Assembly (NCBI GenBank): GCA_963666285.1
Contig: OY762711.1
Strand: one strand, 5' to 3'
Length of the DNA: 64,000 bases
DNA from: Sedimentisphaerales bacterium
Lineage (GTDB): Bacteria > Planctomycetota > Phycisphaerae > Sedimentisphaerales > SM23-30
The notes below the pieces were generated by a model. It saw only the letters and a list, made by a program, of their open reading frames with translations. It was not told where the DNA came from and made no database searches. The translations under genes were made by a program, and so were the position numbers. Positions 1-64,000 of the stretch are shown piece by piece (position 1 is the stretch's first letter; each line of letters begins with the position of its first letter).

Positions 1-1187
<1,187 letters not shown>

Positions 1188-1278
1188 GGGATACTAGACC
1201 GTTGGTGGATTCATTTCTACCAATGAGTATCGTCAGCACATTTTCGCTGGCATTTTGTCACTGTTTTTTGAAATATCT

Positions 1279-1311
1279 AAAGTCCTGTACCATACGGTGC
1301 AGGACTTTTTT
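1279..1311 (+). terminator. Intrinsic terminator after the 16S rRNA
   Basis: AAAGTCCTGTACC-atac-GGTGCAGGACTTT followed by a T-run. Confidence 0.85.
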
Positions 1312-1349
1312 GCGTTTAAAGGGGAATTATTGATTTATGCAATGTTATT

Positions 1350-1535
1350 ATGACACCATGTAATAAAATAGATATTGAGAATATTGTTAAAACTCTTACA
1401 GAAGATACTTCTATAGAAGAAATATTGAAAAGTTATATATATTTGTCAAAATTGAGAGGGGGGCAGCAGGCAGAACAGGGCGAATTACTTGATCATGCTG
1501 AAGTTGAGAAAAGGCTGGAGAGATGTCTAAATTGA
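1350..1535 (+). CDS. Putative small antitoxin of the type found upstream of RelE/ParE toxins; possibly degenerate
   Basis: 61 aa with the pattern L.EDTSIEEI...Y...KL..G....QGELLDHAEVEKRL, recalled from addiction-module antidotes. An overlapping ATG at 1523 opens only 17 codons. Confidence 0.5.
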   Translation: MTPCNKIDIENIVKTLTEDTSIEEILKSYIYLSKLRGGQQAEQGELLDHAEVEKRLERCLN

Positions 1536-1568
1536 TATTGAGGCAGATAAACAAATCTATCTTTTTAA

Positions 1569-2966
1569 TTACTTAATCGAATCTTCGAGTTTGTCGAGCA
1601 GGGTATTGAGCGGCATTTCCTGTTTGCCGTCAGATGTATCCCAAATGACAGGTTTTGTATCATCTTGCAGGTGTGTTTCAATTTTTCTGCATGCCAGGAT
1701 AACAGTCGCATGGTTCTTATTTCCCATGAACCGGCCAATTTCCGGGAACGACATATTGGTATGTTTCCTGGTAAGGTACATTGCCAATGATCTGGCCAGG
1801 CTGATAGTCCTGGTTTTGCGGTTAGAACGGATATCTGCCGGTGTCATACCAAAGAATGTGGCGACTTTAGACTCAATGTCAGAGATACGTACAATCGGGT
1901 CAATATGAGAGATGTGGCCCTGCAAGGCTTCCTGGGTCATTGCCATAGTTACCGGCTCCCTCGTAAGTGCGGCATATGCTACGACCTTTAGCAGGGCTCC
2001 TTCAAGCTCTCTGACATTAGTTCTAATATTGTCGCCAATGTATTCGATAACAGGCATAGGCACTGTTTTTTCCATTTTGTGGGCACGTTGCATCAGGATA
2101 GAGCAGCGTGTCTCATAAGTTGGCGGATCGATCTTTACAACCATACCCGATACAAACCTGCTGATAAGGCTGTTGGACAGTTCCTGTATCATCTTTGGAT
2201 GAGCATCAGAGGCAAGTACTACCTGTTTGCCCGCGGCATCAATAGCATTAAATGTGTGCAGAAATTCTTCCTGTGACGCTTTTTTGCCAGCCAGAAAATG
2301 AACATCATCAATAATTAATGTATCGCAGTTTCTGAACCTGTCGCGGAACAGGTCGAGCTTACCGCTTTTAAGTGCCAGAACGAATCTATTAGTAAAATCT
2401 TCACCTGAAAGGTATATACAGGAATCTTCCGGGCGTTTTTCGTTAATAGCGTTACATATACTCTGCAGCAGATGTGTTTTGCCGAGTCCGCAATCGCCAT
2501 GAATGAATAACGGGTTGAAACGTGTATTAGGTTCTTCGATAACGGCAACCGCGGCATTATATGCCAGCTGGTTGGAAGGGCCTACCACGAAATCTTCCAG
2601 TTTCATTTTGAATGGAAGGTTTCCTGATTTGGCAGAAACTTTTTTATTTACTTTTAATGCGGTAACTTCAGGTTTGATTTCAGTAGGACGTCTACGACCA
2701 TTATTGAAAAGTTCAGGCTGGATATGGAATACGGCTTTTTTGGTGCTGTGATACACTTCTTCGACCGAGCCAATGATGTGGTCGTTAAAGTTACTTTCTA
2801 TCCAGTTTGCGATAAACTGGTTAGGAACGCCGACTTTGACGTAACCGTCTTCGACTTCGATTCTGGTCGAATTCTTGAACCAGATTTTATATTTTTGTTT
2901 TCCTACTCGCCGAGCAATAACTTCATTTAGCTCTTCGAGCAGGTGACAATCTACCTGTGTGTGCAT
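1569..2966 (-). CDS. dnaA: Chromosomal replication initiator DnaA
   Basis: FVVGPSN, NPLFIHG..GLGKTHL (Walker A), IDDVHF (Walker B), QEEFLHTFN, NVRELEGAL and a domain IV helix-turn-helix. Confidence 0.97.
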   Translation of the reverse strand: MHTQVDCHLLEELNEVIARRVGKQKYKIWFKNSTRIEVEDGYVKVGVPNQFIANWIESNFNDHIIGSVEEVYHSTKKAVFHIQPELFNNGRRRPTEIKPEVTALKVNKKVSAKSGNLPFKMKLEDFVVGPSNQLAYNAAVAVIEEPNTRFNPLFIHGDCGLGKTHLLQSICNAINEKRPEDSCIYLSGEDFTNRFVLALKSGKLDLFRDRFRNCDTLIIDDVHFLAGKKASQEEFLHTFNAIDAAGKQVVLASDAHPKMIQELSNSLISRFVSGMVVKIDPPTYETRCSILMQRAHKMEKTVPMPVIEYIGDNIRTNVRELEGALLKVVAYAALTREPVTMAMTQEALQGHISHIDPIVRISDIESKVATFFGMTPADIRSNRKTRTISLARSLAMYLTRKHTNMSFPEIGRFMGNKNHATVILACRKIETHLQDDTKPVIWDTSDGKQEMPLNTLLDKLEDSIK

Positions 2967-3238
2967 TTTTTATTCTGTCGTCCAATTGTTAGGGTGTTGC
3001 ATGACAAAGTAAATACAAAACTTTGTCATCCTAATTTCATTTTACCAAAACCTGACGATATTTAGATACCGATATCGCCTTACCTGATACTTTCTGCCCG
3101 GTACCAGGCTATTATAGCCAGTGGTATAATGCGTTTCCCAATATAGGAAAATATTTCAAAGCGTCAAGAAACTGTCGCTTTGGACTAATAAATGATATTT
3201 GCATGTAGGATAATATTCAATGGAAAAATAACAATTAC

Positions 3239-3396
3239 TTTTCCACAAATCGAAACACACAATTTAACAGTAACTTACAGCATAAAAAAAGTTTACAGTC
3301 ACAAGTTTTACACAATCTAAACCCTTATGTGTAAAACCTGTGGAAACTGTTTTTTGCATATATTATTTCATTTTATGCATATAATATAGTAAATGA
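3239..3396. promoter_or_regulatory. DnaA-box cluster plus AT-rich tract (dnaA autoregulation site or oriC candidate)
   Basis: TTTTCCACA 3239-3247, TTTTACACA 3306-3314 and TGTGTAAAA 3328-3336 all fit TTWTNCACA; TGTGGAAAC 3339-3347 has one mismatch; AT-rich tract at 3350-3396. Confidence 0.65.
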
Positions 3397-4437
3397 TTAC
3401 TTTTTCTTCTTTCTTTGTGTTGATTTTGGTTCCAGACTGTAATCACTGGTAATACCGGCCAAAAATTTGTAATATGCCAGACCGGCTACCATAGCAGCGT
3501 TATCGGTGCAGTATTTTCTTTGGGCAACAATCATTTCCATACCATTGGATTTACATGAATGTTCCAGTTTATCTCTTAACACAGAATTAGCTGCAACACC
3601 GCCTCCGAGCAAAACATATTTTCTATTATATTTTTTAGCGGCTTTAACTGTCTTTTTGACCAGTACATCAACAACAGCTGCTTGAAAGCTGGCTGCTATA
3701 TCTGCTATCTCCTGTGGACTCATCTGATCTACTCTGTCTTCACCTACCATATTTTGTCCGCGGCAATGATACAGTACCGAAGTTTTTACGCCGCTAAATG
3801 AAAAATCAAGTGAATCTTTACCAAGCATAGTCCTGGGGAATTTTACGGCTTTTGGATTACCATTTTCCGCCGCTTTCTGAATGGAAGGTCCTCCGGGATA
3901 TGGCAGTTTCAGTATAGCCGCGGCTTTATCAAAGGCTTCACCGGCGGCATCGTCGATTGTCTGGCCAATAAGTTCCATCTCCATTGGACTCATGCAGTCG
4001 TATAAACTGGTATGCCCTCCTGAAACTACGAGAGCTATCGCCGGAAAGCAGTCAGATTTTTCGTCTAGCATGACAGAATGAAGATGGCAGTGGATGTGGT
4101 TAACAGCTATAAGAGGTTTCTGCCAGGCCCATGCAAGAGTTTTAGCTGCGGTAACTCCAATTAGTAGAGCAGGGGTAAGTCCGGGGCAGTTGGCAACAGC
4201 GATCGCGTCAATTTTGTCGCGCGAAATATTTCCCTGTTTGAGCACTTCGTCAATTAAAGGGATAATACTTTCAATATGCGCTCTGGCGGCGATCTCGGGA
4301 ACAACCCCTCCATATTTCTGGTGAAGTTTTACCTGCGAATTTATAAGGCTGCTGATAACCTTATGGCCATTTGCTACCAAGGCAACAGCTGTTTCGTCAC
4401 AACTGCTTTCAATACCAAGAATTATTTTCTCTGTCAT
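3397..4437 (-). CDS. tsaD: tRNA N6-adenosine threonylcarbamoyltransferase TsaD
   Basis: LGIESSCDET, GGVVPEIAARAH, H...H, VSGGHT, DDAAGEAFDK, FSFSG.KT and CTDNAAM motifs. Confidence 0.97.
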   Translation of the reverse strand: MTEKIILGIESSCDETAVALVANGHKVISSLINSQVKLHQKYGGVVPEIAARAHIESIIPLIDEVLKQGNISRDKIDAIAVANCPGLTPALLIGVTAAKTLAWAWQKPLIAVNHIHCHLHSVMLDEKSDCFPAIALVVSGGHTSLYDCMSPMEMELIGQTIDDAAGEAFDKAAAILKLPYPGGPSIQKAAENGNPKAVKFPRTMLGKDSLDFSFSGVKTSVLYHCRGQNMVGEDRVDQMSPQEIADIAASFQAAVVDVLVKKTVKAAKKYNRKYVLLGGGVAANSVLRDKLEHSCKSNGMEMIVAQRKYCTDNAAMVAGLAYYKFLAGITSDYSLEPKSTQRKKKK

Positions 4438-4701
4438 ATTATTTATATTATAGGTTTATGGCCTGAATTTGGCGAAAAATCACAATTTAACAGGCATAAT
4501 CGTTATATTTTAAATATTGTTAATTATATACGCCCGATAATATCGCCGTTAATTTACCTTCAGGGCTGTATCAAATATTATATATATTTCCCATCGTTTC
4601 TCAATACTATTGTAAATTGTTTAATTTTCAATACTTATTAGATAAACTATTAATTTTGAGGAATTACTTAACAAATTATATGATATTTTAGCCATGTAAA
4701 T

Positions 4702-4730
4702 TTGCCTCTTCGCTAACCATATGATATAAT
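4702..4730 (+). promoter_or_regulatory. sigma70-type promoter
   Basis: TTGCCT-17 nt-TATAAT with an extended -10 (TGnTATAAT). Confidence 0.6.
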
Positions 4731-4969
4731 AAAGGTGAAGTCAGAATGATAAAAAATCTTAGTTATTATTAACCCTTTGTATTTATTATTTAGTTAGTTT
4801 TTAATTTGCTATTTTGACAATTCTATTAGTTCGAGGGTCACTTATCTGACCCCCAAATTATTTTTTTCGACTGCATTATTTAATATGCAGCCCATATTAA
4901 GTAGCACTAATGTGCTTCTGGTGCGTTGCGGAAAACAGCGTATTGACACCGCATGCCCCAACAACTATG

Positions 4970-5004
4970 AACAGGCCCGCTTTAAACCGGGCCTGTTGTT
5001 TTTT
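4970..5004 (+). terminator. Intrinsic terminator upstream of alr
   Basis: AACAGGCCCG-8 nt-CGGGCCTGTT followed by GTTTTTT. Confidence 0.75.
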
Positions 5005-5173
5005 AAAGCCTGCCATTATTTTTTCTTTTCATTATGTAATATCAGTATCAGATATTATCCAATGCAATATTTATTTTATGGGTACTGTTTTTTCTTGACG
5101 AAATTAACACGATATGAGAGACTATATGTCGCTGTTATTAAAAGTATTATAGTTCTGCATAAAATTACGGTAG

Positions 5174-6421
5174 GTGGCCTTGAAAAGAAAACCCGGCATG
5201 CTTTTTGAAAGGATTAAACCCGCTTCCAGCGAGCGTTTAACCCGTTTTTATGAAGTAGGGCCGATGCGTCTGAGCGGTCAGTCGCTAAAGACGGTCAAGG
5301 CTAAAATCAATGCGGATAATTTGCGATATAATGCTTTCCAGTTCAAAAAACTCTTGGGTTTCAATTCTCGATTATGTGTAGTTGTGAAAGCTAATGCTTA
5401 TGGTCATAATGCCCGTTTGACAGTATCCAGTCTTGGCAGCGATATTGCCGACAGCTTTATGGTTTCCACAATTGAGGAGGCCGAGCAGATCCAGCATTTG
5501 ACTTCCGGTCGAAGGGTACTTGTAACCTGTCCGCTGTATGATGGAATTGACCGGGAGCTTATAAAACTGGCGTTGGCCAGGCAGTTTCACTGTAGTATAT
5601 GTTCTCTTGATGCCTTGAAATATGTGGCGGATACTCTGAAAGATGGTTTTGATCAGGACGATCCTTTACGCTTAAAGATACATCTGAAAGTCGATACCGG
5701 CATGACCCGCCTGGGCTGTCCTGCCTCTGATGCAGCACTTCTGGCTGAAACAATAGATGATAATCCTTTTGTTAAATTGTCTGGTATTTACAGCCATATG
5801 GCAACAGCTGATGACAATCTTGAATTTGCCTCTGAACAGCTTAAGCTTTATAATCAGGTCCTTGAAGATACCGCTGAATGGACCGCGTATCGTTCTGTTA
5901 TCAAGCATTTCAGTAATACATCCGGTACGGTAGCTTTGCCTGCCGGGCGTTTTGATATGGTTCGCTGTGGTATCGGTATATACGGTTATACGAATCTGCC
6001 GCAAGAGATAGGCGACCTTGATCTCCGACCTGCATTAAAGATTGTTGCTCCGCTGGTACATGTTAAAAGCATACCTGCCGGGCGAAAGATAGGTTATGGC
6101 TGTAGTTATACTGCCCCGCAAAATATGACAGTAGGTGTGGTTCCGGTAGGATATGCTGACGGCTTTTTCCGGGCATTCTCGAATAAGGCGGTCCTTCGCT
6201 GCAATGGCATTGATGCCCCGGTTGTTGGTAAGGTTAGTATGGACCTTACAATAATAGATCTTTCGAACGTACCAGATCCAAACGAAGGCATGGAAGTTAC
6301 CGTTATCGATGATGATAAAGACAGCCCTTGCAGTGTAGCTAACCTGGCAAAAATTGCTGATACTGTTCCGTATGAAATTTTGATCGCAATCGGCAACCGC
6401 GTTAAACGTGAACTGGTCTAA
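5174..6421 (+). CDS. alr: Alanine racemase (start may be ATG 5198)
   Basis: VVKANAYGH (PLP lysine), HLKVDTGMTRLG, IGYG, PVGYADG, VGKVSMD and TVPYE motifs. Confidence 0.96.
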   Translation: MALKRKPGMLFERIKPASSERLTRFYEVGPMRLSGQSLKTVKAKINADNLRYNAFQFKKLLGFNSRLCVVVKANAYGHNARLTVSSLGSDIADSFMVSTIEEAEQIQHLTSGRRVLVTCPLYDGIDRELIKLALARQFHCSICSLDALKYVADTLKDGFDQDDPLRLKIHLKVDTGMTRLGCPASDAALLAETIDDNPFVKLSGIYSHMATADDNLEFASEQLKLYNQVLEDTAEWTAYRSVIKHFSNTSGTVALPAGRFDMVRCGIGIYGYTNLPQEIGDLDLRPALKIVAPLVHVKSIPAGRKIGYGCSYTAPQNMTVGVVPVGYADGFFRAFSNKAVLRCNGIDAPVVGKVSMDLTIIDLSNVPDPNEGMEVTVIDDDKDSPCSVANLAKIADTVPYEILIAIGNRVKRELV

Positions 6422-6484
6422 GCAATTTATACGGTCTTTTCTTTAGTTGGAAAATATTCAATACTTTTACAGAGCCGGTCTGTA

Positions 6485-6757
6485 GTGGAGCAGGTTATGG
6501 CTGATATCAAAAGCAAAAAAGTGTTATTTCTTAAAGCAGGCTTATTTGTCGTGACCGGGGTTATTTGTATTGCAATAATCCTTCTTGAAAACCCCAGCTT
6601 AAAACTTGCCGCTCTCCTTGTTTGTGCAATCTGGAGTTTTGCTCGCGCATACTATTTTGCTTTCTATGTTATCGAGCATTATATTGACAGCGATTATAAG
6701 TTTGCCGGCCTTGGCTCTTTTGTCAGGTATTGTTTAAAGAAGAAAGAAAAAGATTAA
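6485..6757 (+). CDS. Small membrane protein
   Basis: Two hydrophobic helices followed by W.F.R.YYF.FYVIEHYID. Confidence 0.7.
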   Translation: MEQVMADIKSKKVLFLKAGLFVVTGVICIAIILLENPSLKLAALLVCAIWSFARAYYFAFYVIEHYIDSDYKFAGLGSFVRYCLKKKEKD

Positions 6758-7653
6758 CTGTCGTTTCTTTTATGTTTTTTCTTCGGATGATTACCCTTGG
6801 GTTTTCGATAGTTTGTATTTTGCCTGTTTCCTGCTTTTTGTTCTGCTTTAAGATTCGCAGTTTTTTCATTTTTATTTTTCTTTATATTTTTGGATTTTCC
6901 TTCTTTAACTTTCTCTTGTTTTTTCTCCGGTTTCTGCATGATAAACAGATAATTAAATCCGCGAAGGAAGAAATTCCCTTCTTCGGCAGCCTTGCGATAG
7001 TTACCCATATTCAACGTTTTATTATGTCGAACTACGGATATGATATCTATAGGGATAAAGAACTCCTGCATTATTCTGAAAAGCTCGAAACCAATCGGGA
7101 AAAATCCTTTTTTAGGTTCGTGCGAGTCGCTTACATACAGTCCCATATACTTACCTGGCTTCAAGATACGATTGATTTCACTGATAACCTGTCGCATGGA
7201 GTTATAATACTCTTCATCACCGGCATGGAGCTTGCCGATACAACGGGGATCGTCGCTATAGTCAACATGGGTAGAGTAGGGCGGGTCAACAAAGACAAAG
7301 TCAGCTTTTTCATCTTCGAGTGCCAGCTTGCGGGCATCCACCCGGAAGATGTCCTTGCGGGTCGGGTTAACATCATAGCCCAGTGCCCGGCGGTTCAGGT
7401 CGCGTGCCACGTCCAGTGTTGTGCCGCTGCCGCACATCGGGTCGACTACCAGGTCTTTTTCCCTGGTATATCGCTGCAGCAGATTCCAGATTATGTAGCT
7501 GGGGGTTGCCCCGATGTAGTTCGGGTCGCCCTGAAAACCATCGCCATAATGCTGCGATGGGTATTCCCAAAGGGTGGTCACCTGCAAATTCAGTGGTGGT
7601 TTACTGCTTTTTTTCAATCTGGACGGTCTGCTGGTCTTTTTTGTTTTGCTCAT
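6754..7653 (-). CDS. SAM-dependent N6/N4 amino-methyltransferase (DNA methylase-like) with a Lys-rich tail
   Basis: DPMCGSGTT (motif I), DPPY (motif IV) and RILKPG. Confidence 0.85.
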   Translation of the reverse strand: MSKTKKTSRPSRLKKSSKPPLNLQVTTLWEYPSQHYGDGFQGDPNYIGATPSYIIWNLLQRYTREKDLVVDPMCGSGTTLDVARDLNRRALGYDVNPTRKDIFRVDARKLALEDEKADFVFVDPPYSTHVDYSDDPRCIGKLHAGDEEYYNSMRQVISEINRILKPGKYMGLYVSDSHEPKKGFFPIGFELFRIMQEFFIPIDIISVVRHNKTLNMGNYRKAAEEGNFFLRGFNYLFIMQKPEKKQEKVKEGKSKNIKKNKNEKTANLKAEQKAGNRQNTNYRKPKGNHPKKKHKRNDS

Positions 7654-7747
7654 GCCGTAATTATATGCATTTTAGCGAGCCATTCAATATAAGAAATTCC
7701 AGCTTGTATTGCCGGCATTATATATGAGTGGGAATATATGGTGAAAT

Positions 7748-9007
7748 TTATGAATGGATCGATGATAACGAATATACCCAGGTGAAAATTAACAGTGTAA
7801 TCATACCTGCGACAAATCCCCCGGTAGATACAGGTTCATTTCCAAGCAGTAGGGCTGTAAAGGCTGTTATGCCGCATATTGATATTATCGAAGCAGCTAT
7901 AACAGTAACTTTTCGTCTCATACCTGTGCTGCCGAAAAGCCTTACTACCGGCAGGATTAGCAGCAATAAGAATGTGCCTGTTAAGAGGAGATGGTCAGTT
8001 GGCATAAAAGCTCCGCATATCACCATTACCAATCCGCCTCCAAGCAGAAAGGCCAGCCAGTTGCTTGCAGATTTTTCACTGTCACTCAATGCATACCGGC
8101 CGTATTTATTGAATCTTAGCAGCATATTAAATAATGGGTTAGCTATCCAGGTCATTAAAACGAAAAACAAATATACAAAGAGCAGCGGTGCTGTAAATGG
8201 CTGGATTTCTGGATATTGACCGGAAAGCGAACGGATGACCTTCATCAAGATATACGCCCCGATGATAAGTCCTGTCTGCGCTTTGGGCGGTAATGTCGAC
8301 ATCCATATAAAAAATTGCAGCATAAGCCGGAATAAGAGATATCTTGCTTTGAGGGCGTTTAGCATTCCCTGCCTGGCCCATTCAAAATCCGGTTCTATTC
8401 TCAATGCTTCACGAAAATGTTCCAGTGCCTTATCGTATTTTTTCTGATGAAGGTATGACCATCCCAGGTTTGCATGTGTTCTTTCATCTTCCGGGTTTTC
8501 CTTTAACGCTTCGGCTATTCCTGATCTTGCCTCGTCGTGTCTGCCCAGTTGGGTAAGAGCCAGTGACCTGGAGTTCATGCATCCGCTGTCTGTCGGGTCG
8601 AGCGACAACCCTTTCATTGCCGCGTCCAGGGCTTTCTGCCATTGCGACATTGATAGATACACCAGTGATTTCAAATGATAGTATTCACATTCTTCCGGGT
8701 AGAGCCTGATCGCTTCATCCGCCGAATCCAGGGCTTTTTTGTTCTCATTAGTAGCATAATAAATTAGCCCTTGTATATAATGATTATGTGGCTCATCCGG
8801 CTCCAGCGATATTGCCGTATTCGCCTCCTTTATAGCTTGGTCATTCTTTTTTAATCTTATCAGGCAAAATGCCAGCATGGCATGTGCGTGATCGTCATTA
8901 GGCTCTTGCGAAAGATATTTGCGTATTTCCTGTTCTGCCAGTTCAAATTTTTCCAAGTCAATCAGGTGATATATTTTTTGTTCCATAATTTTAGATTCTA
9001 TACTCAA
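7748..9007 (-). CDS. TPR-repeat protein with C-terminal transmembrane helices
   Basis: About six TPR repeats (A..L.P, ALRIEP) followed by five or six hydrophobic segments. Its start overlaps the AAA gene stop (9004-9007). Confidence 0.9.
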   Translation of the reverse strand: MSIESKIMEQKIYHLIDLEKFELAEQEIRKYLSQEPNDDHAHAMLAFCLIRLKKNDQAIKEANTAISLEPDEPHNHYIQGLIYYATNENKKALDSADEAIRLYPEECEYYHLKSLVYLSMSQWQKALDAAMKGLSLDPTDSGCMNSRSLALTQLGRHDEARSGIAEALKENPEDERTHANLGWSYLHQKKYDKALEHFREALRIEPDFEWARQGMLNALKARYLLFRLMLQFFIWMSTLPPKAQTGLIIGAYILMKVIRSLSGQYPEIQPFTAPLLFVYLFFVLMTWIANPLFNMLLRFNKYGRYALSDSEKSASNWLAFLLGGGLVMVICGAFMPTDHLLLTGTFLLLLILPVVRLFGSTGMRRKVTVIAASIISICGITAFTALLLGNEPVSTGGFVAGMITLLIFTWVYSLSSIHS

Positions 9008-10371
9008 AGTTTGATATTAAGGTATTCCAGTATCTCGTCATATATACCGCCGTCATTGGCATATAATGCATAATTCCTAGCAGATGAGAACCACTGATTA
9101 GTTGATGGTTTAACTGTTTTTGCCGCTTTCTGCAGATCTTTGGTCGTTAGCGGTTTGGGTATTCCGTTTTTCAATGCATCGCTCAGCTTGAGCTCTATAG
9201 CCTGGTCTATTACAGCCTTTAGGTCTGCCCCGGAGAAGTTGCCGGTTTTACGAGCAACCTGCTGGTAATTTATTTCTTCCTGCGGCTTATCTCTCAGAAG
9301 TACTTTTAATATTGCCGCGCGTGCATCTTCATCAGGTGGATGGACAAACAGCAGCCTGTCAAATCGACCCGGTCGGCGAAATGCCGGATCCAGATGCCAG
9401 GGAGCATTCGTTGCAGCCATTATAAGAATGTCTTCATTATTGCTGTCAATACCATCCAGTTCTGACAGAAACTGGTTGATCAGGTTCCTCCCGGCACTTT
9501 GACGCATATCCGATCTGCTGGCACCCAGGGCATCAACTTCGTCAAAGAAGATAATACAGGGCTTATGCTGGCGGGCGTATTCAAATATGGAATGCAGCCT
9601 TTGTTCGCTGCTGCCGATATACATATCAAGTACATGATGGAGACCGACATTGATAAACGAGGCATCTACCTGTCCGGCAGTTGCGCGTGCCAGGTAGGTC
9701 TTGCCGCATCCCGGAGGTCCGTACATCAGCAGACTTCCGCCGATAGGCTTGCCGTATGCCTTGTATATTTCCGGGTTCTTCATAGGTTCGATAATTTTTA
9801 ATCTGATTTGTTCTTTGATGTCATCCATTCCGCCAACATCGTTAAAGTTGGTTTTGGGCTTCTCCATATCAAAATTGACATCATAATTGGCCTGGCCGCC
9901 GTCTGCTCGCATTCTTACTCTGCCTTGCTCATCGACATCCTGGTCATCATTCCATTCATTGGTATCTGATACACCAAGTGCAGCAGCAAGTTCTTCGTCA
10001 GCCAGCGATTCGTCTTCAGCAATTGCCCTGCGGTATGCTGACGCGGCGGTGTCTGTCTCGCCTTGTGCCATTAACATCCTTGCGTAAATTATACGGGTCG
10101 CAGGTGAACTGTCAGGTCTGCTTAGAAGTTCTTCGAGTATGACCAGTGCAGCTGAGGTATTGCCGTTTTTGCGGTAGCAGTCAGCTAATGCCAACTTGAG
10201 TTGTTCACTCTCTGGTGTTAGTTTAAGGCCCTCTCGAAGCGTTTGCTCAGCCTTGTCCAGTAGCCCTCTGGCTATCAGCATCTTGGCTAACTGATTACGC
10301 AAAACGGAATTTTCCGGCGTAACGTCAAGTGCTTCACTAAGCGATTTTATTAATTCTTCATTATCAAACAT
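9004..10371 (-). CDS. Single-domain AAA ATPase with N-terminal TPR repeats
   Basis: FNDVGGM, GPPGCGKT, FFDEVD, NQFLSELDG and ATNAPW.LDPAFRRPGRFD. Confidence 0.93.
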   Translation of the reverse strand: MFDNEELIKSLSEALDVTPENSVLRNQLAKMLIARGLLDKAEQTLREGLKLTPESEQLKLALADCYRKNGNTSAALVILEELLSRPDSSPATRIIYARMLMAQGETDTAASAYRRAIAEDESLADEELAAALGVSDTNEWNDDQDVDEQGRVRMRADGGQANYDVNFDMEKPKTNFNDVGGMDDIKEQIRLKIIEPMKNPEIYKAYGKPIGGSLLMYGPPGCGKTYLARATAGQVDASFINVGLHHVLDMYIGSSEQRLHSIFEYARQHKPCIIFFDEVDALGASRSDMRQSAGRNLINQFLSELDGIDSNNEDILIMAATNAPWHLDPAFRRPGRFDRLLFVHPPDEDARAAILKVLLRDKPQEEINYQQVARKTGNFSGADLKAVIDQAIELKLSDALKNGIPKPLTTKDLQKAAKTVKPSTNQWFSSARNYALYANDGGIYDEILEYLNIKL

Positions 10372-10547
10372 ATTTTGTCTTTACTTTGTAAAAATAGGTA
10401 AACGTCCCTTACCATGGGATGCCTGATTCCATAAAATCATTCTAATGATAATTCTAACAACTTGAATAGACAGCGTCAAGCTAGAATCGTTGTTTAGTAA
10501 AGGTATTAAGGTAGCAATTGCTAGTGTGTTAAAAAGTTCGCTGCTTA

Positions 10548-10829
10548 TTACCCGAACTTATAATGTTTTTTTACTGGCTTGGAAACTTTCCATATACATT
10601 CAAAACCGGCGGGAAATTCCACATAATCGCCGGGACCGAAGCTGACTGATTCACCATCGTTTGTCTGATTGGTTACAGTCACCTCGCCTTCCAGTATCAG
10701 GCAGGTTTCCTTCTCCTGGTATTCCCATGGGAAATTGCTGATGTCGCATCCCCAGGTTGGCCATGTTTTGCATTCTGCTTCTTCAGATGCTGTTGGCTTG
10801 CGAACAATTACATCTTTTACGTCTGGCAT
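10548..10829 (-). CDS. Cupin domain protein (cupin_3/DUF861-like)
   Basis: WPTW....FPW.Y...ETC.ILEGEV and FGPGD.V.FP.G..C.W.V..PV.KHY. Confidence 0.9.
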   Translation of the reverse strand: MPDVKDVIVRKPTASEEAECKTWPTWGCDISNFPWEYQEKETCLILEGEVTVTNQTNDGESVSFGPGDYVEFPAGFECIWKVSKPVKKHYKFG

Positions 10830-10973
10830 AATATTCTCCTATGTAAAAGTTAAATGACAGCTTGTGGAATTTAGGTTGACTTTAATACTTTTATATATAA
10901 GTTATTTGTCTTTTGCCTGCAATATTAAAAGCATGATTTAAAACAATAATCTGAGATAACTCTTAATTATTCC

Positions 10974-11003
10974 TTGACAAGTACTTAAGTCAAATAGTAT
11001 AAT
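10974..11003 (+). promoter_or_regulatory. sigma70-type promoter overlapped by a TTGAC-N10-GTCAA palindrome
   Basis: TTGACA 10974-10979, 18 nt spacer, TATAAT 10998-11003; RBS AAAGGAG upstream of 11049. Confidence 0.6.
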
Positions 11004-11048
11004 TCTTTTTGTCATTTTTGACAGTATAAAGGAGAGTTTAAACTCAAG

Positions 11049-11870
11049 TTGTTAAAAGAATTATTAAAAATTGCCAGACATAACCTTACCGTTGAAGGTA
11101 AGTTTCGAGTTGCTAGGGAGGCTCTTCTTAATTCCGGAGGGCTTACCGAACATGAAAAGAAGCTGCTTCGCTCTGTGTCACTTAAGGTTCATCATGCTGA
11201 CGCTATGTATTTAGGCAAGCCCGAACACTATCTCTCTGTTGGCCTCTCGGCATCAAGAGCTATAACAGAAGCTATTAAAAGATATAATGAGGATTTTATC
11301 CCACAAAATATTCTTGATCTGCCATGCGGCTATGGCAGAGTTCTTCGATTTCTGCGTGTTATGTTTCCAGATTCTACAGTTACTGCGGCAGAGATAAATA
11401 CCAAATATATAGATTTCTGTACCAAAAAGTTTTCAGCTGTTCCATTAGTATCAAAAGAAAATTTAAGGGAGTTAAAATTACCACATAAATACGATCTTAT
11501 CTGGTGTGGTTCTCTTTGCACTCATCTTAATTTAGATAAAACTTCTCAATTGATCAAATTTTTCCATGATCATCTTGCAGATAATGGTATATGTATTTTT
11601 ACTACACATGGCGAGTTTTCAATTGAGCAGCTCAAGAGCGGAATGGCTAGATATAGATTAACAGATGACTCCAAAAAGAGCATTGTTGAGCAATACGAAA
11701 CTTCTGGCTATGGATATGCTGATTATCCATATACTACCGGCTATGGGATTTCTGTGGTTACATATGATAAGATGTCAGATATTGCTCAGAAAGCCAGTAA
11801 CTGGAATGAGCTGCTTTTCAAACAAAAAGGCTGGGACAACCATCAGGATATCTATGCTTATTCTAAATAG
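11049..11870 (+). CDS. Class I SAM-dependent methyltransferase
   Basis: ILDLPCGYGR, YDLIWCGSL.TH and L...G...FT motifs. Confidence 0.88.
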   Translation: MLKELLKIARHNLTVEGKFRVAREALLNSGGLTEHEKKLLRSVSLKVHHADAMYLGKPEHYLSVGLSASRAITEAIKRYNEDFIPQNILDLPCGYGRVLRFLRVMFPDSTVTAAEINTKYIDFCTKKFSAVPLVSKENLRELKLPHKYDLIWCGSLCTHLNLDKTSQLIKFFHDHLADNGICIFTTHGEFSIEQLKSGMARYRLTDDSKKSIVEQYETSGYGYADYPYTTGYGISVVTYDKMSDIAQKASNWNELLFKQKGWDNHQDIYAYSK

Positions 11871-11890
11871 CTACTGACCAGGGCGATAAA

Positions 11891-13258
11891 ATGCAATATA
11901 TTATTTTAATCTTTTTTTTGTATATTAATATTGCATTTTCTTTTGCGTCCGATTTCTTTATTGATTCTGTTAATGGGAGCAACCGCAACAATGGCAGTAA
12001 AGAAAAGCCATGGCAAAGTCTCCAGTATATATTCGACAGTCATCTTGTCGAAAGTCAGCAGTGGGATTCGCTGCCATATAAAAAAGGTGCAGAATTGGTT
12101 AAGAAAAATCCCGATGCAGTTATCAAAGCTGGTGATACTATCTGGCTTTTAGATGGCTATTACGGAGGATTATTCATCCGGGATTATTATAATTTTAGTA
12201 ATATTACCATTGCAGCTCTCGAAGGACATATCCCGCAGTTTCGCAGTATCCATATACAATCCGGCTCGAAATGGACTATCAGGGGTTTGCATGTCAGTCC
12301 GATATTTGGTGATGGAAAACTGCCAAGAGATTTAATAAGGATAGAGTCGCATGGTTTTAGAGGGCCTGCAAATGTTATTACTATAGAAGATTGTGTCATA
12401 TATTCTGCTCAGGGTACTTCTAAATGGTCAAAAGGAGATTGGAATAATTTAACCTGCAATGGTATTAGTGTAAGTGGTGAGCGTGTCACCATTCGTAATA
12501 ACAGGATAAAGAATATTAACTTTGGTATTTCGGTTTCGGCCTCTCATTCTTTAATAGAAAATAACATTATCGAAAATTTCGCAGGCGACGGCCTTCGCGG
12601 GCTGGGTGATTACTGTGTATTCCAGTATAACACTATCAAAAACTGCTATGATGTTAATGACAATCATGATGATGGGTTTCAAAGCTGGTCGCAAACAAAA
12701 GATGGGGTTGGCAAGGGGCAGGTGGTTGGTATTATCCTGCGGGGCAATACGATTATCAATTACGAAGACCCGGACCAGCCGTTTCGCGGTACCTTGCAGG
12801 GTATTGGGTGTTTTGACGGCATGTTTGTTGACTGGGTTATCGAAAACAACCTTGTTATTGTTGACCACTGGCACGGCATAACACTTCTTGGTGCCAGAAA
12901 CTGCCGCATAGTAAACAATACTGTTACTGACCTGAATTCCGACAAACCCGGTCCTCCGTGGATACAGATTGGCAGCCATAAAAACGGGACAGAGTCAGGT
13001 GATTGTATTATCAGGAACAATCTTGCAGCTTCTATCTGTCCGGCTAAAGGCAAAAACATGATAATGGACCATAATATCATTGTTGCTGACTATGATGCAG
13101 TATTTAATAACGCAGATAAGTTTGATCTAAGTTTGAAAAATGACTGTGTTGCTGTTGATAAAGGCTCACCGGAACTTGCCCCGGCCAATGATATCCTCGG
13201 CAATCCCAGGCCGCAAGGAAAAGCTGTCGATGTTGGTGCTTATGAATTGCAACAGTAA
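11891..13258 (+). CDS. Secreted right-handed parallel beta-helix protein (polysaccharide lyase-like fold)
   Basis: Signal peptide, GS..N.GS...PW, repeated I.NN.I turns, H.DGFQ and a C-terminal D..GNPR....D.GAYE. Confidence 0.85.
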   Translation: MQYIILIFFLYINIAFSFASDFFIDSVNGSNRNNGSKEKPWQSLQYIFDSHLVESQQWDSLPYKKGAELVKKNPDAVIKAGDTIWLLDGYYGGLFIRDYYNFSNITIAALEGHIPQFRSIHIQSGSKWTIRGLHVSPIFGDGKLPRDLIRIESHGFRGPANVITIEDCVIYSAQGTSKWSKGDWNNLTCNGISVSGERVTIRNNRIKNINFGISVSASHSLIENNIIENFAGDGLRGLGDYCVFQYNTIKNCYDVNDNHDDGFQSWSQTKDGVGKGQVVGIILRGNTIINYEDPDQPFRGTLQGIGCFDGMFVDWVIENNLVIVDHWHGITLLGARNCRIVNNTVTDLNSDKPGPPWIQIGSHKNGTESGDCIIRNNLAASICPAKGKNMIMDHNIIVADYDAVFNNADKFDLSLKNDCVAVDKGSPELAPANDILGNPRPQGKAVDVGAYELQQ

Positions 13259-13271
13259 CTAAGAAGTATTG

Positions 13272-14531
13272 TTATTTGCTGAACAGGTACAGGTATTTCT
13301 CTGTCCTGATAATCAGCTTGCCGTCTACAGCAGCCGGTGTCGCTATGATTTTATCCTGCATGTCAATTTCCGATACCAGCTCAAATTTATCAGTCAGCTT
13401 AAGCACATACACAATACCGCTTTCACGGATGCAATAGATATGTCCTCCGGCGATCAATGGTGAAGGGTAGAAGTTTCCTTTACCTTTTGGAAATTCGCCG
13501 CTCCATATGCTCTTGCCGGTCTCCGGTTCGATACAGTCAATCCTGCCGCGGTCGTGTACTACATAAGCTTTGCCGTCATATATGGCCGGTGTCGGTATGA
13601 ATGTGCCGGTATCGTCCCGGCCCCACAGTTTATGCGTAGCTGATACATCGCCTGTGCCGCCTAGCCGTACGCCGTGAAGCTGGGCCTGGTTGCGGTCGGC
13701 CCGGGCAAAACCCATTATTGCAGCATCACCGACAACAACCGGCGAGGCAATTACCGGCCAGTATTGACTTTTCTCTGGGTTATATCCACCGCAGGACCAG
13801 ATCATTTCACCATTTGATGCGTCATGAGCTGACAGATGTTCGCCGCCCCAGATAAGTAAAGCCTCTTTACCTTTGTGCGTAAAGACCAGCGGTGTGAAGT
13901 AGCTCTGACTGTTTTCTTTTGGTGTCTCATAGTTACGGGATATTTTCCACACTTCTTTTCCGGTTGCTTTGTCAAAAGCTGCAACCCATGAATCTCCGTC
14001 ATGCAGGTCGGTCATGACAACATAGTTCTTTGTCAATACCGGAGATGAACCGTAACTAAAGTATCGCTCGTCTTTACCATATTTCTCAAATAAGTTTGTC
14101 TGCCATACCAAAGTACCGTCCGGTTTGAATGATGCAAAGTTACCGCTGTTGAAAAAGACAAAAACCGACCTGCCGTCTGTTACCGCAGATGAGTTACTGC
14201 CGGACCCGTTTGGATGTTTACCTTTTATTTCGCTGCCAAGCTCTTTTTGCCAGAGCTTCTTACCGGACATATTGTAAGCTAAAACAAGATTCTTGCCTTC
14301 CAGGCAGCTTGTAAGAAATATCTTATCTTCCCATACTATAGGGCTGGAAAATCCTTTGCCTGGAATATCGATTTTCCAGATCGCACTTTCGATGTTCCAG
14401 CTGACAGGATATTCACCTGTTTTGACTGTACCATCTGTGTTTGGCCCGCGCCAGTTGTCCCAGTTTGAACCGGCAAACGAAAGTTGGGTAAATATAGCTA
14501 CGATAAGTATTAAACAATAATTTTTTTCCAT
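13272..14531 (-). CDS. PQQ-like beta-propeller repeat protein
   Basis: Signal peptide, W..WRGP, SSP repeats, AFD..TGK..W and a C-terminal IIRT...LY. Confidence 0.92.
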   Translation of the reverse strand: MEKNYCLILIVAIFTQLSFAGSNWDNWRGPNTDGTVKTGEYPVSWNIESAIWKIDIPGKGFSSPIVWEDKIFLTSCLEGKNLVLAYNMSGKKLWQKELGSEIKGKHPNGSGSNSSAVTDGRSVFVFFNSGNFASFKPDGTLVWQTNLFEKYGKDERYFSYGSSPVLTKNYVVMTDLHDGDSWVAAFDKATGKEVWKISRNYETPKENSQSYFTPLVFTHKGKEALLIWGGEHLSAHDASNGEMIWSCGGYNPEKSQYWPVIASPVVVGDAAIMGFARADRNQAQLHGVRLGGTGDVSATHKLWGRDDTGTFIPTPAIYDGKAYVVHDRGRIDCIEPETGKSIWSGEFPKGKGNFYPSPLIAGGHIYCIRESGIVYVLKLTDKFELVSEIDMQDKIIATPAAVDGKLIIRTEKYLYLFSK

Positions 14532-14789
14532 GACGATCTCTGTTTTTCAATAATTCTTGTATTAATTCAGGCATAATTCTAAGGCAATAGTAAGATAAAT
14601 TCAATCCAGAAGTTAGAATCAATGCCAAATGAGAATTTTGAAATACTATTTTGTGTATTTTAGTTATGATAATCAGGTTTTTGCGCTTAATTTCGATTTA
14701 TTACTACGATTAATAAAAAGAGATATGGAATTATCTGTATTCAGGGCATATCATAGGCCATTGTCATGCTCAGTCAAGATAATAGTTAT

Positions 14790-14933
14790 CCCTGCAACAC
14801 TTTGAATTTAAACAAAACGTGAGACGATAGACGAATACCTTAATTTTTTACTTCACTATTCGTTTTTCACTTAATCGGCCCTGTTCAAGCCTTTGCGTAT
14901 AATGTTGAACAGTTAAAAGTGCGATATCGCACT
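14790..14933. repeat. Dispersed structured repeat, copy 1
   Basis: Shares CCTGCAACAC and CTGTTC..GCCTTTGCGT.TAATGT.GAACAG..AAA.GTGCGATA.CGCACT with 20904-21078 and 55494-55680. Confidence 0.9.
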
Positions 14934-14968
14934 CCAATAGATTTATTACTAATTATGGAGCTTGATAA

Positions 14969-17263
14969 ATGATTATTTACCCTGGCATCAAACGAGTATA
15001 TTTACCATTATTTCTGACAGTTTGCTTACTGCTGGTAATTGTGCCGTGTAACGCCTCTGATCTGCTGAAATATGTCAATACGCTTCAGGGGACAAATTCT
15101 GAAGGTTCTTACAGTAACGGTAATACTTATCCCACCATTGCAGTTCCTTATCCGATGAGTTCGTATTCTGCCCAGACCGGTAAAAATGGTCACGGCTGGA
15201 AATACCAGTATTCAGCAGATACTATCCGCGGGTTTCAACAGGTTCACCAGTGCAGCCCATGGGTCAACGACTATGGTGTATTCTCGCTCATGCCGATACT
15301 CGGCAAACTAGTTGTAAATGAAGATGAACGTGCCAGTGCTTTCAGTCATGACAACGAAATAGCCAAACCTCACTATTACAGTGTTAAATTAGATAATGGC
15401 GTAAAAGTAGAGATATCTCCTACTGAACGTTGTGGTCAAATGCGTTTTACTTTTCCGAAAGGGGACCTGGCATATATTGTCCTGGACGGATATACCAGGA
15501 ATAGCCAGGTTAAAATCGATACCGAAAATAATACCATAACCGGATATGTCCACAATGGCATCTTGGCACCGGGTAAATACAAAAACTATTTTATCATCAA
15601 ATTCGATAAGCCGATCATTTCATATGGTACCTGGGAAAATCGAAAAAATACTATCGCAAAAGGTAATGCCTGTGCCGAAGGTGAAGGAGCGAGTGCATAT
15701 GTAGAGTTCCATAATGGTGTTACCGTACAGGCTAAGATCAGTTCTTCCTATATCAGTCCTGAACAGGCAGAGGTTAATTTTAACCGTGAAATCGCCGGCC
15801 ATAAATCGCTCGAAGATACCAGAAATGCTGCTGCTGAACTTTGGAGCAATCTGCTCAATCGTATTACTGTTGAAGGACAAAGCGAAGATGATAAGGCAAC
15901 TTTCTATTCTTGTATGTTCCGTGCAAATCTATTCTCTCATAAATTCTATGAGATAGATAAAGATGGCAATCCATATTATTTCAGCCCTTATGACGAAAAG
16001 ATACATGCTGGCTATATGTATACCGATAACGGTTTCTGGGATACTTTCCGCAGCCAGTTTCCTCTTACCAATATTCTGCATCCGACTCTGCAGGGCCGTT
16101 ATATGCAGTCGCTGCTCGATGCCCAGCAGCAGTACGGCTGGTTTCCAACCTGGTCTTGCCCCGGTCCGTCCGGCATCATGATCGGTAATCACGCTATTTC
16201 CCTTTTGACCGATGCCTGGGTTAAGGGTATCAGAAACTTCGATCCGGAACAGGCCCTGGAAGCATATCTCCATGAAATTACCGGCAAAGGGCCTTGGGGT
16301 GGTTCAAACGGTCGTGAAGCTCATAAAGAGTATTTCGAGCTTGGTTACATCCCTTACCCGATTGTTGGCGAAGCTACCGCTAAAACCCTGGAATATGCCT
16401 ATGATGACTTCTGCGGTTATCAGCTGGCCAAAGCCGTTGGTAATGAATTCTATCAGGAGGTTTTTGCCCGCCAGATGTATAACTATAAAAATGTCTGGGA
16501 CCCTTCTGTTGGCTTTATGCGCGGCCGGTTAAAAGACGGCAGCTGGCGGCCGAACTTCAACCCGTATGAGTGGGGCGGTCCTTTCACCGAAGGTAATTCC
16601 TGGCAATATACCTGGTCTGTCTTTCACGATATACGCGGGCTGATAAATCTGATGGGTGGCGAAAAAACTTTTGTCGAGAAGCTGGACGAACTGTTTTACG
16701 GCAGTAACGAGTATGATGTCGGCAGTTACGGTCATGTTATCCATGAGATCAGCGAGATGCTTGATGCCGATATGGGCCAGTATGCACACGGTAATCAGCC
16801 GGTTCAGCATGTATCGTATCTTTATACTTTCGCCCGTCAGCCTTGGAAGACCCAGCATCGTATCCGCGAGATTATGACTAAACTTTACAACGCAACCGAA
16901 AACGGCTATCCCGGCGATGAAGATCAGGGCGGCCTTTCCTCCTGGTATGTGCTTAGTGCTCTTGGCATATACAGTGTCTGTCCCGGCACAGACCAGTATG
17001 TCCTTGGCAGCCCGATGTTCGAAAAAGCTTCTATTACCCTCGAAAACGGTAATATCTTTACTATAGAAGCCAAAAACAACAGCCCCGAAAATGTCTATAT
17101 CCAGTCCGCTAAACTAAATGGCAGGGATATCACCCGTAGCTGGATTACTTATGACGAGATCAGCAAAGGCGGTTTACTTCAGTTCGTTATGGGTAACAAA
17201 CCTAACCGGCAGCGAGGTATAAACGACGAAGACCTGCCGTTTTCTCTTACCCCTGTTAAATAA
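14969..17263 (+). CDS. GH92 alpha-mannosidase
   Basis: GNTYP, GFWDTFR, MIGNH, TLEYAYDD, FTEGNSWQY, GQYAHGNQP and GDEDQG motifs; signal peptide. Confidence 0.95.
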   Translation: MIIYPGIKRVYLPLFLTVCLLLVIVPCNASDLLKYVNTLQGTNSEGSYSNGNTYPTIAVPYPMSSYSAQTGKNGHGWKYQYSADTIRGFQQVHQCSPWVNDYGVFSLMPILGKLVVNEDERASAFSHDNEIAKPHYYSVKLDNGVKVEISPTERCGQMRFTFPKGDLAYIVLDGYTRNSQVKIDTENNTITGYVHNGILAPGKYKNYFIIKFDKPIISYGTWENRKNTIAKGNACAEGEGASAYVEFHNGVTVQAKISSSYISPEQAEVNFNREIAGHKSLEDTRNAAAELWSNLLNRITVEGQSEDDKATFYSCMFRANLFSHKFYEIDKDGNPYYFSPYDEKIHAGYMYTDNGFWDTFRSQFPLTNILHPTLQGRYMQSLLDAQQQYGWFPTWSCPGPSGIMIGNHAISLLTDAWVKGIRNFDPEQALEAYLHEITGKGPWGGSNGREAHKEYFELGYIPYPIVGEATAKTLEYAYDDFCGYQLAKAVGNEFYQEVFARQMYNYKNVWDPSVGFMRGRLKDGSWRPNFNPYEWGGPFTEGNSWQYTWSVFHDIRGLINLMGGEKTFVEKLDELFYGSNEYDVGSYGHVIHEISEMLDADMGQYAHGNQPVQHVSYLYTFARQPWKTQHRIREIMTKLYNATENGYPGDEDQGGLSSWYVLSALGIYSVCPGTDQYVLGSPMFEKASITLENGNIFTIEAKNNSPENVYIQSAKLNGRDITRSWITYDEISKGGLLQFVMGNKPNRQRGINDEDLPFSLTPVK

Positions 17264-17267
17264 TATA

Positions 17268-17301
17268 AAACTGACCGATCAAACTGACCATCGGTCAGTT
17301 T
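17268..17301. terminator. Inverted repeat between convergent genes
   Basis: AAACTGACCGAT ... ATCGGTCAGTTT, with an extra AAACTGACC copy in the loop. Confidence 0.5.
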
Positions 17302-17399
17302 GAGTAATATACCAAATCCTCTTTGGTGTTATTAACGCCATCCTGATGTTTCTGGTAAATGGGAGTACCGGAAACATCAATTTTTTTGCATTTTTCTCT

Positions 17400-18938
17400 T
17401 TATCTGCTGGCAGTTATATCATCCAGCTCTGATATATACGGTGAATTGCTGTTTTGCCCCTGGTCGTCTTTCATGTTTTCACCCAGACTGTATAGTGTAT
17501 ATCCGGTAGCTGTTCGTTTATATGCCAGGTCTTGTCCGGTAAACGGATCGGTCACTTGTCCTTTGTCCAGGTAACCGGATAGCACAAGTGAGTCTAAATC
17601 TAAAGGGTATGTATATTCCTTTTTAGAATATTCCAGTGCGGCCGCTACGGTAACTACCTGCTGTTCGGTATTTGTCTTGTATTCCAATGTAATCGAGCGG
17701 CTTATACTAGGCATTATTATTGATGGGATATATTGATGCAGGATTTTTGGCATTTTTTCCGGTGAGACTTCTTTTACTGGATTTCCTTCAAGCAGAGGCA
17801 TATAGATTTCTAATGCCTCCTTGCTGTTAGACAAGCTGTATTTATCGTCCCATGTATCGGTCTGGCGGATTTTATTTCTGTAAGATTCATCTGACTGGAT
17901 AATATTGTCAAGTTTGTCAAAATGCTGGTTCACCTCCTCCAGCAGCTGGTTCCAGTTTACGTATTTGGCAACGTCATTGTCAATTGTGTCGGCATACAGG
18001 TTTTTTTCTTCATCGTAATCTCCACCTGTAATTTCTGACAGGAACATTTCTACCTGGCTGAAACCATATTGATGCATATTGATTATATAGTCCAGTATAG
18101 CGTACCTTTCAGCTGAAATGCTCAGTTTTGCCGGTTCAAGTTCTTGCATATAGTCATAGATTTCTTTTAAGAGATCCCTGTCTAAATTGCCGCTGGTTAG
18201 CATCAGCTTAGTTGAATTAAGTGCCAGGTTTCTTATGCTGAAGCTTACAATGCAGACTAGCAGGCTTTCCTCTTTTTGATGCATAATGGAACCGATATGA
18301 TATATTGTTTTGATTTCTTTCCAGGCTTTTTCATATTGTTGTTCCGCGATTAACATATTTGCCTGTGTAGCCAGTATAGAGCATAGCTCTTTTATCTCGC
18401 TAAGGTATGGAAACAGCATTAGTGCCGCCATACTGTTTTTATCTTTCGACTCATCGACCAGGTATGGCATATAATACTTGTCTTTTCCCACGATAGTTGA
18501 CAATCTGGAAAGCGGTTCTGAATTACTATCCAGCCATTTTGCCATTTCAGGGTGCTGCTCTCTGGTCCATAGTTTTTCCCTGGCTTCATATGTTATGCCA
18601 TTTATTTTGTTGGGTATTATAAGAAAATTACCTGTTGGCTTTTTTATTCCCAATTTATCAAGAAACTCTTTACTGTTATCAATTGCTATATTAACTGGTC
18701 CGAGAATTTTCAGTATCGATATAAAAGCATTATTATCCGGTGTTACACCTTCGCTGTTGATCTTATTTATAGCTGCAACATAGTCGATTGTTCCATCTTC
18801 TCTCACCGGCTCTGTCAACCGTGTGGTATCATGCCCGATCTTTATTTTCTGCTCACTTCCGGCATAAGTAATTGAGACCACGCAAAAGACAGTCAGAACC
18901 AGGGCGGTTAATAATCGAATATTGTTTCTTGATAGCAT
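17400..18938 (-). CDS. Secreted or membrane-anchored hypothetical protein
   Basis: N-terminal hydrophobic segment, TT..T.P...DG.IDY and a C-terminal DPF.G..L.Y......LYS.G.N..DD.G motif. Confidence 0.85.
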   Translation of the reverse strand: MLSRNNIRLLTALVLTVFCVVSITYAGSEQKIKIGHDTTRLTEPVREDGTIDYVAAINKINSEGVTPDNNAFISILKILGPVNIAIDNSKEFLDKLGIKKPTGNFLIIPNKINGITYEAREKLWTREQHPEMAKWLDSNSEPLSRLSTIVGKDKYYMPYLVDESKDKNSMAALMLFPYLSEIKELCSILATQANMLIAEQQYEKAWKEIKTIYHIGSIMHQKEESLLVCIVSFSIRNLALNSTKLMLTSGNLDRDLLKEIYDYMQELEPAKLSISAERYAILDYIINMHQYGFSQVEMFLSEITGGDYDEEKNLYADTIDNDVAKYVNWNQLLEEVNQHFDKLDNIIQSDESYRNKIRQTDTWDDKYSLSNSKEALEIYMPLLEGNPVKEVSPEKMPKILHQYIPSIIMPSISRSITLEYKTNTEQQVVTVAAALEYSKKEYTYPLDLDSLVLSGYLDKGQVTDPFTGQDLAYKRTATGYTLYSLGENMKDDQGQNSNSPYISELDDITASR

Positions 18939-19198
18939 AACATTCTCTTCTGTTTTTATAGTATTCCAGAGATTAAATTACCCAAACGATAAGATAATTT
19001 TAGCGTACATCTTTTCTGATAGCAAATATTATATTAGGTATTTCAAACAGTCTGAACTTGCCGGTTTTTTTTGTTTTTAGGTGCTGCGGCAGCCTAAAAC
19101 AATGTTTTTGGACTTTTATAATCATGATCTGTCCCTACTTTTATATACATTTATCGATTTTATTGTACTTTGCCGCCTGTTTTTCCGATTATTTGACT

Positions 19199-19678
19199 AT
19201 GCTTGAACAAATATATAGTCAATATCCGGATTTACTGATAAGTATAAAAGCGATTTCTGTAGCCCTGCTTGTAGGCGGCATGATAGGTCTTGAACGGGAA
19301 AAGCAGCATAAACCGGCCGGTATTCGTACTAATATCCTTATTTGCCTGGGCGCGACTGTTTTCACCCTTATCTCTCGCCAGGCAGCTTTAGGCGATAATA
19401 GTGATCCAAGTCGTATTGTCGCCCAAATCGTTACCGGGGTTGGCTTTTTAGGGGCCGGGGCAATTATGAGGCAGGGTACAAGTGTCCAGGGGCTTACTAC
19501 CGCCGCTGAAATCTGGGTAGCGGCAGCTTTGGGAATCTGCTGTGGATATGAAAAATACCTTATGGCAATATTAGTAGGTGTTGTTACGATTATTGTTTTG
19601 GAAACATCACGTATTACCAGTAAACTTAACAAACCTCATCAGTCGCCAGACGCTCCGCAGGATCATAAATGCAAATAG
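19199..19678 (+). CDS. MgtC/SapB family membrane protein
   Basis: IGLERE...KPAGIRT, DPSRI.AQIVTGVGFLGAG.I and GLTTAA.IW. ATG 19199 is preferred over the ORF-track start at 19058. Confidence 0.92.
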   Translation: MLEQIYSQYPDLLISIKAISVALLVGGMIGLEREKQHKPAGIRTNILICLGATVFTLISRQAALGDNSDPSRIVAQIVTGVGFLGAGAIMRQGTSVQGLTTAAEIWVAAALGICCGYEKYLMAILVGVVTIIVLETSRITSKLNKPHQSPDAPQDHKCK

Positions 19679-19735
19679 CATACTTTTTCCCTAAGGAGGT
19701 GTGTACCCAATGATATTATTTCCTTCCAAGACCCT

Positions 19736-20782
19736 TTACCTGCGCAGAATTTGGATAATACGGTTGTAAATGACAATAGATGTCAATGTCGTGTTTCCAC
19801 CGCTTGTATTAACAAACTGAACTACGACAGTATCAATGTCCTTGTGATAACGTGCGATACTGTAGTATCCCGGCAGCAAACCAGTATGTTCATACTTATA
19901 AATTGAAGAATATATTGCCTGCTCATCATCATTCAACAATGAGCCATCATTTAACGCTCTCAAAAATATGCCGGTATCCTCTGCTGTAGCTACCATTGAG
20001 CCGCCAGGTTGAATGAAGTCATTTGACTTTATATCGTTCTCGTATCCTGCATAGTACCCACTCATAACATCGGCTAAATCAACCTCGCTAAGCAGGCTGT
20101 AAGTATTGTTCAATTCAAGCGGCTTCAAAATCTCATTTTTGATATATTGGTGATGACTGTACCCCAGTGTTTTATCGAGAATTTCACCAATCAGCAAGTA
20201 ATTCGTATTGGAATAACTGTATTTTTCATCTGGCTTAAAGTCTGCTGGCATATCCAGTACCAGTTTGAAGGTTTCGCTATTTTCCTTATATGGGCTGGCC
20301 CATGGATAATCAGGGTGGTCGGAATAGTTGGGAATGCCGCTCCGATGCTGCAGCATCATTTTCAGGGTTATCTGACCTGCATTTTCAATCCTTCCGGCAA
20401 ACTCTGGCAATAGCTCGGTAAGTGTATCGTCCAGTGCCAGGCTTTGGTCGTTGACCAGTTTCGCTGTAGCTGCGGCAATATACAGTTTGCTGATGCTGGC
20501 TATCTTGAACAGGGCATGCGGATCGGCCGGCACTTGATGCTCTCGGTTTTTCCAGCCGGCGGCATACAGAGCCGGTGGTTTACCCGGTTGATCTACATAA
20601 ACTATAATGCCGTCCAGCCCATAATCTACTGCATCATTCACCTGCTCCTGCACCGTATCCGGCAATGGTGCTAACCATGCCAGTATCCCATCCCATGGAG
20701 GAAATATCACGACACAGGTTATTGCCACGAGAGGCATGATTATCCTGAGTATTAGTACTATGCGTTTCTTCTTATTTGACAT
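19736..20782 (-). CDS. Serine hydrolase, beta-lactamase/class C-like family
   Basis: F.IASISK (SxxK), L.H.SG, YSYSNTNY (YxN) and HTG. Confidence 0.92.
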   Translation of the reverse strand: MSNKKKRIVLILRIIMPLVAITCVVIFPPWDGILAWLAPLPDTVQEQVNDAVDYGLDGIIVYVDQPGKPPALYAAGWKNREHQVPADPHALFKIASISKLYIAAATAKLVNDQSLALDDTLTELLPEFAGRIENAGQITLKMMLQHRSGIPNYSDHPDYPWASPYKENSETFKLVLDMPADFKPDEKYSYSNTNYLLIGEILDKTLGYSHHQYIKNEILKPLELNNTYSLLSEVDLADVMSGYYAGYENDIKSNDFIQPGGSMVATAEDTGIFLRALNDGSLLNDDEQAIYSSIYKYEHTGLLPGYYSIARYHKDIDTVVVQFVNTSGGNTTLTSIVIYNRIIQILRR

Positions 20783-20903
20783 TTATACTTACCTTTAACT
20801 ATTGCCTGACATTGATTATACTGATAGTCTTTAATGTTACATCTGTGTGATGAATGATTATATGGCCTGACATCTGCCAAATTCAGATAAAAACATTATG
20901 TTG

Positions 20904-21078
20904 TAGTTTACTTTCGCAGTTTTTAAGTTGCAATAACGAAGTGCCTCTGGTAAATCGCCTAAAAGGGCCTTCCTGCAACACCTTAATTTTTCATTTTTCA
21001 CTATTCGTTTTTCACTTAATTGGCCCTGTTCCGGCCTTTGCGTGTAATGTCGAACAGTCAAATGTGCGATACCGCACT
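20904..21078. repeat. Dispersed structured repeat, copy 2
   Basis: Contains blocks ACTTTCGCAGTTTTTAAG, CGCCTAAAAGGGCCTTCCTGCAACAC, CTGTTC...GAACAG and GTGCGATACCGCAC. Confidence 0.9.
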
Positions 21079-21188
21079 TGTATATCCGGGAATAAAATCA
21101 AATCAGGTTTGATTTGGCAGTCAATATTCCCTATTATATGCTATATAAGGTTCATATAGATTTTTTTTAATGGCTACAGGAGATTTTT

Positions 21189-21731
21189 ATGATTCCGGCG
21201 GGATATATGGCCAAAAGGGTAGTTAGTACACCAGAATGGCTTAAATCTGATGATGTGTTAGATATTTACTCGGTAAGTAGTTGTATATCTACTAACTTTG
21301 CTGACTATGTCAATTATTGGAAGCACAATGGATACTGGCTTTTTGATTCGCCAGAAATTATCTTAAAAATTGCAAAAGATAATTCGATTGATATGAGTGG
21401 TGTTAAGTTATTTTATTATGAAATCTATGAGCTTGAATATGATGAAGATGACAATCACTGGCATGAATATGAACCGGGAAAATCGTTTGACACAGATGTC
21501 CAAATACCTAGGGATAAAGTACTCGAAGGTTTTGATATAGTATCTTTTGGGGCTCGAAGTTGTGCTGAATGTTCGCCACTGTCGTGTAACGGGCTGGCAG
21601 ATGAAATCAAAACCAACCAGCATTGTTTATTAAGCTCATTTGATAAAGCAAAACAATGTTTGGAAACCGGGCTGTTTAAAAACTCAGAGCCTGGACCTTA
21701 TAGGATATTTGCCGTTTATTCTTTGGTATAG
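21189..21731 (+). CDS. Hypothetical protein
   Basis: AGGAG RBS; 180 aa with YS.S.C.S, WKHN and ECSPLSCN, which look like conserved motifs. Confidence 0.8.
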   Translation: MIPAGYMAKRVVSTPEWLKSDDVLDIYSVSSCISTNFADYVNYWKHNGYWLFDSPEIILKIAKDNSIDMSGVKLFYYEIYELEYDEDDNHWHEYEPGKSFDTDVQIPRDKVLEGFDIVSFGARSCAECSPLSCNGLADEIKTNQHCLLSSFDKAKQCLETGLFKNSEPGPYRIFAVYSLV

Positions 21732-22121
21732 TGTACGGTTAATTTTTCCGGGGCAGAAAAAAACTTGAAATAATTCTTTCTGTTTTTAGAGAATCTAAAA
21801 ATAATTTGCCTAACAGCTAAACTGATATTTTTTTATTATAAAAAACTGTTTTTTCTAATATTGATAAATATTGCGTGATCTGTTTTTGGATTTTATTCGA
21901 TCTGTGCAAGCCACAATATTTCCACTGCAATACAAATGCAATAATCACAATCACAAGCCAATATCCGTAAAATCATCGAACTTAAATGATATTGGGTGCT
22001 TAAGATAATTTCCCGGGAATAACAGCAAATCAGGATGATTTGCTCATTATAACTAAAAGTAGGGGGGATTCGCCGGGCTCAGCTTGCCTGAGACCGGTTT
22101 GGCAGCAGGCCCTGCCTGCAA

Positions 22122-22205
22122 TGCGGATGAGAGGATTCGAACCTCCACTGAGTAACCTCAACTAGCACCTGAAGCTAGCGCGTCTGCCAGTTCCGCCACA
22201 TCCGC
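22122..22205 (-). tRNA. tRNA-Leu(CAG); CCA not encoded
   Basis: Minus strand reads GCGGATG..TGGCAGACGCGCTAGC-TTCAGGT-GCTAG, long variable arm, GGTTCGAATCC, CATCCGCA. Confidence 0.96.
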
Positions 22206-22218
22206 AACGGGACTGGGT

Positions 22219-22247
22219 ATTGTATTATCAATATATCTCTCTGTCAA
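22219..22247 (-). promoter_or_regulatory. sigma70 promoter of tRNA-Leu
   Basis: Minus strand TTGACA-17 nt-TACAAT, ending 13 nt upstream of the tRNA. Confidence 0.75.
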
Positions 22248-22493
22248 GACTTGTATTACAAAAAATAATATAATTATTTTCGCCAAAAAAAGAATTGTAA
22301 TTATTTACATATTTATAAATAATTAACTCAAGCTCCGCTTCATTTTACCGATATGTGTGGTAAGATAGGTAATCTGTGAGACCTGGACAGATAATTATAA
22401 CTGTAATGGTTTAGCAGATTGTTGTACTGAATTCTTACTACACTCTCTTAATAATGGAGTAGTTAAGATTTAATTGGAATTGGAAGGACCTGA

Positions 22494-23393
22494 ATGATGG
22501 CAGAGCATTTAGAGCAACAAATTGGAATGTCCGATAATTCAACCAGGCTGGCTTCGTTGCCGGGCAGGTTGGCTATTGTCGAAAAAATTATGGCTGAAGC
22601 GATCCGCGACCCGGAAGTCAGCTTGTTTCGCCCACGCGCCCAGTTTACTTTTTTCTGTGGTAATGACCCGGAAAAAGTTGCCGGCCATGATTTCCAGCTT
22701 GAAGTGGTCGGGCGATGCCTGGAGTGGTTTGTCTTCGATTATAAAATCCCTGATCTTTGCCAGACCCCGGCACAATACTGGTTTGCCAACAACTCAAAGA
22801 GACTGGATAAATCTGCCCGTCAGGATGCTGCTAACTGCCTGGACTATGTCCTTAGCATATTCGAGATTACCGAGGTAGACGATATCTCTGGTTTTGTCGC
22901 TGTCGATCTGCTCAGAAACGGCAGGGCATATTATGTCGATGAACATATTATTAATGATCAGCTTCAGCCCGGACAGATGCTGCTGGGACGGCTTTTCCCT
23001 CACCAGGAAAACTATTCTCTCTCCGGCATGGCGACTATTATGGATAGCCAGGCATGTTCACAGGTCAGGGCAATGATCAAATCCGGCAAACTCAGGCCCG
23101 ATAACCTTCTTCAGGATCTCGACGGCCTGGAACTGGAAAATTTATACGGTCGATCTCTTATGGGGCTCGATAAGCTGGATTCTGCTGAGCTGGAAACCAG
23201 GATAAGAAATTATCTTAGAGTTACTGATTCAAAAGTCAGTTACAGTGAACTGGTTGATCTGCTGGCGAATGCCAAAGACCCTATCGAAGGGGCTGTAACT
23301 TTCTGCCGTATGACACAAATTGAATGTCGCCACGAAATCGAACTTATTATTGCATTTCTAATGGGCCTCTGGTTCAAGATCAATGCTTTCTAA
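22494..23393 (+). CDS. Hypothetical protein
   Basis: 299 aa open frame with an RBS (GAAGGA) and WF.FDY, S.FE, DLL, GRL.P...LSG motifs. Confidence 0.85.
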   Translation: MMAEHLEQQIGMSDNSTRLASLPGRLAIVEKIMAEAIRDPEVSLFRPRAQFTFFCGNDPEKVAGHDFQLEVVGRCLEWFVFDYKIPDLCQTPAQYWFANNSKRLDKSARQDAANCLDYVLSIFEITEVDDISGFVAVDLLRNGRAYYVDEHIINDQLQPGQMLLGRLFPHQENYSLSGMATIMDSQACSQVRAMIKSGKLRPDNLLQDLDGLELENLYGRSLMGLDKLDSAELETRIRNYLRVTDSKVSYSELVDLLANAKDPIEGAVTFCRMTQIECRHEIELIIAFLMGLWFKINAF

Positions 23394-23458
23394 TCGGGCA
23401 GCCCAGAATGGCTGCTTCCGGTTTGTTATAAAATAGTCTTATTCATATTTGTTAAAAT

Positions 23459-23493
23459 AAATGGAATGGTAAAATATCTTACCATTCCATTTT
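23459..23493 (+). terminator. Hairpin, probable terminator
   Basis: AAATGGAATGGTAA-6 nt-TTACCATTCCATTT. Confidence 0.5.
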
Positions 23494-23732
23494 AACATTT
23501 TAAAATATGAGCTACAGTTATACGAATTTGTATAAGCTGCTTAAAAATATGTAGTTATGTGATTGTGGTGTGTTTTTAGGTCAGTCATTTTTAAAATTAA
23601 TATGTTAAAATAGAAAAAATAGGGATTTTGGCTAAACATTTTTTAACACTCCTTCCGATACCTTAATTGTCGCAAGTGATAACAATAAAAAAAGCAGAAT
23701 AAACAAAACTCTTTAACAGGAAGGACGCTATT

Positions 23733-24449
23733 ATGGATTTTGATCTTTACAGAATGAGGTATCTTGACAAAGTATTGGTTGGCGATAGAAATGGCTGCAG
23801 AGAAATACTTAGTGAAACCCTTCAAACTGGTACACCTGCTTCTACAATTTATACTGAACTGTTCTGGCCGATTATGGAAGAAATTGACAAGCTGTACCGC
23901 AAGGATAAAATCGACAGAATTACTGAGCACATGGCAACCCGCATAAATCGAACTCTGGTTGACCAGCTGCAAAGTAAACTTCCTCAGTCTGGATCAAATG
24001 GACGAAGAATTATTATTGTTTGTGCTGATGATGAGCCCGAAGAACTTGGTGCCCAGATGTGTTCAGATCTGTTTGAATCTGAAGGGTGGCGCGTAAGATT
24101 CCTGGGCGGCGGAGTTCCTAACGATGAAGTCCTTGGTTTGGTTGGCACTTTCTGTCCGGATATCCTCTTTGTTTACGGCACAAAACCAAGTGGGGCACCA
24201 AATGTCAGGTTCCTTATCGATTCTATTCGTAACATCAATGCCTGTCCTGATTTAAGGATTATGCTTTCTGGCGGTGTTTTCAATCGTGCTGAAGGGCTTT
24301 GGGAAGAGATCGGTGCCGATTTGTTTGCTCCTAGTGCTCGTGAAGCATTGAAAATTGCACTTACTGACCGCAAAGCCAAACCTTCTTCCAAGCGTCGCAG
24401 TCGTCGTTCCAGGCTTCGTGATGAACTTGGTGAAGAAGTAAATGTATAA
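23733..24449 (+). CDS. Cobalamin-binding-domain protein (cap plus Rossmann domain) lacking the axial His
   Basis: L.P.M.EI..L...D.I....EH.AT cap, then E.EELG....DLFE..GW.V.FLG..VP; basic C-terminal tail. Confidence 0.85.
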   Translation: MDFDLYRMRYLDKVLVGDRNGCREILSETLQTGTPASTIYTELFWPIMEEIDKLYRKDKIDRITEHMATRINRTLVDQLQSKLPQSGSNGRRIIIVCADDEPEELGAQMCSDLFESEGWRVRFLGGGVPNDEVLGLVGTFCPDILFVYGTKPSGAPNVRFLIDSIRNINACPDLRIMLSGGVFNRAEGLWEEIGADLFAPSAREALKIALTDRKAKPSSKRRSRRSRLRDELGEEVNV

Positions 24450-24508
24450 TTATTTACCGATCGTGTGGATTGGTTTTATATGAATACGAACGTGTATTCG
24501 TCTTTCGG

Positions 24509-24539
24509 AAAGGGCAGTCTTTCGGCTGCTCTTTTTTTT
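24509..24539 (+). terminator. Intrinsic terminator
   Basis: AAAGGGCAGTC-TTTC-GGCTGCTCTTT plus a T-run. Confidence 0.8.
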
Positions 24540-24856
24540 GAACTTATATGCCATAGGAAGCTAAGTTATATCTCGAATGCAAATTATTTTTCAAAATATT
24601 TGTGTTTTTAGAGCATTTAACGTGTTGGTCATGGGCTGCATTAGGTATAAGTTCTGTTTTTACAATTGTTTATATTAATTTTTGCTCGAGTTGTCCTAAC
24701 GTAAAAATAATGACGAATTGGATAAATTTTTTCAATTATTATGCCGATTAATATTGACATATCTTTTTAAGATAGATAATATATTATAGTAATTACGATG
24801 AGAAAATTTGAATTACGGAGATAACTTTTGTCATACGACAAAGGAAAGGAAAATTG

Positions 24857-25381
24857 ATGAAGTACCTATCTATTATATTACTTCTCGTTGCCGGGCTGGC
24901 TAATGCTGCTTTAATTGATTATGTTCAGATAGATGCCAGTGGCACTAATTCTGGACTGTGGGATATTACTTCTATTAGCGGAGATGCTGTTGAAGCCAGA
25001 GGCGTAGTAGACGGCCTGACTGGATATGTTGTAGTTGGTGAGACTATTGATCTTGCTGATTTTGACGTTGCTTTATTCTCTGTTGATGTTAAAAATGTTG
25101 ACCTGAATGATACCTTTGGGTATTTCCTTTACGGGGCTGTTGGTTCTACTATCGTTATGGATGGTATGGATACATTAGCTCCTGGCGATTCTGCTACCTT
25201 GACCTTTGACCCGCTTAACTACGCTTCTTTATCTGGCTCTGGCCCGATAACATACGGCGTTGGCATCTATGGCGGTGATGATATTTTTGTTACAGAGCTT
25301 AGCCGCTTGGTTGTACCGGAGCCTGTAGCTGTTGTCTCACTTGCTGTTGGCGGATTGGTTGTCCTACGCAGATTTAAGTAA
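24857..25381 (+). CDS. PEP-CTERM surface protein
   Basis: Signal peptide ending ANA; C-terminal VPEP + hydrophobic helix + RRFK; RBS AAGGAAAGGA. Confidence 0.9.
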   Translation: MKYLSIILLLVAGLANAALIDYVQIDASGTNSGLWDITSISGDAVEARGVVDGLTGYVVVGETIDLADFDVALFSVDVKNVDLNDTFGYFLYGAVGSTIVMDGMDTLAPGDSATLTFDPLNYASLSGSGPITYGVGIYGGDDIFVTELSRLVVPEPVAVVSLAVGGLVVLRRFK

Positions 25382-25407
25382 CGCTTATATTAGCATTTAC
25401 GAAATTC

Positions 25408-25444
25408 AAGCGATACTGATATTCTCTTCAGTGTCGCTTTTTTT
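25408..25444 (+). terminator. Intrinsic terminator
   Basis: AAGCGATACTGA-loop-TCAGTGTCGCTT plus a T-run. Confidence 0.75.
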
Positions 25445-25494
25445 ATGCGCGTTTCTGTTGAACTGCTTCTTGTTTCCGGCTATAATCATGCACC

Positions 25495-26277
25495 GTGAGT
25501 AAAAAGCTTAGCAATATCATTATTTTTGTTTCTCTGGTTATCTTGACAGCTGCTTCTGTTGCTGCCGCATTTTTAGGCGTTGACAAAGCTGGTGCTATTG
25601 CCGGCAGTTTACCAACTTTGTGTTTTGGCATAGCTCTAATTATCCTTTTTGCATTTTCTTTTTTTCGTTTTCCCAGGCTTATCAAGGCTCCGGGCCTTTT
25701 AATGGTTCATCTTGGTTGTATTGCTATTCTGCTCGGTGCTGCTATTGGTGGTTCCTATAGCCATTTTATTCGTCAGGAGCTAAAAGAGATCCCGCAGATG
25801 GGAGAGTTCAGAGTTGGTAAACTGCATAAAGGACAAATGCAGATTGACGAAGCTAACTATTCTTCTGTTAACCGGGGTATTTCACTGGATGGCCTGCCCT
25901 GTGTAGATGTTTTACCTTATAGGATTTATCTCAGGGAGTTCAGGCTTGAGCTCTATGATTCGGGTATGCCCAAAGATTATATTAGTGAACTGATGATTAT
26001 TTCTGATGAAGGGCGTCATTATGGACCATTTGAAATTGAGGTTAATAAGCCTCTTCATTATGCCGGATATCATTTTTATCAGAGTAGTTACGGGCAATAT
26101 TCTGACGGCAGCTACTGCACTGTCCTGAGTGTTGTTTCCGATAATGGACTCTGGCTTGTATACTCCGGGTTTTTCCTGCTGCTTTCCGGCGTTTTCTGGC
26201 ACTTATGGTTTCGGCCAATCGCTCAATGGCATCTTGCCGGGAAAAAGGATCAGATAGGGGGCCCGGATGCCGACTGA
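25495..26277 (+). CDS. Cytochrome c biogenesis protein, ResB/CcsB-like (system II)
   Basis: HLG...IL.G, F.L.Y..G.PKDY.S, I.VNKPL.Y.GY.FYQSSY and V.D.G..LVY.G; overlaps the CcsA start. Confidence 0.85.
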   Translation: MSKKLSNIIIFVSLVILTAASVAAAFLGVDKAGAIAGSLPTLCFGIALIILFAFSFFRFPRLIKAPGLLMVHLGCIAILLGAAIGGSYSHFIRQELKEIPQMGEFRVGKLHKGQMQIDEANYSSVNRGISLDGLPCVDVLPYRIYLREFRLELYDSGMPKDYISELMIISDEGRHYGPFEIEVNKPLHYAGYHFYQSSYGQYSDGSYCTVLSVVSDNGLWLVYSGFFLLLSGVFWHLWFRPIAQWHLAGKKDQIGGPDAD

Positions 26278-27124
26278 TTCTGTCGTTAATGACAATCTTA
26301 TTCCTTTATTCGGCAGCCTGGCGATTAAGGTCAGTACCCAGGGTACATTAATATATTTAGGTATGCTGGCCTATGCCGTTTCGATGCTGTTTTTCCTCTT
26401 GCGAAAAAAACGTGTGGCTGAAACATGTTATTTTATAGCCTTTTTTATCTCCGTAATATCTTTTGTTTATCGTTGGGGCCATGTCGAACATATTCCCATG
26501 CAGAATATGTTTGAAGTGTTCCTCACGCTTGGCATGGCCGGATGGCCGATTTCTTTATTCTGCCGAAAGCTGCTAAAGGTCGGCGGTGAGCCGGGCGATG
26601 TCCTGCTCAGTTTTATACTGCTTTTCCCGGCTGGTCTGGTTTTTTCTGCTGAACCTCAACAGCTGCCGCCTGCCCTGCAGAGTCCTCTGTTTGGACCTCA
26701 TGTTGCTGCTTATATGCTTGCATATTTCGTCCTGGCAAAAGCGGCCTTACAGGCTGTCTCGTTTTTAATTGGACTTAAACATAAAGGGAATGAGGCCGAT
26801 TTACTCGTAGATTTTAATACAGGAACCTATAGAATTGTCTGCCTTGGATTTCCTTTACTTACACTTGGATTAATGCTGGGATGCGTCTGGGGCAAACTGG
26901 CTTGGGGCGACTATTGGAACTGGGACCCGAAAGAAATGTGGTCCTTCGCTTCATGGCTCGTCTATGTGATTTATTTCCACTGGCGTTACGCCTTCGGCAA
27001 AAAATACCCCAGGATTGCCTGCAGCTGGGCAGTCCTCGGCCTGATTTTCATTATCATTACATTACTATGGGTAAACCTTTCCAGTATATTTGATGGTCTA
27101 CATAGCTATGCAACTGCGGAATAA
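26267..27124 (+). CDS. ccsA: Cytochrome c biogenesis protein CcsA/ResC
   Basis: P.QNMFE, PALQS....HV, WWD motif G.VW...AWG.YWNWDPKE.W and GLHSYA. Confidence 0.95.
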   Translation: MPTDSVVNDNLIPLFGSLAIKVSTQGTLIYLGMLAYAVSMLFFLLRKKRVAETCYFIAFFISVISFVYRWGHVEHIPMQNMFEVFLTLGMAGWPISLFCRKLLKVGGEPGDVLLSFILLFPAGLVFSAEPQQLPPALQSPLFGPHVAAYMLAYFVLAKAALQAVSFLIGLKHKGNEADLLVDFNTGTYRIVCLGFPLLTLGLMLGCVWGKLAWGDYWNWDPKEMWSFASWLVYVIYFHWRYAFGKKYPRIACSWAVLGLIFIIITLLWVNLSSIFDGLHSYATAE

Positions 27125-27608
27125 TTAACCCTCATAAATCAGCTGTTGTATTATTAGCATGTAGAGAACAGGCGGTTTCCAGATTCCTTTTCCAAAATCA
27201 TTCTCAATATACGACTTTGTAACTTACAAACTTCTTCTTCTTTTCTTTATCCACTTCGCTTGATGAGGTGTGTGTTCGATCAAGCTTTTGAGAATATTAT
27301 TCTCAGATTGTAGTCATATTATCACTGTTTTTTAGCATTGCCTTTAACCGAATCTTTGAATATTTTTTACTATTTATCTTTCTCGTATTACCGCTTTCTT
27401 TATATTGCCCGCTGGTCAGCTTAGATTTCTTATTTTATGTTATCTGCAATTCGGTATGACAATTTCAATGATACTTTTTTTTATTGTTTTTATGCTATTA
27501 TGCCGATTTTTATAATTAGCGTATTTTTACCTTATTATTACATTAATTATATCGCGGTATGTGGTTTGATGCTATAAGCTGCTTTAGATAAATGACTTAA
27601 GGGGTTTT

Positions 27609-30600
27609 GTGGTGCCTGAATACACCGACATGATAAACAATATCGAATACTTCCCGCAGGCCAACCGCAACATGGTGCAATATTCGGTTCTGCATATCAA
27701 AATATTTGTTCATACTGATCCGTCACTGAAAAAAGATGATTATAATGTTGTTGTGAGAACTAACCTCAATCAGGCTGGTCCTATAAGAAGCCAGTTTATA
27801 GATCTGGTAGAGACTGGGCGTTCCACTTCAACTGATTATTATGATATTGTGGCTGAGTATTGCAGTGATGACAAAAGCTATAACTGCAATGTATTACTTA
27901 GTGATGTTGGGTTCTTCCAGTTCAAAGTTAGGGTAGAGTCTTCCGACAAACAAAGTCCATGGGTCAAATGGGCTGATGGTGAAAATGTTGGTATTAGTGT
28001 TACGCCGCTTTCCTATGCACGTGATAATACTATATATTGTGCTTTTCTTCGTAACTTTGGTTATGACAAAGAGCAGCTTGTCCTCAAAAATGAAACCTTC
28101 GAAAATCTTATCAAGGAAATAGAGTCAACCGGGGCATATGTTATTGGTGCCGGTGGAAACTTTGAACTCTTCAAAAAGGAACTGCCGTTTATTATTGGCA
28201 AACTTGGGATGAAAATTATCCATTTTCTGCCTATAAATCCAATCCCGCATAGTTATGGCCGGATGGGTATGTATGGCAGCCCTTATGCCACGACTGATTA
28301 TTTCGGGATCGACCATACTTACGGCACGTTTAGCCGCTATAAAACTATTGAAGATCAGTTCATCGATCTGACCAGTACCATCCATGGCATGGGTGCCAAG
28401 GTATTTCTGGATATGGTTATAAATCATACCGGTTGGGCCAGCAGCTTGTTGTTTACCCATCGCAAGTGGTTCAAAACTGCTAGCGACCAGAAGCTGATTT
28501 CTCCTGGTGCCTGGGGTGTTATCTGGGGTGATCTTGTTGAGCTCGACTATAAGTATAAAGACCTGTGGCAGTATATAGCCAAGGTTTTCCTCGCATGGTG
28601 TGAAAGGGGAGTTGATGGTTTCAGACTTGATGCCGGTTATATGATACCGGTCGAGGTCTGGCAGTATATTATCAGTAAAGTACGCGAAAAATTCCCGGAA
28701 ACCATGTTCCTGCTCGAAGGGTTAGGCGGTCCGCTCGAAGTTACAGAACAGCTCCTTACCGATGGTATGATCAATTGGGCCTATTCCGAGCTGTTCCAGA
28801 ACTATGACAAAGCCCAGCTTGATTGGTATATGCCTTATGCCAATAAGGTTTCCGCCCAGAAAGGCGTGCTTGTCAATTATGCTGAGACCCATGATAATGA
28901 ACGACTCGCCAAAAAAGGTAAAGTCTATACTCTTATGCGACTTTACCTCTGTGCCTTTACGGCTCCCGCTGGTGCCTGGGGTTTTGCCAATGGTGTCGAA
29001 TGGCTTGCAACCGAAAAGATCGATGTCCATCGCAATACCGGCCTGAACTGGGGGGCAGAGGATAATCTGGTCGAAGAGATTGCCGAAATCAATAAGATCC
29101 TCCGCGAAAATCCGGCCTTCTGGGTTAATGGCAACCTCAATATGTTTGATTGTGGTAACGATCAGGTATATGCCTTTTCGCGATGGGATAATAGCACTGG
29201 TAACTCAGTGGTTTGTTTTATAAATCTTGATACTGTAAGCCCGCAGAATATTTCCTGGAATATCGGCAGCTGGCAGCTTGAGAATTCTTGCTGCTATAAT
29301 GAATTACTGGGTCAGAAACACAAGTTCTCCGAAGCCGGTGATTATCACCTCGAACTTTCTCCCGGTCAGTGTATGCTGTTCAGGCTGGAAAAATCTGATT
29401 CTGTTTATGAAATAAAAATTCCGGCTCTATACGATACCGATATCGCAAAAACCAGGTTAATCTACCAGGTACTTCTCAATAAGTTCAAACCGGAAGAAGT
29501 AGGGCTGATCGATCAGGAAAAACTGCTTAAATCTGTAACTGATTTACGACGTTTTATCGCACTGGTACAGACCTCTGGTATTAAATATCTTACGCAATGT
29601 GACCTCAAAGCTGCTATGGACCAGCTAAGCCAGGCAGTTGTTAACGAACACTCGACTGTATGGAATTTCAGGAAATGCAATAAGGTGTTTATGATACCTG
29701 GTGACAAGTGGCTGATTGCTGAAACCTTCATGCCGTGTACCGCATACCTGAGATTAGCAGAAGGAGCGGATTTTGATATAAATGTTTTGAGCAGGACAGA
29801 GTGTAATGAAGATGATAATGTTATTATCCAGGATTCTATTCCTGCCAATAAATTTCATCATTGGGCTCTCTTTTCGCCAATGCCGAATAATCAGTATGCA
29901 ATGCTTAGTTTCAACTGGGTTATTGAACATGACCGGATGATTCAGCGGCAGCGACGCAGTGAAGAGTATCCTGTTCTTTCTGTGCCGGGTGGTCAAAAGC
30001 GGTTATCTGCTGCTAAAATTTACCCGATTGAAATCCAGAAAGAGGAGCTCAAGCCGAATTACCAGAATGTTACTATGGCCAATATCCACGGGTCTGTATC
30101 ACAGATGCCGGCATTACCTGCAAAATTCAATACCAAATACGATTCGATTTTGAGTATCTTGCTCGATAAAACCAGTCCTGACCAGCGGTTCTCGCTTTTG
30201 CGCGGACTGCTTGAAACCGTACAGATTGGACAGAAATATTTTAATCTTGATGAAGGGTTTGTCAGTTCATTTACCAGGTATCCAAACCCGGTTTGGGAAT
30301 TTGTCTATGATGATGGTGAATATAACGTTGTCATCGAACGGTCGATTGCTATGTCCAGGACCGATGATACTATTATCATTCGCTATAAAGTCAATAAGGC
30401 CAATACAGACGTTATTGTCTCCGCTAAGGCTGCTATCGAATATCGCAATATCCATGAACAGTTTGTCTTTGATGATAATGGCGAAGCCGAAGGCTGGTTG
30501 AGAAACAGTTACAATATATTCCAGGATCTGGATGGTTTCTATTTTAAACCGACTGGTAATACGACCTTAAATGTCTTTACAAAGCAGGGTGAATTTGTCA

Positions 30601-32123
30601 ATCAGCCGCATAAGGTTGTTCGGCTCCAGTTCCCTCAAGACAGGGAAAACAACCTGGCTTCAACCGGTGATGCTTTTTATCCCGGCGTATTTACTTTCAA
30701 TTTGAGAAGAGGCGAAAGTTCTTTTATTACTGTTTCTGCTGAATCGCTCGCAAAAGCACAAAGTACCTCGCTGCATAGCCTGGAGCAGGGCAATATCCGC
30801 TATTCCAAGGATATCGTTGCCAGGGTCAAGGGCCAGAATGCCCAGCGTGACCCGATTGTGAAACTGCTGGTGGATTCACTTGACCAGTTCCTGATCAAGG
30901 CCGAAGGCTCCTGGCTGCTTGCTGCCGGTCGGCCATGGCTCGGGTGTCGTACCCGCGAATCTCTGCATGCAGTCGGCGGGCTTATTGCTGCCGGACGTGA
31001 TGATGTCGCACGCGATATTATCCTCAAGGCCGCTGCTACCGAACGTAATGGCATGCTCGCAGACTGGCTCAATAGCGGTATCCAGGATCGAAGTTGTGTC
31101 GAAAGCTCTCTCAGGCTGTTTCTTGCCGCCAGAAGCTACGTTCAGTCTACTAACGATGAATCTTTCTGGGACAGCAGTATCGATGGCAATCGGTCGCTGC
31201 GTGAAATTCTCAAAAGTATTTTCCAGAGTTTCACCAAACAGGCTGTTCCTGATAGGGTTGGCATTGATTTTGAAACCGGGATGCTATACTGTCCGGAATG
31301 TCATACCTGGATGGATACAAGATACCCGCAGGCGACCCCGCGTAAAGGCTATCCTATCGAAATACAGGGGCTCTGGTACAGGGCTTTGGGTGTTATTGAC
31401 TGTTTCGATTCACAGCTTACCGGGCATGCCGGCGAAGTTAAGTCTTCTATCAATCGCTATTTTATGGATTTGTTCTGGGACGAACACAATATGTGCCTGG
31501 CTGACGTTGTCGGCGGCCATGGCGATCATTGCGGTGCCACCCTCAGCGGGGGACGCATGGTCGACAATGCCGTACGCTTTAATCAGCTCGCAGCAATCAA
31601 GGCAAAACTTGTACCGGAGGTTAACAGCCGGTATATCATCGAACGGATCAACAGAAAGCTGCTTATCCCCGCTGCGATCCGCTCCCTCAGTGAAGATTCA
31701 CTTGTTGTGCCTCATTGCATTTTTGATGATAAGAACGAGCTGCTCGTTGACCCGCTTCTACCTTATAAAGGTACATATCAGGGCAGCGAGATCGATCGAA
31801 GACTGGCCGCTCATAATGGCGTAGCCTGGCCGTTTGCTTACCCGAGCTTTATCGAGCTTCGTGCTGCTGTCTATGACTATTCGGCTCTTGCCGTCAGGCA
31901 GGCACTCGCATATTTCGAACCGCTCTGGCATGAAATGGCTACCGCTTCAATTGGCTTCATACCTGAAATGAAAGACGGAGATTTTCCGCATCGGCCGCGC
32001 GGTTGCTATGCCTATGCCTTAAATTCTGCCGAAGCCATCAGGGTTTACATGAGGCTCAAGTACAAATTCAATGTCGAAGAAGGATATTCTGTCGAATGTC
32101 AGGAAGAAGCAGTTAATAGTTAA
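27609..32123 (+). CDS. Two-domain glycogen debranching-like enzyme: GH13 alpha-amylase domain plus amylo-alpha-1,6-glucosidase (GH133-like) domain
   Basis: GSPYA..DY, D.VINHT, DGFRLDAGY, LLE and ETHDN in the N-terminal half; TWMD....TPRKG.PIEIQ.LW, HNG.AW and E..DGD.PH..RGC in the C-terminal half. Confidence 0.9.
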   Translation: MVPEYTDMINNIEYFPQANRNMVQYSVLHIKIFVHTDPSLKKDDYNVVVRTNLNQAGPIRSQFIDLVETGRSTSTDYYDIVAEYCSDDKSYNCNVLLSDVGFFQFKVRVESSDKQSPWVKWADGENVGISVTPLSYARDNTIYCAFLRNFGYDKEQLVLKNETFENLIKEIESTGAYVIGAGGNFELFKKELPFIIGKLGMKIIHFLPINPIPHSYGRMGMYGSPYATTDYFGIDHTYGTFSRYKTIEDQFIDLTSTIHGMGAKVFLDMVINHTGWASSLLFTHRKWFKTASDQKLISPGAWGVIWGDLVELDYKYKDLWQYIAKVFLAWCERGVDGFRLDAGYMIPVEVWQYIISKVREKFPETMFLLEGLGGPLEVTEQLLTDGMINWAYSELFQNYDKAQLDWYMPYANKVSAQKGVLVNYAETHDNERLAKKGKVYTLMRLYLCAFTAPAGAWGFANGVEWLATEKIDVHRNTGLNWGAEDNLVEEIAEINKILRENPAFWVNGNLNMFDCGNDQVYAFSRWDNSTGNSVVCFINLDTVSPQNISWNIGSWQLENSCCYNELLGQKHKFSEAGDYHLELSPGQCMLFRLEKSDSVYEIKIPALYDTDIAKTRLIYQVLLNKFKPEEVGLIDQEKLLKSVTDLRRFIALVQTSGIKYLTQCDLKAAMDQLSQAVVNEHSTVWNFRKCNKVFMIPGDKWLIAETFMPCTAYLRLAEGADFDINVLSRTECNEDDNVIIQDSIPANKFHHWALFSPMPNNQYAMLSFNWVIEHDRMIQRQRRSEEYPVLSVPGGQKRLSAAKIYPIEIQKEELKPNYQNVTMANIHGSVSQMPALPAKFNTKYDSILSILLDKTSPDQRFSLLRGLLETVQIGQKYFNLDEGFVSSFTRYPNPVWEFVYDDGEYNVVIERSIAMSRTDDTIIIRYKVNKANTDVIVSAKAAIEYRNIHEQFVFDDNGEAEGWLRNSYNIFQDLDGFYFKPTGNTTLNVFTKQGEFVNQPHKVVRLQFPQDRENNLASTGDAFYPGVFTFNLRRGESSFITVSAESLAKAQSTSLHSLEQGNIRYSKDIVARVKGQNAQRDPIVKLLVDSLDQFLIKAEGSWLLAAGRPWLGCRTRESLHAVGGLIAAGRDDVARDIILKAAATERNGMLADWLNSGIQDRSCVESSLRLFLAARSYVQSTNDESFWDSSIDGNRSLREILKSIFQSFTKQAVPDRVGIDFETGMLYCPECHTWMDTRYPQATPRKGYPIEIQGLWYRALGVIDCFDSQLTGHAGEVKSSINRYFMDLFWDEHNMCLADVVGGHGDHCGATLSGGRMVDNAVRFNQLAAIKAKLVPEVNSRYIIERINRKLLIPAAIRSLSEDSLVVPHCIFDDKNELLVDPLLPYKGTYQGSEIDRRLAAHNGVAWPFAYPSFIELRAAVYDYSALAVRQALAYFEPLWHEMATASIGFIPEMKDGDFPHRPRGCYAYALNSAEAIRVYMRLKYKFNVEEGYSVECQEEAVNS

Positions 32124-32308
32124 GGGTCTTGTGTAACATTCTTGTTTTCAATACTTTACATTTAATTGCTCACCGTTTCGGTTGATGTGTGTTTCTATAT
32201 CTTGCCATATCTGGGCCTGCAATTTTAAGTAATTTAACAAAAAATTATTATGATTAAAGGGATTTTAACACTTGTGACGATAGATTAAGTAAAGTTTTCT
32301 CCCCTCCG

Positions 32309-32353
32309 GAAAACATCGGGGTGCCAAGTGTTCCCGATGTTTTCTTTTTTTTT
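32309..32353 (+). terminator. Intrinsic terminator (possibly bidirectional)
   Basis: GAAAACATCGGG-12 nt-CCCGATGTTTTC followed by T9. Confidence 0.8.
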
Positions 32354-32365
32354 ACCTTCCAATTT

Positions 32366-32599
32366 CTATTTAAAAAATGCGAAACTTCTCATCTCTGATT
32401 GTACAGAATTATTAAAGGATGCCATCATTGCAGCATTAGCGTTTGCCATAGTCTGATCTCTGGCTTCATTGGCAACTTCTTCTGCTATATTTATGTCCAT
32501 TTCATTTACTATATCAGCGGTCATTTCATCCAAAGACGAATTTACTGTTGCCATTGCTGCTGCTATTCTATCTTCAGAAGAGCCTACCGAGGCTGGCAT
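32366..32599 (-). pseudogene. Flagellin C-terminal domain fragment
   Basis: ASVGSSEDRI...MTA.....DINIAEEVAN.ARDQ....A.AAMMA..N aligns without gaps to the flagellin C-terminal pattern (ASLGA.QNRL...DADIA.E.....R.QIL.QA..AMLAQAN). An in-frame TAA lies three codons upstream and no N-terminal domain is present. Confidence 0.7.
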
Positions 32600-32808
32600 T
32601 AAGCTTTAGCGTACAGACATCAATTTGGATACACCCAAGACTTTCGCGGTGCCGAAGGGGCGATGGTTTCATTTTTTATCGTTCAGGCTGTCTTTTTAAT
32701 ATTTCTGAGTTCAGTCTGCTTTAATACCCGTCACAATTGAGATTGCTCGTTTGAGCGTGGTACAAACATTGTCAATTTACTACTTAATGTACAAGCGACT
32801 GGCCGGGA

Positions 32809-33552
32809 TCATTCATTATGTGTATAGTTCCAGTTCCAGTCTCCATGGTAGATCATTCTTTTATTCATCCCGCCGTCAACTGTAATGGTCTCACCGGTAA
32901 TAAAATCCTGTTGGCATAAAAACAGAACCATTTCTGAGATATCTTTTGGTCTGCCGACCTTTCCCGCTGGTATCGCAAGGCGGTCTTCTTTACTGAACTC
33001 AGTCTGATCGGTCACATTGATCCATCCCGGAGCGATACAGTTCACATTCACATTCGGAGCTAGCGATATTGCCAGCGCATGGGTCAATGCGACAATTCCG
33101 CCTTTCACACTTGTATATGCTTCCGTATCCGGCTCTGACTGAAATGCCCTGGACGATGCGATATTTATGATCTTACCATGATTTCTTATTAGCTCTTCTT
33201 TACATAGCCTGCTCAGTTCATAAGGTGCCTTCAACCCGATAGCCAGGGTTTCGTCAAATTCATCATAGGTCAATCCCGACAGTATCCCTTTATTTCCCCG
33301 GCACGCATTATTAACCAGGACATCTATCCGTTGCAGCTTTGCCATCGCGAAATCTATAAAATCACTCAGTACCGCCGGGTCTGCAATATCACCTTTGTAA
33401 TAATGCAGATTTGGACTCTCGGACGCAAATTTCGCTGATCTTTCCTCGTCAATATCGATAAAACAGACTTCGTCACCCGCTTCGATAAAATCCAGGCATA
33501 TCTGCCTGCCGATCCCATGCCCGCCGCCGGTTACTACGATTCCTCTATCCAT
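32809..33552 (-). CDS. SDR family oxidoreductase
   Basis: VTGGGHGIG, DVLVNNA, NIASSR, YTSVK (YxxxK), VNCIAPG and ITGE.I.VDGG. Confidence 0.95.
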   Translation of the reverse strand: MDRGIVVTGGGHGIGRQICLDFIEAGDEVCFIDIDEERSAKFASESPNLHYYKGDIADPAVLSDFIDFAMAKLQRIDVLVNNACRGNKGILSGLTYDEFDETLAIGLKAPYELSRLCKEELIRNHGKIINIASSRAFQSEPDTEAYTSVKGGIVALTHALAISLAPNVNVNCIAPGWINVTDQTEFSKEDRLAIPAGKVGRPKDISEMVLFLCQQDFITGETITVDGGMNKRMIYHGDWNWNYTHNE

Positions 33553-33620
33553 AATCAAAACCTGCTCTTTCCTGATTGTTTAATTGGAAGTTATCCCTTC
33601 ATATACTTTATCAATAACAC

Positions 33621-33719
33621 TTATCTTCCACCCGGACCCACATTTTCTTTCTGAGAAAAAAAGCAGCCCCTTCCATTGCCATAAATCCTGATAACTATTT
33701 TGCTTTCAATATCTTGCAT
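33621..33719 (-). pseudogene. N-terminal remnant of a DUF6088/AbiEi-like antitoxin
   Basis: Manual translation MQDIESKIVIRIYGNGRGCFFSQKENVGPGGR*. The first 24 aa match the recalled DUF6088 start (M..IE.KI..RIYG.GRG..F..KDF); RBS GAGG. Confidence 0.6.
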
Positions 33720-33737
33720 AGTTATCGCCTCGTTTAT

Positions 33738-33776
33738 TTTGTAAGAAATAATACTACTTTTTTCTTACAAATTCAA
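33738..33776 (-). promoter_or_regulatory. Operator palindrome overlapping the promoter of the antitoxin remnant
   Basis: TTTGTAAGAAA-12 nt-TTTCTTACAAA; minus strand TTGAAT-17-TATTAT. Confidence 0.6.
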
Positions 33777-34106
33777 GTATGGATGAGAGTTTAATCATCC
33801 GTTGAATTGCTTTTTTGACAAAATCCTTCATCTACTACCGGGATTATGAGAACATCTACTGTTTCCATGGCGGAGATGGATTTGGTTGAGGCGGCTTCTG
33901 TCAGCCAGTTGACGGCGAAATAGGCGAAGTCTTGCATGGTTCGTTCAGGACATGGGTAACGGTTGAGTGTCAAGACATAGGTAACGGTTTACCTATCTTG
34001 ACTATATATTAACGTTTTAATTTTCATGTTCAATATCATTATTTTGAATGTGTGTTTTATGTTGTTTCCAGAGGGTTGATCTTTTGGAGATTTGCATCCA
34101 GTATCC

Positions 34107-34724
34107 CTAGGCACAGTCCGCCGAACCACAGTAAATAGCTATTATAACTGCCGGGCTGAAGCCATCCCATGCCATTTCCGGCTGATTGACTATCGCAGGA
34201 TTGCCATAATCAACAACATCCAATACTATACCCAATATGGTTGGTCCGGTATATAATTTTGCTCCGGGAATACCATCAATACCGCCTGGAACATGGATAA
34301 TAGCTGTGTCCATACTTTCAATACTGCCTGAATAAGCTGGATGAACTGTCAGATGCTCGGCAGATACTCTGGCAACTGGACCGCTGCTGTAATAGCTATC
34401 TATTATGCTCATGCCATTATAGAACTCGTAAGCAATAAATTCTCCAAGTCGCGTGCTATGTCCTGTCAACCAGATATATTCATCGTTACTGTATTGATCC
34501 TGAAGAACAGTAGCTTCGCCAATACGCCATAGTGTATTATCAGCTTTAACACCCATAATACAGACAGTAGAAAAACTGATACCCAAGTTCAATGCTCTTT
34601 CTCGAGCCGCATCCAGAGCCTCCTGCGAAGCCATGACGGCAGCATGAGTTGCATCTGCAGCGAAATAGCTGGCTATAAATACAAGTATGATTGTTATTGT
34701 TAACTGTCTTTTATGCAAAAACAT
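34107..34724 (-). pseudogene. Truncated secreted trypsin-like serine protease
   Basis: Signal peptide from ATG 34724, then LTGH (His), VHPAY, DTAII (Asp) and VVDYG. The frame ends before any GDSGG catalytic serine motif. Confidence 0.55.
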
Positions 34725-35188
34725 AAGCTCTACCTTTTGAGCATAAGTGCAAGTTTTAGAATAGTGGACCAGTCCTGCCAAAGGAATATTCTGAAAGCAA
34801 TCAATCTCCCAGTTCATCGCTTGCAGGCTCATAGTGTATCCAGCAAAGGTGTATTATAGCGGATTTTGTATATTTTTGATTAAAAATTTGCCGGGATTAA
34901 AGATATTTGGGACGGGCAATGATGTAAAAATAGGCAATTTGTGAACATTGGCAAACCAAATAATGCCGGAGGTATGGCTTCGATAGTGTTAGTCAAAGAT
35001 TTTTGATAGTTCTGTTTTGCTCACATGTTCATCTGAATCAATACTATTTCTTCTGGTCAAAATGGCTCATATCATATAAAATTATCACTTTGCGATAAGT
35101 TAATGCAGGTATTTATATTAACTGGTTTTCCGCCTTTGGCGGATATCCTTCCCTTATGCCTTATCCCTGATCACTTATCCCTGTTTTT

Positions 35189-35935
35189 ATGCAAGATAAC
35201 GACTTAAAACTGGCTATTGAGGTTCAGCGAGCTCTGCTGGACCGCCACGTACCGCATTGCAACTGCGGCCGCATAGTCGTTCGCAACCAGATGTGCAGCG
35301 ATATCGGCGGCGATTTCTATCATTTTAAACAGCTCAATGATGATCAGGTTGCTTTTGCCATAGGCGATGTCATGGGCCATGGCATGTCCGCCGCTCTTGT
35401 CGTTTCTCTGCTCATGGGCAAGCTGTGGACCACCGATAATTCGCCCACTCGCCCTCAGACCGTGGTAAACGAACTTAACGATATGCTTGTCGAGCTCGGC
35501 GACCATCTCGACTGGCCCGTAACCAGTACCATTTTCCTAGGCGTAATCGATTTGCCCAGCGGCATAATCATGTTTGTCAACGCCGGGCATAATAAACCGA
35601 TACATCTCAGCCGCAGTGAGAATGATACCAATTTGCTTGGGCTTACCAATATGCTGCTCGGCGTCCAGGGCGGCATGCGCGAGGAAGCTTGCGAACAGTT
35701 CGGACGCGGCGACAGGCTCGTTCTATACACCGACGGCATAACCGAGGCTATGAACCTCGACCTGGTCCAGTTCGGCCCCAAAAGGCTCGAAGATATCATT
35801 CGTCGTACCGCCGACAATACTCCCGAGCAGGTTGCCGACATTATTTTCGATGAACTTGACAGATTTTCTGCCGGGCGGTCGATTGATGATGATATGACAC
35901 TCATAATTATCGACTTCGACGAAGTTAACAAATAG
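35189..35935 (+). CDS. Stand-alone PP2C/SpoIIE (RsbU-like) phosphatase
   Basis: GGDFY, IGDVMGHG..AAL, NAGH, GDRLVLYTDGITEA, FG..RL and DDMT. Confidence 0.95.
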   Translation: MQDNDLKLAIEVQRALLDRHVPHCNCGRIVVRNQMCSDIGGDFYHFKQLNDDQVAFAIGDVMGHGMSAALVVSLLMGKLWTTDNSPTRPQTVVNELNDMLVELGDHLDWPVTSTIFLGVIDLPSGIIMFVNAGHNKPIHLSRSENDTNLLGLTNMLLGVQGGMREEACEQFGRGDRLVLYTDGITEAMNLDLVQFGPKRLEDIIRRTADNTPEQVADIIFDELDRFSAGRSIDDDMTLIIIDFDEVNK

Positions 35936-35939
35936 AATA

Positions 35940-36013
35940 GTAGCACAAGCGTCCTCGCTTGTGATTAATTTATCTCGCCGTAAGGCGATAGCTTAAAAGG
36001 CCCTGTAAAGGGC
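35940..36013. repeat. Cluster of REP-like short palindromes
   Basis: GTAG-CACAAGCG-tcct-CGCTTGTG; TCGCC-gtaa-GGCGA; GCCCT-gtaa-AGGGC. Confidence 0.55.
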
Positions 36014-36096
36014 GAAAGAAAAGATAATAGTAACATTAACTAATTATTATTTGGGCAGCAAGCCCTTATCACTTTTGTAGAAAAATTATAATACGT

Positions 36097-37944
36097 GTGC
36101 CTGTTATAGAAAGGCATAATAGTTATGGAAGGTGCAAAGACATAATGATTGATCCAGGTATTATTTTACGATATTCATACCGCCAGTATCAGACAGACGG
36201 CAGGTTGCAGAACCTGTACGAAACCCTAGACGAGCTCAAAGCCGGGCTTGTCCTTCTAAGTTTTGCCGATATCGGTTTTGATGACAATATTCTCGAATGG
36301 GAGCGTGTTACCGAGCGGCTCGAAGTTATCAAACAGACGGTCCGCCGCCTTAAAAAACGTAAATTCCATTCTGAGCTTGTCCTGCCCGGTCTTGCCGGCT
36401 GCGATAGCCGGGAATACGAAGCTTACCTTGCTAAATTGTTCGCTGCGGCCGTTAACACTGGCATAAAGACCATATGGGTAGACGATGCTGCTGTCGATTC
36501 ATTCTCAAACGTAACGCCTGTCGAACGCAAGCGGCTATATAATAAGATTGCCCAAACTGTCCATAAAGCAGCCGCAAAAGTATGTGTGGGTCTTATCGCT
36601 TCTACTCCCGAAAAATACAATGCTGTTGGCTGTACTCCGCTCCAGCTTGCCGCCGCTCTGGCCGACGGCTCTGAGCCGCTTCTGGCCCAGTCTCAACCGT
36701 TCAGCGAAGACTACAACCGTATCGAGATGCTCGATGCCGCGGCTACCGCTGCTATCAGCCAGATGCAGAATATGCATTCTATCGATAATATTGCTCTGCT
36801 GGGTAATATTAACCAGATGCTCGCCTCTCCTTTCAATAAATCGGCCGAAAGCACCCAGATGCAGCTCAATATCAACATGCTCTACGGCCATCGCCAGATC
36901 ATTCTCAACTGCTTCGACCAGATGGGCACCGCTCCGCGTCGCGACAATCTCTATATCCAGATGATCAACGGCAGCAAAAAATACTATAGTCAGCTTGCCA
37001 GTTTGGTACCCGCTGATATCGTCTATCCCGGCATACGCATTATCCTCTCCGATGAAGCTGATGTCAGCTGGAACATAGCCGCCGCCCGTATGTTCTGGCG
37101 TATGGGCATGCCTGTCAGCTTTATCCGTGTAAGTGATATCGACGAAAACTACGACCGCTCAATGGCGGCTGTCCTTACCGGTACCACTCCGCAGGAAATG
37201 ACCCGCGAACAGTTTGACGCTGTATTTAATGGCGGTGTACTGCTTGACAGTACCGCTGCTAAAACCATCCATGAAATGGGGCTGCCCGGCTTGATTGGCT
37301 GCAAGGTAGGGGCCGGGATCGAGGAAGTCTGTACCGAGATTCTCGCCTTCCAGGCATACGCCAATCGATTCTACGGACACCAGACGGTATTCCGCAACGC
37401 TCATTCTGCGTCAACCTTCCGGCAGCTCGAACCGTTCCATATAAACACAAAAGTTATCACGGAAATCACCCGTCATGGCAAACTCAAAAACGTTGACGGA
37501 ATGGTAATATTCGATAACATCGAGCATGACCACCGCAGTGCGATTCTGCCGTTTGAACTCAACGAAGACAGCTGCAAACGCCTGCTCTCTCCCGCTCGTC
37601 AGCGTCACACCCAGGAGATAATGCAGTGGCTGCTGCGTAAACGCCTGCCGTGTTTTGTTGAAAATACACCGGACCTGGTACCGTTTATGGGGTTTGTCCC
37701 GGATACCAAACGCATCGTACTGACTCTGCTGAACGTTGGCTTTGACTGGGCTATAGATTCACGTATCCGGTTCGGTAATCTGCCGTTTACGGTCAAGCGG
37801 GTCAAAGAGCTTAACGAGCAGGGCATAATTGTAAGAGATGAAAGCCTGAAAATGCAGTACGACGAAAGCTATAGCTATATCCAGCTGAACTCTGATTTTG
37901 CCGTACCGCCGATGCAGATGCTCAACCTGATACTCGAAGGATAA
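36097..37944 (+). CDS. Hypothetical protein, possibly a divergent glycoside hydrolase-like fold
   Basis: 615 aa open frame with IWVDD, F.KS......Q and G.LLD..AA. The resemblance to a TIM barrel plus GATase-like domain is weak. Confidence 0.75.
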   Translation: MPVIERHNSYGRCKDIMIDPGIILRYSYRQYQTDGRLQNLYETLDELKAGLVLLSFADIGFDDNILEWERVTERLEVIKQTVRRLKKRKFHSELVLPGLAGCDSREYEAYLAKLFAAAVNTGIKTIWVDDAAVDSFSNVTPVERKRLYNKIAQTVHKAAAKVCVGLIASTPEKYNAVGCTPLQLAAALADGSEPLLAQSQPFSEDYNRIEMLDAAATAAISQMQNMHSIDNIALLGNINQMLASPFNKSAESTQMQLNINMLYGHRQIILNCFDQMGTAPRRDNLYIQMINGSKKYYSQLASLVPADIVYPGIRIILSDEADVSWNIAAARMFWRMGMPVSFIRVSDIDENYDRSMAAVLTGTTPQEMTREQFDAVFNGGVLLDSTAAKTIHEMGLPGLIGCKVGAGIEEVCTEILAFQAYANRFYGHQTVFRNAHSASTFRQLEPFHINTKVITEITRHGKLKNVDGMVIFDNIEHDHRSAILPFELNEDSCKRLLSPARQRHTQEIMQWLLRKRLPCFVENTPDLVPFMGFVPDTKRIVLTLLNVGFDWAIDSRIRFGNLPFTVKRVKELNEQGIIVRDESLKMQYDESYSYIQLNSDFAVPPMQMLNLILEG

Positions 37945-37988
37945 TTTTATTTCGGCGGCAGCCGATTCATTACCTGCCCCCTGGAACT

Positions 37989-39731
37989 TTGAAACCTGAT
38001 ATGCTGAACCAAAAACTTTCACTTTTATTCGCCAAAATTGCTGACATGCAGGAGCTGCTCCGGCAAAACTCTTTTAAGGTTGCCGCCAACCGCAAGATCG
38101 CTCGTATCATAGCCGAGAGTGACCGCGACTTTGCCGAACTCGCTGCCGACGATAAGCTTTCCGGCATAGAGGGCATCGGTGAATCCGCTATCGCACGCAT
38201 AAATGAGTTCTGCACAACCGGCACTATCAGCGAATACGAAGAGTTGCTCGAGTTTGTCCCTGCTAGCGTCCTGGACATGCTCAAAATCAACGGGCTTGGC
38301 CCCAAATCTGTCAGTATGCTATGGCGTGAATATGATATAGACAATATCCGCCTTTTGCTGGCAGTCGCACGTGAAGGGCGGCTCGAAAAGTTACCCGGTT
38401 TCGGTAAAAAAAAGGCCGAAGCTGTTATGTCCAATATTATGTTCCAGATGGAGGCAGGCGACCGCATCCTGCTCGGCCGTGCCATCGAAATTGTCGAGCT
38501 TATCCGCTTCCAGGTCAATAATATTGCTCCTTCTGTTACCATCCATCCGGTAGGTTCTACCCGCCGCTGCTGCGAGACAGTTGGCGACGTTGACCTACTC
38601 GCCGTTACCGATAACCCGGACGAATTTGCCATAGCTTTCCTCTCTATCGAAGGTATCACAGAAGTTACCTCCCAAACCGATACAAAGATTTCTTTCTCAT
38701 GGAAAGAACCAGACTCAATGCGTCAGCCGGTGCCGGGCGAAATCTTTATCGTCTCTCCTGACGCCGAACACGCCGCCTTATGTTTCCTTACCCCGTCAGC
38801 CGCCCAGCGTGATCTGCTCTGTAAGCAGGCCGAATCAAAAAAAATGACGCTGAAAGCTTCCGGCCTCTTCAAAGGCGACAAACTTATCAAATGCCCGTCA
38901 GAACCGGCCGTTTACAAAAAACTTGGCCTGCCCTATATCGCCCCGACACTCCAGGATGATACCACCGCCCAGCAGGCGGCAATCGACAAAAAACTGCCAG
39001 AGGTTGTCCGGCTCGCCGATATACGCGGCGACCTGCACATGCACACTACCGCATCCGACGGTCGCAGCTCAATTGACGACCTTATCAACGCTGCCATGAT
39101 GCTCAAATACGAGTATATCGCTATTACCGACCATTCCAAAAGCTCTGTTATCGCCAACGGCCTCTCTACCCGCGACCTGCTCGCCGAGGTCGAACGCCTG
39201 CAGGAGCTGAACGAGCAGATCAAAGGGCTGACTATCCTTGCCGGCTGCGAAGTTGATATCCTCTCCGACGGATCACTCGATTATGATGATGATGTCCTCA
39301 AGCAGCTTGACTATATCACAGCTTCCATCCATTCCGGCATGACCGGCACCAGGAAAAAAAATACTTCCCGCATCCTCAAGGCCATGGAAAGCCCGTATGT
39401 CAAAAGTATATCACATCCGACCGGCCGCTATATCAAATACCGCCAGCCGATGGACCTTGATATGCCACGCATCTTTCAGCAGGCAGTTGATACCAACACC
39501 GCTCTGGAGATCAGCTCCCAACCGGCCCGGCTAGACCTCTCCGCCGAACATGTCCGCCAGGCAATCGATATGGGTGTCAAACTCGCTATCAATACCGACG
39601 CCCATGATGCCTCCGGTTTGTTCCTCATGTCGCTCGGCGTCTCCATCGCCCAGAAAGGCTGGGCTGCCAAAGCCGACATCATCAACACCATGCCCCTCAA
39701 AAAATTCAAAGCCTGGCTCGATAAATCATAA
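37989..39731 (+). CDS. polX: Family X DNA polymerase with PHP exonuclease domain
   Basis: HhH motifs (GIG, GLGPK, PGFG.K), GS.RR..ETVGDVD; PHP motifs DLHMHT..SDG, TDHS, G.E.DI, H, SHP and NTDAH. Confidence 0.93.
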   Translation: MKPDMLNQKLSLLFAKIADMQELLRQNSFKVAANRKIARIIAESDRDFAELAADDKLSGIEGIGESAIARINEFCTTGTISEYEELLEFVPASVLDMLKINGLGPKSVSMLWREYDIDNIRLLLAVAREGRLEKLPGFGKKKAEAVMSNIMFQMEAGDRILLGRAIEIVELIRFQVNNIAPSVTIHPVGSTRRCCETVGDVDLLAVTDNPDEFAIAFLSIEGITEVTSQTDTKISFSWKEPDSMRQPVPGEIFIVSPDAEHAALCFLTPSAAQRDLLCKQAESKKMTLKASGLFKGDKLIKCPSEPAVYKKLGLPYIAPTLQDDTTAQQAAIDKKLPEVVRLADIRGDLHMHTTASDGRSSIDDLINAAMMLKYEYIAITDHSKSSVIANGLSTRDLLAEVERLQELNEQIKGLTILAGCEVDILSDGSLDYDDDVLKQLDYITASIHSGMTGTRKKNTSRILKAMESPYVKSISHPTGRYIKYRQPMDLDMPRIFQQAVDTNTALEISSQPARLDLSAEHVRQAIDMGVKLAINTDAHDASGLFLMSLGVSIAQKGWAAKADIINTMPLKKFKAWLDKS

Positions 39732-39763
39732 CTGCAATTCGATAATATGTTGGTACCGCCAAA

Positions 39764-40117
39764 GTGAAAAAGAAAATAATAATAATTACACTGCTTTCAG
39801 CGTTTTTTCTTTTTATTTCATGGATGCTTATTTGGGCTTGGCAAAAGTATTATATTGGCGTAAAGATCGTCAGTCAGTATTTTTATTACCAGGAAATTAA
39901 TGAATATGTAAAAGAGCAGGGGACTTTTCCTGATAATATTAAATCTAAACCGGCTGAAATGTTTAATGGAGATATTATTCCTGAAGCATACGGTATTTCT
40001 GAAAGTGTTTTACTTAAACAGCAGTGTTTCGGGAGAAATATTATTACTTATGGTAATGGCCGTACAGTCCTAATGAACGATGGTGAAATTATAAGTGAGA
40101 TTTCGTGGGATAAATAG
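39764..40117 (+). CDS. Small membrane-anchored hypothetical protein
   Basis: KKK plus a hydrophobic N-terminal helix; 117 aa. Confidence 0.6.
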   Translation: MKKKIIIITLLSAFFLFISWMLIWAWQKYYIGVKIVSQYFYYQEINEYVKEQGTFPDNIKSKPAEMFNGDIIPEAYGISESVLLKQQCFGRNIITYGNGRTVLMNDGEIISEISWDK

Positions 40118-40143
40118 CAATTATAAGCGATATGTAAAAGTGG

Positions 40144-40455
40144 ATGACCGAAACCGCCCTGTCAATGGCTGTTTTGCAGGTAATAGCTATTATTGCCGCG
40201 TTAATTGTTACCGGAATTATTATGTTGAGTATAAAAGTATTTTCTTCACTGAATATATCCGAACTTTCATGGTTGGTAGTATTGATTATAATGTTCCCTG
40301 TTATCCCGATCCATGAGTTTATTCATGCAGTGTTTTTCAAAGGCGGCCCATTATCAAAAAATATAATCTTTGGTTTTTATCCCAGGCAAATACCTTCTAA
40401 TGCTATCGTACAAAATTGTGGGATAAAAACGTATTACAAGGTGTCAGAGGTTTAA
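40144..40455 (+). pseudogene. DUF3267-like HExxH membrane protein with an apparent internal deletion
   Basis: Two TM helices and IHEFIH; GFYP runs directly into a C-terminal-like QIP..A.V.N.G.KTYY. Confidence 0.5.
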
Positions 40456-40484
40456 TGCCGGGATATATAATCTGGTTTGAGTAC

Positions 40485-41042
40485 TCAATTAATCGTAAAT
40501 ATGTGGTCACGTTTTTCGGTGAGCATTTTTGTCGCGATTTTCAGTCCTTTTTCATCTTCCGGCAGTTTTTCTTCTAGAAACAGGTTCATACACCGCACAG
40601 CTTCTATCTGGTGCCCGCCTTTTTTGAGGGCTGCTTTGCAGACGTAATCAAAACCAATATTATCACCAAACTCATGCAGGGCCCTGGCCGCGGCACAGAC
40701 AACATATGGCTGGCGGTCGTTAAGAGAATCGTATAGTTTTGGTACCGCGTTTCTCAGTCCTAAAACAGCTATTTGTCGACACGCTTCAACGCGTACATTT
40801 ACCGCGCAATCGTTAAGCCTGCCTAGAACTAGGTTGGCAACTTTGTTGCCGCGCAGTTTAACCAATGCCCGTAATGATGCAGTACGATATGCACTGTGAG
40901 TGTCTGCCAGCAGGACCATCAGCTTAGTAAAGCCAAGCTCCGGCCCAACTATCTCGCCGCCTGGCAATCGTACGGTATCGTACTCATCGATTGGAACGTC
41001 AGAGTTTCGGTTCTCGTCTATGTTGGTTTTTACTGTTGTCAT
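40485..41042 (-). CDS. HEAT repeat protein
   Basis: Repeated L.D....VR..A..AL..LG units. Confidence 0.85.
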   Translation of the reverse strand: MTTVKTNIDENRNSDVPIDEYDTVRLPGGEIVGPELGFTKLMVLLADTHSAYRTASLRALVKLRGNKVANLVLGRLNDCAVNVRVEACRQIAVLGLRNAVPKLYDSLNDRQPYVVCAAARALHEFGDNIGFDYVCKAALKKGGHQIEAVRCMNLFLEEKLPEDEKGLKIATKMLTEKRDHIFTIN

Positions 41043-41279
41043 CTATACGTTAATGTTCGCAATACAGCGGTGTCCAATAATAAAAAGTTCCTCAACAGAT
41101 TATAGCGTCTAAAAGGCCGCTCGGGCGCAGACATTTCGCCTCAGCAAACTCGACCTGTATTATTATAATCTGCAATTTAAATTGCCCGGTTTCAATAAAT
41201 TACGTAAATTTGCTGAATGGTTTAAGAAAAAATGGTGGAATAATCGATACAATCGAAATAATTGTAATAAGTTATTGGA

Positions 41280-42044
41280 CTATTCAATGGTTAGCATTTT
41301 GAAGGAGTCGTAACGGGGTGCGGTCCACATTTCAAGGTCGTTGCCTATTATATCGCGAGCGGTATTTATAGCTACGGTTGGGCTGTTATTGTTTTCGCTC
41401 AGGTGGCTCAGGACCGCCCATTGCAGCTTACTGGCATGGACTTTGAGAAGGTGTGCGGCTTCTGCATTAGTGATATGTCCGGCATCGCCTGATATTCGCT
41501 GACGCAGGTAGAGTGGGTATGGGCCGTTTTCAAGCATTTCCGGGTCGTAGTTGCTTTCCAGGTATATGCCGTCCAGTTCAGATATGAAGTTGCTCAGCCC
41601 GGCAAAACAATGTCCCAGGTCGGTAAAAATGCCCAGTTTTTTGTTATCGTAACTAATGATAAAAACGACCGAATCTTCACCATCATGTGGCGTCGGGATA
41701 GTCTGGACCGTAGTGTCCTTAAACTTGAGAATCGAGCCTGCGGTATAGGTGTGATGCTCGTATAGTACGCCCAGTTTGCTTTCGCAGGCGTCAAATGAGC
41801 CGGTAGTCATATACAGCGGCTTGCGTATCTTTCGCTGGAAAGTACCGGCACTGCGGGAGTGGTCGGTATGGTTATGGCTGACAAGGATAGCGTCTACATC
41901 CCAGAGATCCCGCTTTTTATCATTAAGTCGCTGTTGAGCCTGTTTGCCGGAGATTCCGGCATCGATAATCAACTTGGTATCAGGGGTTTCGACATAAAAG
42001 CAGTTGCCGTTAGAGCCGGTTTGTAATGAACAGGATGTAATCAT
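41280..42044 (-). CDS. MBL-fold metallo-hydrolase (YycJ/WalJ-like)
   Basis: GS.GN, IDAG, SHNHTDH, HD, TDLG, ESNYD..ML..GPYP..L..RI....GH..N and HLSE.NN. Confidence 0.93.
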   Translation of the reverse strand: MITSCSLQTGSNGNCFYVETPDTKLIIDAGISGKQAQQRLNDKKRDLWDVDAILVSHNHTDHSRSAGTFQRKIRKPLYMTTGSFDACESKLGVLYEHHTYTAGSILKFKDTTVQTIPTPHDGEDSVVFIISYDNKKLGIFTDLGHCFAGLSNFISELDGIYLESNYDPEMLENGPYPLYLRQRISGDAGHITNAEAAHLLKVHASKLQWAVLSHLSENNNSPTVAINTARDIIGNDLEMWTAPRYDSFKMLTIE

Positions 42045-42254
42045 TCAGGTGGTTTGGTAAAATGTGGTTGTCAAAATGTCGCTATCACTATTATTAGCAA
42101 AATATTATAGCAAATGTAAGCTGAATGTGAAAAATAAAATAGTAACCATTTTTTGTCATAATTGTATCGTATTACAGGGCAGTAAAATACAATTTGTACA
42201 TTTTTTGCCAAATAACGGACATTTTGAGTAAACTATCATGAAGGATGGTGCAGT

Positions 42255-42887
42255 ATGGAAGATAATAGCCAGGAAAAAATCTGGTTTTATGCCAAGCGAT
42301 ATGGTTTTGGTTGGGGTATGCCGGCCAGCTGGGAAGGCTGGATCGTTCTTATCACGTATATGGCTATCCTTATAGGCGGTGTTTTTGTTATTCCAATGAT
42401 GTATTATGCGATAGCGGCTGTTTGTGCTACCTTAATGCTGTTTTTGATATTATTCTGGAAAGGCGAAAAACTGCAGTGGCGCTTTGGCAAAAATGACCAG
42501 TTTTCTCCAAAGCAGATAAAGGTATTTTCTCTGCTGGTTCATCTTCTATTGAGCCCGTTGATTTTAACATTGGGTATTTGGCTATATTGCAACCCGCCTC
42601 AGGACATAGGTAATCTTGGTTATCGCACTCCAACATCGATGCAGAACGATGTTATGTGGGATGAAGCTCAGGTTTACAGCTCAAAAGTTATGATAATTGC
42701 AGCTTCAATTTCATTGCTTATCCAGATAATAAGTTATTTTTCAATGAAACCGGAGATGTCACTGCTTGTCTCTGTAGTTGGAATGGTTCTGGCTATTGTG
42801 CTGGTCATACCATTAACAGAGCTGCATTTGCAGAATTATGAGTTAAAAATTAACCCAGGTTTACAGTTGGAGTTGGTGGATCCGTAA
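42255..42887 (+). CDS. Membrane protein with a C-terminal SdpI-like domain
   Basis: N-terminal WF.AKRYG.GW..P.SWEGW module; C-terminal GYRT..SM.N...W..AQ is the SdpI-type motif. Confidence 0.75.
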   Translation: MEDNSQEKIWFYAKRYGFGWGMPASWEGWIVLITYMAILIGGVFVIPMMYYAIAAVCATLMLFLILFWKGEKLQWRFGKNDQFSPKQIKVFSLLVHLLLSPLILTLGIWLYCNPPQDIGNLGYRTPTSMQNDVMWDEAQVYSSKVMIIAASISLLIQIISYFSMKPEMSLLVSVVGMVLAIVLVIPLTELHLQNYELKINPGLQLELVDP

Positions 42888-43128
42888 AAAAAAGTTTATT
42901 TGTCTTGTTTCTGCAAATGGTTTCATTGTAAAGGTTTAAGTCGTGGTGTTTGTTGTGTGTGGGTGTTCTGTTTGGTTGTGTGCTTCTAGAAAATTCTTAT
43001 AAATTTGTATCTTTACTTCTCTTTTGCTATAATGACATGACAAAAATTGTTGTGCCAAAAGGGCATGGTATTAAAGAGAATTACCGGTTTCGTATTGCAT
43101 GAGATTGGTTGAAGAATTGGAGATAATA

Positions 43129-44043
43129 ATGAGAAGTGGCAAAAAGGGTTTATATTCGATTTTAGCTGCATTGGTTTTAAGCTTTGTAGTTTCTGTTCAG
43201 GCTGATTTTACAGATTATAATATGGTAGTTTTCGGTGACTTTTCCGGCGTCGGTAATGCTCATATTCACGGTAGTGCAGTGATTGGTGGTTCCATAAGCA
43301 GCAGCTTCCTTGAGGTTGGCAGCGATCTTGACCGTGCTACAACCGATACTACTTTGCTGGTTGGCGGTGATATTGATTCGTCAGCATTTGTTCGTTTGTT
43401 TGCCGGTAACGCGGCAGTGAATGGCAGCGGGGCAGTTGACTTGCAGGGCAGCAGCTCACCTTCTGTAACTTATGGGTCAAGTGTTGTCGATACTATCAAT
43501 GCCTTGAAAGCCGAGATTGATAGCGTCTCTACATATCTCGGTGGTATCGACGGAACTGATTTATCTGGCACAGGGCTGTCAAATATCAATACGGCGGGAA
43601 TGGGTGACTTTGTTGTCTTTGATATAAACGGCAGCGATCTTGCAAGCGTTGCAAATCTGAATTTAATTGCCGATTCATCTCAGACAATTATTTTTAACGT
43701 TTATGGCGACACGATCAACTTTACATCTCATTTGTTAGGCGGCTTTGCCAACAGCCCAAGCTACCCGCAGAATATTATGTGGAACTTTGTTGACGCCACT
43801 GTAGTAAACATAGCTAATAATAAAATGGTGGGTTCTGTTATCGCCCAGTACGCGGCAGTATCAAATATTAATGACTTTGACGGCAGCGTTTATGTAAACA
43901 GTATTACCAAAGTCGGTCAGATTCATCTGCCGCTGTTTGACGGCGATATACCAACTCCGACAGTACCGGCACCATCAGCTGTTCTTCTTGCGTCCGGCGG
44001 CATTGTAGTAGTAGGGCGTTTGCGTAGAAGATTTACGGTTTAA
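43129..44043 (+). CDS. Choice-of-anchor A / ice-binding-like domain protein with a PEP-CTERM-type (VPAP) tail
   Basis: YN.VVFGD, IIFNV.G, I.WNF..A, GSV.A..A, N..DGSV and Q.H...F.G; ends VPAP + TM + RLRRR. Confidence 0.85.
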   Translation: MRSGKKGLYSILAALVLSFVVSVQADFTDYNMVVFGDFSGVGNAHIHGSAVIGGSISSSFLEVGSDLDRATTDTTLLVGGDIDSSAFVRLFAGNAAVNGSGAVDLQGSSSPSVTYGSSVVDTINALKAEIDSVSTYLGGIDGTDLSGTGLSNINTAGMGDFVVFDINGSDLASVANLNLIADSSQTIIFNVYGDTINFTSHLLGGFANSPSYPQNIMWNFVDATVVNIANNKMVGSVIAQYAAVSNINDFDGSVYVNSITKVGQIHLPLFDGDIPTPTVPAPSAVLLASGGIVVVGRLRRRFTV

Positions 44044-44072
44044 TAATACAACAATATACCTTTCAAAAACTT

Positions 44073-44115
44073 AGGGATAAGAAGTCTGTCAAACAGCATT
44101 TCTTATCCCTTTTTT
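44073..44115 (+). terminator. Intrinsic terminator between convergent genes
   Basis: AGGGATAAGAA ... TTCTTATCCCT plus a T-run. Confidence 0.7.
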
Positions 44116-44146
44116 AGTTTGAGTTCTGGTATCTAAATTTGGCAGA

Positions 44147-46249
44147 TCATTTCCCAGCCAGCCAGTTTGCTGCAAGTGTCTGTAGGTCGGTGATAGTATA
44201 TTCCTCCATCCAGCCATCCGCCAGCAGGGCAGTATCAGCCATATCCACTCCATAGCTGCCCGCCACATCGCCGGGGATATCACGCTGCCAATAAAGCATC
44301 GGGTATCCGGTCGCAGCATAAGGCATATGCCAGACATCGTCTGTACCGTTGGTGGTTTCAGAGTTAAAATCCCACCCGGCATCTGTGAAGGTGGATTGCA
44401 TCTGCATCTGGGAGGTGGAGAGGCTGCTAATATCTGTGACGCAATCTTCGCTGGTCGATATGTAGCCTATTGCTTCACTCTGTCCGCTTGTATCAATATC
44501 ACAAAAACAGTTTGTAACGATGTTGTGATTTTCGGCAAGAAAACTACCTGCACGTATGTTGCTGTTTTCTTCAAAATATACTTGTCCAATGGAAAAACAC
44601 TGGTTAATAGTGCTAGTGTTATCTGCACAAAAACCACCAGCTGCTCCCCAATCACTATAGGTTGATACATTCGTATAACATTGAGAAACTGTGCCATTAT
44701 TTTCACTAATTAAACCGCCAACTTTAGATTGGGTTCCTGAAATTGAGCCTTCTGCATAACATTGGCTAATTATTCCCATATTTGTACCGGCTAAGCTGCC
44801 TGTATTGTAATATCCATTAATAGATACGTTTTTTAAGCCAAGATTGCTTACTATGGCTTCATCTCCAATGCAGCTAAATAGTCCGGCATATATTGCCCCG
44901 GTGATACATAAATTTTCTATAGTATGTCCATTTCCATTAAAGGATCCTGTAAACTTTTTACCATGGCCAATAACTGGGTATTCAAAAGAAATACCAGATA
45001 AATCTATGTCATTCACAATAGAAAAATGTTTATCCCAATCTGTTACACGATGTGAAAGGCAGCATATATCTTCTGCATTACCTATCAGGAAAGGTGTCGA
45101 CTCTGTGCCGGAACCGGCGTATGTACGGTTAGGATAAGCAGTGTTTATAGTTGTGCCGGATGAAGTTTCCCAGGCAAGACGTGGGTAGTCGTTATTTTCA
45201 TCAATTATCCAGCTTCCGTCAATCCATCCCAAAAAACTTGCAGCCTGTTTCATTTGTTCATCTGTAAGTGGCCACCCTCCAAGTCCGCTTCCAACTTCGC
45301 ATATATCTTTATTGTAGTAGCAATCAATGATTTGACTATTGTTGAAGAAACTGGTTAAACCGCTTATTCCCCCAGTTATAAAATTTGTACATTCAACAGG
45401 TCCGTTTGCGTAACATTGAGAAATCGTACCGTTAAAATTACCTCCACACAGGCCTCCTGCAAAATAAATTCCTGATACGGAGCTTTCTGAATAAGATAAT
45501 AATATATTGCCGCCATCAGTCAAATGATTCCCTGTATTTGAACCACATAGGCCGCCAATATAATAATTACCAGTGACTGAGCCTTTGGCGATGCATTGTT
45601 CAATGACACCCTCAGTATTCGACCCACATAGGCCGCCAATAGATGTTGATTCAGGGCCATACACGGTGCAATCAGAAATACATTTATAGATACGGCCATA
45701 ATTTTGACCGCACAAACCGCCAATCAAGGTACTACTGTGGCTGTCGCTATATACATTTCCTTTTACCTGACATTGAATGATATTACCTCTATTAACACCA
45801 CATAAAAGACCGGCGTAACGTTGTGAGTTGACATAGCCGGTGTCTATTGATAAGTTAGATACAATTCCGCTTTCGCCTATGCAGCCAAATAGTCCGGAAT
45901 AATAAGAACTATATATACCGAAATATGAAACTGTGTGTCCGTTTCCATTAAAAGAGCCGTTAAATTCTATTCCGTCAAAACTAATATCTGCAACGGTATC
46001 TGCAGCAATATAAGTAGTGTGAAAACCATTTATATCAGTTGGCAGTTCAATATCCTCTGTAAGTACGAAATATTTATCATAATCATCTGTATTTTCACCT
46101 AGTGTTATTATGTCTTCACCAGTTGAGATGTGATAAGGATCTTCCTCTGTACCTGAGCCGCCGGAATAGGTTGCGGCAGATGTAGAGTTGTTTAGGTAAC
46201 CAATTGAAAAAATAGTTGTTATTAACGATATAAATAATAATCGACCCAT
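44147..46249 (-). CDS. Secreted GLUG-repeat protein (two repeat blocks) with a dockerin-like C-terminal module
   Basis: GSGT..DPY.I, F.GSFNGNGHT (twice), GGLCG.N.G.I..C repeats; ends F..AGWDF ... DIPGD.AG ... A.NWLAGK. Confidence 0.88.
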   Translation of the reverse strand: MGRLLFISLITTIFSIGYLNNSTSAATYSGGSGTEEDPYHISTGEDIITLGENTDDYDKYFVLTEDIELPTDINGFHTTYIAADTVADISFDGIEFNGSFNGNGHTVSYFGIYSSYYSGLFGCIGESGIVSNLSIDTGYVNSQRYAGLLCGVNRGNIIQCQVKGNVYSDSHSSTLIGGLCGQNYGRIYKCISDCTVYGPESTSIGGLCGSNTEGVIEQCIAKGSVTGNYYIGGLCGSNTGNHLTDGGNILLSYSESSVSGIYFAGGLCGGNFNGTISQCYANGPVECTNFITGGISGLTSFFNNSQIIDCYYNKDICEVGSGLGGWPLTDEQMKQAASFLGWIDGSWIIDENNDYPRLAWETSSGTTINTAYPNRTYAGSGTESTPFLIGNAEDICCLSHRVTDWDKHFSIVNDIDLSGISFEYPVIGHGKKFTGSFNGNGHTIENLCITGAIYAGLFSCIGDEAIVSNLGLKNVSINGYYNTGSLAGTNMGIISQCYAEGSISGTQSKVGGLISENNGTVSQCYTNVSTYSDWGAAGGFCADNTSTINQCFSIGQVYFEENSNIRAGSFLAENHNIVTNCFCDIDTSGQSEAIGYISTSEDCVTDISSLSTSQMQMQSTFTDAGWDFNSETTNGTDDVWHMPYAATGYPMLYWQRDIPGDVAGSYGVDMADTALLADGWMEEYTITDLQTLAANWLAGK

Positions 46250-46473
46250 GTTTTTCTCCGTAATGATTTCCTAACATATTTCCAGGCAATAAGTTATACT
46301 TTAATTTATATGCTGGGAAATGTGAGTTGATCCAATTTCCCGGCCAACAATTAATCCATCAAATACCAGCTAATCATAATACCAGATAAGATAGCATTTA
46401 CCAAAGAAATATTTTCCTGAATTTTAGGTCGCATATTTCCCTAAGTATTATATATCTTAGCTTTTGATGTATC

Positions 46474-47868
46474 TTAGTGATTCGAGACTTCCTGCCAGTT
46501 GTCGGCGATCTCCTCGAAATCAGTCAGGTCAACGTTTCCGCTGCTGTTTTGGTCAGCCCCGCTGCAATCTCCGCAATTGTCGGCCAGCCAGTTTGTAGCC
46601 ATGCAGTTCAGATCGGCCATATCAACCACGCCGTCAATTATACAATCGCCCGGCAGCCACTCAAACGCTCCCAGGTCGGGGGCGGTCTGAATATATTCCA
46701 ATCCGACATCAACACCCGCATTTACCATCCTACTGCCGGCAGTAGGCCTTAGAAAGCTCAGTCTCGGCAGGTTGCCATATTCGTCACGCTGTCCGACTAT
46801 GCCGGTAACGTCCAGGCTTGCTATATCGCTGCTTGATATAGAAAAACCGTTCCATGAATTATTCTCATCATCAATTTCGGCATAAATATTTTCTCCGGCC
46901 AGGTATGACAGGTTGTTACGCAATACATGGGCGGAATTATGCTCGTCGAAATAGTAGTTAGTGCTGCCGTTATCGACCGAAGTGCAGTTATATACATGTA
47001 CGCCTGTCGTATTGCCGTTCACATCTATGCCGTGATGCGGGTTATTATAGGCAATGCAGTTTATCAGCAGATGTGCACCGGCCCCGGCACCCAGTTTGAA
47101 TCCGTTACCGTCACCGGCGAAATTACTGTCTTCCCACCGGTTGATACCATTGTTTATCGCCCAGCAATGGTCGAAAGTAACCGATTCGCTAGGCGGGTAG
47201 GTGTTCCAGCAGTCATAACCGTCATCGGAATTGGCCCATGACCGGCAGTTTCGCAGAATATTACCAGTTCCCAGCCCGAACTTTGTCGCAAACCCATCGG
47301 CATTCTCGCCGTGGTTACCCGGATCATAGTTCCAGTATGAGTCACAGTTAAGGATAAGATTTTCGGCCGCACCGGTATGCAGCTGGATACCCGAATCTTC
47401 ATTATACCTGGCGATTATCCGCTCGACTATGTTATTAGTGCCGCTGACGTAAAGGCCGTTATCACCGGCATACTGGATAATGAAATTGTCCATGTGCCAG
47501 TAACTGCCGGTCAGCTCAATGCCGCGTGTGCCGGTTGAGGTTGCGGTAAAGTCAAGGATAACTTCTTCCGATTCATATGCTGCCATGGTTATCATATTAC
47601 CGGCCGAGCCGCTGGTTGATAGCTTTACCTTGCTGCTGTAGTTATGTTGGCCGCCGCGAAGGTAGATCGTATCGCCGCCGGTTGCTGATTTAACAGCTTT
47701 GCCGATAGTAGCATAGGGCGAGCTTAAGCTGCCGCTGTTGCTGTCGCTGCCTGTTGGGCTGACAAAATATGTTGCCGCGCAAACAGGGCGAATTGCTCCC
47801 ATGACTGCGATTGTCAAGGCGATTATACAGATACCGGGTAGAATTCTTTTCCTTTTCATAGCCGACAT
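46474..47868 (-). CDS. PL9 family pectate lyase-like protein with a dockerin-like C-terminus
   Basis: GD.IYLRGG, ADGF..K, CRSW.NSDDGYD and GDGNGFKLG; C-terminal GD...DG.VD..DL...A.NWL twice; AGGAGG RBS. Confidence 0.9.
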   Translation of the reverse strand: MSAMKRKRILPGICIIALTIAVMGAIRPVCAATYFVSPTGSDSNSGSLSSPYATIGKAVKSATGGDTIYLRGGQHNYSSKVKLSTSGSAGNMITMAAYESEEVILDFTATSTGTRGIELTGSYWHMDNFIIQYAGDNGLYVSGTNNIVERIIARYNEDSGIQLHTGAAENLILNCDSYWNYDPGNHGENADGFATKFGLGTGNILRNCRSWANSDDGYDCWNTYPPSESVTFDHCWAINNGINRWEDSNFAGDGNGFKLGAGAGAHLLINCIAYNNPHHGIDVNGNTTGVHVYNCTSVDNGSTNYYFDEHNSAHVLRNNLSYLAGENIYAEIDDENNSWNGFSISSSDIASLDVTGIVGQRDEYGNLPRLSFLRPTAGSRMVNAGVDVGLEYIQTAPDLGAFEWLPGDCIIDGVVDMADLNCMATNWLADNCGDCSGADQNSSGNVDLTDFEEIADNWQEVSNH

Positions 47869-48339
47869 GGCCTCCTCCTAAAATTTCAAAAAGCTGAACA
47901 ACTCAAAGTACGCCTGAAAAGAAACCAGGAACGATCGTACTGGTGATTCAGAAATAACACCTTTCGATAAAATAAATTATAGCAAATCAGCTATGTCGAG
48001 TCAATATAGTCCGCGATATACTATCTTCTTGATTAAATCCATATTTAAACCGTTAAATTGCTCAAATTATATTAAATAATCACTATTAAAAAGTTCATCC
48101 TGCTGTTTAATTCCAGGTGTAAAATCTGTTTGAAAGTCAGACTGATAATAAAAATGTGCGATTTTTGTGCTAAAATCGCCTTTTTATGAAATCTGTAATT
48201 AACTTGATAAAGTGACTATGAGTCTGATATAATCAATTGACTTATTTTTATAAAATGAGTGTTTGTCGAGATACGTATTTTTTTTCAAAAATTCGGCATC
48301 ATAGTGTTTTAAGTGCAGAAATATTTACGGAAAGAGATT

Positions 48340-49746
48340 ATGACTAGAATTTCGATGCTGATTGGCTGTTTGTGTTTTTGTATTACCACTTTTACTTTTG
48401 CAGCAGGAGGAGACCTGGGTTTAAGTAAAGGAGCAAATGGTACTGATACCGCACCCTGGCTGATCGAAGATTTTGATGATTTCCAAGCGTTTTGCAATGA
48501 TACGAGCAAATGGTCCGGTGGTGTCTATACCCGCCTGGAAGCAGATCTCGATCTTGATCCGGCTTTACCCGGCAGGGCAGTTTATATTAAAGCTCCGATA
48601 GCCGGTGATGCAGACGAATCCAATTTTTACGATGGAATATCTTATGCCGGTGTATTTGACGGTAGCGGTCATGTTATTAGTAACTGTCAGATTGATGGCG
48701 GTGATTATTGCGGGCTGTTTGGCCGGATAGTATCAGGTAGTGAAATAAGTAATGTCAGGGTGGAAAATGCTGCCGTTACCGGCTCAGGTGAGTATATTGG
48801 CGGTCTGGCAGGTGAGAATAATTATGGTTCTGTAAGCTCGTGTTATTTTACTGGTTCCACTCATGGTTTTATTGGCACCGGCGGTTTGGTGGGAAGAAAC
48901 TATGGCAGTGTCATTGATTGTTTTTCTTCCGGTTCTGTGCAAAGCAGCTTTATGGCTGGTGGCCTTTTGGGTTTAAATTCCGGCAATGTTAGCAGCAGTA
49001 ATTCCTCATGCGATGTTTCAGGTGCCGATGTTGTTGGTGGATTGGTAGGTAAAAATTTCGCTGATATTAGTGAATGTTATTCATCCGGTTCTGTTATTGG
49101 TTCAGGCGATTATGCCGGCGGGTTAGTTGGCGTAAATGATTCTGGCAATATCAGCGTTTGTTATTCCAGTGGTTCGGTGCAGGGTGTCAATCAAGTTGGC
49201 GGCCTGGTTGGTGGAAACTCCGGTACTGTCAGTAATTGCTATTCTACATCCTCTTCCGATGGTAGTGATGATGTAGGAGGGCTGGTAGGTGAAAATTATT
49301 TCGGCACTGTCAGCTATTGTTATTCTACTGGTATTGTATCAGAAAATGGTGTTTACGGCGGTCTGGTAGGTATAAATTCAGGTAGTGTCAGCAACAGCTT
49401 CTGGGATATCGACTCCTCTGGCATTCTTGATCCGGAAGCAGGTGTTAGTGATACCGACGGTATGATTGGCAAAACAACAGCCGAACTTCAAACTGAATCT
49501 ACTTTTACCGAGGCCGGCTGGGATTTTGTGGTTGAAACTGTTAACGGAAGCGAAGACCTTTGGCGTATGCCGTATTTGATGCCGGGCTACCCGATATTAT
49601 CCTGGCAGAAAGATATTCCGGGCGATTTCGCTGGCGACTATTGCGTTGACCTTTTTGATGCCGAGGTACTCTCCGCCGATTGGCTGAATGTGTATGATTT
49701 TTCCGACCTGATCGATTTGACAGCTAACTGGCTGGCCGGGAAATAA
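48340..49746 (+). CDS. Secreted GLUG-repeat protein with a dockerin-like C-terminal module
   Basis: NGT...PWLIED, Y.GVFDG.GH.I and about eight GGLVG.N.G.VS.CYS repeats; ends AGWDF ... DIPGD.AG ... ANWLAGK. Confidence 0.9.
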   Translation: MTRISMLIGCLCFCITTFTFAAGGDLGLSKGANGTDTAPWLIEDFDDFQAFCNDTSKWSGGVYTRLEADLDLDPALPGRAVYIKAPIAGDADESNFYDGISYAGVFDGSGHVISNCQIDGGDYCGLFGRIVSGSEISNVRVENAAVTGSGEYIGGLAGENNYGSVSSCYFTGSTHGFIGTGGLVGRNYGSVIDCFSSGSVQSSFMAGGLLGLNSGNVSSSNSSCDVSGADVVGGLVGKNFADISECYSSGSVIGSGDYAGGLVGVNDSGNISVCYSSGSVQGVNQVGGLVGGNSGTVSNCYSTSSSDGSDDVGGLVGENYFGTVSYCYSTGIVSENGVYGGLVGINSGSVSNSFWDIDSSGILDPEAGVSDTDGMIGKTTAELQTESTFTEAGWDFVVETVNGSEDLWRMPYLMPGYPILSWQKDIPGDFAGDYCVDLFDAEVLSADWLNVYDFSDLIDLTANWLAGK

Positions 49747-49808
49747 AACAATTGTTCTTTGTGATGTTTATCTTTTAGAAATTTGAGTTATTAAAATTGG
49801 AGTTGAAA

Positions 49809-50588
49809 ATGAAAAAAATTATGGTTTGGGCAGTTTTGGTATTGCTGCAGCAAATATCCTCTGCTGCTGTCTGGGTAGAAGGTGGTATAATAAAATCCAA
49901 TTCGTCTGGACCGCTTGATTTGTATATCGGCTATACCCCTGAGTGCCGTGGAGATAAGTCTGGTTCATGGTTATACCCTCTCGATAGCTTAATAGAAAGT
50001 CTTCCTGATGACGCAGAAATAACACAAGTCAAATCTTCGATGTATTCATGTTTCTATCATCTTACATCGCCCACGGGAGATGGAGTATTAAAATTGCCGG
50101 GTGAAGGGTTTTCTACTCTATACGAATTATGTCCCGATTCCAGTTATGGGCTTATCGGCACATATGGGGCTTTTCTGGACACATATAAAGTTGTACATGC
50201 TCCTTTAGAATATCAGTTAGGACCGGGCCAGGGTGTTGAATTTATTGGCTATGAATTTATCCATCCATTGAGATCAGGTTTGTGGCAGGTTGGCGATGAT
50301 TTCTGGTTCGAAAGTGAGGATTTCGCTGAAAGATGTTATGATGGCTGGAGTATTGATGGTATTTCGGTTCCGTATAATGTAACGTTTGAATATCTTACTG
50401 AAATTATTGGTCTGGATTATGGCGAACATGAACTGAAATTATATAGAGAGTGGAATGTACAGGTAGGTGATGAATATTGGCCATATGAGGATTATGATAT
50501 TACAGCTATCACTATTGTCCCGGAACCTGTGACATTTTCACTACTGACATTTGGTATTGTAACCGTTATCCACAGGCAGAAATATTGA
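49809..50588 (+). CDS. PEP-CTERM surface protein
   Basis: Signal peptide; C-terminal VPEP + hydrophobic helix + HRQK. Confidence 0.85.
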   Translation: MKKIMVWAVLVLLQQISSAAVWVEGGIIKSNSSGPLDLYIGYTPECRGDKSGSWLYPLDSLIESLPDDAEITQVKSSMYSCFYHLTSPTGDGVLKLPGEGFSTLYELCPDSSYGLIGTYGAFLDTYKVVHAPLEYQLGPGQGVEFIGYEFIHPLRSGLWQVGDDFWFESEDFAERCYDGWSIDGISVPYNVTFEYLTEIIGLDYGEHELKLYREWNVQVGDEYWPYEDYDITAITIVPEPVTFSLLTFGIVTVIHRQKY

Positions 50589-50631
50589 ACAGGGTATTTT
50601 CGTTTGTTCTATAAAGACATTACTGATGTTT

Positions 50632-52845
50632 TTACTTTTCGAGTATCGTTCGAATATTCTCCGGGTCTGATATCGGTTCTTTACACTTATAGTCTTCACA
50701 GACATACAGCAGGGGACCATTGTCTGCGGGCTGCTGGTTTTGGGTATATGGTGCGATTGTTTCAATTTCAGAAGGTCCAGCCGGATGCGAAACTAAAACT
50801 TTTCTCGGCAGATATATGCCATGGATAGCCTTGAGCATTTCCTTGGCCCGTTCGCTCTGCCGGTCACCTGCCAGCACTATCTCGGTTGTCGGACCGATAG
50901 CATAATCAGCCGCGCACAAAAAGAAGCTGTATGCCGCCGGTGCCTTGGCAACTTCTCCCGAAAACCCACGCCGCAGCTGTTCGGCATAGTCTTCGTAGCA
51001 GGTATCGCCTGTTATGCGTCCCAGTATCAGCAGGTTCATAAACGCCGCCGAATTGCCCGACGGTATCGCACCATCATATAAGTCCTTCGTACGTGCGATC
51101 AGCTGCTCGCCGTCATCTGCGGTGAAGTAAAAGCCGCCGTTTCGCTCATCCCGGAACTTCTCCAGCATTACCCGGTTAATTGCGATAGCGTCTTTCAGAT
51201 GCTCTATGTCAAATCCTGCCTGGTACAGCTCCAGCAGCCCCCAGACCAGAAACGCATAGTCGTCCAGGTTTCCGTTAAACGCCGCCTGACCATCTCGGTA
51301 CCGATGCAGCAGTAAACCGTCCGGTTTTCTCAGCTTATTCTTGATAAAAGCGGCAGCTTTTGTCGCGGCATTATAATATTCAGGCTCGTTCAATACCGCC
51401 GACCCGCGTGCCAGGGCCGCTATCATAAGTCCGTTCCAGTCGGTAAGTATCTTATCATCCTTATGCGGTCGAAAACGCTTTTCTCGCAGCTCAAAAAGTA
51501 TCCTGCCTGCCTCGGCCAGTTTGCCTTGTATCTCTTCTAGCGGTATATCAAGCTCTCGTGCCGTCTGGTCAACCGATTTTGTCATATGCAGTATATTCCG
51601 GCCAGTCTGCCGACCAGTTGCCTCGTCGTGAAAGTTGCCTTTCGGATGACAGTTATACACATCTATCACCAGCCCGGCCAGATTATCCGGCAGTGCTTCA
51701 TATATCTCCGCCTCAGTCCAGACATAGAACTTGCCTTCTTCGCCTTCGCTGTCGGCATCTTCGCCGCAATAGAACCCGCCCGCCGGGTCCGTAAGGTCTC
51801 GCAGTACATAAGTGAATATCTCGCGGGCGATACCGCCATAATATTCATTGCCGCTTACCTGGTATAGCTCCAGGCAGACAAGTGCTATCATAGCCTGATC
51901 GTAGAGCATCTTTTCGAAATGCGGCAGCAGCCATTTACTATCGGTCGAGTATCTATGGAAACCGCAGCCCAGCTGGTCGAATATGCCGCCTTGACGCATC
52001 TTTGTTATGGTTGTCTCTGCCATTGTCAGCAGTTCCGTGTTACCTGTCCGGTGATACTGCCTCAGCAGAAACAGCAGATTGTGCGGTGTTGGAAACTTCG
52101 GTGATTCGCCAAACCCGCCGTTTACGTTGTCGTACATCTTCGTGAAATGTCCGGCAGCTGTTTCCAGTATTTCCAGGTTAAGCTCGATTACTGGTGTTTG
52201 CGATTGCGGCTGGTTTAGTGCCGCTATAATAGAGGCGGCGGATTTCTCGATCTCTTCCGGTTGCTCCTGACATACCTGCTGAACCTTTGGGATTAGTTCC
52301 AGCATTCCCATTCGTCCCATACGTGATGTCCTGGGTATATATGTTCCGGCAAAAAACGGCTTCTTATCCGGAGTCATAATGATCGTTAACGGCCAGCCGC
52401 CGCTGCCGGTCAGCATAGTACAAACCTTCATATAAACATTGTCTATATCCGGTCGTTCCTCACGGTCAACTTTGATATTGACAAACGACTGGTTCATCAG
52501 TGTTGCTACCGCGGCATCCTCGAACGACTCATGGGCCATCACATGACACCAGTGGCATGTGGAATAGCCTATTGAGAGAAATACCGGCCGGTTCAGTCGC
52601 CTGGCAGTCTCAAAAGCCTCTTCACACCATGGATACCAGTCCACCGGGTTGTCCGCATGTTGCAGCAAATAGGGGCTCTTTTCATTTGTCAGCCGGTTCT
52701 GGCGGCCAGTTTTCGTTACAGTTGAATTGTCAGGTTTATCATGCATAGGTATAGTAAGTGTTATTGCAGCTAACAAGGCCGCAATCAGTATATTTCTGTT
52801 AGTTATATTTGCTCCTGGCCGCATGTTATTGCCCTTTATCGGCAT
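50632..52845 (-). CDS. Thioredoxin domain-containing protein (YyaL/DUF255 family)
   Basis: [48 protein letters not shown] and DDKILTDWN. Confidence 0.96.
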
Positions 52846-53040
52846 ATATCAAAAGACCATATCAGGGTTGGTTGTCAGTTTTATTATAGGTTTGCTCGCA
52901 ATTGATAATCAAATCCGCGGTTTATTTGCTTTTTTTGTAACAAATTGTATTAGTTTGCGTCAATATTATGTATCTTGTATAATGTTTTTATGATTTCAGA
53001 AAAGTTGATGTAATATATTTGCCGGAAGGGGCGTATCGTT

Positions 53041-54642
53041 ATGAAGAATATTATTTTATCGCTACTGGTCATGGCCGTTCTTCCAGCTTATCTCTATGCT
53101 GTCGAAGTTACCGGCGACCTGGTAAAAGATCTTGGCCTTAAGCAGGCAACCGTCGAAGGAGCAACTATATTTTATGACCCTCGCTTTGAAAAACAGCTGC
53201 CGGTATTCGAAAAGATTTATCTGGACTATAGGGCAAAAATGAAAGCCGGGACAGGTTCTGGTGGTGCATTTTTTGAGACTTTCATTGCCAATAAAGATGC
53301 GATTCTTAAAGATATCGCCGGGATTGTCGGCGGTGATCCGAATGATGGATTAGTCACAGCTTCCGGCATGGAACAGATCAACAAACTCGGCTATGATCTT
53401 GCTATGCCGCTGACTGGTACCGGCAACAAAATATACCTGGTTATGCAGACCAGTACCAAGGAGTATCTACGCAGCGGCGGTAAGATCCCGAACATGCAGT
53501 ATGACAAGTCTTCGGATACCGCGTCTTATCAGTTTTTCTTTGAGTTAGGCAAGGATAATTCCTCGAACCAGGAACTGCTTTTCCCGATCGCTTCGCCCGG
53601 CAGGATCAAAGAGGTAGCCGGTTCTATCCTGTTTACTCTGCATGATAAGTTTGGCTCCGGTGGTACGGAAATGGACTATGTTATGATCCACGAGATAGCC
53701 GAGATGACTATTCTGCGACGGCTGAAATGTAACGATCCGTATATACGCTGGTTCTCAGATGGTTTTGCCAATGCTATTACCCGCGAGATGCTCAGGAAAT
53801 ATTTTACTCAAAAAGATGTCGACAGCTTTCTGGATACAAACTCCGCGGCCAAATATGACAGGCTTCGCAAAGAGGCCAACCTGCAGTATTGGATGAGCCT
53901 GAATTATGTTTCGACTAACGACTGGCCCGTTCCTGCCGAAAGCGAGCTTAGCCTGGCCCGCTACTGTTTCGCTACCGAACTGGCATTGCAGATAGTCGAC
54001 GAATTTGGCATCGATTGTGTAAGTAAGATCATTGACAGGCATATTGCTGAAAGGAATGCGAAAAATACCGGAACTATGCCGGCCATAATAGAAAAGGTTA
54101 CCGGCTTTAAGGTCAGCGAAAAAATGCAGCTGTATCAGAACTTTAAGAACTGGCAGGATGGTATTGCATATTACGACCAAAAGCTGGCCGGGATCGACCC
54201 GGAGAAAGAGCCCGATGATAGAATTTTCTATCTTATGCGAAAACTTGAACTGAAAGGGCAGCCATTTATGCCTGACGCCTTGTATATAAGGATGGAAATT
54301 GCTAATCTTCTGTACGACAGCGATCGAAAAGAATTTGCCAAAAGATTCGTCACCGATTTTGCCGACCATCTGTGCCGGTTTTGGGACGATAATATAAAAA
54401 CAGGCGGCAGGGAATTTGCAATCTTTTTCGCACTGGGAGTCGATGAGCCTGCTCTTGCCGTTAGGTATGCCGACGATATGCTGAAAGCTAACCCGGACCA
54501 TACCAACGCCATGACGGTGATTATGAAAACCACAGAAGACAAGGACCAGGCCAGCAAACTTGCCCAAAAGATCATTTCGCTGGAAAAAGATAAGGAAAGC
54601 TTCTGCTATAAGCAGGCCCAGAAAATACTGGAAGAAAAATAA
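53041..54642 (+). CDS. Secreted hypothetical protein with a zincin-like HExxE motif and a TPR-like tail
   Basis: Signal peptide; IHEIAE ... RWFSDGFAN. Confidence 0.85.
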   Translation: MKNIILSLLVMAVLPAYLYAVEVTGDLVKDLGLKQATVEGATIFYDPRFEKQLPVFEKIYLDYRAKMKAGTGSGGAFFETFIANKDAILKDIAGIVGGDPNDGLVTASGMEQINKLGYDLAMPLTGTGNKIYLVMQTSTKEYLRSGGKIPNMQYDKSSDTASYQFFFELGKDNSSNQELLFPIASPGRIKEVAGSILFTLHDKFGSGGTEMDYVMIHEIAEMTILRRLKCNDPYIRWFSDGFANAITREMLRKYFTQKDVDSFLDTNSAAKYDRLRKEANLQYWMSLNYVSTNDWPVPAESELSLARYCFATELALQIVDEFGIDCVSKIIDRHIAERNAKNTGTMPAIIEKVTGFKVSEKMQLYQNFKNWQDGIAYYDQKLAGIDPEKEPDDRIFYLMRKLELKGQPFMPDALYIRMEIANLLYDSDRKEFAKRFVTDFADHLCRFWDDNIKTGGREFAIFFALGVDEPALAVRYADDMLKANPDHTNAMTVIMKTTEDKDQASKLAQKIISLEKDKESFCYKQAQKILEEK

Positions 54643-54644
54643 AT

Positions 54645-54896
54645 ATGGCTATGAACTGGAAAAAAGAACATTCAGATGAAATATTATATCGAATACCTGT
54701 ATTTCATGTAGTTAGTTTTTTTTGCAGTATAATTATGTGCCGTGAAGCTGTATATTTTGGTTTCTTTTTTGCAATACTGGCCGCAATAGTTTCGATTCGT
54801 AATCTAAAAAAAAGCAGTAAATGGAGGTTGGCTGAGTTTGTTTTATTGAGTTTTGCTGTTTTATTAGCAATAGGCTATTGTATAGAGATGGGGTAA
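54645..54896 (+). CDS. Small membrane protein
   Basis: Starts 2 nt after the upstream stop; three hydrophobic segments. Confidence 0.55.
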   Translation: MAMNWKKEHSDEILYRIPVFHVVSFFCSIIMCREAVYFGFFFAILAAIVSIRNLKKSSKWRLAEFVLLSFAVLLAIGYCIEMG

Positions 54897-55035
54897 TTAT
54901 AACTGATTTGAAAATGATTATTATCGCTCAAGTGTGAATTCTAGGTTTAAAGTAATTATTACCTCATATTATGCCGAATGTTATGTTAGTTTGAAATCAG
55001 TAACAGTGGTGATAAATGTGAGGTAAATACAATTT

Positions 55036-55356
55036 ATGGTTGATCAATCTTCAGTAAAACCTATCCCGATATCTCTAAATGCAGTTATTTCGCTTATTTT
55101 GAGTGTTTTTATAGCTTCAACTGCAGTTATCACGCTTTTTACACCTTTTGGCTCTGAGGGTTCGTTAAATTTTCTGCTTTTTTGTGGCCCTGGTGTGGTC
55201 TTAGTTTCTATTCTCTTGGCTATAGCAGCTCTTTTACAGAGATTATTTGTAGCAAGAAAGCTTTGGTGGCTGGCATTTATCAGTATCTTAATGGCTTTGG
55301 CTGGCTTACTGTTAAGCTTTGCTTGGATAGGTTCCGCGGCGTGTAATGCGGCGTAA
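55036..55356 (+). CDS. Small membrane protein
   Basis: GAGGT RBS; three TM segments. Confidence 0.7.
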   Translation: MVDQSSVKPIPISLNAVISLILSVFIASTAVITLFTPFGSEGSLNFLLFCGPGVVLVSILLAIAALLQRLFVARKLWWLAFISILMALAGLLLSFAWIGSAACNAA

Positions 55357-55450
55357 GTTCTGGAAAGTGTGTTATAAAAGTCTTGAATTTGCAGTTTTTA
55401 CTGCAAACTGGCTTAGTAAAAGATAGTTTATAAAATGATAAATTACATAT

Positions 55451-55481
55451 AGACCGCTCGGCGAACCCGGGCGGTTTTTTT
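55451..55481 (+). terminator. Intrinsic terminator
   Basis: AGACCGCTCGG-loop-CCGGGCGGTTT plus a T-run. Confidence 0.8.
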
Positions 55482-55493
55482 ATGTAACTATTT

Positions 55494-55680
55494 TAGTTAA
55501 CTTTCGTAGTTTTTAAGATATAAAAAACGCCTAAGAGGGCCTTCCTGCAACACTTTGAAATAAATATACTTTCGAGAATTAGCTCGGAAATGCAATTAAA
55601 TGAAAAGTCTTTTATTCACAAGGTTCTGTTCCGAGCCTTTTGCATGTAATGTTGAACAGCCAAAAGAGCGATACCGCACT
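55494..55680. repeat. Dispersed structured repeat, copy 3
   Basis: Contains ACTTTCGTAGTTTTTAAG, CGCCTAAGAGGGCCTTCCTGCAACAC, CTGTTC...GAACAG and GAGCGATACCGCAC. Confidence 0.9.
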
Positions 55681-56129
55681 ATCGCTTTGCAGTGTGTATT
55701 TATTTTGACTTTTCCAACTCTGATTATTGGCATCATTGTCGAAAAAACAATATTGCTTCATAGTGATTTTATTGCAAGAGATGTTTTGCAACAGCAAAAA
55801 GACAGAGCAGATAAGATTAAGGTTTACTGGAAAAATAGTTGTTTTCATAACTAAAATAATGCAGCATTGTAACCTTTTGCAAGGAAACCACCTTGGTGTT
55901 GCCAGGTATGCCGGTGGGGTGGACTAAGCGGTGATTGATGTTCTTTTCATGAGTCAGCTTTTTATAAGTTTGTCCTGTATATGGTGTTAAGGTTATTTTT
56001 GGATAGGGTCAGGAAAAATAATCTATAAACTAAAAAAATATGCCGATATCAAAATTGTGGGTATATAATAATTAAGAAAGCAGAATTTATCAGGATTTAG
56101 CATTTCTGTGAGATTTTGAAAGGTCCGAT

Positions 56130-57986
56130 ATGAGTTTAGAACTAAAAAAACAGCTGTCATTTATAGATGTATTTAGTCTGGCGGCAGGCGCGATGATAAG
56201 CTCAGGTATTTTCATTTTACCCGGTCTGGCATTTTCTCAGGCCGGTCCGGCAATGATAGTAGCGTATATATTAGCCGGTCTGCTGGCGTTAACTGGAGTT
56301 TTCAGTGTAGCAGAGCTTTCAACCGCGATGCCACGTGCAGGCGGAGATTATTATTATGTTAATCGCAGTATGGGGCCAATGCTGGGTACCATCTCGGGTA
56401 TAATGAGCTGGTTTGCCCTGTCGTTGAAAACATCATTTGCAATTTTTGGTATTGCAGAAGTAGTATATATGCTCACAGGAGGAGCTATAAATGTAATTTT
56501 GATTTCAATCCTGATTTGCGTATTATTTATGGCTTTGAATATTTTTGGCGTAAAGGAAGCCGCAAAGCTTGAGGTAGTATTGGTAATGTTTCTTTTACTA
56601 TTGATGTGCGGGTATATTGTTTTGGGAATGCGTCATGTTGATGTTATTAAGTTTAAGCCTTTTGCTCCCAATGGTTTTGATTCTGTATTGCTGACATCGG
56701 GTTTTGTTTTTGTATCTTTTGGTGGTTTATTAAAAGTTTCCAGTGTTGCCGAAGAGGTAAAAGAGCCGAATCGCAATATTCCACTTGGTCTGATTTCAGC
56801 GGTATTGGTGGTGACAATGTTGTATGCATTTTTGCTGGTTGTTACGGTTGGGGTTATGCCTGCTGAAAAGCTTTTAAGTTCACTGACACCTATAGCACAT
56901 TCCGCGGAAATTTTTAGTGGAAAACCCGGGTATTATGCTATTACTATTGCGGCGGTTCTGGCTTTTGTCACAACAGCAAATGCCGGTATTATGTCAGCGT
57001 CCAGATACCCGATGGCTTTGAGTCGTGATAAGCTGGTGCCAGAGTTTGTCAGTCATATTAATCCAAGGTTAAACACTCCTGTGCGATCAATATTGTTTAC
57101 AGGTGGTTTTATTATGCTGTCTTTATTTTTGCCGCTTGAAGTACTGGTAAAGGCAGCTTCTACAGTCGTTCTTACGTCATATGTACTTGCTAACCTGGCA
57201 ATAATCATATTACGTGAAAGCAGGTTGCAGAACTATCGTCCTTCTTTTAGGGCTCCGTTTTATCCTTGGGTTCAAATTGTAAGTATATTTATCTTTATCT
57301 ATTTGATTATCGATATGGGAATGGCTACTGTCGAAATCAGCCTTGGATTACTTATTGCCGCTATCTTGCTATATGTATTTTACGGCATGAAACGAGCAAA
57401 TTCAGAATATGCATTTTTGCATTTGATGGCAAGGTTTGGTAATGAAGAGCTTGATTCGTATGACCTTGAAGCTGAATTGCGAAATATTGTTCATACTCGT
57501 GATGATGTGGTAAAGGATAGATTTGACAAAATTATCAGCAAAGCAGCTGTACTTGACCTGGAAGAAGTAAAGGACAGGGCAGAACTGTTTTCCAAGGTAG
57601 CCGAAGTTTTGTCAGAAAGGCATAAAATAGATCAAGGACATGCCTTCAAGCTGTTGAGAGAGCGTGAAAAGGAAGCCAGTACTGTTTTGCTGCCGAATGT
57701 TGCAATACCACATATTATTGTTAATGGTCAGTCAATATTTGACATGGTTCTGGTGAGATGTAAAAACGGAGTTGCTTTTTCTGATGAGGCAAAAGACGTG
57801 AAGGCTGTCTTGATAATTGCAGGAAGTAAGGATGAGCGAAGGCTGCATCTTCAGGCCCTGGCGGCAATAGCTCAAACTATTCAGGAAAAAGAGTTTAATG
57901 ACAGGTGGATGGAAGCCCGCAGTGAAAATCATCTGCGTGATGTTTTTCTTTTGAGCAAGCGATCCAGATTTGAAACGAATAAGTGA
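56130..57986 (+). CDS. APC-family amino acid permease fused to a PTS EIIA (type 2) domain
   Basis: GAMISSGIF.LPG, AEL..AMP.AGG.Y, AEEVK.P.RN.P and about 12 TM segments; C-terminal RE...ST.....VAIPH and HL..LA.IA. Confidence 0.93.
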   Translation: MSLELKKQLSFIDVFSLAAGAMISSGIFILPGLAFSQAGPAMIVAYILAGLLALTGVFSVAELSTAMPRAGGDYYYVNRSMGPMLGTISGIMSWFALSLKTSFAIFGIAEVVYMLTGGAINVILISILICVLFMALNIFGVKEAAKLEVVLVMFLLLLMCGYIVLGMRHVDVIKFKPFAPNGFDSVLLTSGFVFVSFGGLLKVSSVAEEVKEPNRNIPLGLISAVLVVTMLYAFLLVVTVGVMPAEKLLSSLTPIAHSAEIFSGKPGYYAITIAAVLAFVTTANAGIMSASRYPMALSRDKLVPEFVSHINPRLNTPVRSILFTGGFIMLSLFLPLEVLVKAASTVVLTSYVLANLAIIILRESRLQNYRPSFRAPFYPWVQIVSIFIFIYLIIDMGMATVEISLGLLIAAILLYVFYGMKRANSEYAFLHLMARFGNEELDSYDLEAELRNIVHTRDDVVKDRFDKIISKAAVLDLEEVKDRAELFSKVAEVLSERHKIDQGHAFKLLREREKEASTVLLPNVAIPHIIVNGQSIFDMVLVRCKNGVAFSDEAKDVKAVLIIAGSKDERRLHLQALAAIAQTIQEKEFNDRWMEARSENHLRDVFLLSKRSRFETNK

Positions 57987-57993
57987 AAAACAA

Positions 57994-58019
57994 AAAGGCA
58001 GGAAAGATATCCTGCCTTT
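57994..58019. terminator. Bidirectional terminator between the permease and tRNA-Gln
   Basis: AAAGGCAGGA-6 nt-TCCTGCCTTT. Confidence 0.75.
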
Positions 58020-58049
58020 AAAGTTTTTGATACTCCTTGAAAAGGAGAA

Positions 58050-58120
58050 CTGGGGAACTAGGATTCGAACCTAGACTGAATGAGTCAGAGTCATTAGTGC
58101 TGCCGTTACACTATTCCCCA
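58050..58120 (-). tRNA. tRNA-Gln(CTG); CCA not encoded
   Basis: Minus strand reads TGGGGAA-TAGTGTAACGGCAGCAC-TAATGA-CTCTGAC-TCATT..CTAGGTTCGAATCCTAG-TTCCCCAG. Confidence 0.96.
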
Positions 58121-58607
58121 AAATCTGTTTTGCAAGTTGTGTCGTGACATCAACTTCCAACAAGGGACATAATTATATTATACAGAAAAAACATTTCAAG
58201 TAAAAAAAACAAATAGTTAACATAAAGCAAATCAACTGTGTCGGAAGTGTAAAAAATGAGTGTTAATTATGCCGTTTTAGTCCAATAATAATGTTGTTAG
58301 AAAATATTTATTTATTTTTTTAATACCGGATATTCGGACTAAAACTGCGTTATGGTAGGCCCAAAGCTTTGTTTTATACTGTTATGACCCTATTAACTAG
58401 TATATTCGTTTGTTTTTGTCTATTCTCGCAACTATTATAATTTGTGAACTGATATTTCAATATAGAAATAGCTGTAAAATACCGAAAATATCACAGTCAA
58501 GAAGCAATACAGGTATTTAACCTGTTATATGAGAGGAAGTTAATCTTGGCTGTGTAAAAAATATAGATAGTGTTATACCCTTGATTATGGAAAGAGTTGA
58601 GGTAAAA

Positions 58608-61181
58608 ATGCGAAACGTAAAAACATTTGTTGTCGTACCATCGTTACCCTCGGAATTAACCCGTTTAAATGATCTGGCTCAAAATTTGTGGTGGGCCTGG
58701 GATCATGAATGTCTGAACCTGTTCCGCAGGCTTGATAGAGAGCTTTGGGAAGAGTGTTACCATAACCCGGTTAAGATGCTGGGCATGATTTCTCAGGACA
58801 GGCTGGAAGCAGCTCGTCGTGATTCAGGTTTCCTGAGCCACATGGAGCGTGTACTTGAACGCTTTGATGAGTATATGGGCACACCTAAAAAGACAGACGA
58901 GGTGACGGTATATTTCAGTGCTGAATTTGGCCTCAACGAATGCCTGCCGATCTATTCAGGCGGTCTGGGTATTCTGGCCGGTGACCATCTCAAGAGTGCC
59001 AGTGACCTGTCGCTGAACCTTGTAGGTGTTGGCCTGTTATACAGGCAGGGTTACTTCAGTCAGTATCTGAACGCAGATGGCTGGCAGCAGGAATCATATC
59101 CAGAGAATGATTTTTATAACATGCCCGTTGAGCTGATGAAATGGGAAGACGGACGTCCGATCCGTTTCCATATTGATATCGGCGGTAATGACGTGGTTGT
59201 ACAAATATGGCGTGTTGCAGTTGGGCGTATCAGCCTGTATCTGCTGGATACAAATCTACGCTGCAATCGTATCGAAGATCGTCAGATAACAGCCCAGCTG
59301 TATGGTGGCGACAGCAATATGCGTATCCGTCAGGAGATCCTGCTGGGTGTCGGCGGTTACACCGCAATGAAAACCCTGATGATCGAGCCTACAGTATGCC
59401 ATATGAATGAAGGCCATGCCGCATTTATGGCCCTGGAACGCATCAGGCGTTTGATGCTGGAAAAGAAAATGAGCTTCGATCAGGCATTGGAAGCAACACG
59501 TTGTGCTAATGTCTTTACGACACATACACCGGTTCCGGCCGGTCACGATGCATTTTCACCGGCATTGATGGAAAAATATTTCAAGGCGTATCATTCTGAA
59601 CTTGGTATAAACTGGCAGGACTTTTTGGCTCTTGGTCGTGTAAGTGCCGAAGATCTGCATGCACCTTTCAGTATGACTAACCTTGCTCTTAAGACCTCTA
59701 ATTCAAGTAATGGTGTAAGTAAGCTTCACGGTGAAGTTTCTCGTCATATGTGCAGTAACCTGTGGCCGGAAGTACCTGTAAATGAGGTACCTATCGACTC
59801 GGTAACAAACGGTATCCATGTCAAGAGCTGGATCAGCTATGAAATGGCACAGTTATTCGACCGTTATATCGGTCCTGACTGGCGTGAACGCACAGACAAC
59901 CTGGAAGCATTTGGTCGTGTAGAAGATGTGCCGGATGCTGAACTATGGCGTACCCATGAGCGTCGTCGTGAACGCCTGGTATCATTTGCCCGTCGTCGTC
60001 TGCGTCTTCAGATGGCACAACGCGGTGTAGGCCCGGCCGAACTGGCAGCTGCTGACGAAGTGCTTGATCCGGAAGTTCTGACAATTGGTTTTGCCCGCAG
60101 GTTTGCTACCTATAAACGTGCAACTCTGCTGTTCAGGGATAAGGCCAGGCTGGAACGTCTTCTGAGCGATCCTAACAGGCCGGTTCAGCTGATATTTGCC
60201 GGTAAAGCTCATCCGAGAGACAATGAAGGTAAAGATCTTATCAGGAATATCGTACATTATATTCAGGGTTCACACCTGCGTAATAAGGTTGTATTCCTGG
60301 AGAACTATGATATGAATGTTGCCCGTTACCTGGTACAGGGTGTTGATGTGTGGCTGAATAACCCACGTCGCGGCATGGAAGCTTCCGGAACATCAGGTAT
60401 GAAGGTCCTGGGTAACGGTGGTTTGAACGCCAGTATTCTTGACGGATGGTGGTGTGAAGGCTACAGTCCTGAAACCGGCTGGGCAATAGGTAAGGGCGAA
60501 AGCTATCATGACAAGAATTATGAAGATGAGGTTGAATCTCATGCCCTTTATAACCTGCTGGAAAATGAAATAATTCCGACATTCTACGATGTTGGTTCAG
60601 ATAAGCTTCCTCGCAAGTGGATCAGGATGATGAAAGATTCTATCAAGACTATCTGTCCTGAATTTTCAACTATGCGTATGGTTGATGAATATGACACTCG
60701 TTTCTACAGTGCCGCCCGTAAACGCTATCATATATTTAATGCAGATAATTGCAGTAAAGCCATCGAACTGGCTGACTGGAAATCTGCTGTACGCGGCAGC
60801 TGGGGCGAAGTATCGGTAGAAAAAGTAGATATAGTCAATAAGGGTGAGGTGCAGGTAGGTCAGGACCTTGAAGTTCGCTGTCAGGTTAACCTTGGCTCCT
60901 TGAATCCGGATGATGTGATCGTTGAGATCTACCAGGGAATATTAAATACCACACGTTCCGATATTGAAGGCGGAGATGCGGTATCCATGGAATATGTCGG
61001 ACAGGGCAGCAGTGACTCGCTGCATGTCTTCAATGGTAAGATCAACTGTAAGAATACCGGCTTGTGCGGTTTTTCAGTTAGGGTATTGCCGAGTCATCCT
61101 GACATGAATAATAAGTTTGAGACCGGACTTATTAAATGGGATACTCAACCGGCTGATGAAACTTCTGTGCTGCCGTGCTAA
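58608..61181 (+). CDS. glgP: Alpha-glucan (glycogen) phosphorylase
   Basis: YFSAEFG, YSGGLG.LAGD, H.NEGH, FTTHTPVPAG, ARRFATYKR, GKAHP and EASGTSGMK (PLP lysine). Confidence 0.97.
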   Translation: MRNVKTFVVVPSLPSELTRLNDLAQNLWWAWDHECLNLFRRLDRELWEECYHNPVKMLGMISQDRLEAARRDSGFLSHMERVLERFDEYMGTPKKTDEVTVYFSAEFGLNECLPIYSGGLGILAGDHLKSASDLSLNLVGVGLLYRQGYFSQYLNADGWQQESYPENDFYNMPVELMKWEDGRPIRFHIDIGGNDVVVQIWRVAVGRISLYLLDTNLRCNRIEDRQITAQLYGGDSNMRIRQEILLGVGGYTAMKTLMIEPTVCHMNEGHAAFMALERIRRLMLEKKMSFDQALEATRCANVFTTHTPVPAGHDAFSPALMEKYFKAYHSELGINWQDFLALGRVSAEDLHAPFSMTNLALKTSNSSNGVSKLHGEVSRHMCSNLWPEVPVNEVPIDSVTNGIHVKSWISYEMAQLFDRYIGPDWRERTDNLEAFGRVEDVPDAELWRTHERRRERLVSFARRRLRLQMAQRGVGPAELAAADEVLDPEVLTIGFARRFATYKRATLLFRDKARLERLLSDPNRPVQLIFAGKAHPRDNEGKDLIRNIVHYIQGSHLRNKVVFLENYDMNVARYLVQGVDVWLNNPRRGMEASGTSGMKVLGNGGLNASILDGWWCEGYSPETGWAIGKGESYHDKNYEDEVESHALYNLLENEIIPTFYDVGSDKLPRKWIRMMKDSIKTICPEFSTMRMVDEYDTRFYSAARKRYHIFNADNCSKAIELADWKSAVRGSWGEVSVEKVDIVNKGEVQVGQDLEVRCQVNLGSLNPDDVIVEIYQGILNTTRSDIEGGDAVSMEYVGQGSSDSLHVFNGKINCKNTGLCGFSVRVLPSHPDMNNKFETGLIKWDTQPADETSVLPC

Positions 61182-61216
61182 CGGTCTTGTGACTGTTGGT
61201 TATAAACGTATCAGAT

Positions 61217-61262
61217 AAAAAAAGAGCTTGAAGGATAAAACCCTCAAGCTCTTTCTTTTTTT
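61217..61262 (+). terminator. Intrinsic terminator
   Basis: AAAGAGCTTGA ... TCAAGCTCTTT with A-run and T-run flanks. Confidence 0.8.
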
Positions 61263-61421
61263 ACATTGGGTTGTCGAATATTTTTCGAGCCCAAAACTCT
61301 ACTCGCCGTTAGCAGGCATATTTTTGCAATAAAATTTAAGTTGCAAAGCTGAGTTTCTTTGCTAAAAGCTTTCTCACCGGTTTATTGCTATGCCAATAAA
61401 TTCAAATATATTTAGAATTTA

Positions 61422-61931
61422 TTATGCTGTTGTTGGCGGAGTATATACTCTCTGCCCAAGTTCACGATTGATCATGAATAGGGTAGAGCCTTCATTTCCG
61501 GCCATTTTAATCTCCTGGATTATCGTTTTGGCCGTAGCCTCTTCTTCCACCTGCTCATTGATAAACCACTGGAGGAAATTCTGGCTGGCGAAATCTTTTT
61601 CCTCGATTGCCAGTGCCATAAGATCGTTTATCCATCCGGTAACCTTACGTTCGTGGTTAAGGGCTTCTTCAAACAGTTTCAATGCTGTGCCAAAATCTTT
61701 TGGCGGCTCATCGATCTGCAGCAGTTGTACGTCTCCATCTCTTTCGATCAGATAATCATACATCTTAAAAGAGTGGAACATCTCTTCCTGGTACTGGATT
61801 CTGAACCAGTTAGCGAATCCGGGCAGATCAATACTTTCGGCATAAGCACTCATGGCCAGGTAGAGATACGCTGAATACATCTCACGATTTATCTGCCCGT
61901 TAAAAGCTGCATTCATCTTTTTACTTATCAT
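61422..61931 (-). CDS. ftnA: Non-heme ferritin
   Basis: N.QINRE.YSAYLY, Q..EE..H, HE..VT and FLQWF..EQVEEE; RBS GGAG before MISKKM. Confidence 0.95.
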   Translation of the reverse strand: MISKKMNAAFNGQINREMYSAYLYLAMSAYAESIDLPGFANWFRIQYQEEMFHSFKMYDYLIERDGDVQLLQIDEPPKDFGTALKLFEEALNHERKVTGWINDLMALAIEEKDFASQNFLQWFINEQVEEEATAKTIIQEIKMAGNEGSTLFMINRELGQRVYTPPTTA

Positions 61932-62026
61932 AATTATACTCTCCATTAAGTTAAAGCGTGCCGGGAAAGGTACTACTGCTGGTTTCGGTCCCGGCAAAAA
62001 ACGGTATGTTTTCAGTTACATAATGC

Positions 62027-62413
62027 TTAGCTGGTAGCCCATAGGCCGTGCAGGTTGCATAGTTCCCTTACCTTTGGAGCTGTAGAGCATTTGCCGCCGC
62101 AGTTGAACTCGACAACAGGTTCGTCGCCCGGGTTGAGATATTTACGGGAGATGCCTTTTTCACCGATAACTTCAATCCACTGGATCCAGTGTTCTTCGGT
62201 CATTGGATGAAGGGTTGAGCCTACAGTAACTTTCATCCCGGTTTCTGTCATTTCAACTACAGGGATATGTTTTTCTTTAGCCGCGTCAACGGTGTTTTCG
62301 GTCAATTCTGTCATATCCTGGCCGCAGCATTGGATTGCAGGGCCCTGGTTGTCCAGCATTTCGATTACATTTCCACAGATTTCACATTTGTAAATAGTTG
62401 CAGGTACTGCCAT
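62027..62413 (-). CDS. dfx: Desulfoferrodoxin (superoxide reductase)
   Basis: YKC..CGN, CCG..M, EKH.P, HPM.EEH.I.WI and CNLHGLW. Confidence 0.96.
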   Translation of the reverse strand: MAVPATIYKCEICGNVIEMLDNQGPAIQCCGQDMTELTENTVDAAKEKHIPVVEMTETGMKVTVGSTLHPMTEEHWIQWIEVIGEKGISRKYLNPGDEPVVEFNCGGKCSTAPKVRELCNLHGLWATS

Positions 62414-62682
62414 TTTGTACTCCTTGGTAATAAAACATTACATTTTAACAGGTTATATCGCACGTTGCGACCAAACCCCATCACAAATATATTATACGTT
62501 GGCCCGGTTAAAAGTCAAACCTGGTAAGATATTATTTTTTATCATCTGCCTGCGAAAAGGTGAAATATATGTAACCTAGGCAGGTTTTGCTTGTATAAAA
62601 TGAGGTTTTGGCTTATTGTGATATTGTGGTTGATTTATGTTAACTAAATGATGATATTTTGTTGACTTAGAAAGGTTTTCTT

Positions 62683-64000
62683 ATGGTTCGACATCTTAAG
62701 TGTGAAGCAGCAAAGATAATTTTACTGGTGTTTATATTGTTGGGAGTATCATCATGTAGTAAGGAAAAAGAAGTTATTGGCATAACTCCTGGAGATTTAA
62801 TCAAAAAAGTAACCGATGTTTATGTCTCAATGAATACCTTTAAGGCTGAAGGTACTATCATAACCAGTTCTAAAATCGAAGGTGAAGATATTAAAATTGA
62901 ACAACCTTTTAAGATACTTATCCAAAAACCAGATCATTACCTTATTGTAAATGGTATTTTTGATAACAAACATGACATAATTGATTCAGGTGCTGTCTGG
63001 AACGATGGTTCCGGTGTGTCTGGGTATCAAGGTTATAATAATACCTACAAGAAACTGAAAAATCAAAACCGCTCTGTTGGTTGTATCAACATGGCCTTGA
63101 TTCCTGTTCCTTGCCTGATGATAGATGGTTTTTTCCATACGAAGCCTTTTTCAATGTTGAAGACTTCCGAAATCACCGGCATTGAAACCATCAATAGCCA
63201 GAAATGTTATGTTCTGGCCGGTGCTTCCGTAATATGGAAAAAAGAAACTTTTTGGATATCGACTAAAGATTATACAATTTTGCAGTATTATCATTCTCTT
63301 GAAAACAATCTACCTGAGGAAATGAATTACCTGAAAAACAGTAAGAATGAAACTCTTTCCGGATTTGACCTGCAGAATCTCAAAGGTGGTGTTACAGTTC
63401 TTTATAAAACGATATCATCGCCGGAGCTTACCAAAGATGATTTTCGGTTCGATTTACCAGAAGGCGCTGTCTTGGAAGATTCCGAAGCAGTAGATTCTGA
63501 TAAACAGACAGAGCTCTCTGAGAAACTTGATATTACTGAACCTGTAGGTGATATTACTCCCGATAGTGACATAGCCGCTGATCAGCTGATTGAAAAAGTT
63601 CGTTATGCTTACGAGACCATCCAAACATATAAATCTGAAGGGGAAATTGTTAGAAAGAGTCTGTCTGATGGGAAAATAGCCGAATTTAAAACGAAGTTTA
63701 CCATGAAACTGAAGAAGCCAAACAGTTATCTTATTTCCTGGGAAATGGATATGGGCTTTATGCCTGGTTTTACTCAAACAGGAGCAGTATGGAATAACGA
63801 TTTTCAATCGTATTTATTTATGGGAATTGCGGGGCAAAATAAGTATTATAAAATGAAAAGCGATGAAATGGCATTAGCTTCAGCAACTGGAGTGTCGTCA
63901 GGGGTAGCTTTTAACGTTCCTATGAGATTTCTTCAAGTTGAGAATGACAGCAGGCCACTATTTTCACAATTGACTGATCCGGTTGTACTTGGTACTCAAG
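62683..64000 (+). CDS. Lipoprotein with tandem LolA-like domains (runs off the window; absent from the ORF track)
   Basis: Manual translation MVRHLKCEAAKIILLVFILLGVSSC (lipobox-like). Two repeats of LI.KV...Y.....K.EG.I ... F....KP..YLI ... GAVWN; RBS GAAAGG. Confidence 0.8.
   Translation, partial: MVRHLKCEAAKIILLVFILLGVSSCSKEKEVIGITPGDLIKKVTDVYVSMNTFKAEGTIITSSKIEGEDIKIEQPFKILIQKPDHYLIVNGIFDNKHDIIDSGAVWNDGSGVSGYQGYNNTYKKLKNQNRSVGCINMALIPVPCLMIDGFFHTKPFSMLKTSEITGIETINSQKCYVLAGASVIWKKETFWISTKDYTILQYYHSLENNLPEEMNYLKNSKNETLSGFDLQNLKGGVTVLYKTISSPELTKDDFRFDLPEGAVLEDSEAVDSDKQTELSEKLDITEPVGDITPDSDIAADQLIEKVRYAYETIQTYKSEGEIVRKSLSDGKIAEFKTKFTMKLKKPNSYLISWEMDMGFMPGFTQTGAVWNNDFQSYLFMGIAGQNKYYKMKSDEMALASATGVSSGVAFNVPMRFLQVENDSRPLFSQLTDPVVLGTQ

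Follow-up and report, generated by a model that had tools for sequence, protein, structure and literature searches.

A gene-less miniature inverted-repeat transposon family of fixed internal layout in Sedimentisphaerales and its likely IS701-type mobiliser

The repeat that occurs three times in the window, the 64,000-nucleotide stretch of Sedimentisphaerales DNA analysed here, is almost certainly a gene-less miniature inverted-repeat transposon (MITE), and an IS701-type transposase is very likely its mobiliser. As a whole, the best explanation, to which we assign a probability of roughly 85%, is a MITE that duplicates 5 bp of its target, is mobilised by an IS701-type enzyme, and carries phased central sites that are probably bound. 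An IS701-family DDE transposase, either the one described below or a close relative, would move the MITE in trans. The same transposase, rather than a host protein, would also bind a central pair of terminal-like sites, and this binding would hold length and spacing in helical phase, resulting in two size classes. That the central sites are transposase-bound and phased is the more tentative part of this account, somewhat short of even odds on the sequence comparisons presented here. A preliminary description, made from the window alone, had named a non-autonomous mobile element as its third option, and this option was borne out by copy number, 5-bp target-site duplications (TSDs), empty sites, and a partner insertion sequence (IS).

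The three repeats reported in that description, all intergenic, in the same orientation, and sharing blocks A, B, and C, are present in the sequence (Table 1), and it is confirmed that they lie far beyond chance. They matched a profile built from them with E values of 3e-45 to 4e-52, which are self-matches by construction, and copies 1 and 2 shared 82 nt at 90% identity. Contig loose ends accumulated at 20904-20905 and 21077-21078, at the limits of copy 2. The flanks of copy 2 were not alignable in the three other genomes of the genus, in which its empty site was sought, and no empty allele of copy 1 or 2 was found among the joints listed for three runs (contigs only).

Table 1. Positions of the three MITE copies and their parts in the window
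Feature	Coordinates	Strand	Remarks
Copy 1, MITE with type-B middle	14791..14932	-	142 bp; left end intact at 14932; truncated, without right end
Copy 2, complete MITE	20906..21077	-	172 bp; shortened type-B middle and 18-bp right insert
TSD TTGTA of copy 2, first copy	20901..20905	+	
TSD TTGTA of copy 2, second copy	21078..21082	+	
Copy 2 left terminal repeat	21059..21077	-	GTGCG-N4-CGCAC hairpin in its first 14 bases, then a T run
Copy 2 right terminal repeat (block A)	20906..20924	+	
Copy 2 optional 18-bp insert	20934..20951	-	found in 34 of the 104 full copies scored
Copy 2 type-B middle, 7-bp tandem units	20977..21021	-	related to a separate repeat cassette outside the MITE
Copy 3, complete MITE, plain (type-A) form	55496..55679	-	184 bp; flanks no longer duplicated
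Copy 3 left terminal repeat	55661..55679	-	
Copy 3 left inner motif, decayed CAGGGCC type	55622..55632	-	
Copy 3 central inverted pair, similar to terminal core ACTTTCG	55568..55591	.	10 bp apart
Copy 3 right inner motif AAGGCCCT (block B)	55536..55543	-	
Copy 3 right terminal repeat (block A)	55496..55514	+	

Instead of the three-copy element initially described, a profile search revealed a family of about 200-220 loci throughout the genome. The 278 matches at E ≤ 1e-3 were merged into 220 loci (196-220 merged loci, on both strands), and the reversed genome gave no match to the same profile at E ≤ 1. The family accounts for 34.5 kb of the 6.35-Mb genome (about 0.5%). Its members have sharp ends and inverted termini around the ACTTTCG core; the termini are imperfect repeats of 18-19 bp (GT-N4-TTTCGCA-N-TTTT), a length in keeping with the at least 10-15 bp expected of terminal inverted repeats. 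The copies carry no transposase gene and measure 71-374 bp (mode, 182), within the 50-800 bp given for prokaryotic MITEs (PMC11602168). Exact 5-bp TSDs were found at 51 of the 120 full paired copies, as compared with a mean of 1.9 and a maximum of 7 in 200 shuffles, and were lacking at the other 69, while duplications of 2, 3, and 4 bp remained at chance level among full copies. Two further sets of elements showed exact 5-bp TSDs in 28/48 and 17/31 cases. One copy (C1:5214283-5214464) lies inside another repeat, 19 paralogues of which represent empty sites with the flanks joined over a single 5-mer, and identical MITE copies occur at separate loci.

The variable insert of the preliminary description resolved into two recurring middle types, common to dozens of copies. 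The plain form of 180-182 bp includes the identical young copies, and the longer forms with optional inserts look like mosaics; 42 of the 120 copies measure 197-226 bp. Some of the optional inserts are short palindromes. Nearly all copies (115/119) lie outside long ORFs. A ten-base periodicity of copy length in this genome was significant on all copies; we do not claim it, because it was non-significant on distinct lengths (P about 0.19). A literature search by title and abstract start retrieved no paper on this MITE family, and the supplements of PMC11602168 and PMC2266710 may hold its elements or the IS subgroup described below.

The window contains no transposase, as had been remarked, but one is present elsewhere in the genome. 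The resident IS701-family IS is 1,426-1,427 bp long and occurs in eight copies, all with exact 5-bp duplications. Its 430-aa protein scored 286.5 bits (cut-off, 170) on NCBIfam NF049999, which models the IS701 subgroup of this element, did not reach the NF033540 cut-off (82.5 vs. 150), and exceeded that of Pfam DDE_5 (78.6 vs. 27). The terminal core and the duplication length are identical between IS and MITE, and the resident element is therefore the likely mobiliser. The T...A target bias of the MITE likewise matches that of the IS, and the right ends of the MITE match the IS left end at a mean of 15.3/19 positions (13.0/19 for the MITE left ends). Among 237 terminal-like ends in the genome, the only long duplicated pairs were the eight IS copies and one 423-bp element. 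Two long left-right end pairs were considered as an autonomous parent and rejected as products of chance; one of the two ended at the IS.

De Palmenaer et al. (2008; PMC2266710) describe the IS701 family as comprising elements of 1,400-1,550 bp with the end signature ---YACT-Y--YR, a 4-bp duplication in almost all members, and a usually incomplete Y-(2)-R-(3)-E-(6)-K motif. The partner IS agrees with the family in size (1,427 bp), in its NF049999 score, and in the end signature except position 4. Unlike most members so described, it has a Y-(2)-R-(3)-E-(6)-K motif that is complete (residues 317-331), and it duplicates 5 bp in 8/8 copies instead of the canonical 4 bp; it is therefore assigned to a 5-bp subgroup rather than to the canonical IS701 type of PMC2266710. 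Among the complete IS copies in metagenomes, only 11/55 had an exact duplication. This 5-bp-duplication subgroup and its miniature partners are described here from a little-studied group of planctomycetes.

Across the order Sedimentisphaerales, a terminal-pair search covering lengths of 136-226 bp recovered elements with these ends at 166-196 bp in 39 of the 401 genomes and at 136-165 bp in one. Two main size classes, of about 170 bp (11 genomes) and 179-186 bp (27 genomes), lie one helical turn apart, in addition to single elements of 138 and 193 bp. The difference of about 11-12 bp falls entirely within one arm, and no match was listed at 172-178 bp. The count of 0/401 at 197-226 bp is not evidence of absence, because the exact pattern also missed all long copies of this genome. 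A 32-nt pattern from the interior gave no match in the metagenome collection. The distance from the central inverted pair to the ends is 69 bp on one side and either 69 or about 81 bp on the other; in 27 of 43 elements, the best-scoring pair was one with half-sites 10 bp apart, lying 68-70 bp from one of the terminal cores. In seven elements of 169-171 bp, the central pair matched the core at 12-14 of 14 positions (0/60 shuffles as high), and the central half-sites of L319 and L320, both of the 170-bp class, were equal to it (14/14). Many 181-182 bp elements of other families matched at only 10/14, which was reached by 10-20 of 60 shuffles. The IS has no internal sites like this central pair. 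We consider this fixed geometry in relatives the unusual feature of the family, which probably reflects the grip of the enzyme.

Integron attC sites form same-strand arrays between cassettes and have no target duplication; MITE copies dispersed on both strands with 5-bp duplications rule out such a site. REP sequences and REP doublets, described as GTAG- or CGTC-tagged palindromes of 20-40 bp (PMC3733652), were also ruled out for a unit of 170-240 bp with terminal repeats and duplications. Bacterial MITEs are listed as including Correia/NEMIS, RUP, ERIC, and Nezha (PMC3733652), and in type II MITEs the similarity to the partner IS is said to be confined to the terminal repeats (PMC10969869). 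Like type II MITEs, the elements of this family are short, gene-less, intergenic, and high in copy number, with inverted termini, TSDs, and a partner IS in the genome. They differ in the asymmetry of their ends, which include a terminal hairpin, in a central inverted pair at fixed spacing that resembles the terminal core, and in two size classes one helical turn apart throughout the order.

The plant MITE mPing represents a PIF/Harbinger-type system. Emigrant/Lemi1 represents a pogo-like one (PMC1636448), and internal motifs that are bound by the transposase or tune mobility are reported for both (PMC1636448; PMC9921582). In these eukaryotic elements the internal sites were found functional by experiment, whereas the family here is bacterial and the role of its sites is putative. 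Internal eliminated sequences of Paramecium fall into size classes about one helical turn apart, which were read as a looping constraint on the excision complex (PMC3464196). Those sequences show many peaks over tens of thousands of elements, compared with two main classes here, each perhaps from one ancestor. Helical-twist experiments on the ends of bacterial transposons are a further parallel, and the 69-bp arm of the MITE is close to the minimal in vivo distance of 64-70 bp given for bacterial cut-and-paste transposons (PMC3464196).

As such, a MITE is an ordinary and familiar kind of selfish DNA. The present family offers a clean test of why certain MITEs reach copy numbers far above that of the partner IS, with one resident transposase (seven identical copies), variants one helical turn apart, and internal sites absent from the parent. 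One possible extension, slightly more doubtful than binding and phasing themselves, is that these elements form an ancient MITE lineage spanning the order, which developed a transposition enhancer of its own: two central core sites, 69 bp (or one more turn) from the ends, would join the termini in a phased four-site transpososome. Such an enhancer would explain how a 180-bp element came to out-copy its eight-copy parent about 25-fold, and the family would amount to evolution's own helical-twist experiment on a bacterial MITE.

The strongest competing account, unlikely in our judgement although it deserves serious weight, regards the symmetry and fixed length as relics of an inverted duplication of one IS end, inherited by common descent, with central sites that have no binding role. 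Similarity between the two arms extends past the termini in six of seven elements of 169-171 bp, at a level reached by 0-2 of 300 shuffles, and likewise in this genome's own family (3/300). A weak resemblance to the IS right end was noted at positions 36-70, counted from the right end of the MITE: 0/300 shuffles reached it for this genome's copy, and at most 50/300 did so in 12 of 13 representatives, with negative absolute scores. Family representatives may share one ancestor, because their identity (44-67%) exceeds that of shuffled interiors (mean, 42%; maximum, 49%). However, the spacers are near chance, yet motif positions and length are held within 2-3 bp, where neutral relics would be expected to drift through small indels. 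The one-arm difference between the size classes and the gap between them also argue against relics.

A host DNA-bending or regulatory protein, rather than the transposase, may instead bind the central and inner motifs, which we rate a little lower again. An IHF site is reported within a Correia element (PMC10969869), the inner CAGGGCC motif is unlike the terminal core, and the central pair of one large group is of the GTTCG type. Against this stand the central half-sites of the 170-bp class that equal the terminal core, and any candidate host protein is only hypothetical.

That another transposase or recombinase recognises the hairpin left end and moves the MITE, the IS701-like termini being leftovers, is improbable. 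It gains from the observation that no IS with a hairpin end was found: an autonomous element with a GTGCG...CGCAC left end was absent from 80 related IS loci, and none of the 131 fetched loci with this left-end pattern contained a transposase match. In addition, copies with a left terminal repeat broken by a 22-bp insert are still duplicated (18/43 vs. 33/77 in the rest), and G003, a relative assembled in one contig and 98% complete, has 10 left-end pattern matches and no close IS701 transposase. Transposase matches were detected in only two of five other MITE-bearing genomes, weak or fragmentary, and because several MITE-bearing relatives lack a found partner, IS loss or non-assembly must be assumed under IS701 mobilisation. 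On the other side, TSD length and target bias agree with the IS, sister elements whose two ends are both IS-type share the same size and central pair, the IS copies and the 423-bp element account for all long duplicated end pairs, and the one other multi-copy transposase checked has ends unrelated to the MITE.

Least probable is a minus-strand structured RNA (pseudoknot, ribozyme, or regulator) selected for its structure, the reading first favoured. The pairings first named, a hairpin, a CTGTTC/GAACAG stem, and complementarity over 6-7 bp, can be drawn in the three window copies, and the terminal GTGCG/CGCAC hairpin is indeed kept, with a double change in 10/120 copies; the pseudoknot did not survive. 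Among 91 copies scored of the 120, the stem showed no compensatory change. The strand argument (G-U on the minus strand, A-C on the plus) arose because only three copies were at hand: the fifth pseudoknot pair is mismatched in 45/91, in 44 as A-C, with G-U on the opposite strand. In an alignment of 21 sequences from diverged lineages, pairing in the pseudoknot helix was 50%. The proposed structure had 74% of cells paired there, which 4/500 shuffles reached, with a covariation score of 0.186 (11/500), but partners slid by two columns scored equally (0.188), and the invariant hairpin had been part of the search pattern behind the alignment. The consensus fold retained only eight pairs, with a covariation term of 0.08. 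Against 30 shuffles each, eight of 11 lineage representatives reached z ≤ -2 on one or both strands, although the opposite strand folded better in seven of the 11, and copy 3 had no advantage in folding over its shuffles (z, -0.49 and -0.71). Nested inverted motifs, tried as RNA helices, were 85% paired with 429/500 shuffles as high, and are therefore conserved motifs rather than conserved pairing. No Rfam match over any copy was found at E ≤ 5. These results retire a candidate pseudoknotted RNA. The left hairpin, whose stem is kept while its loop grows from 4 to 26 nt, permits a terminator-like reading; orientation to genes was nonetheless unbiased (34 vs. 40; P = 0.56, with simple ORF calls), contrary to the fixed orientation expected of a cis-regulator, and a terminator or promoter role was rejected on this ground. 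A promoter scan of copy 3 returned two sites, both outside the element, as compared with 1.4 expected.

The three copies lay at the positions given in the preliminary description, with mutual likeness far above chance, and the Rfam check it proposed returned no family match for any of them at E ≤ 5. The adjoining genes were mutually unrelated (PQQ-type propeller, GH92 hydrolase, beta-lactamase-fold protein, amino-acid permease, and unannotated ORFs).

Coordinates of the three copies and of other features (window positions, unless marked C1 for the chromosome of the window's genome, or L188 for a fetched locus)
Feature	Position	Strand	Remarks
Copy 1	14791-14932	minus, read from left (hairpin) end	right end missing
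Copy 2	20906-21077	minus, read from left (hairpin) end	TTGTA on each side
Copy 3	55496-55679	minus, read from left (hairpin) end	flanks without duplication
Strong terminator-like hairpin and T run	55451-55483	plus	just beyond right end of copy 3
Short near-perfect palindrome	17263-17310		at GH92 gene end; raised contig depth indicates further copies elsewhere
Short segment where contig depth is raised and loose ends occur	16008-16051		within GH92 gene; probably common to paralogous hydrolase genes
Three diverged 66-nt repeats	48790-49332		within ORF 48313-49746 at spacings of 318 and 159 bp; compatible with a protein repeat of 53 aa
MITE with empty site	C1 5214283-5214464		inserted within another repeat family
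Second multi-copy DDE element	C1 514313-515666		and at least 3 other places; ~1,340 bp; 432-aa open frame; 5 matches
AT-rich ~110-bp repeat	C1, e.g. 4257600-4257720		and ~40 other places; carries a small GC hairpin towards one end
Cassette of 7-bp tandem units, then short perfect palindrome	C1, e.g. 11989, 918122, 5616305		~90 places
Sister element (G014:C20)	L188 134-314		181 bp; IS-type tips at both ends; 5-bp duplication; perfect central palindrome

A profile of the three copies gave 278 matches in the window's genome at E ≤ 1e-3, which merged into 220 loci (196 at 1e-5), and none at E ≤ 1 in the reversed genome. The similarity began and ended at identical bases across all copies, and contigs of three sequencing runs diverged at the same boundaries. 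Both termini, the left (hairpin, GTGCG-N4-CGCAC) and the right, read inward as GT-N4-TTTCGCA-N-TTTT, and 120 of 122 left-right end pairs were less than 400 bp apart. Exact 5-bp target duplications flanked 51 of these 120 pairs, compared with 1.9 for shuffled pairing, and 83 when one mismatch was tolerated; duplications of 2, 3, and 4 bp were at chance, and those of 6 bp occurred in 10. The duplicated targets tended towards T-A-W-W-A within AT-rich DNA. Among 128 insertions tested (120 elements and eight copies of an IS701-family element), one had clear empty sites, in which 19 paralogues connected both flanks across one 5-mer, identical in 15 of them. Long ORFs cover ~84% of the genome, and 115 of 119 copies were not in them. 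These sharp inverted termini, 5-bp duplications, and empty sites bore out the suggestion of a non-autonomous mobile element, which is a new IS701-type MITE family of an already known kind. The MITE inserts with a 5-bp duplication, has precise ends, and was copied recently, identical 182-bp copies being present at three loci and identical 180-bp copies at two. Profile matches had their left-to-right strand on the lagging strand more often (158 vs 120, P=0.026), as counted from unmerged matches and a rough GC-skew origin.

Unpaired matches to MITE right ends revealed the partner IS, a 1,427-bp element. An identical 430-aa protein is encoded by seven copies; a further copy is at 91%, and there is one fragment. 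The protein scored 286.5 bits against the IS701 model NF049999 (cut-off 170) and also passed Pfam DDE_5. Its termini carry the ACTTTCGCA core also found in the MITE, and MITE right ends matched the IS left end at a mean of 15.3 of 19 positions, compared with 13.0 for MITE left ends. Exact 5-bp duplications flanked 8/8 full copies; because the available text of one source gives IS701 elements of 1,400–1,550 bp with 4-bp duplications (PMC2266710), the IS represents a 5-bp subgroup. In 80 related metagenomic IS loci the terminal core was kept (ends found: 72 left, 78 right), the tips GTAAAC, GTTAAC, and GTGAAC resembled MITE right ends, and none had the hairpin tip; 11 of 55 complete copies had exact 5-bp duplications. 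The transposase was detected in 16 of 41 related genomes and was not found in four MITE-bearing ones (G001, G003, G018, and G021), which counts against a simple partnership of MITE and IS. The IS is probably unassembled in G018, since its ends sit at contig edges; the single contig of G003 held no close IS transposase, and only two of five further MITE-bearing genomes had any transposase match. In IS copies from several genomes (L013, L014, and L011), long open frames of 403–471 aa overlap the transposase gene, antisense to it as well as in a second forward frame, and may be a by-product of codon bias. The ends of the second multi-copy DDE element differ from those of the MITE.

The left-end pattern retrieved the same MITE from other genomes, with record titles including Sedimentisphaerales, Phycisphaerae, and Pirellulales bins. 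With the right end sought freely to 2 kb, complete elements were mostly 179–186 bp, alongside a small number shortened by deletion or lengthened by nesting; in another genome, 278-bp and 367-bp forms (L047 and L053) have a further element nested inside the MITE and bounded by inverted ends of its own. Forty-eight distinct elements of 170–195 bp formed 11 clusters, 46–70% identical, with an inner CAGGGCC motif at position 50 or 51 in nine clusters; in every one of the 11, its inverse was 47–49 bp from the right end. A core-only search of 401 genomes of the order found terminal-core (ACTTTCG) pairs spaced 166–196 bp in 39 (none in the reverse control), 136–165 bp in one, and 197–226 bp in none, the exact pattern also missing the window genome's own copies of that length. 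Among the matches listed, elements were 169–171 bp in 11 genomes, 179–186 bp in 27, and 193 bp in one, with none at 172–178 bp; exact 5-bp duplications flanked 17 of 31 fetched. Cluster representatives in this order-wide set (170–182 bp) were 44–67% identical, compared with 42% for shuffled interiors.

In 27 of 43 elements, which are not independent and include one counted twice, the best ACTTTCG-like inverted pair was 10 bp apart, with 68–70 bp separating it from the terminal core on one side. The arm on the other side measured 69–70 bp in the short class and 79–82 bp in the long class (76 bp in one deleted copy). The central pair matched the core at 12–14 of 14 positions in the seven short elements and at 12/14 in the window genome's family, and singly only weakly in many others (10/14); the autonomous IS had no inward core at these offsets. 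The two arms of short-class elements were homologous to one another, which suggests that the elements arose when one end, perhaps the IS right end, was duplicated in inverted orientation. The sister element in L188 shares its genome with the hairpin-ended family.

From knowledge of the family, a DDE transposase would bind both MITE termini, excise the element, and insert it with a 5-bp stagger. The geometry suggests that the same protein might bind the extra central sites and aid the closure of a loop whose length is near the DNA persistence length, a constraint under which only lengths in helical phase would spread. In the available text of the sources, Emigrant has internal transposase sites (PMC1636448), mPing mobility is tuned by internal regions (PMC9921582), and Paramecium IESs show a 10-bp size periodicity, in a source that also cites 64–70 bp as the minimum for bacterial transposons (PMC3464196); each is a precedent there for one piece of this mechanism and none for this MITE family. 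The two size classes, each of maybe one origin, lend thin support to helical periodicity, and the fixed geometry could also stem from a host protein or from simple inheritance. Four core-like sites at fixed spacing order-wide set the MITE family apart as a variant deserving one clean experiment.

Optional modules brought 42 of the 120 copies in the window's genome to 197–226 bp: the left hairpin may carry a 22-bp insert, the region near the right end an 18-bp one, and the middle may be of an alternative type. All eight combinations occurred. The left insert was not clustered on the shared-core tree (28 changes, compared with a shuffled mean of 26, for 31 of 98 rows); this tree, however, has only 105 columns and its strong branches force just seven changes. 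Nearest neighbours shared the left insert in 7/10 cases and the right in 1/9. The simplest explanation of this mixing is gene conversion between copies, but the left insert does not fit neatly: at only 9 bp from the end it splits the terminal core, in copies that carry duplications as often as others.

The preliminary description had read the copies as a minus-strand, possibly pseudoknotted RNA, a reading that we rejected. The CTGTTC/GAACAG stem had no compensatory changes in the 91 scorable of 120 copies, and the fifth pseudoknot pair was mismatched in 45 of them, 44 being A-C, which is G-U if read on the plus strand. In an alignment of 21 sequences from diverged lineages, the pseudoknot helix was 50% and the stem 79% paired. 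By two measures, 4 and 11 of 500 column shuffles scored as high as the whole structure; the invariant left hairpin was part of the search pattern that collected these sequences, and a two-column slide scored equally high. The RNAalifold consensus retained eight pairs with no covariation gain. Copy 3 folded no differently from its shuffles on either strand; 8/11 lineage representatives reached z ≤ -2 on some strand, and 7/11 folded better on the strand opposite to that proposed, as expected for DNA rich in inverted motifs. The left hairpin is the one structural feature that holds up, with a double change (GTACG/CGTAC) in 10 of 120 copies and a stem kept when the 22-bp insert enlarges the loop. 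It looks like an intrinsic terminator, but copies between co-directional genes had no orientation bias (34 with vs 40 against) that would favour such a role.

Two other repeats touch the MITE. The ~110-bp repeat gave 43 BLAST matches at E ≤ 1e-5, none within the window; one MITE is inserted in it, and two of its copies are bordered, one by an IS701 copy and the other by a further MITE. The 7-bp-unit cassette is mostly outside the MITE, whose type-B middle, one of two recurring forms, is a piece of it; the cassette is reminiscent of repeats around four-helix-bundle genes.
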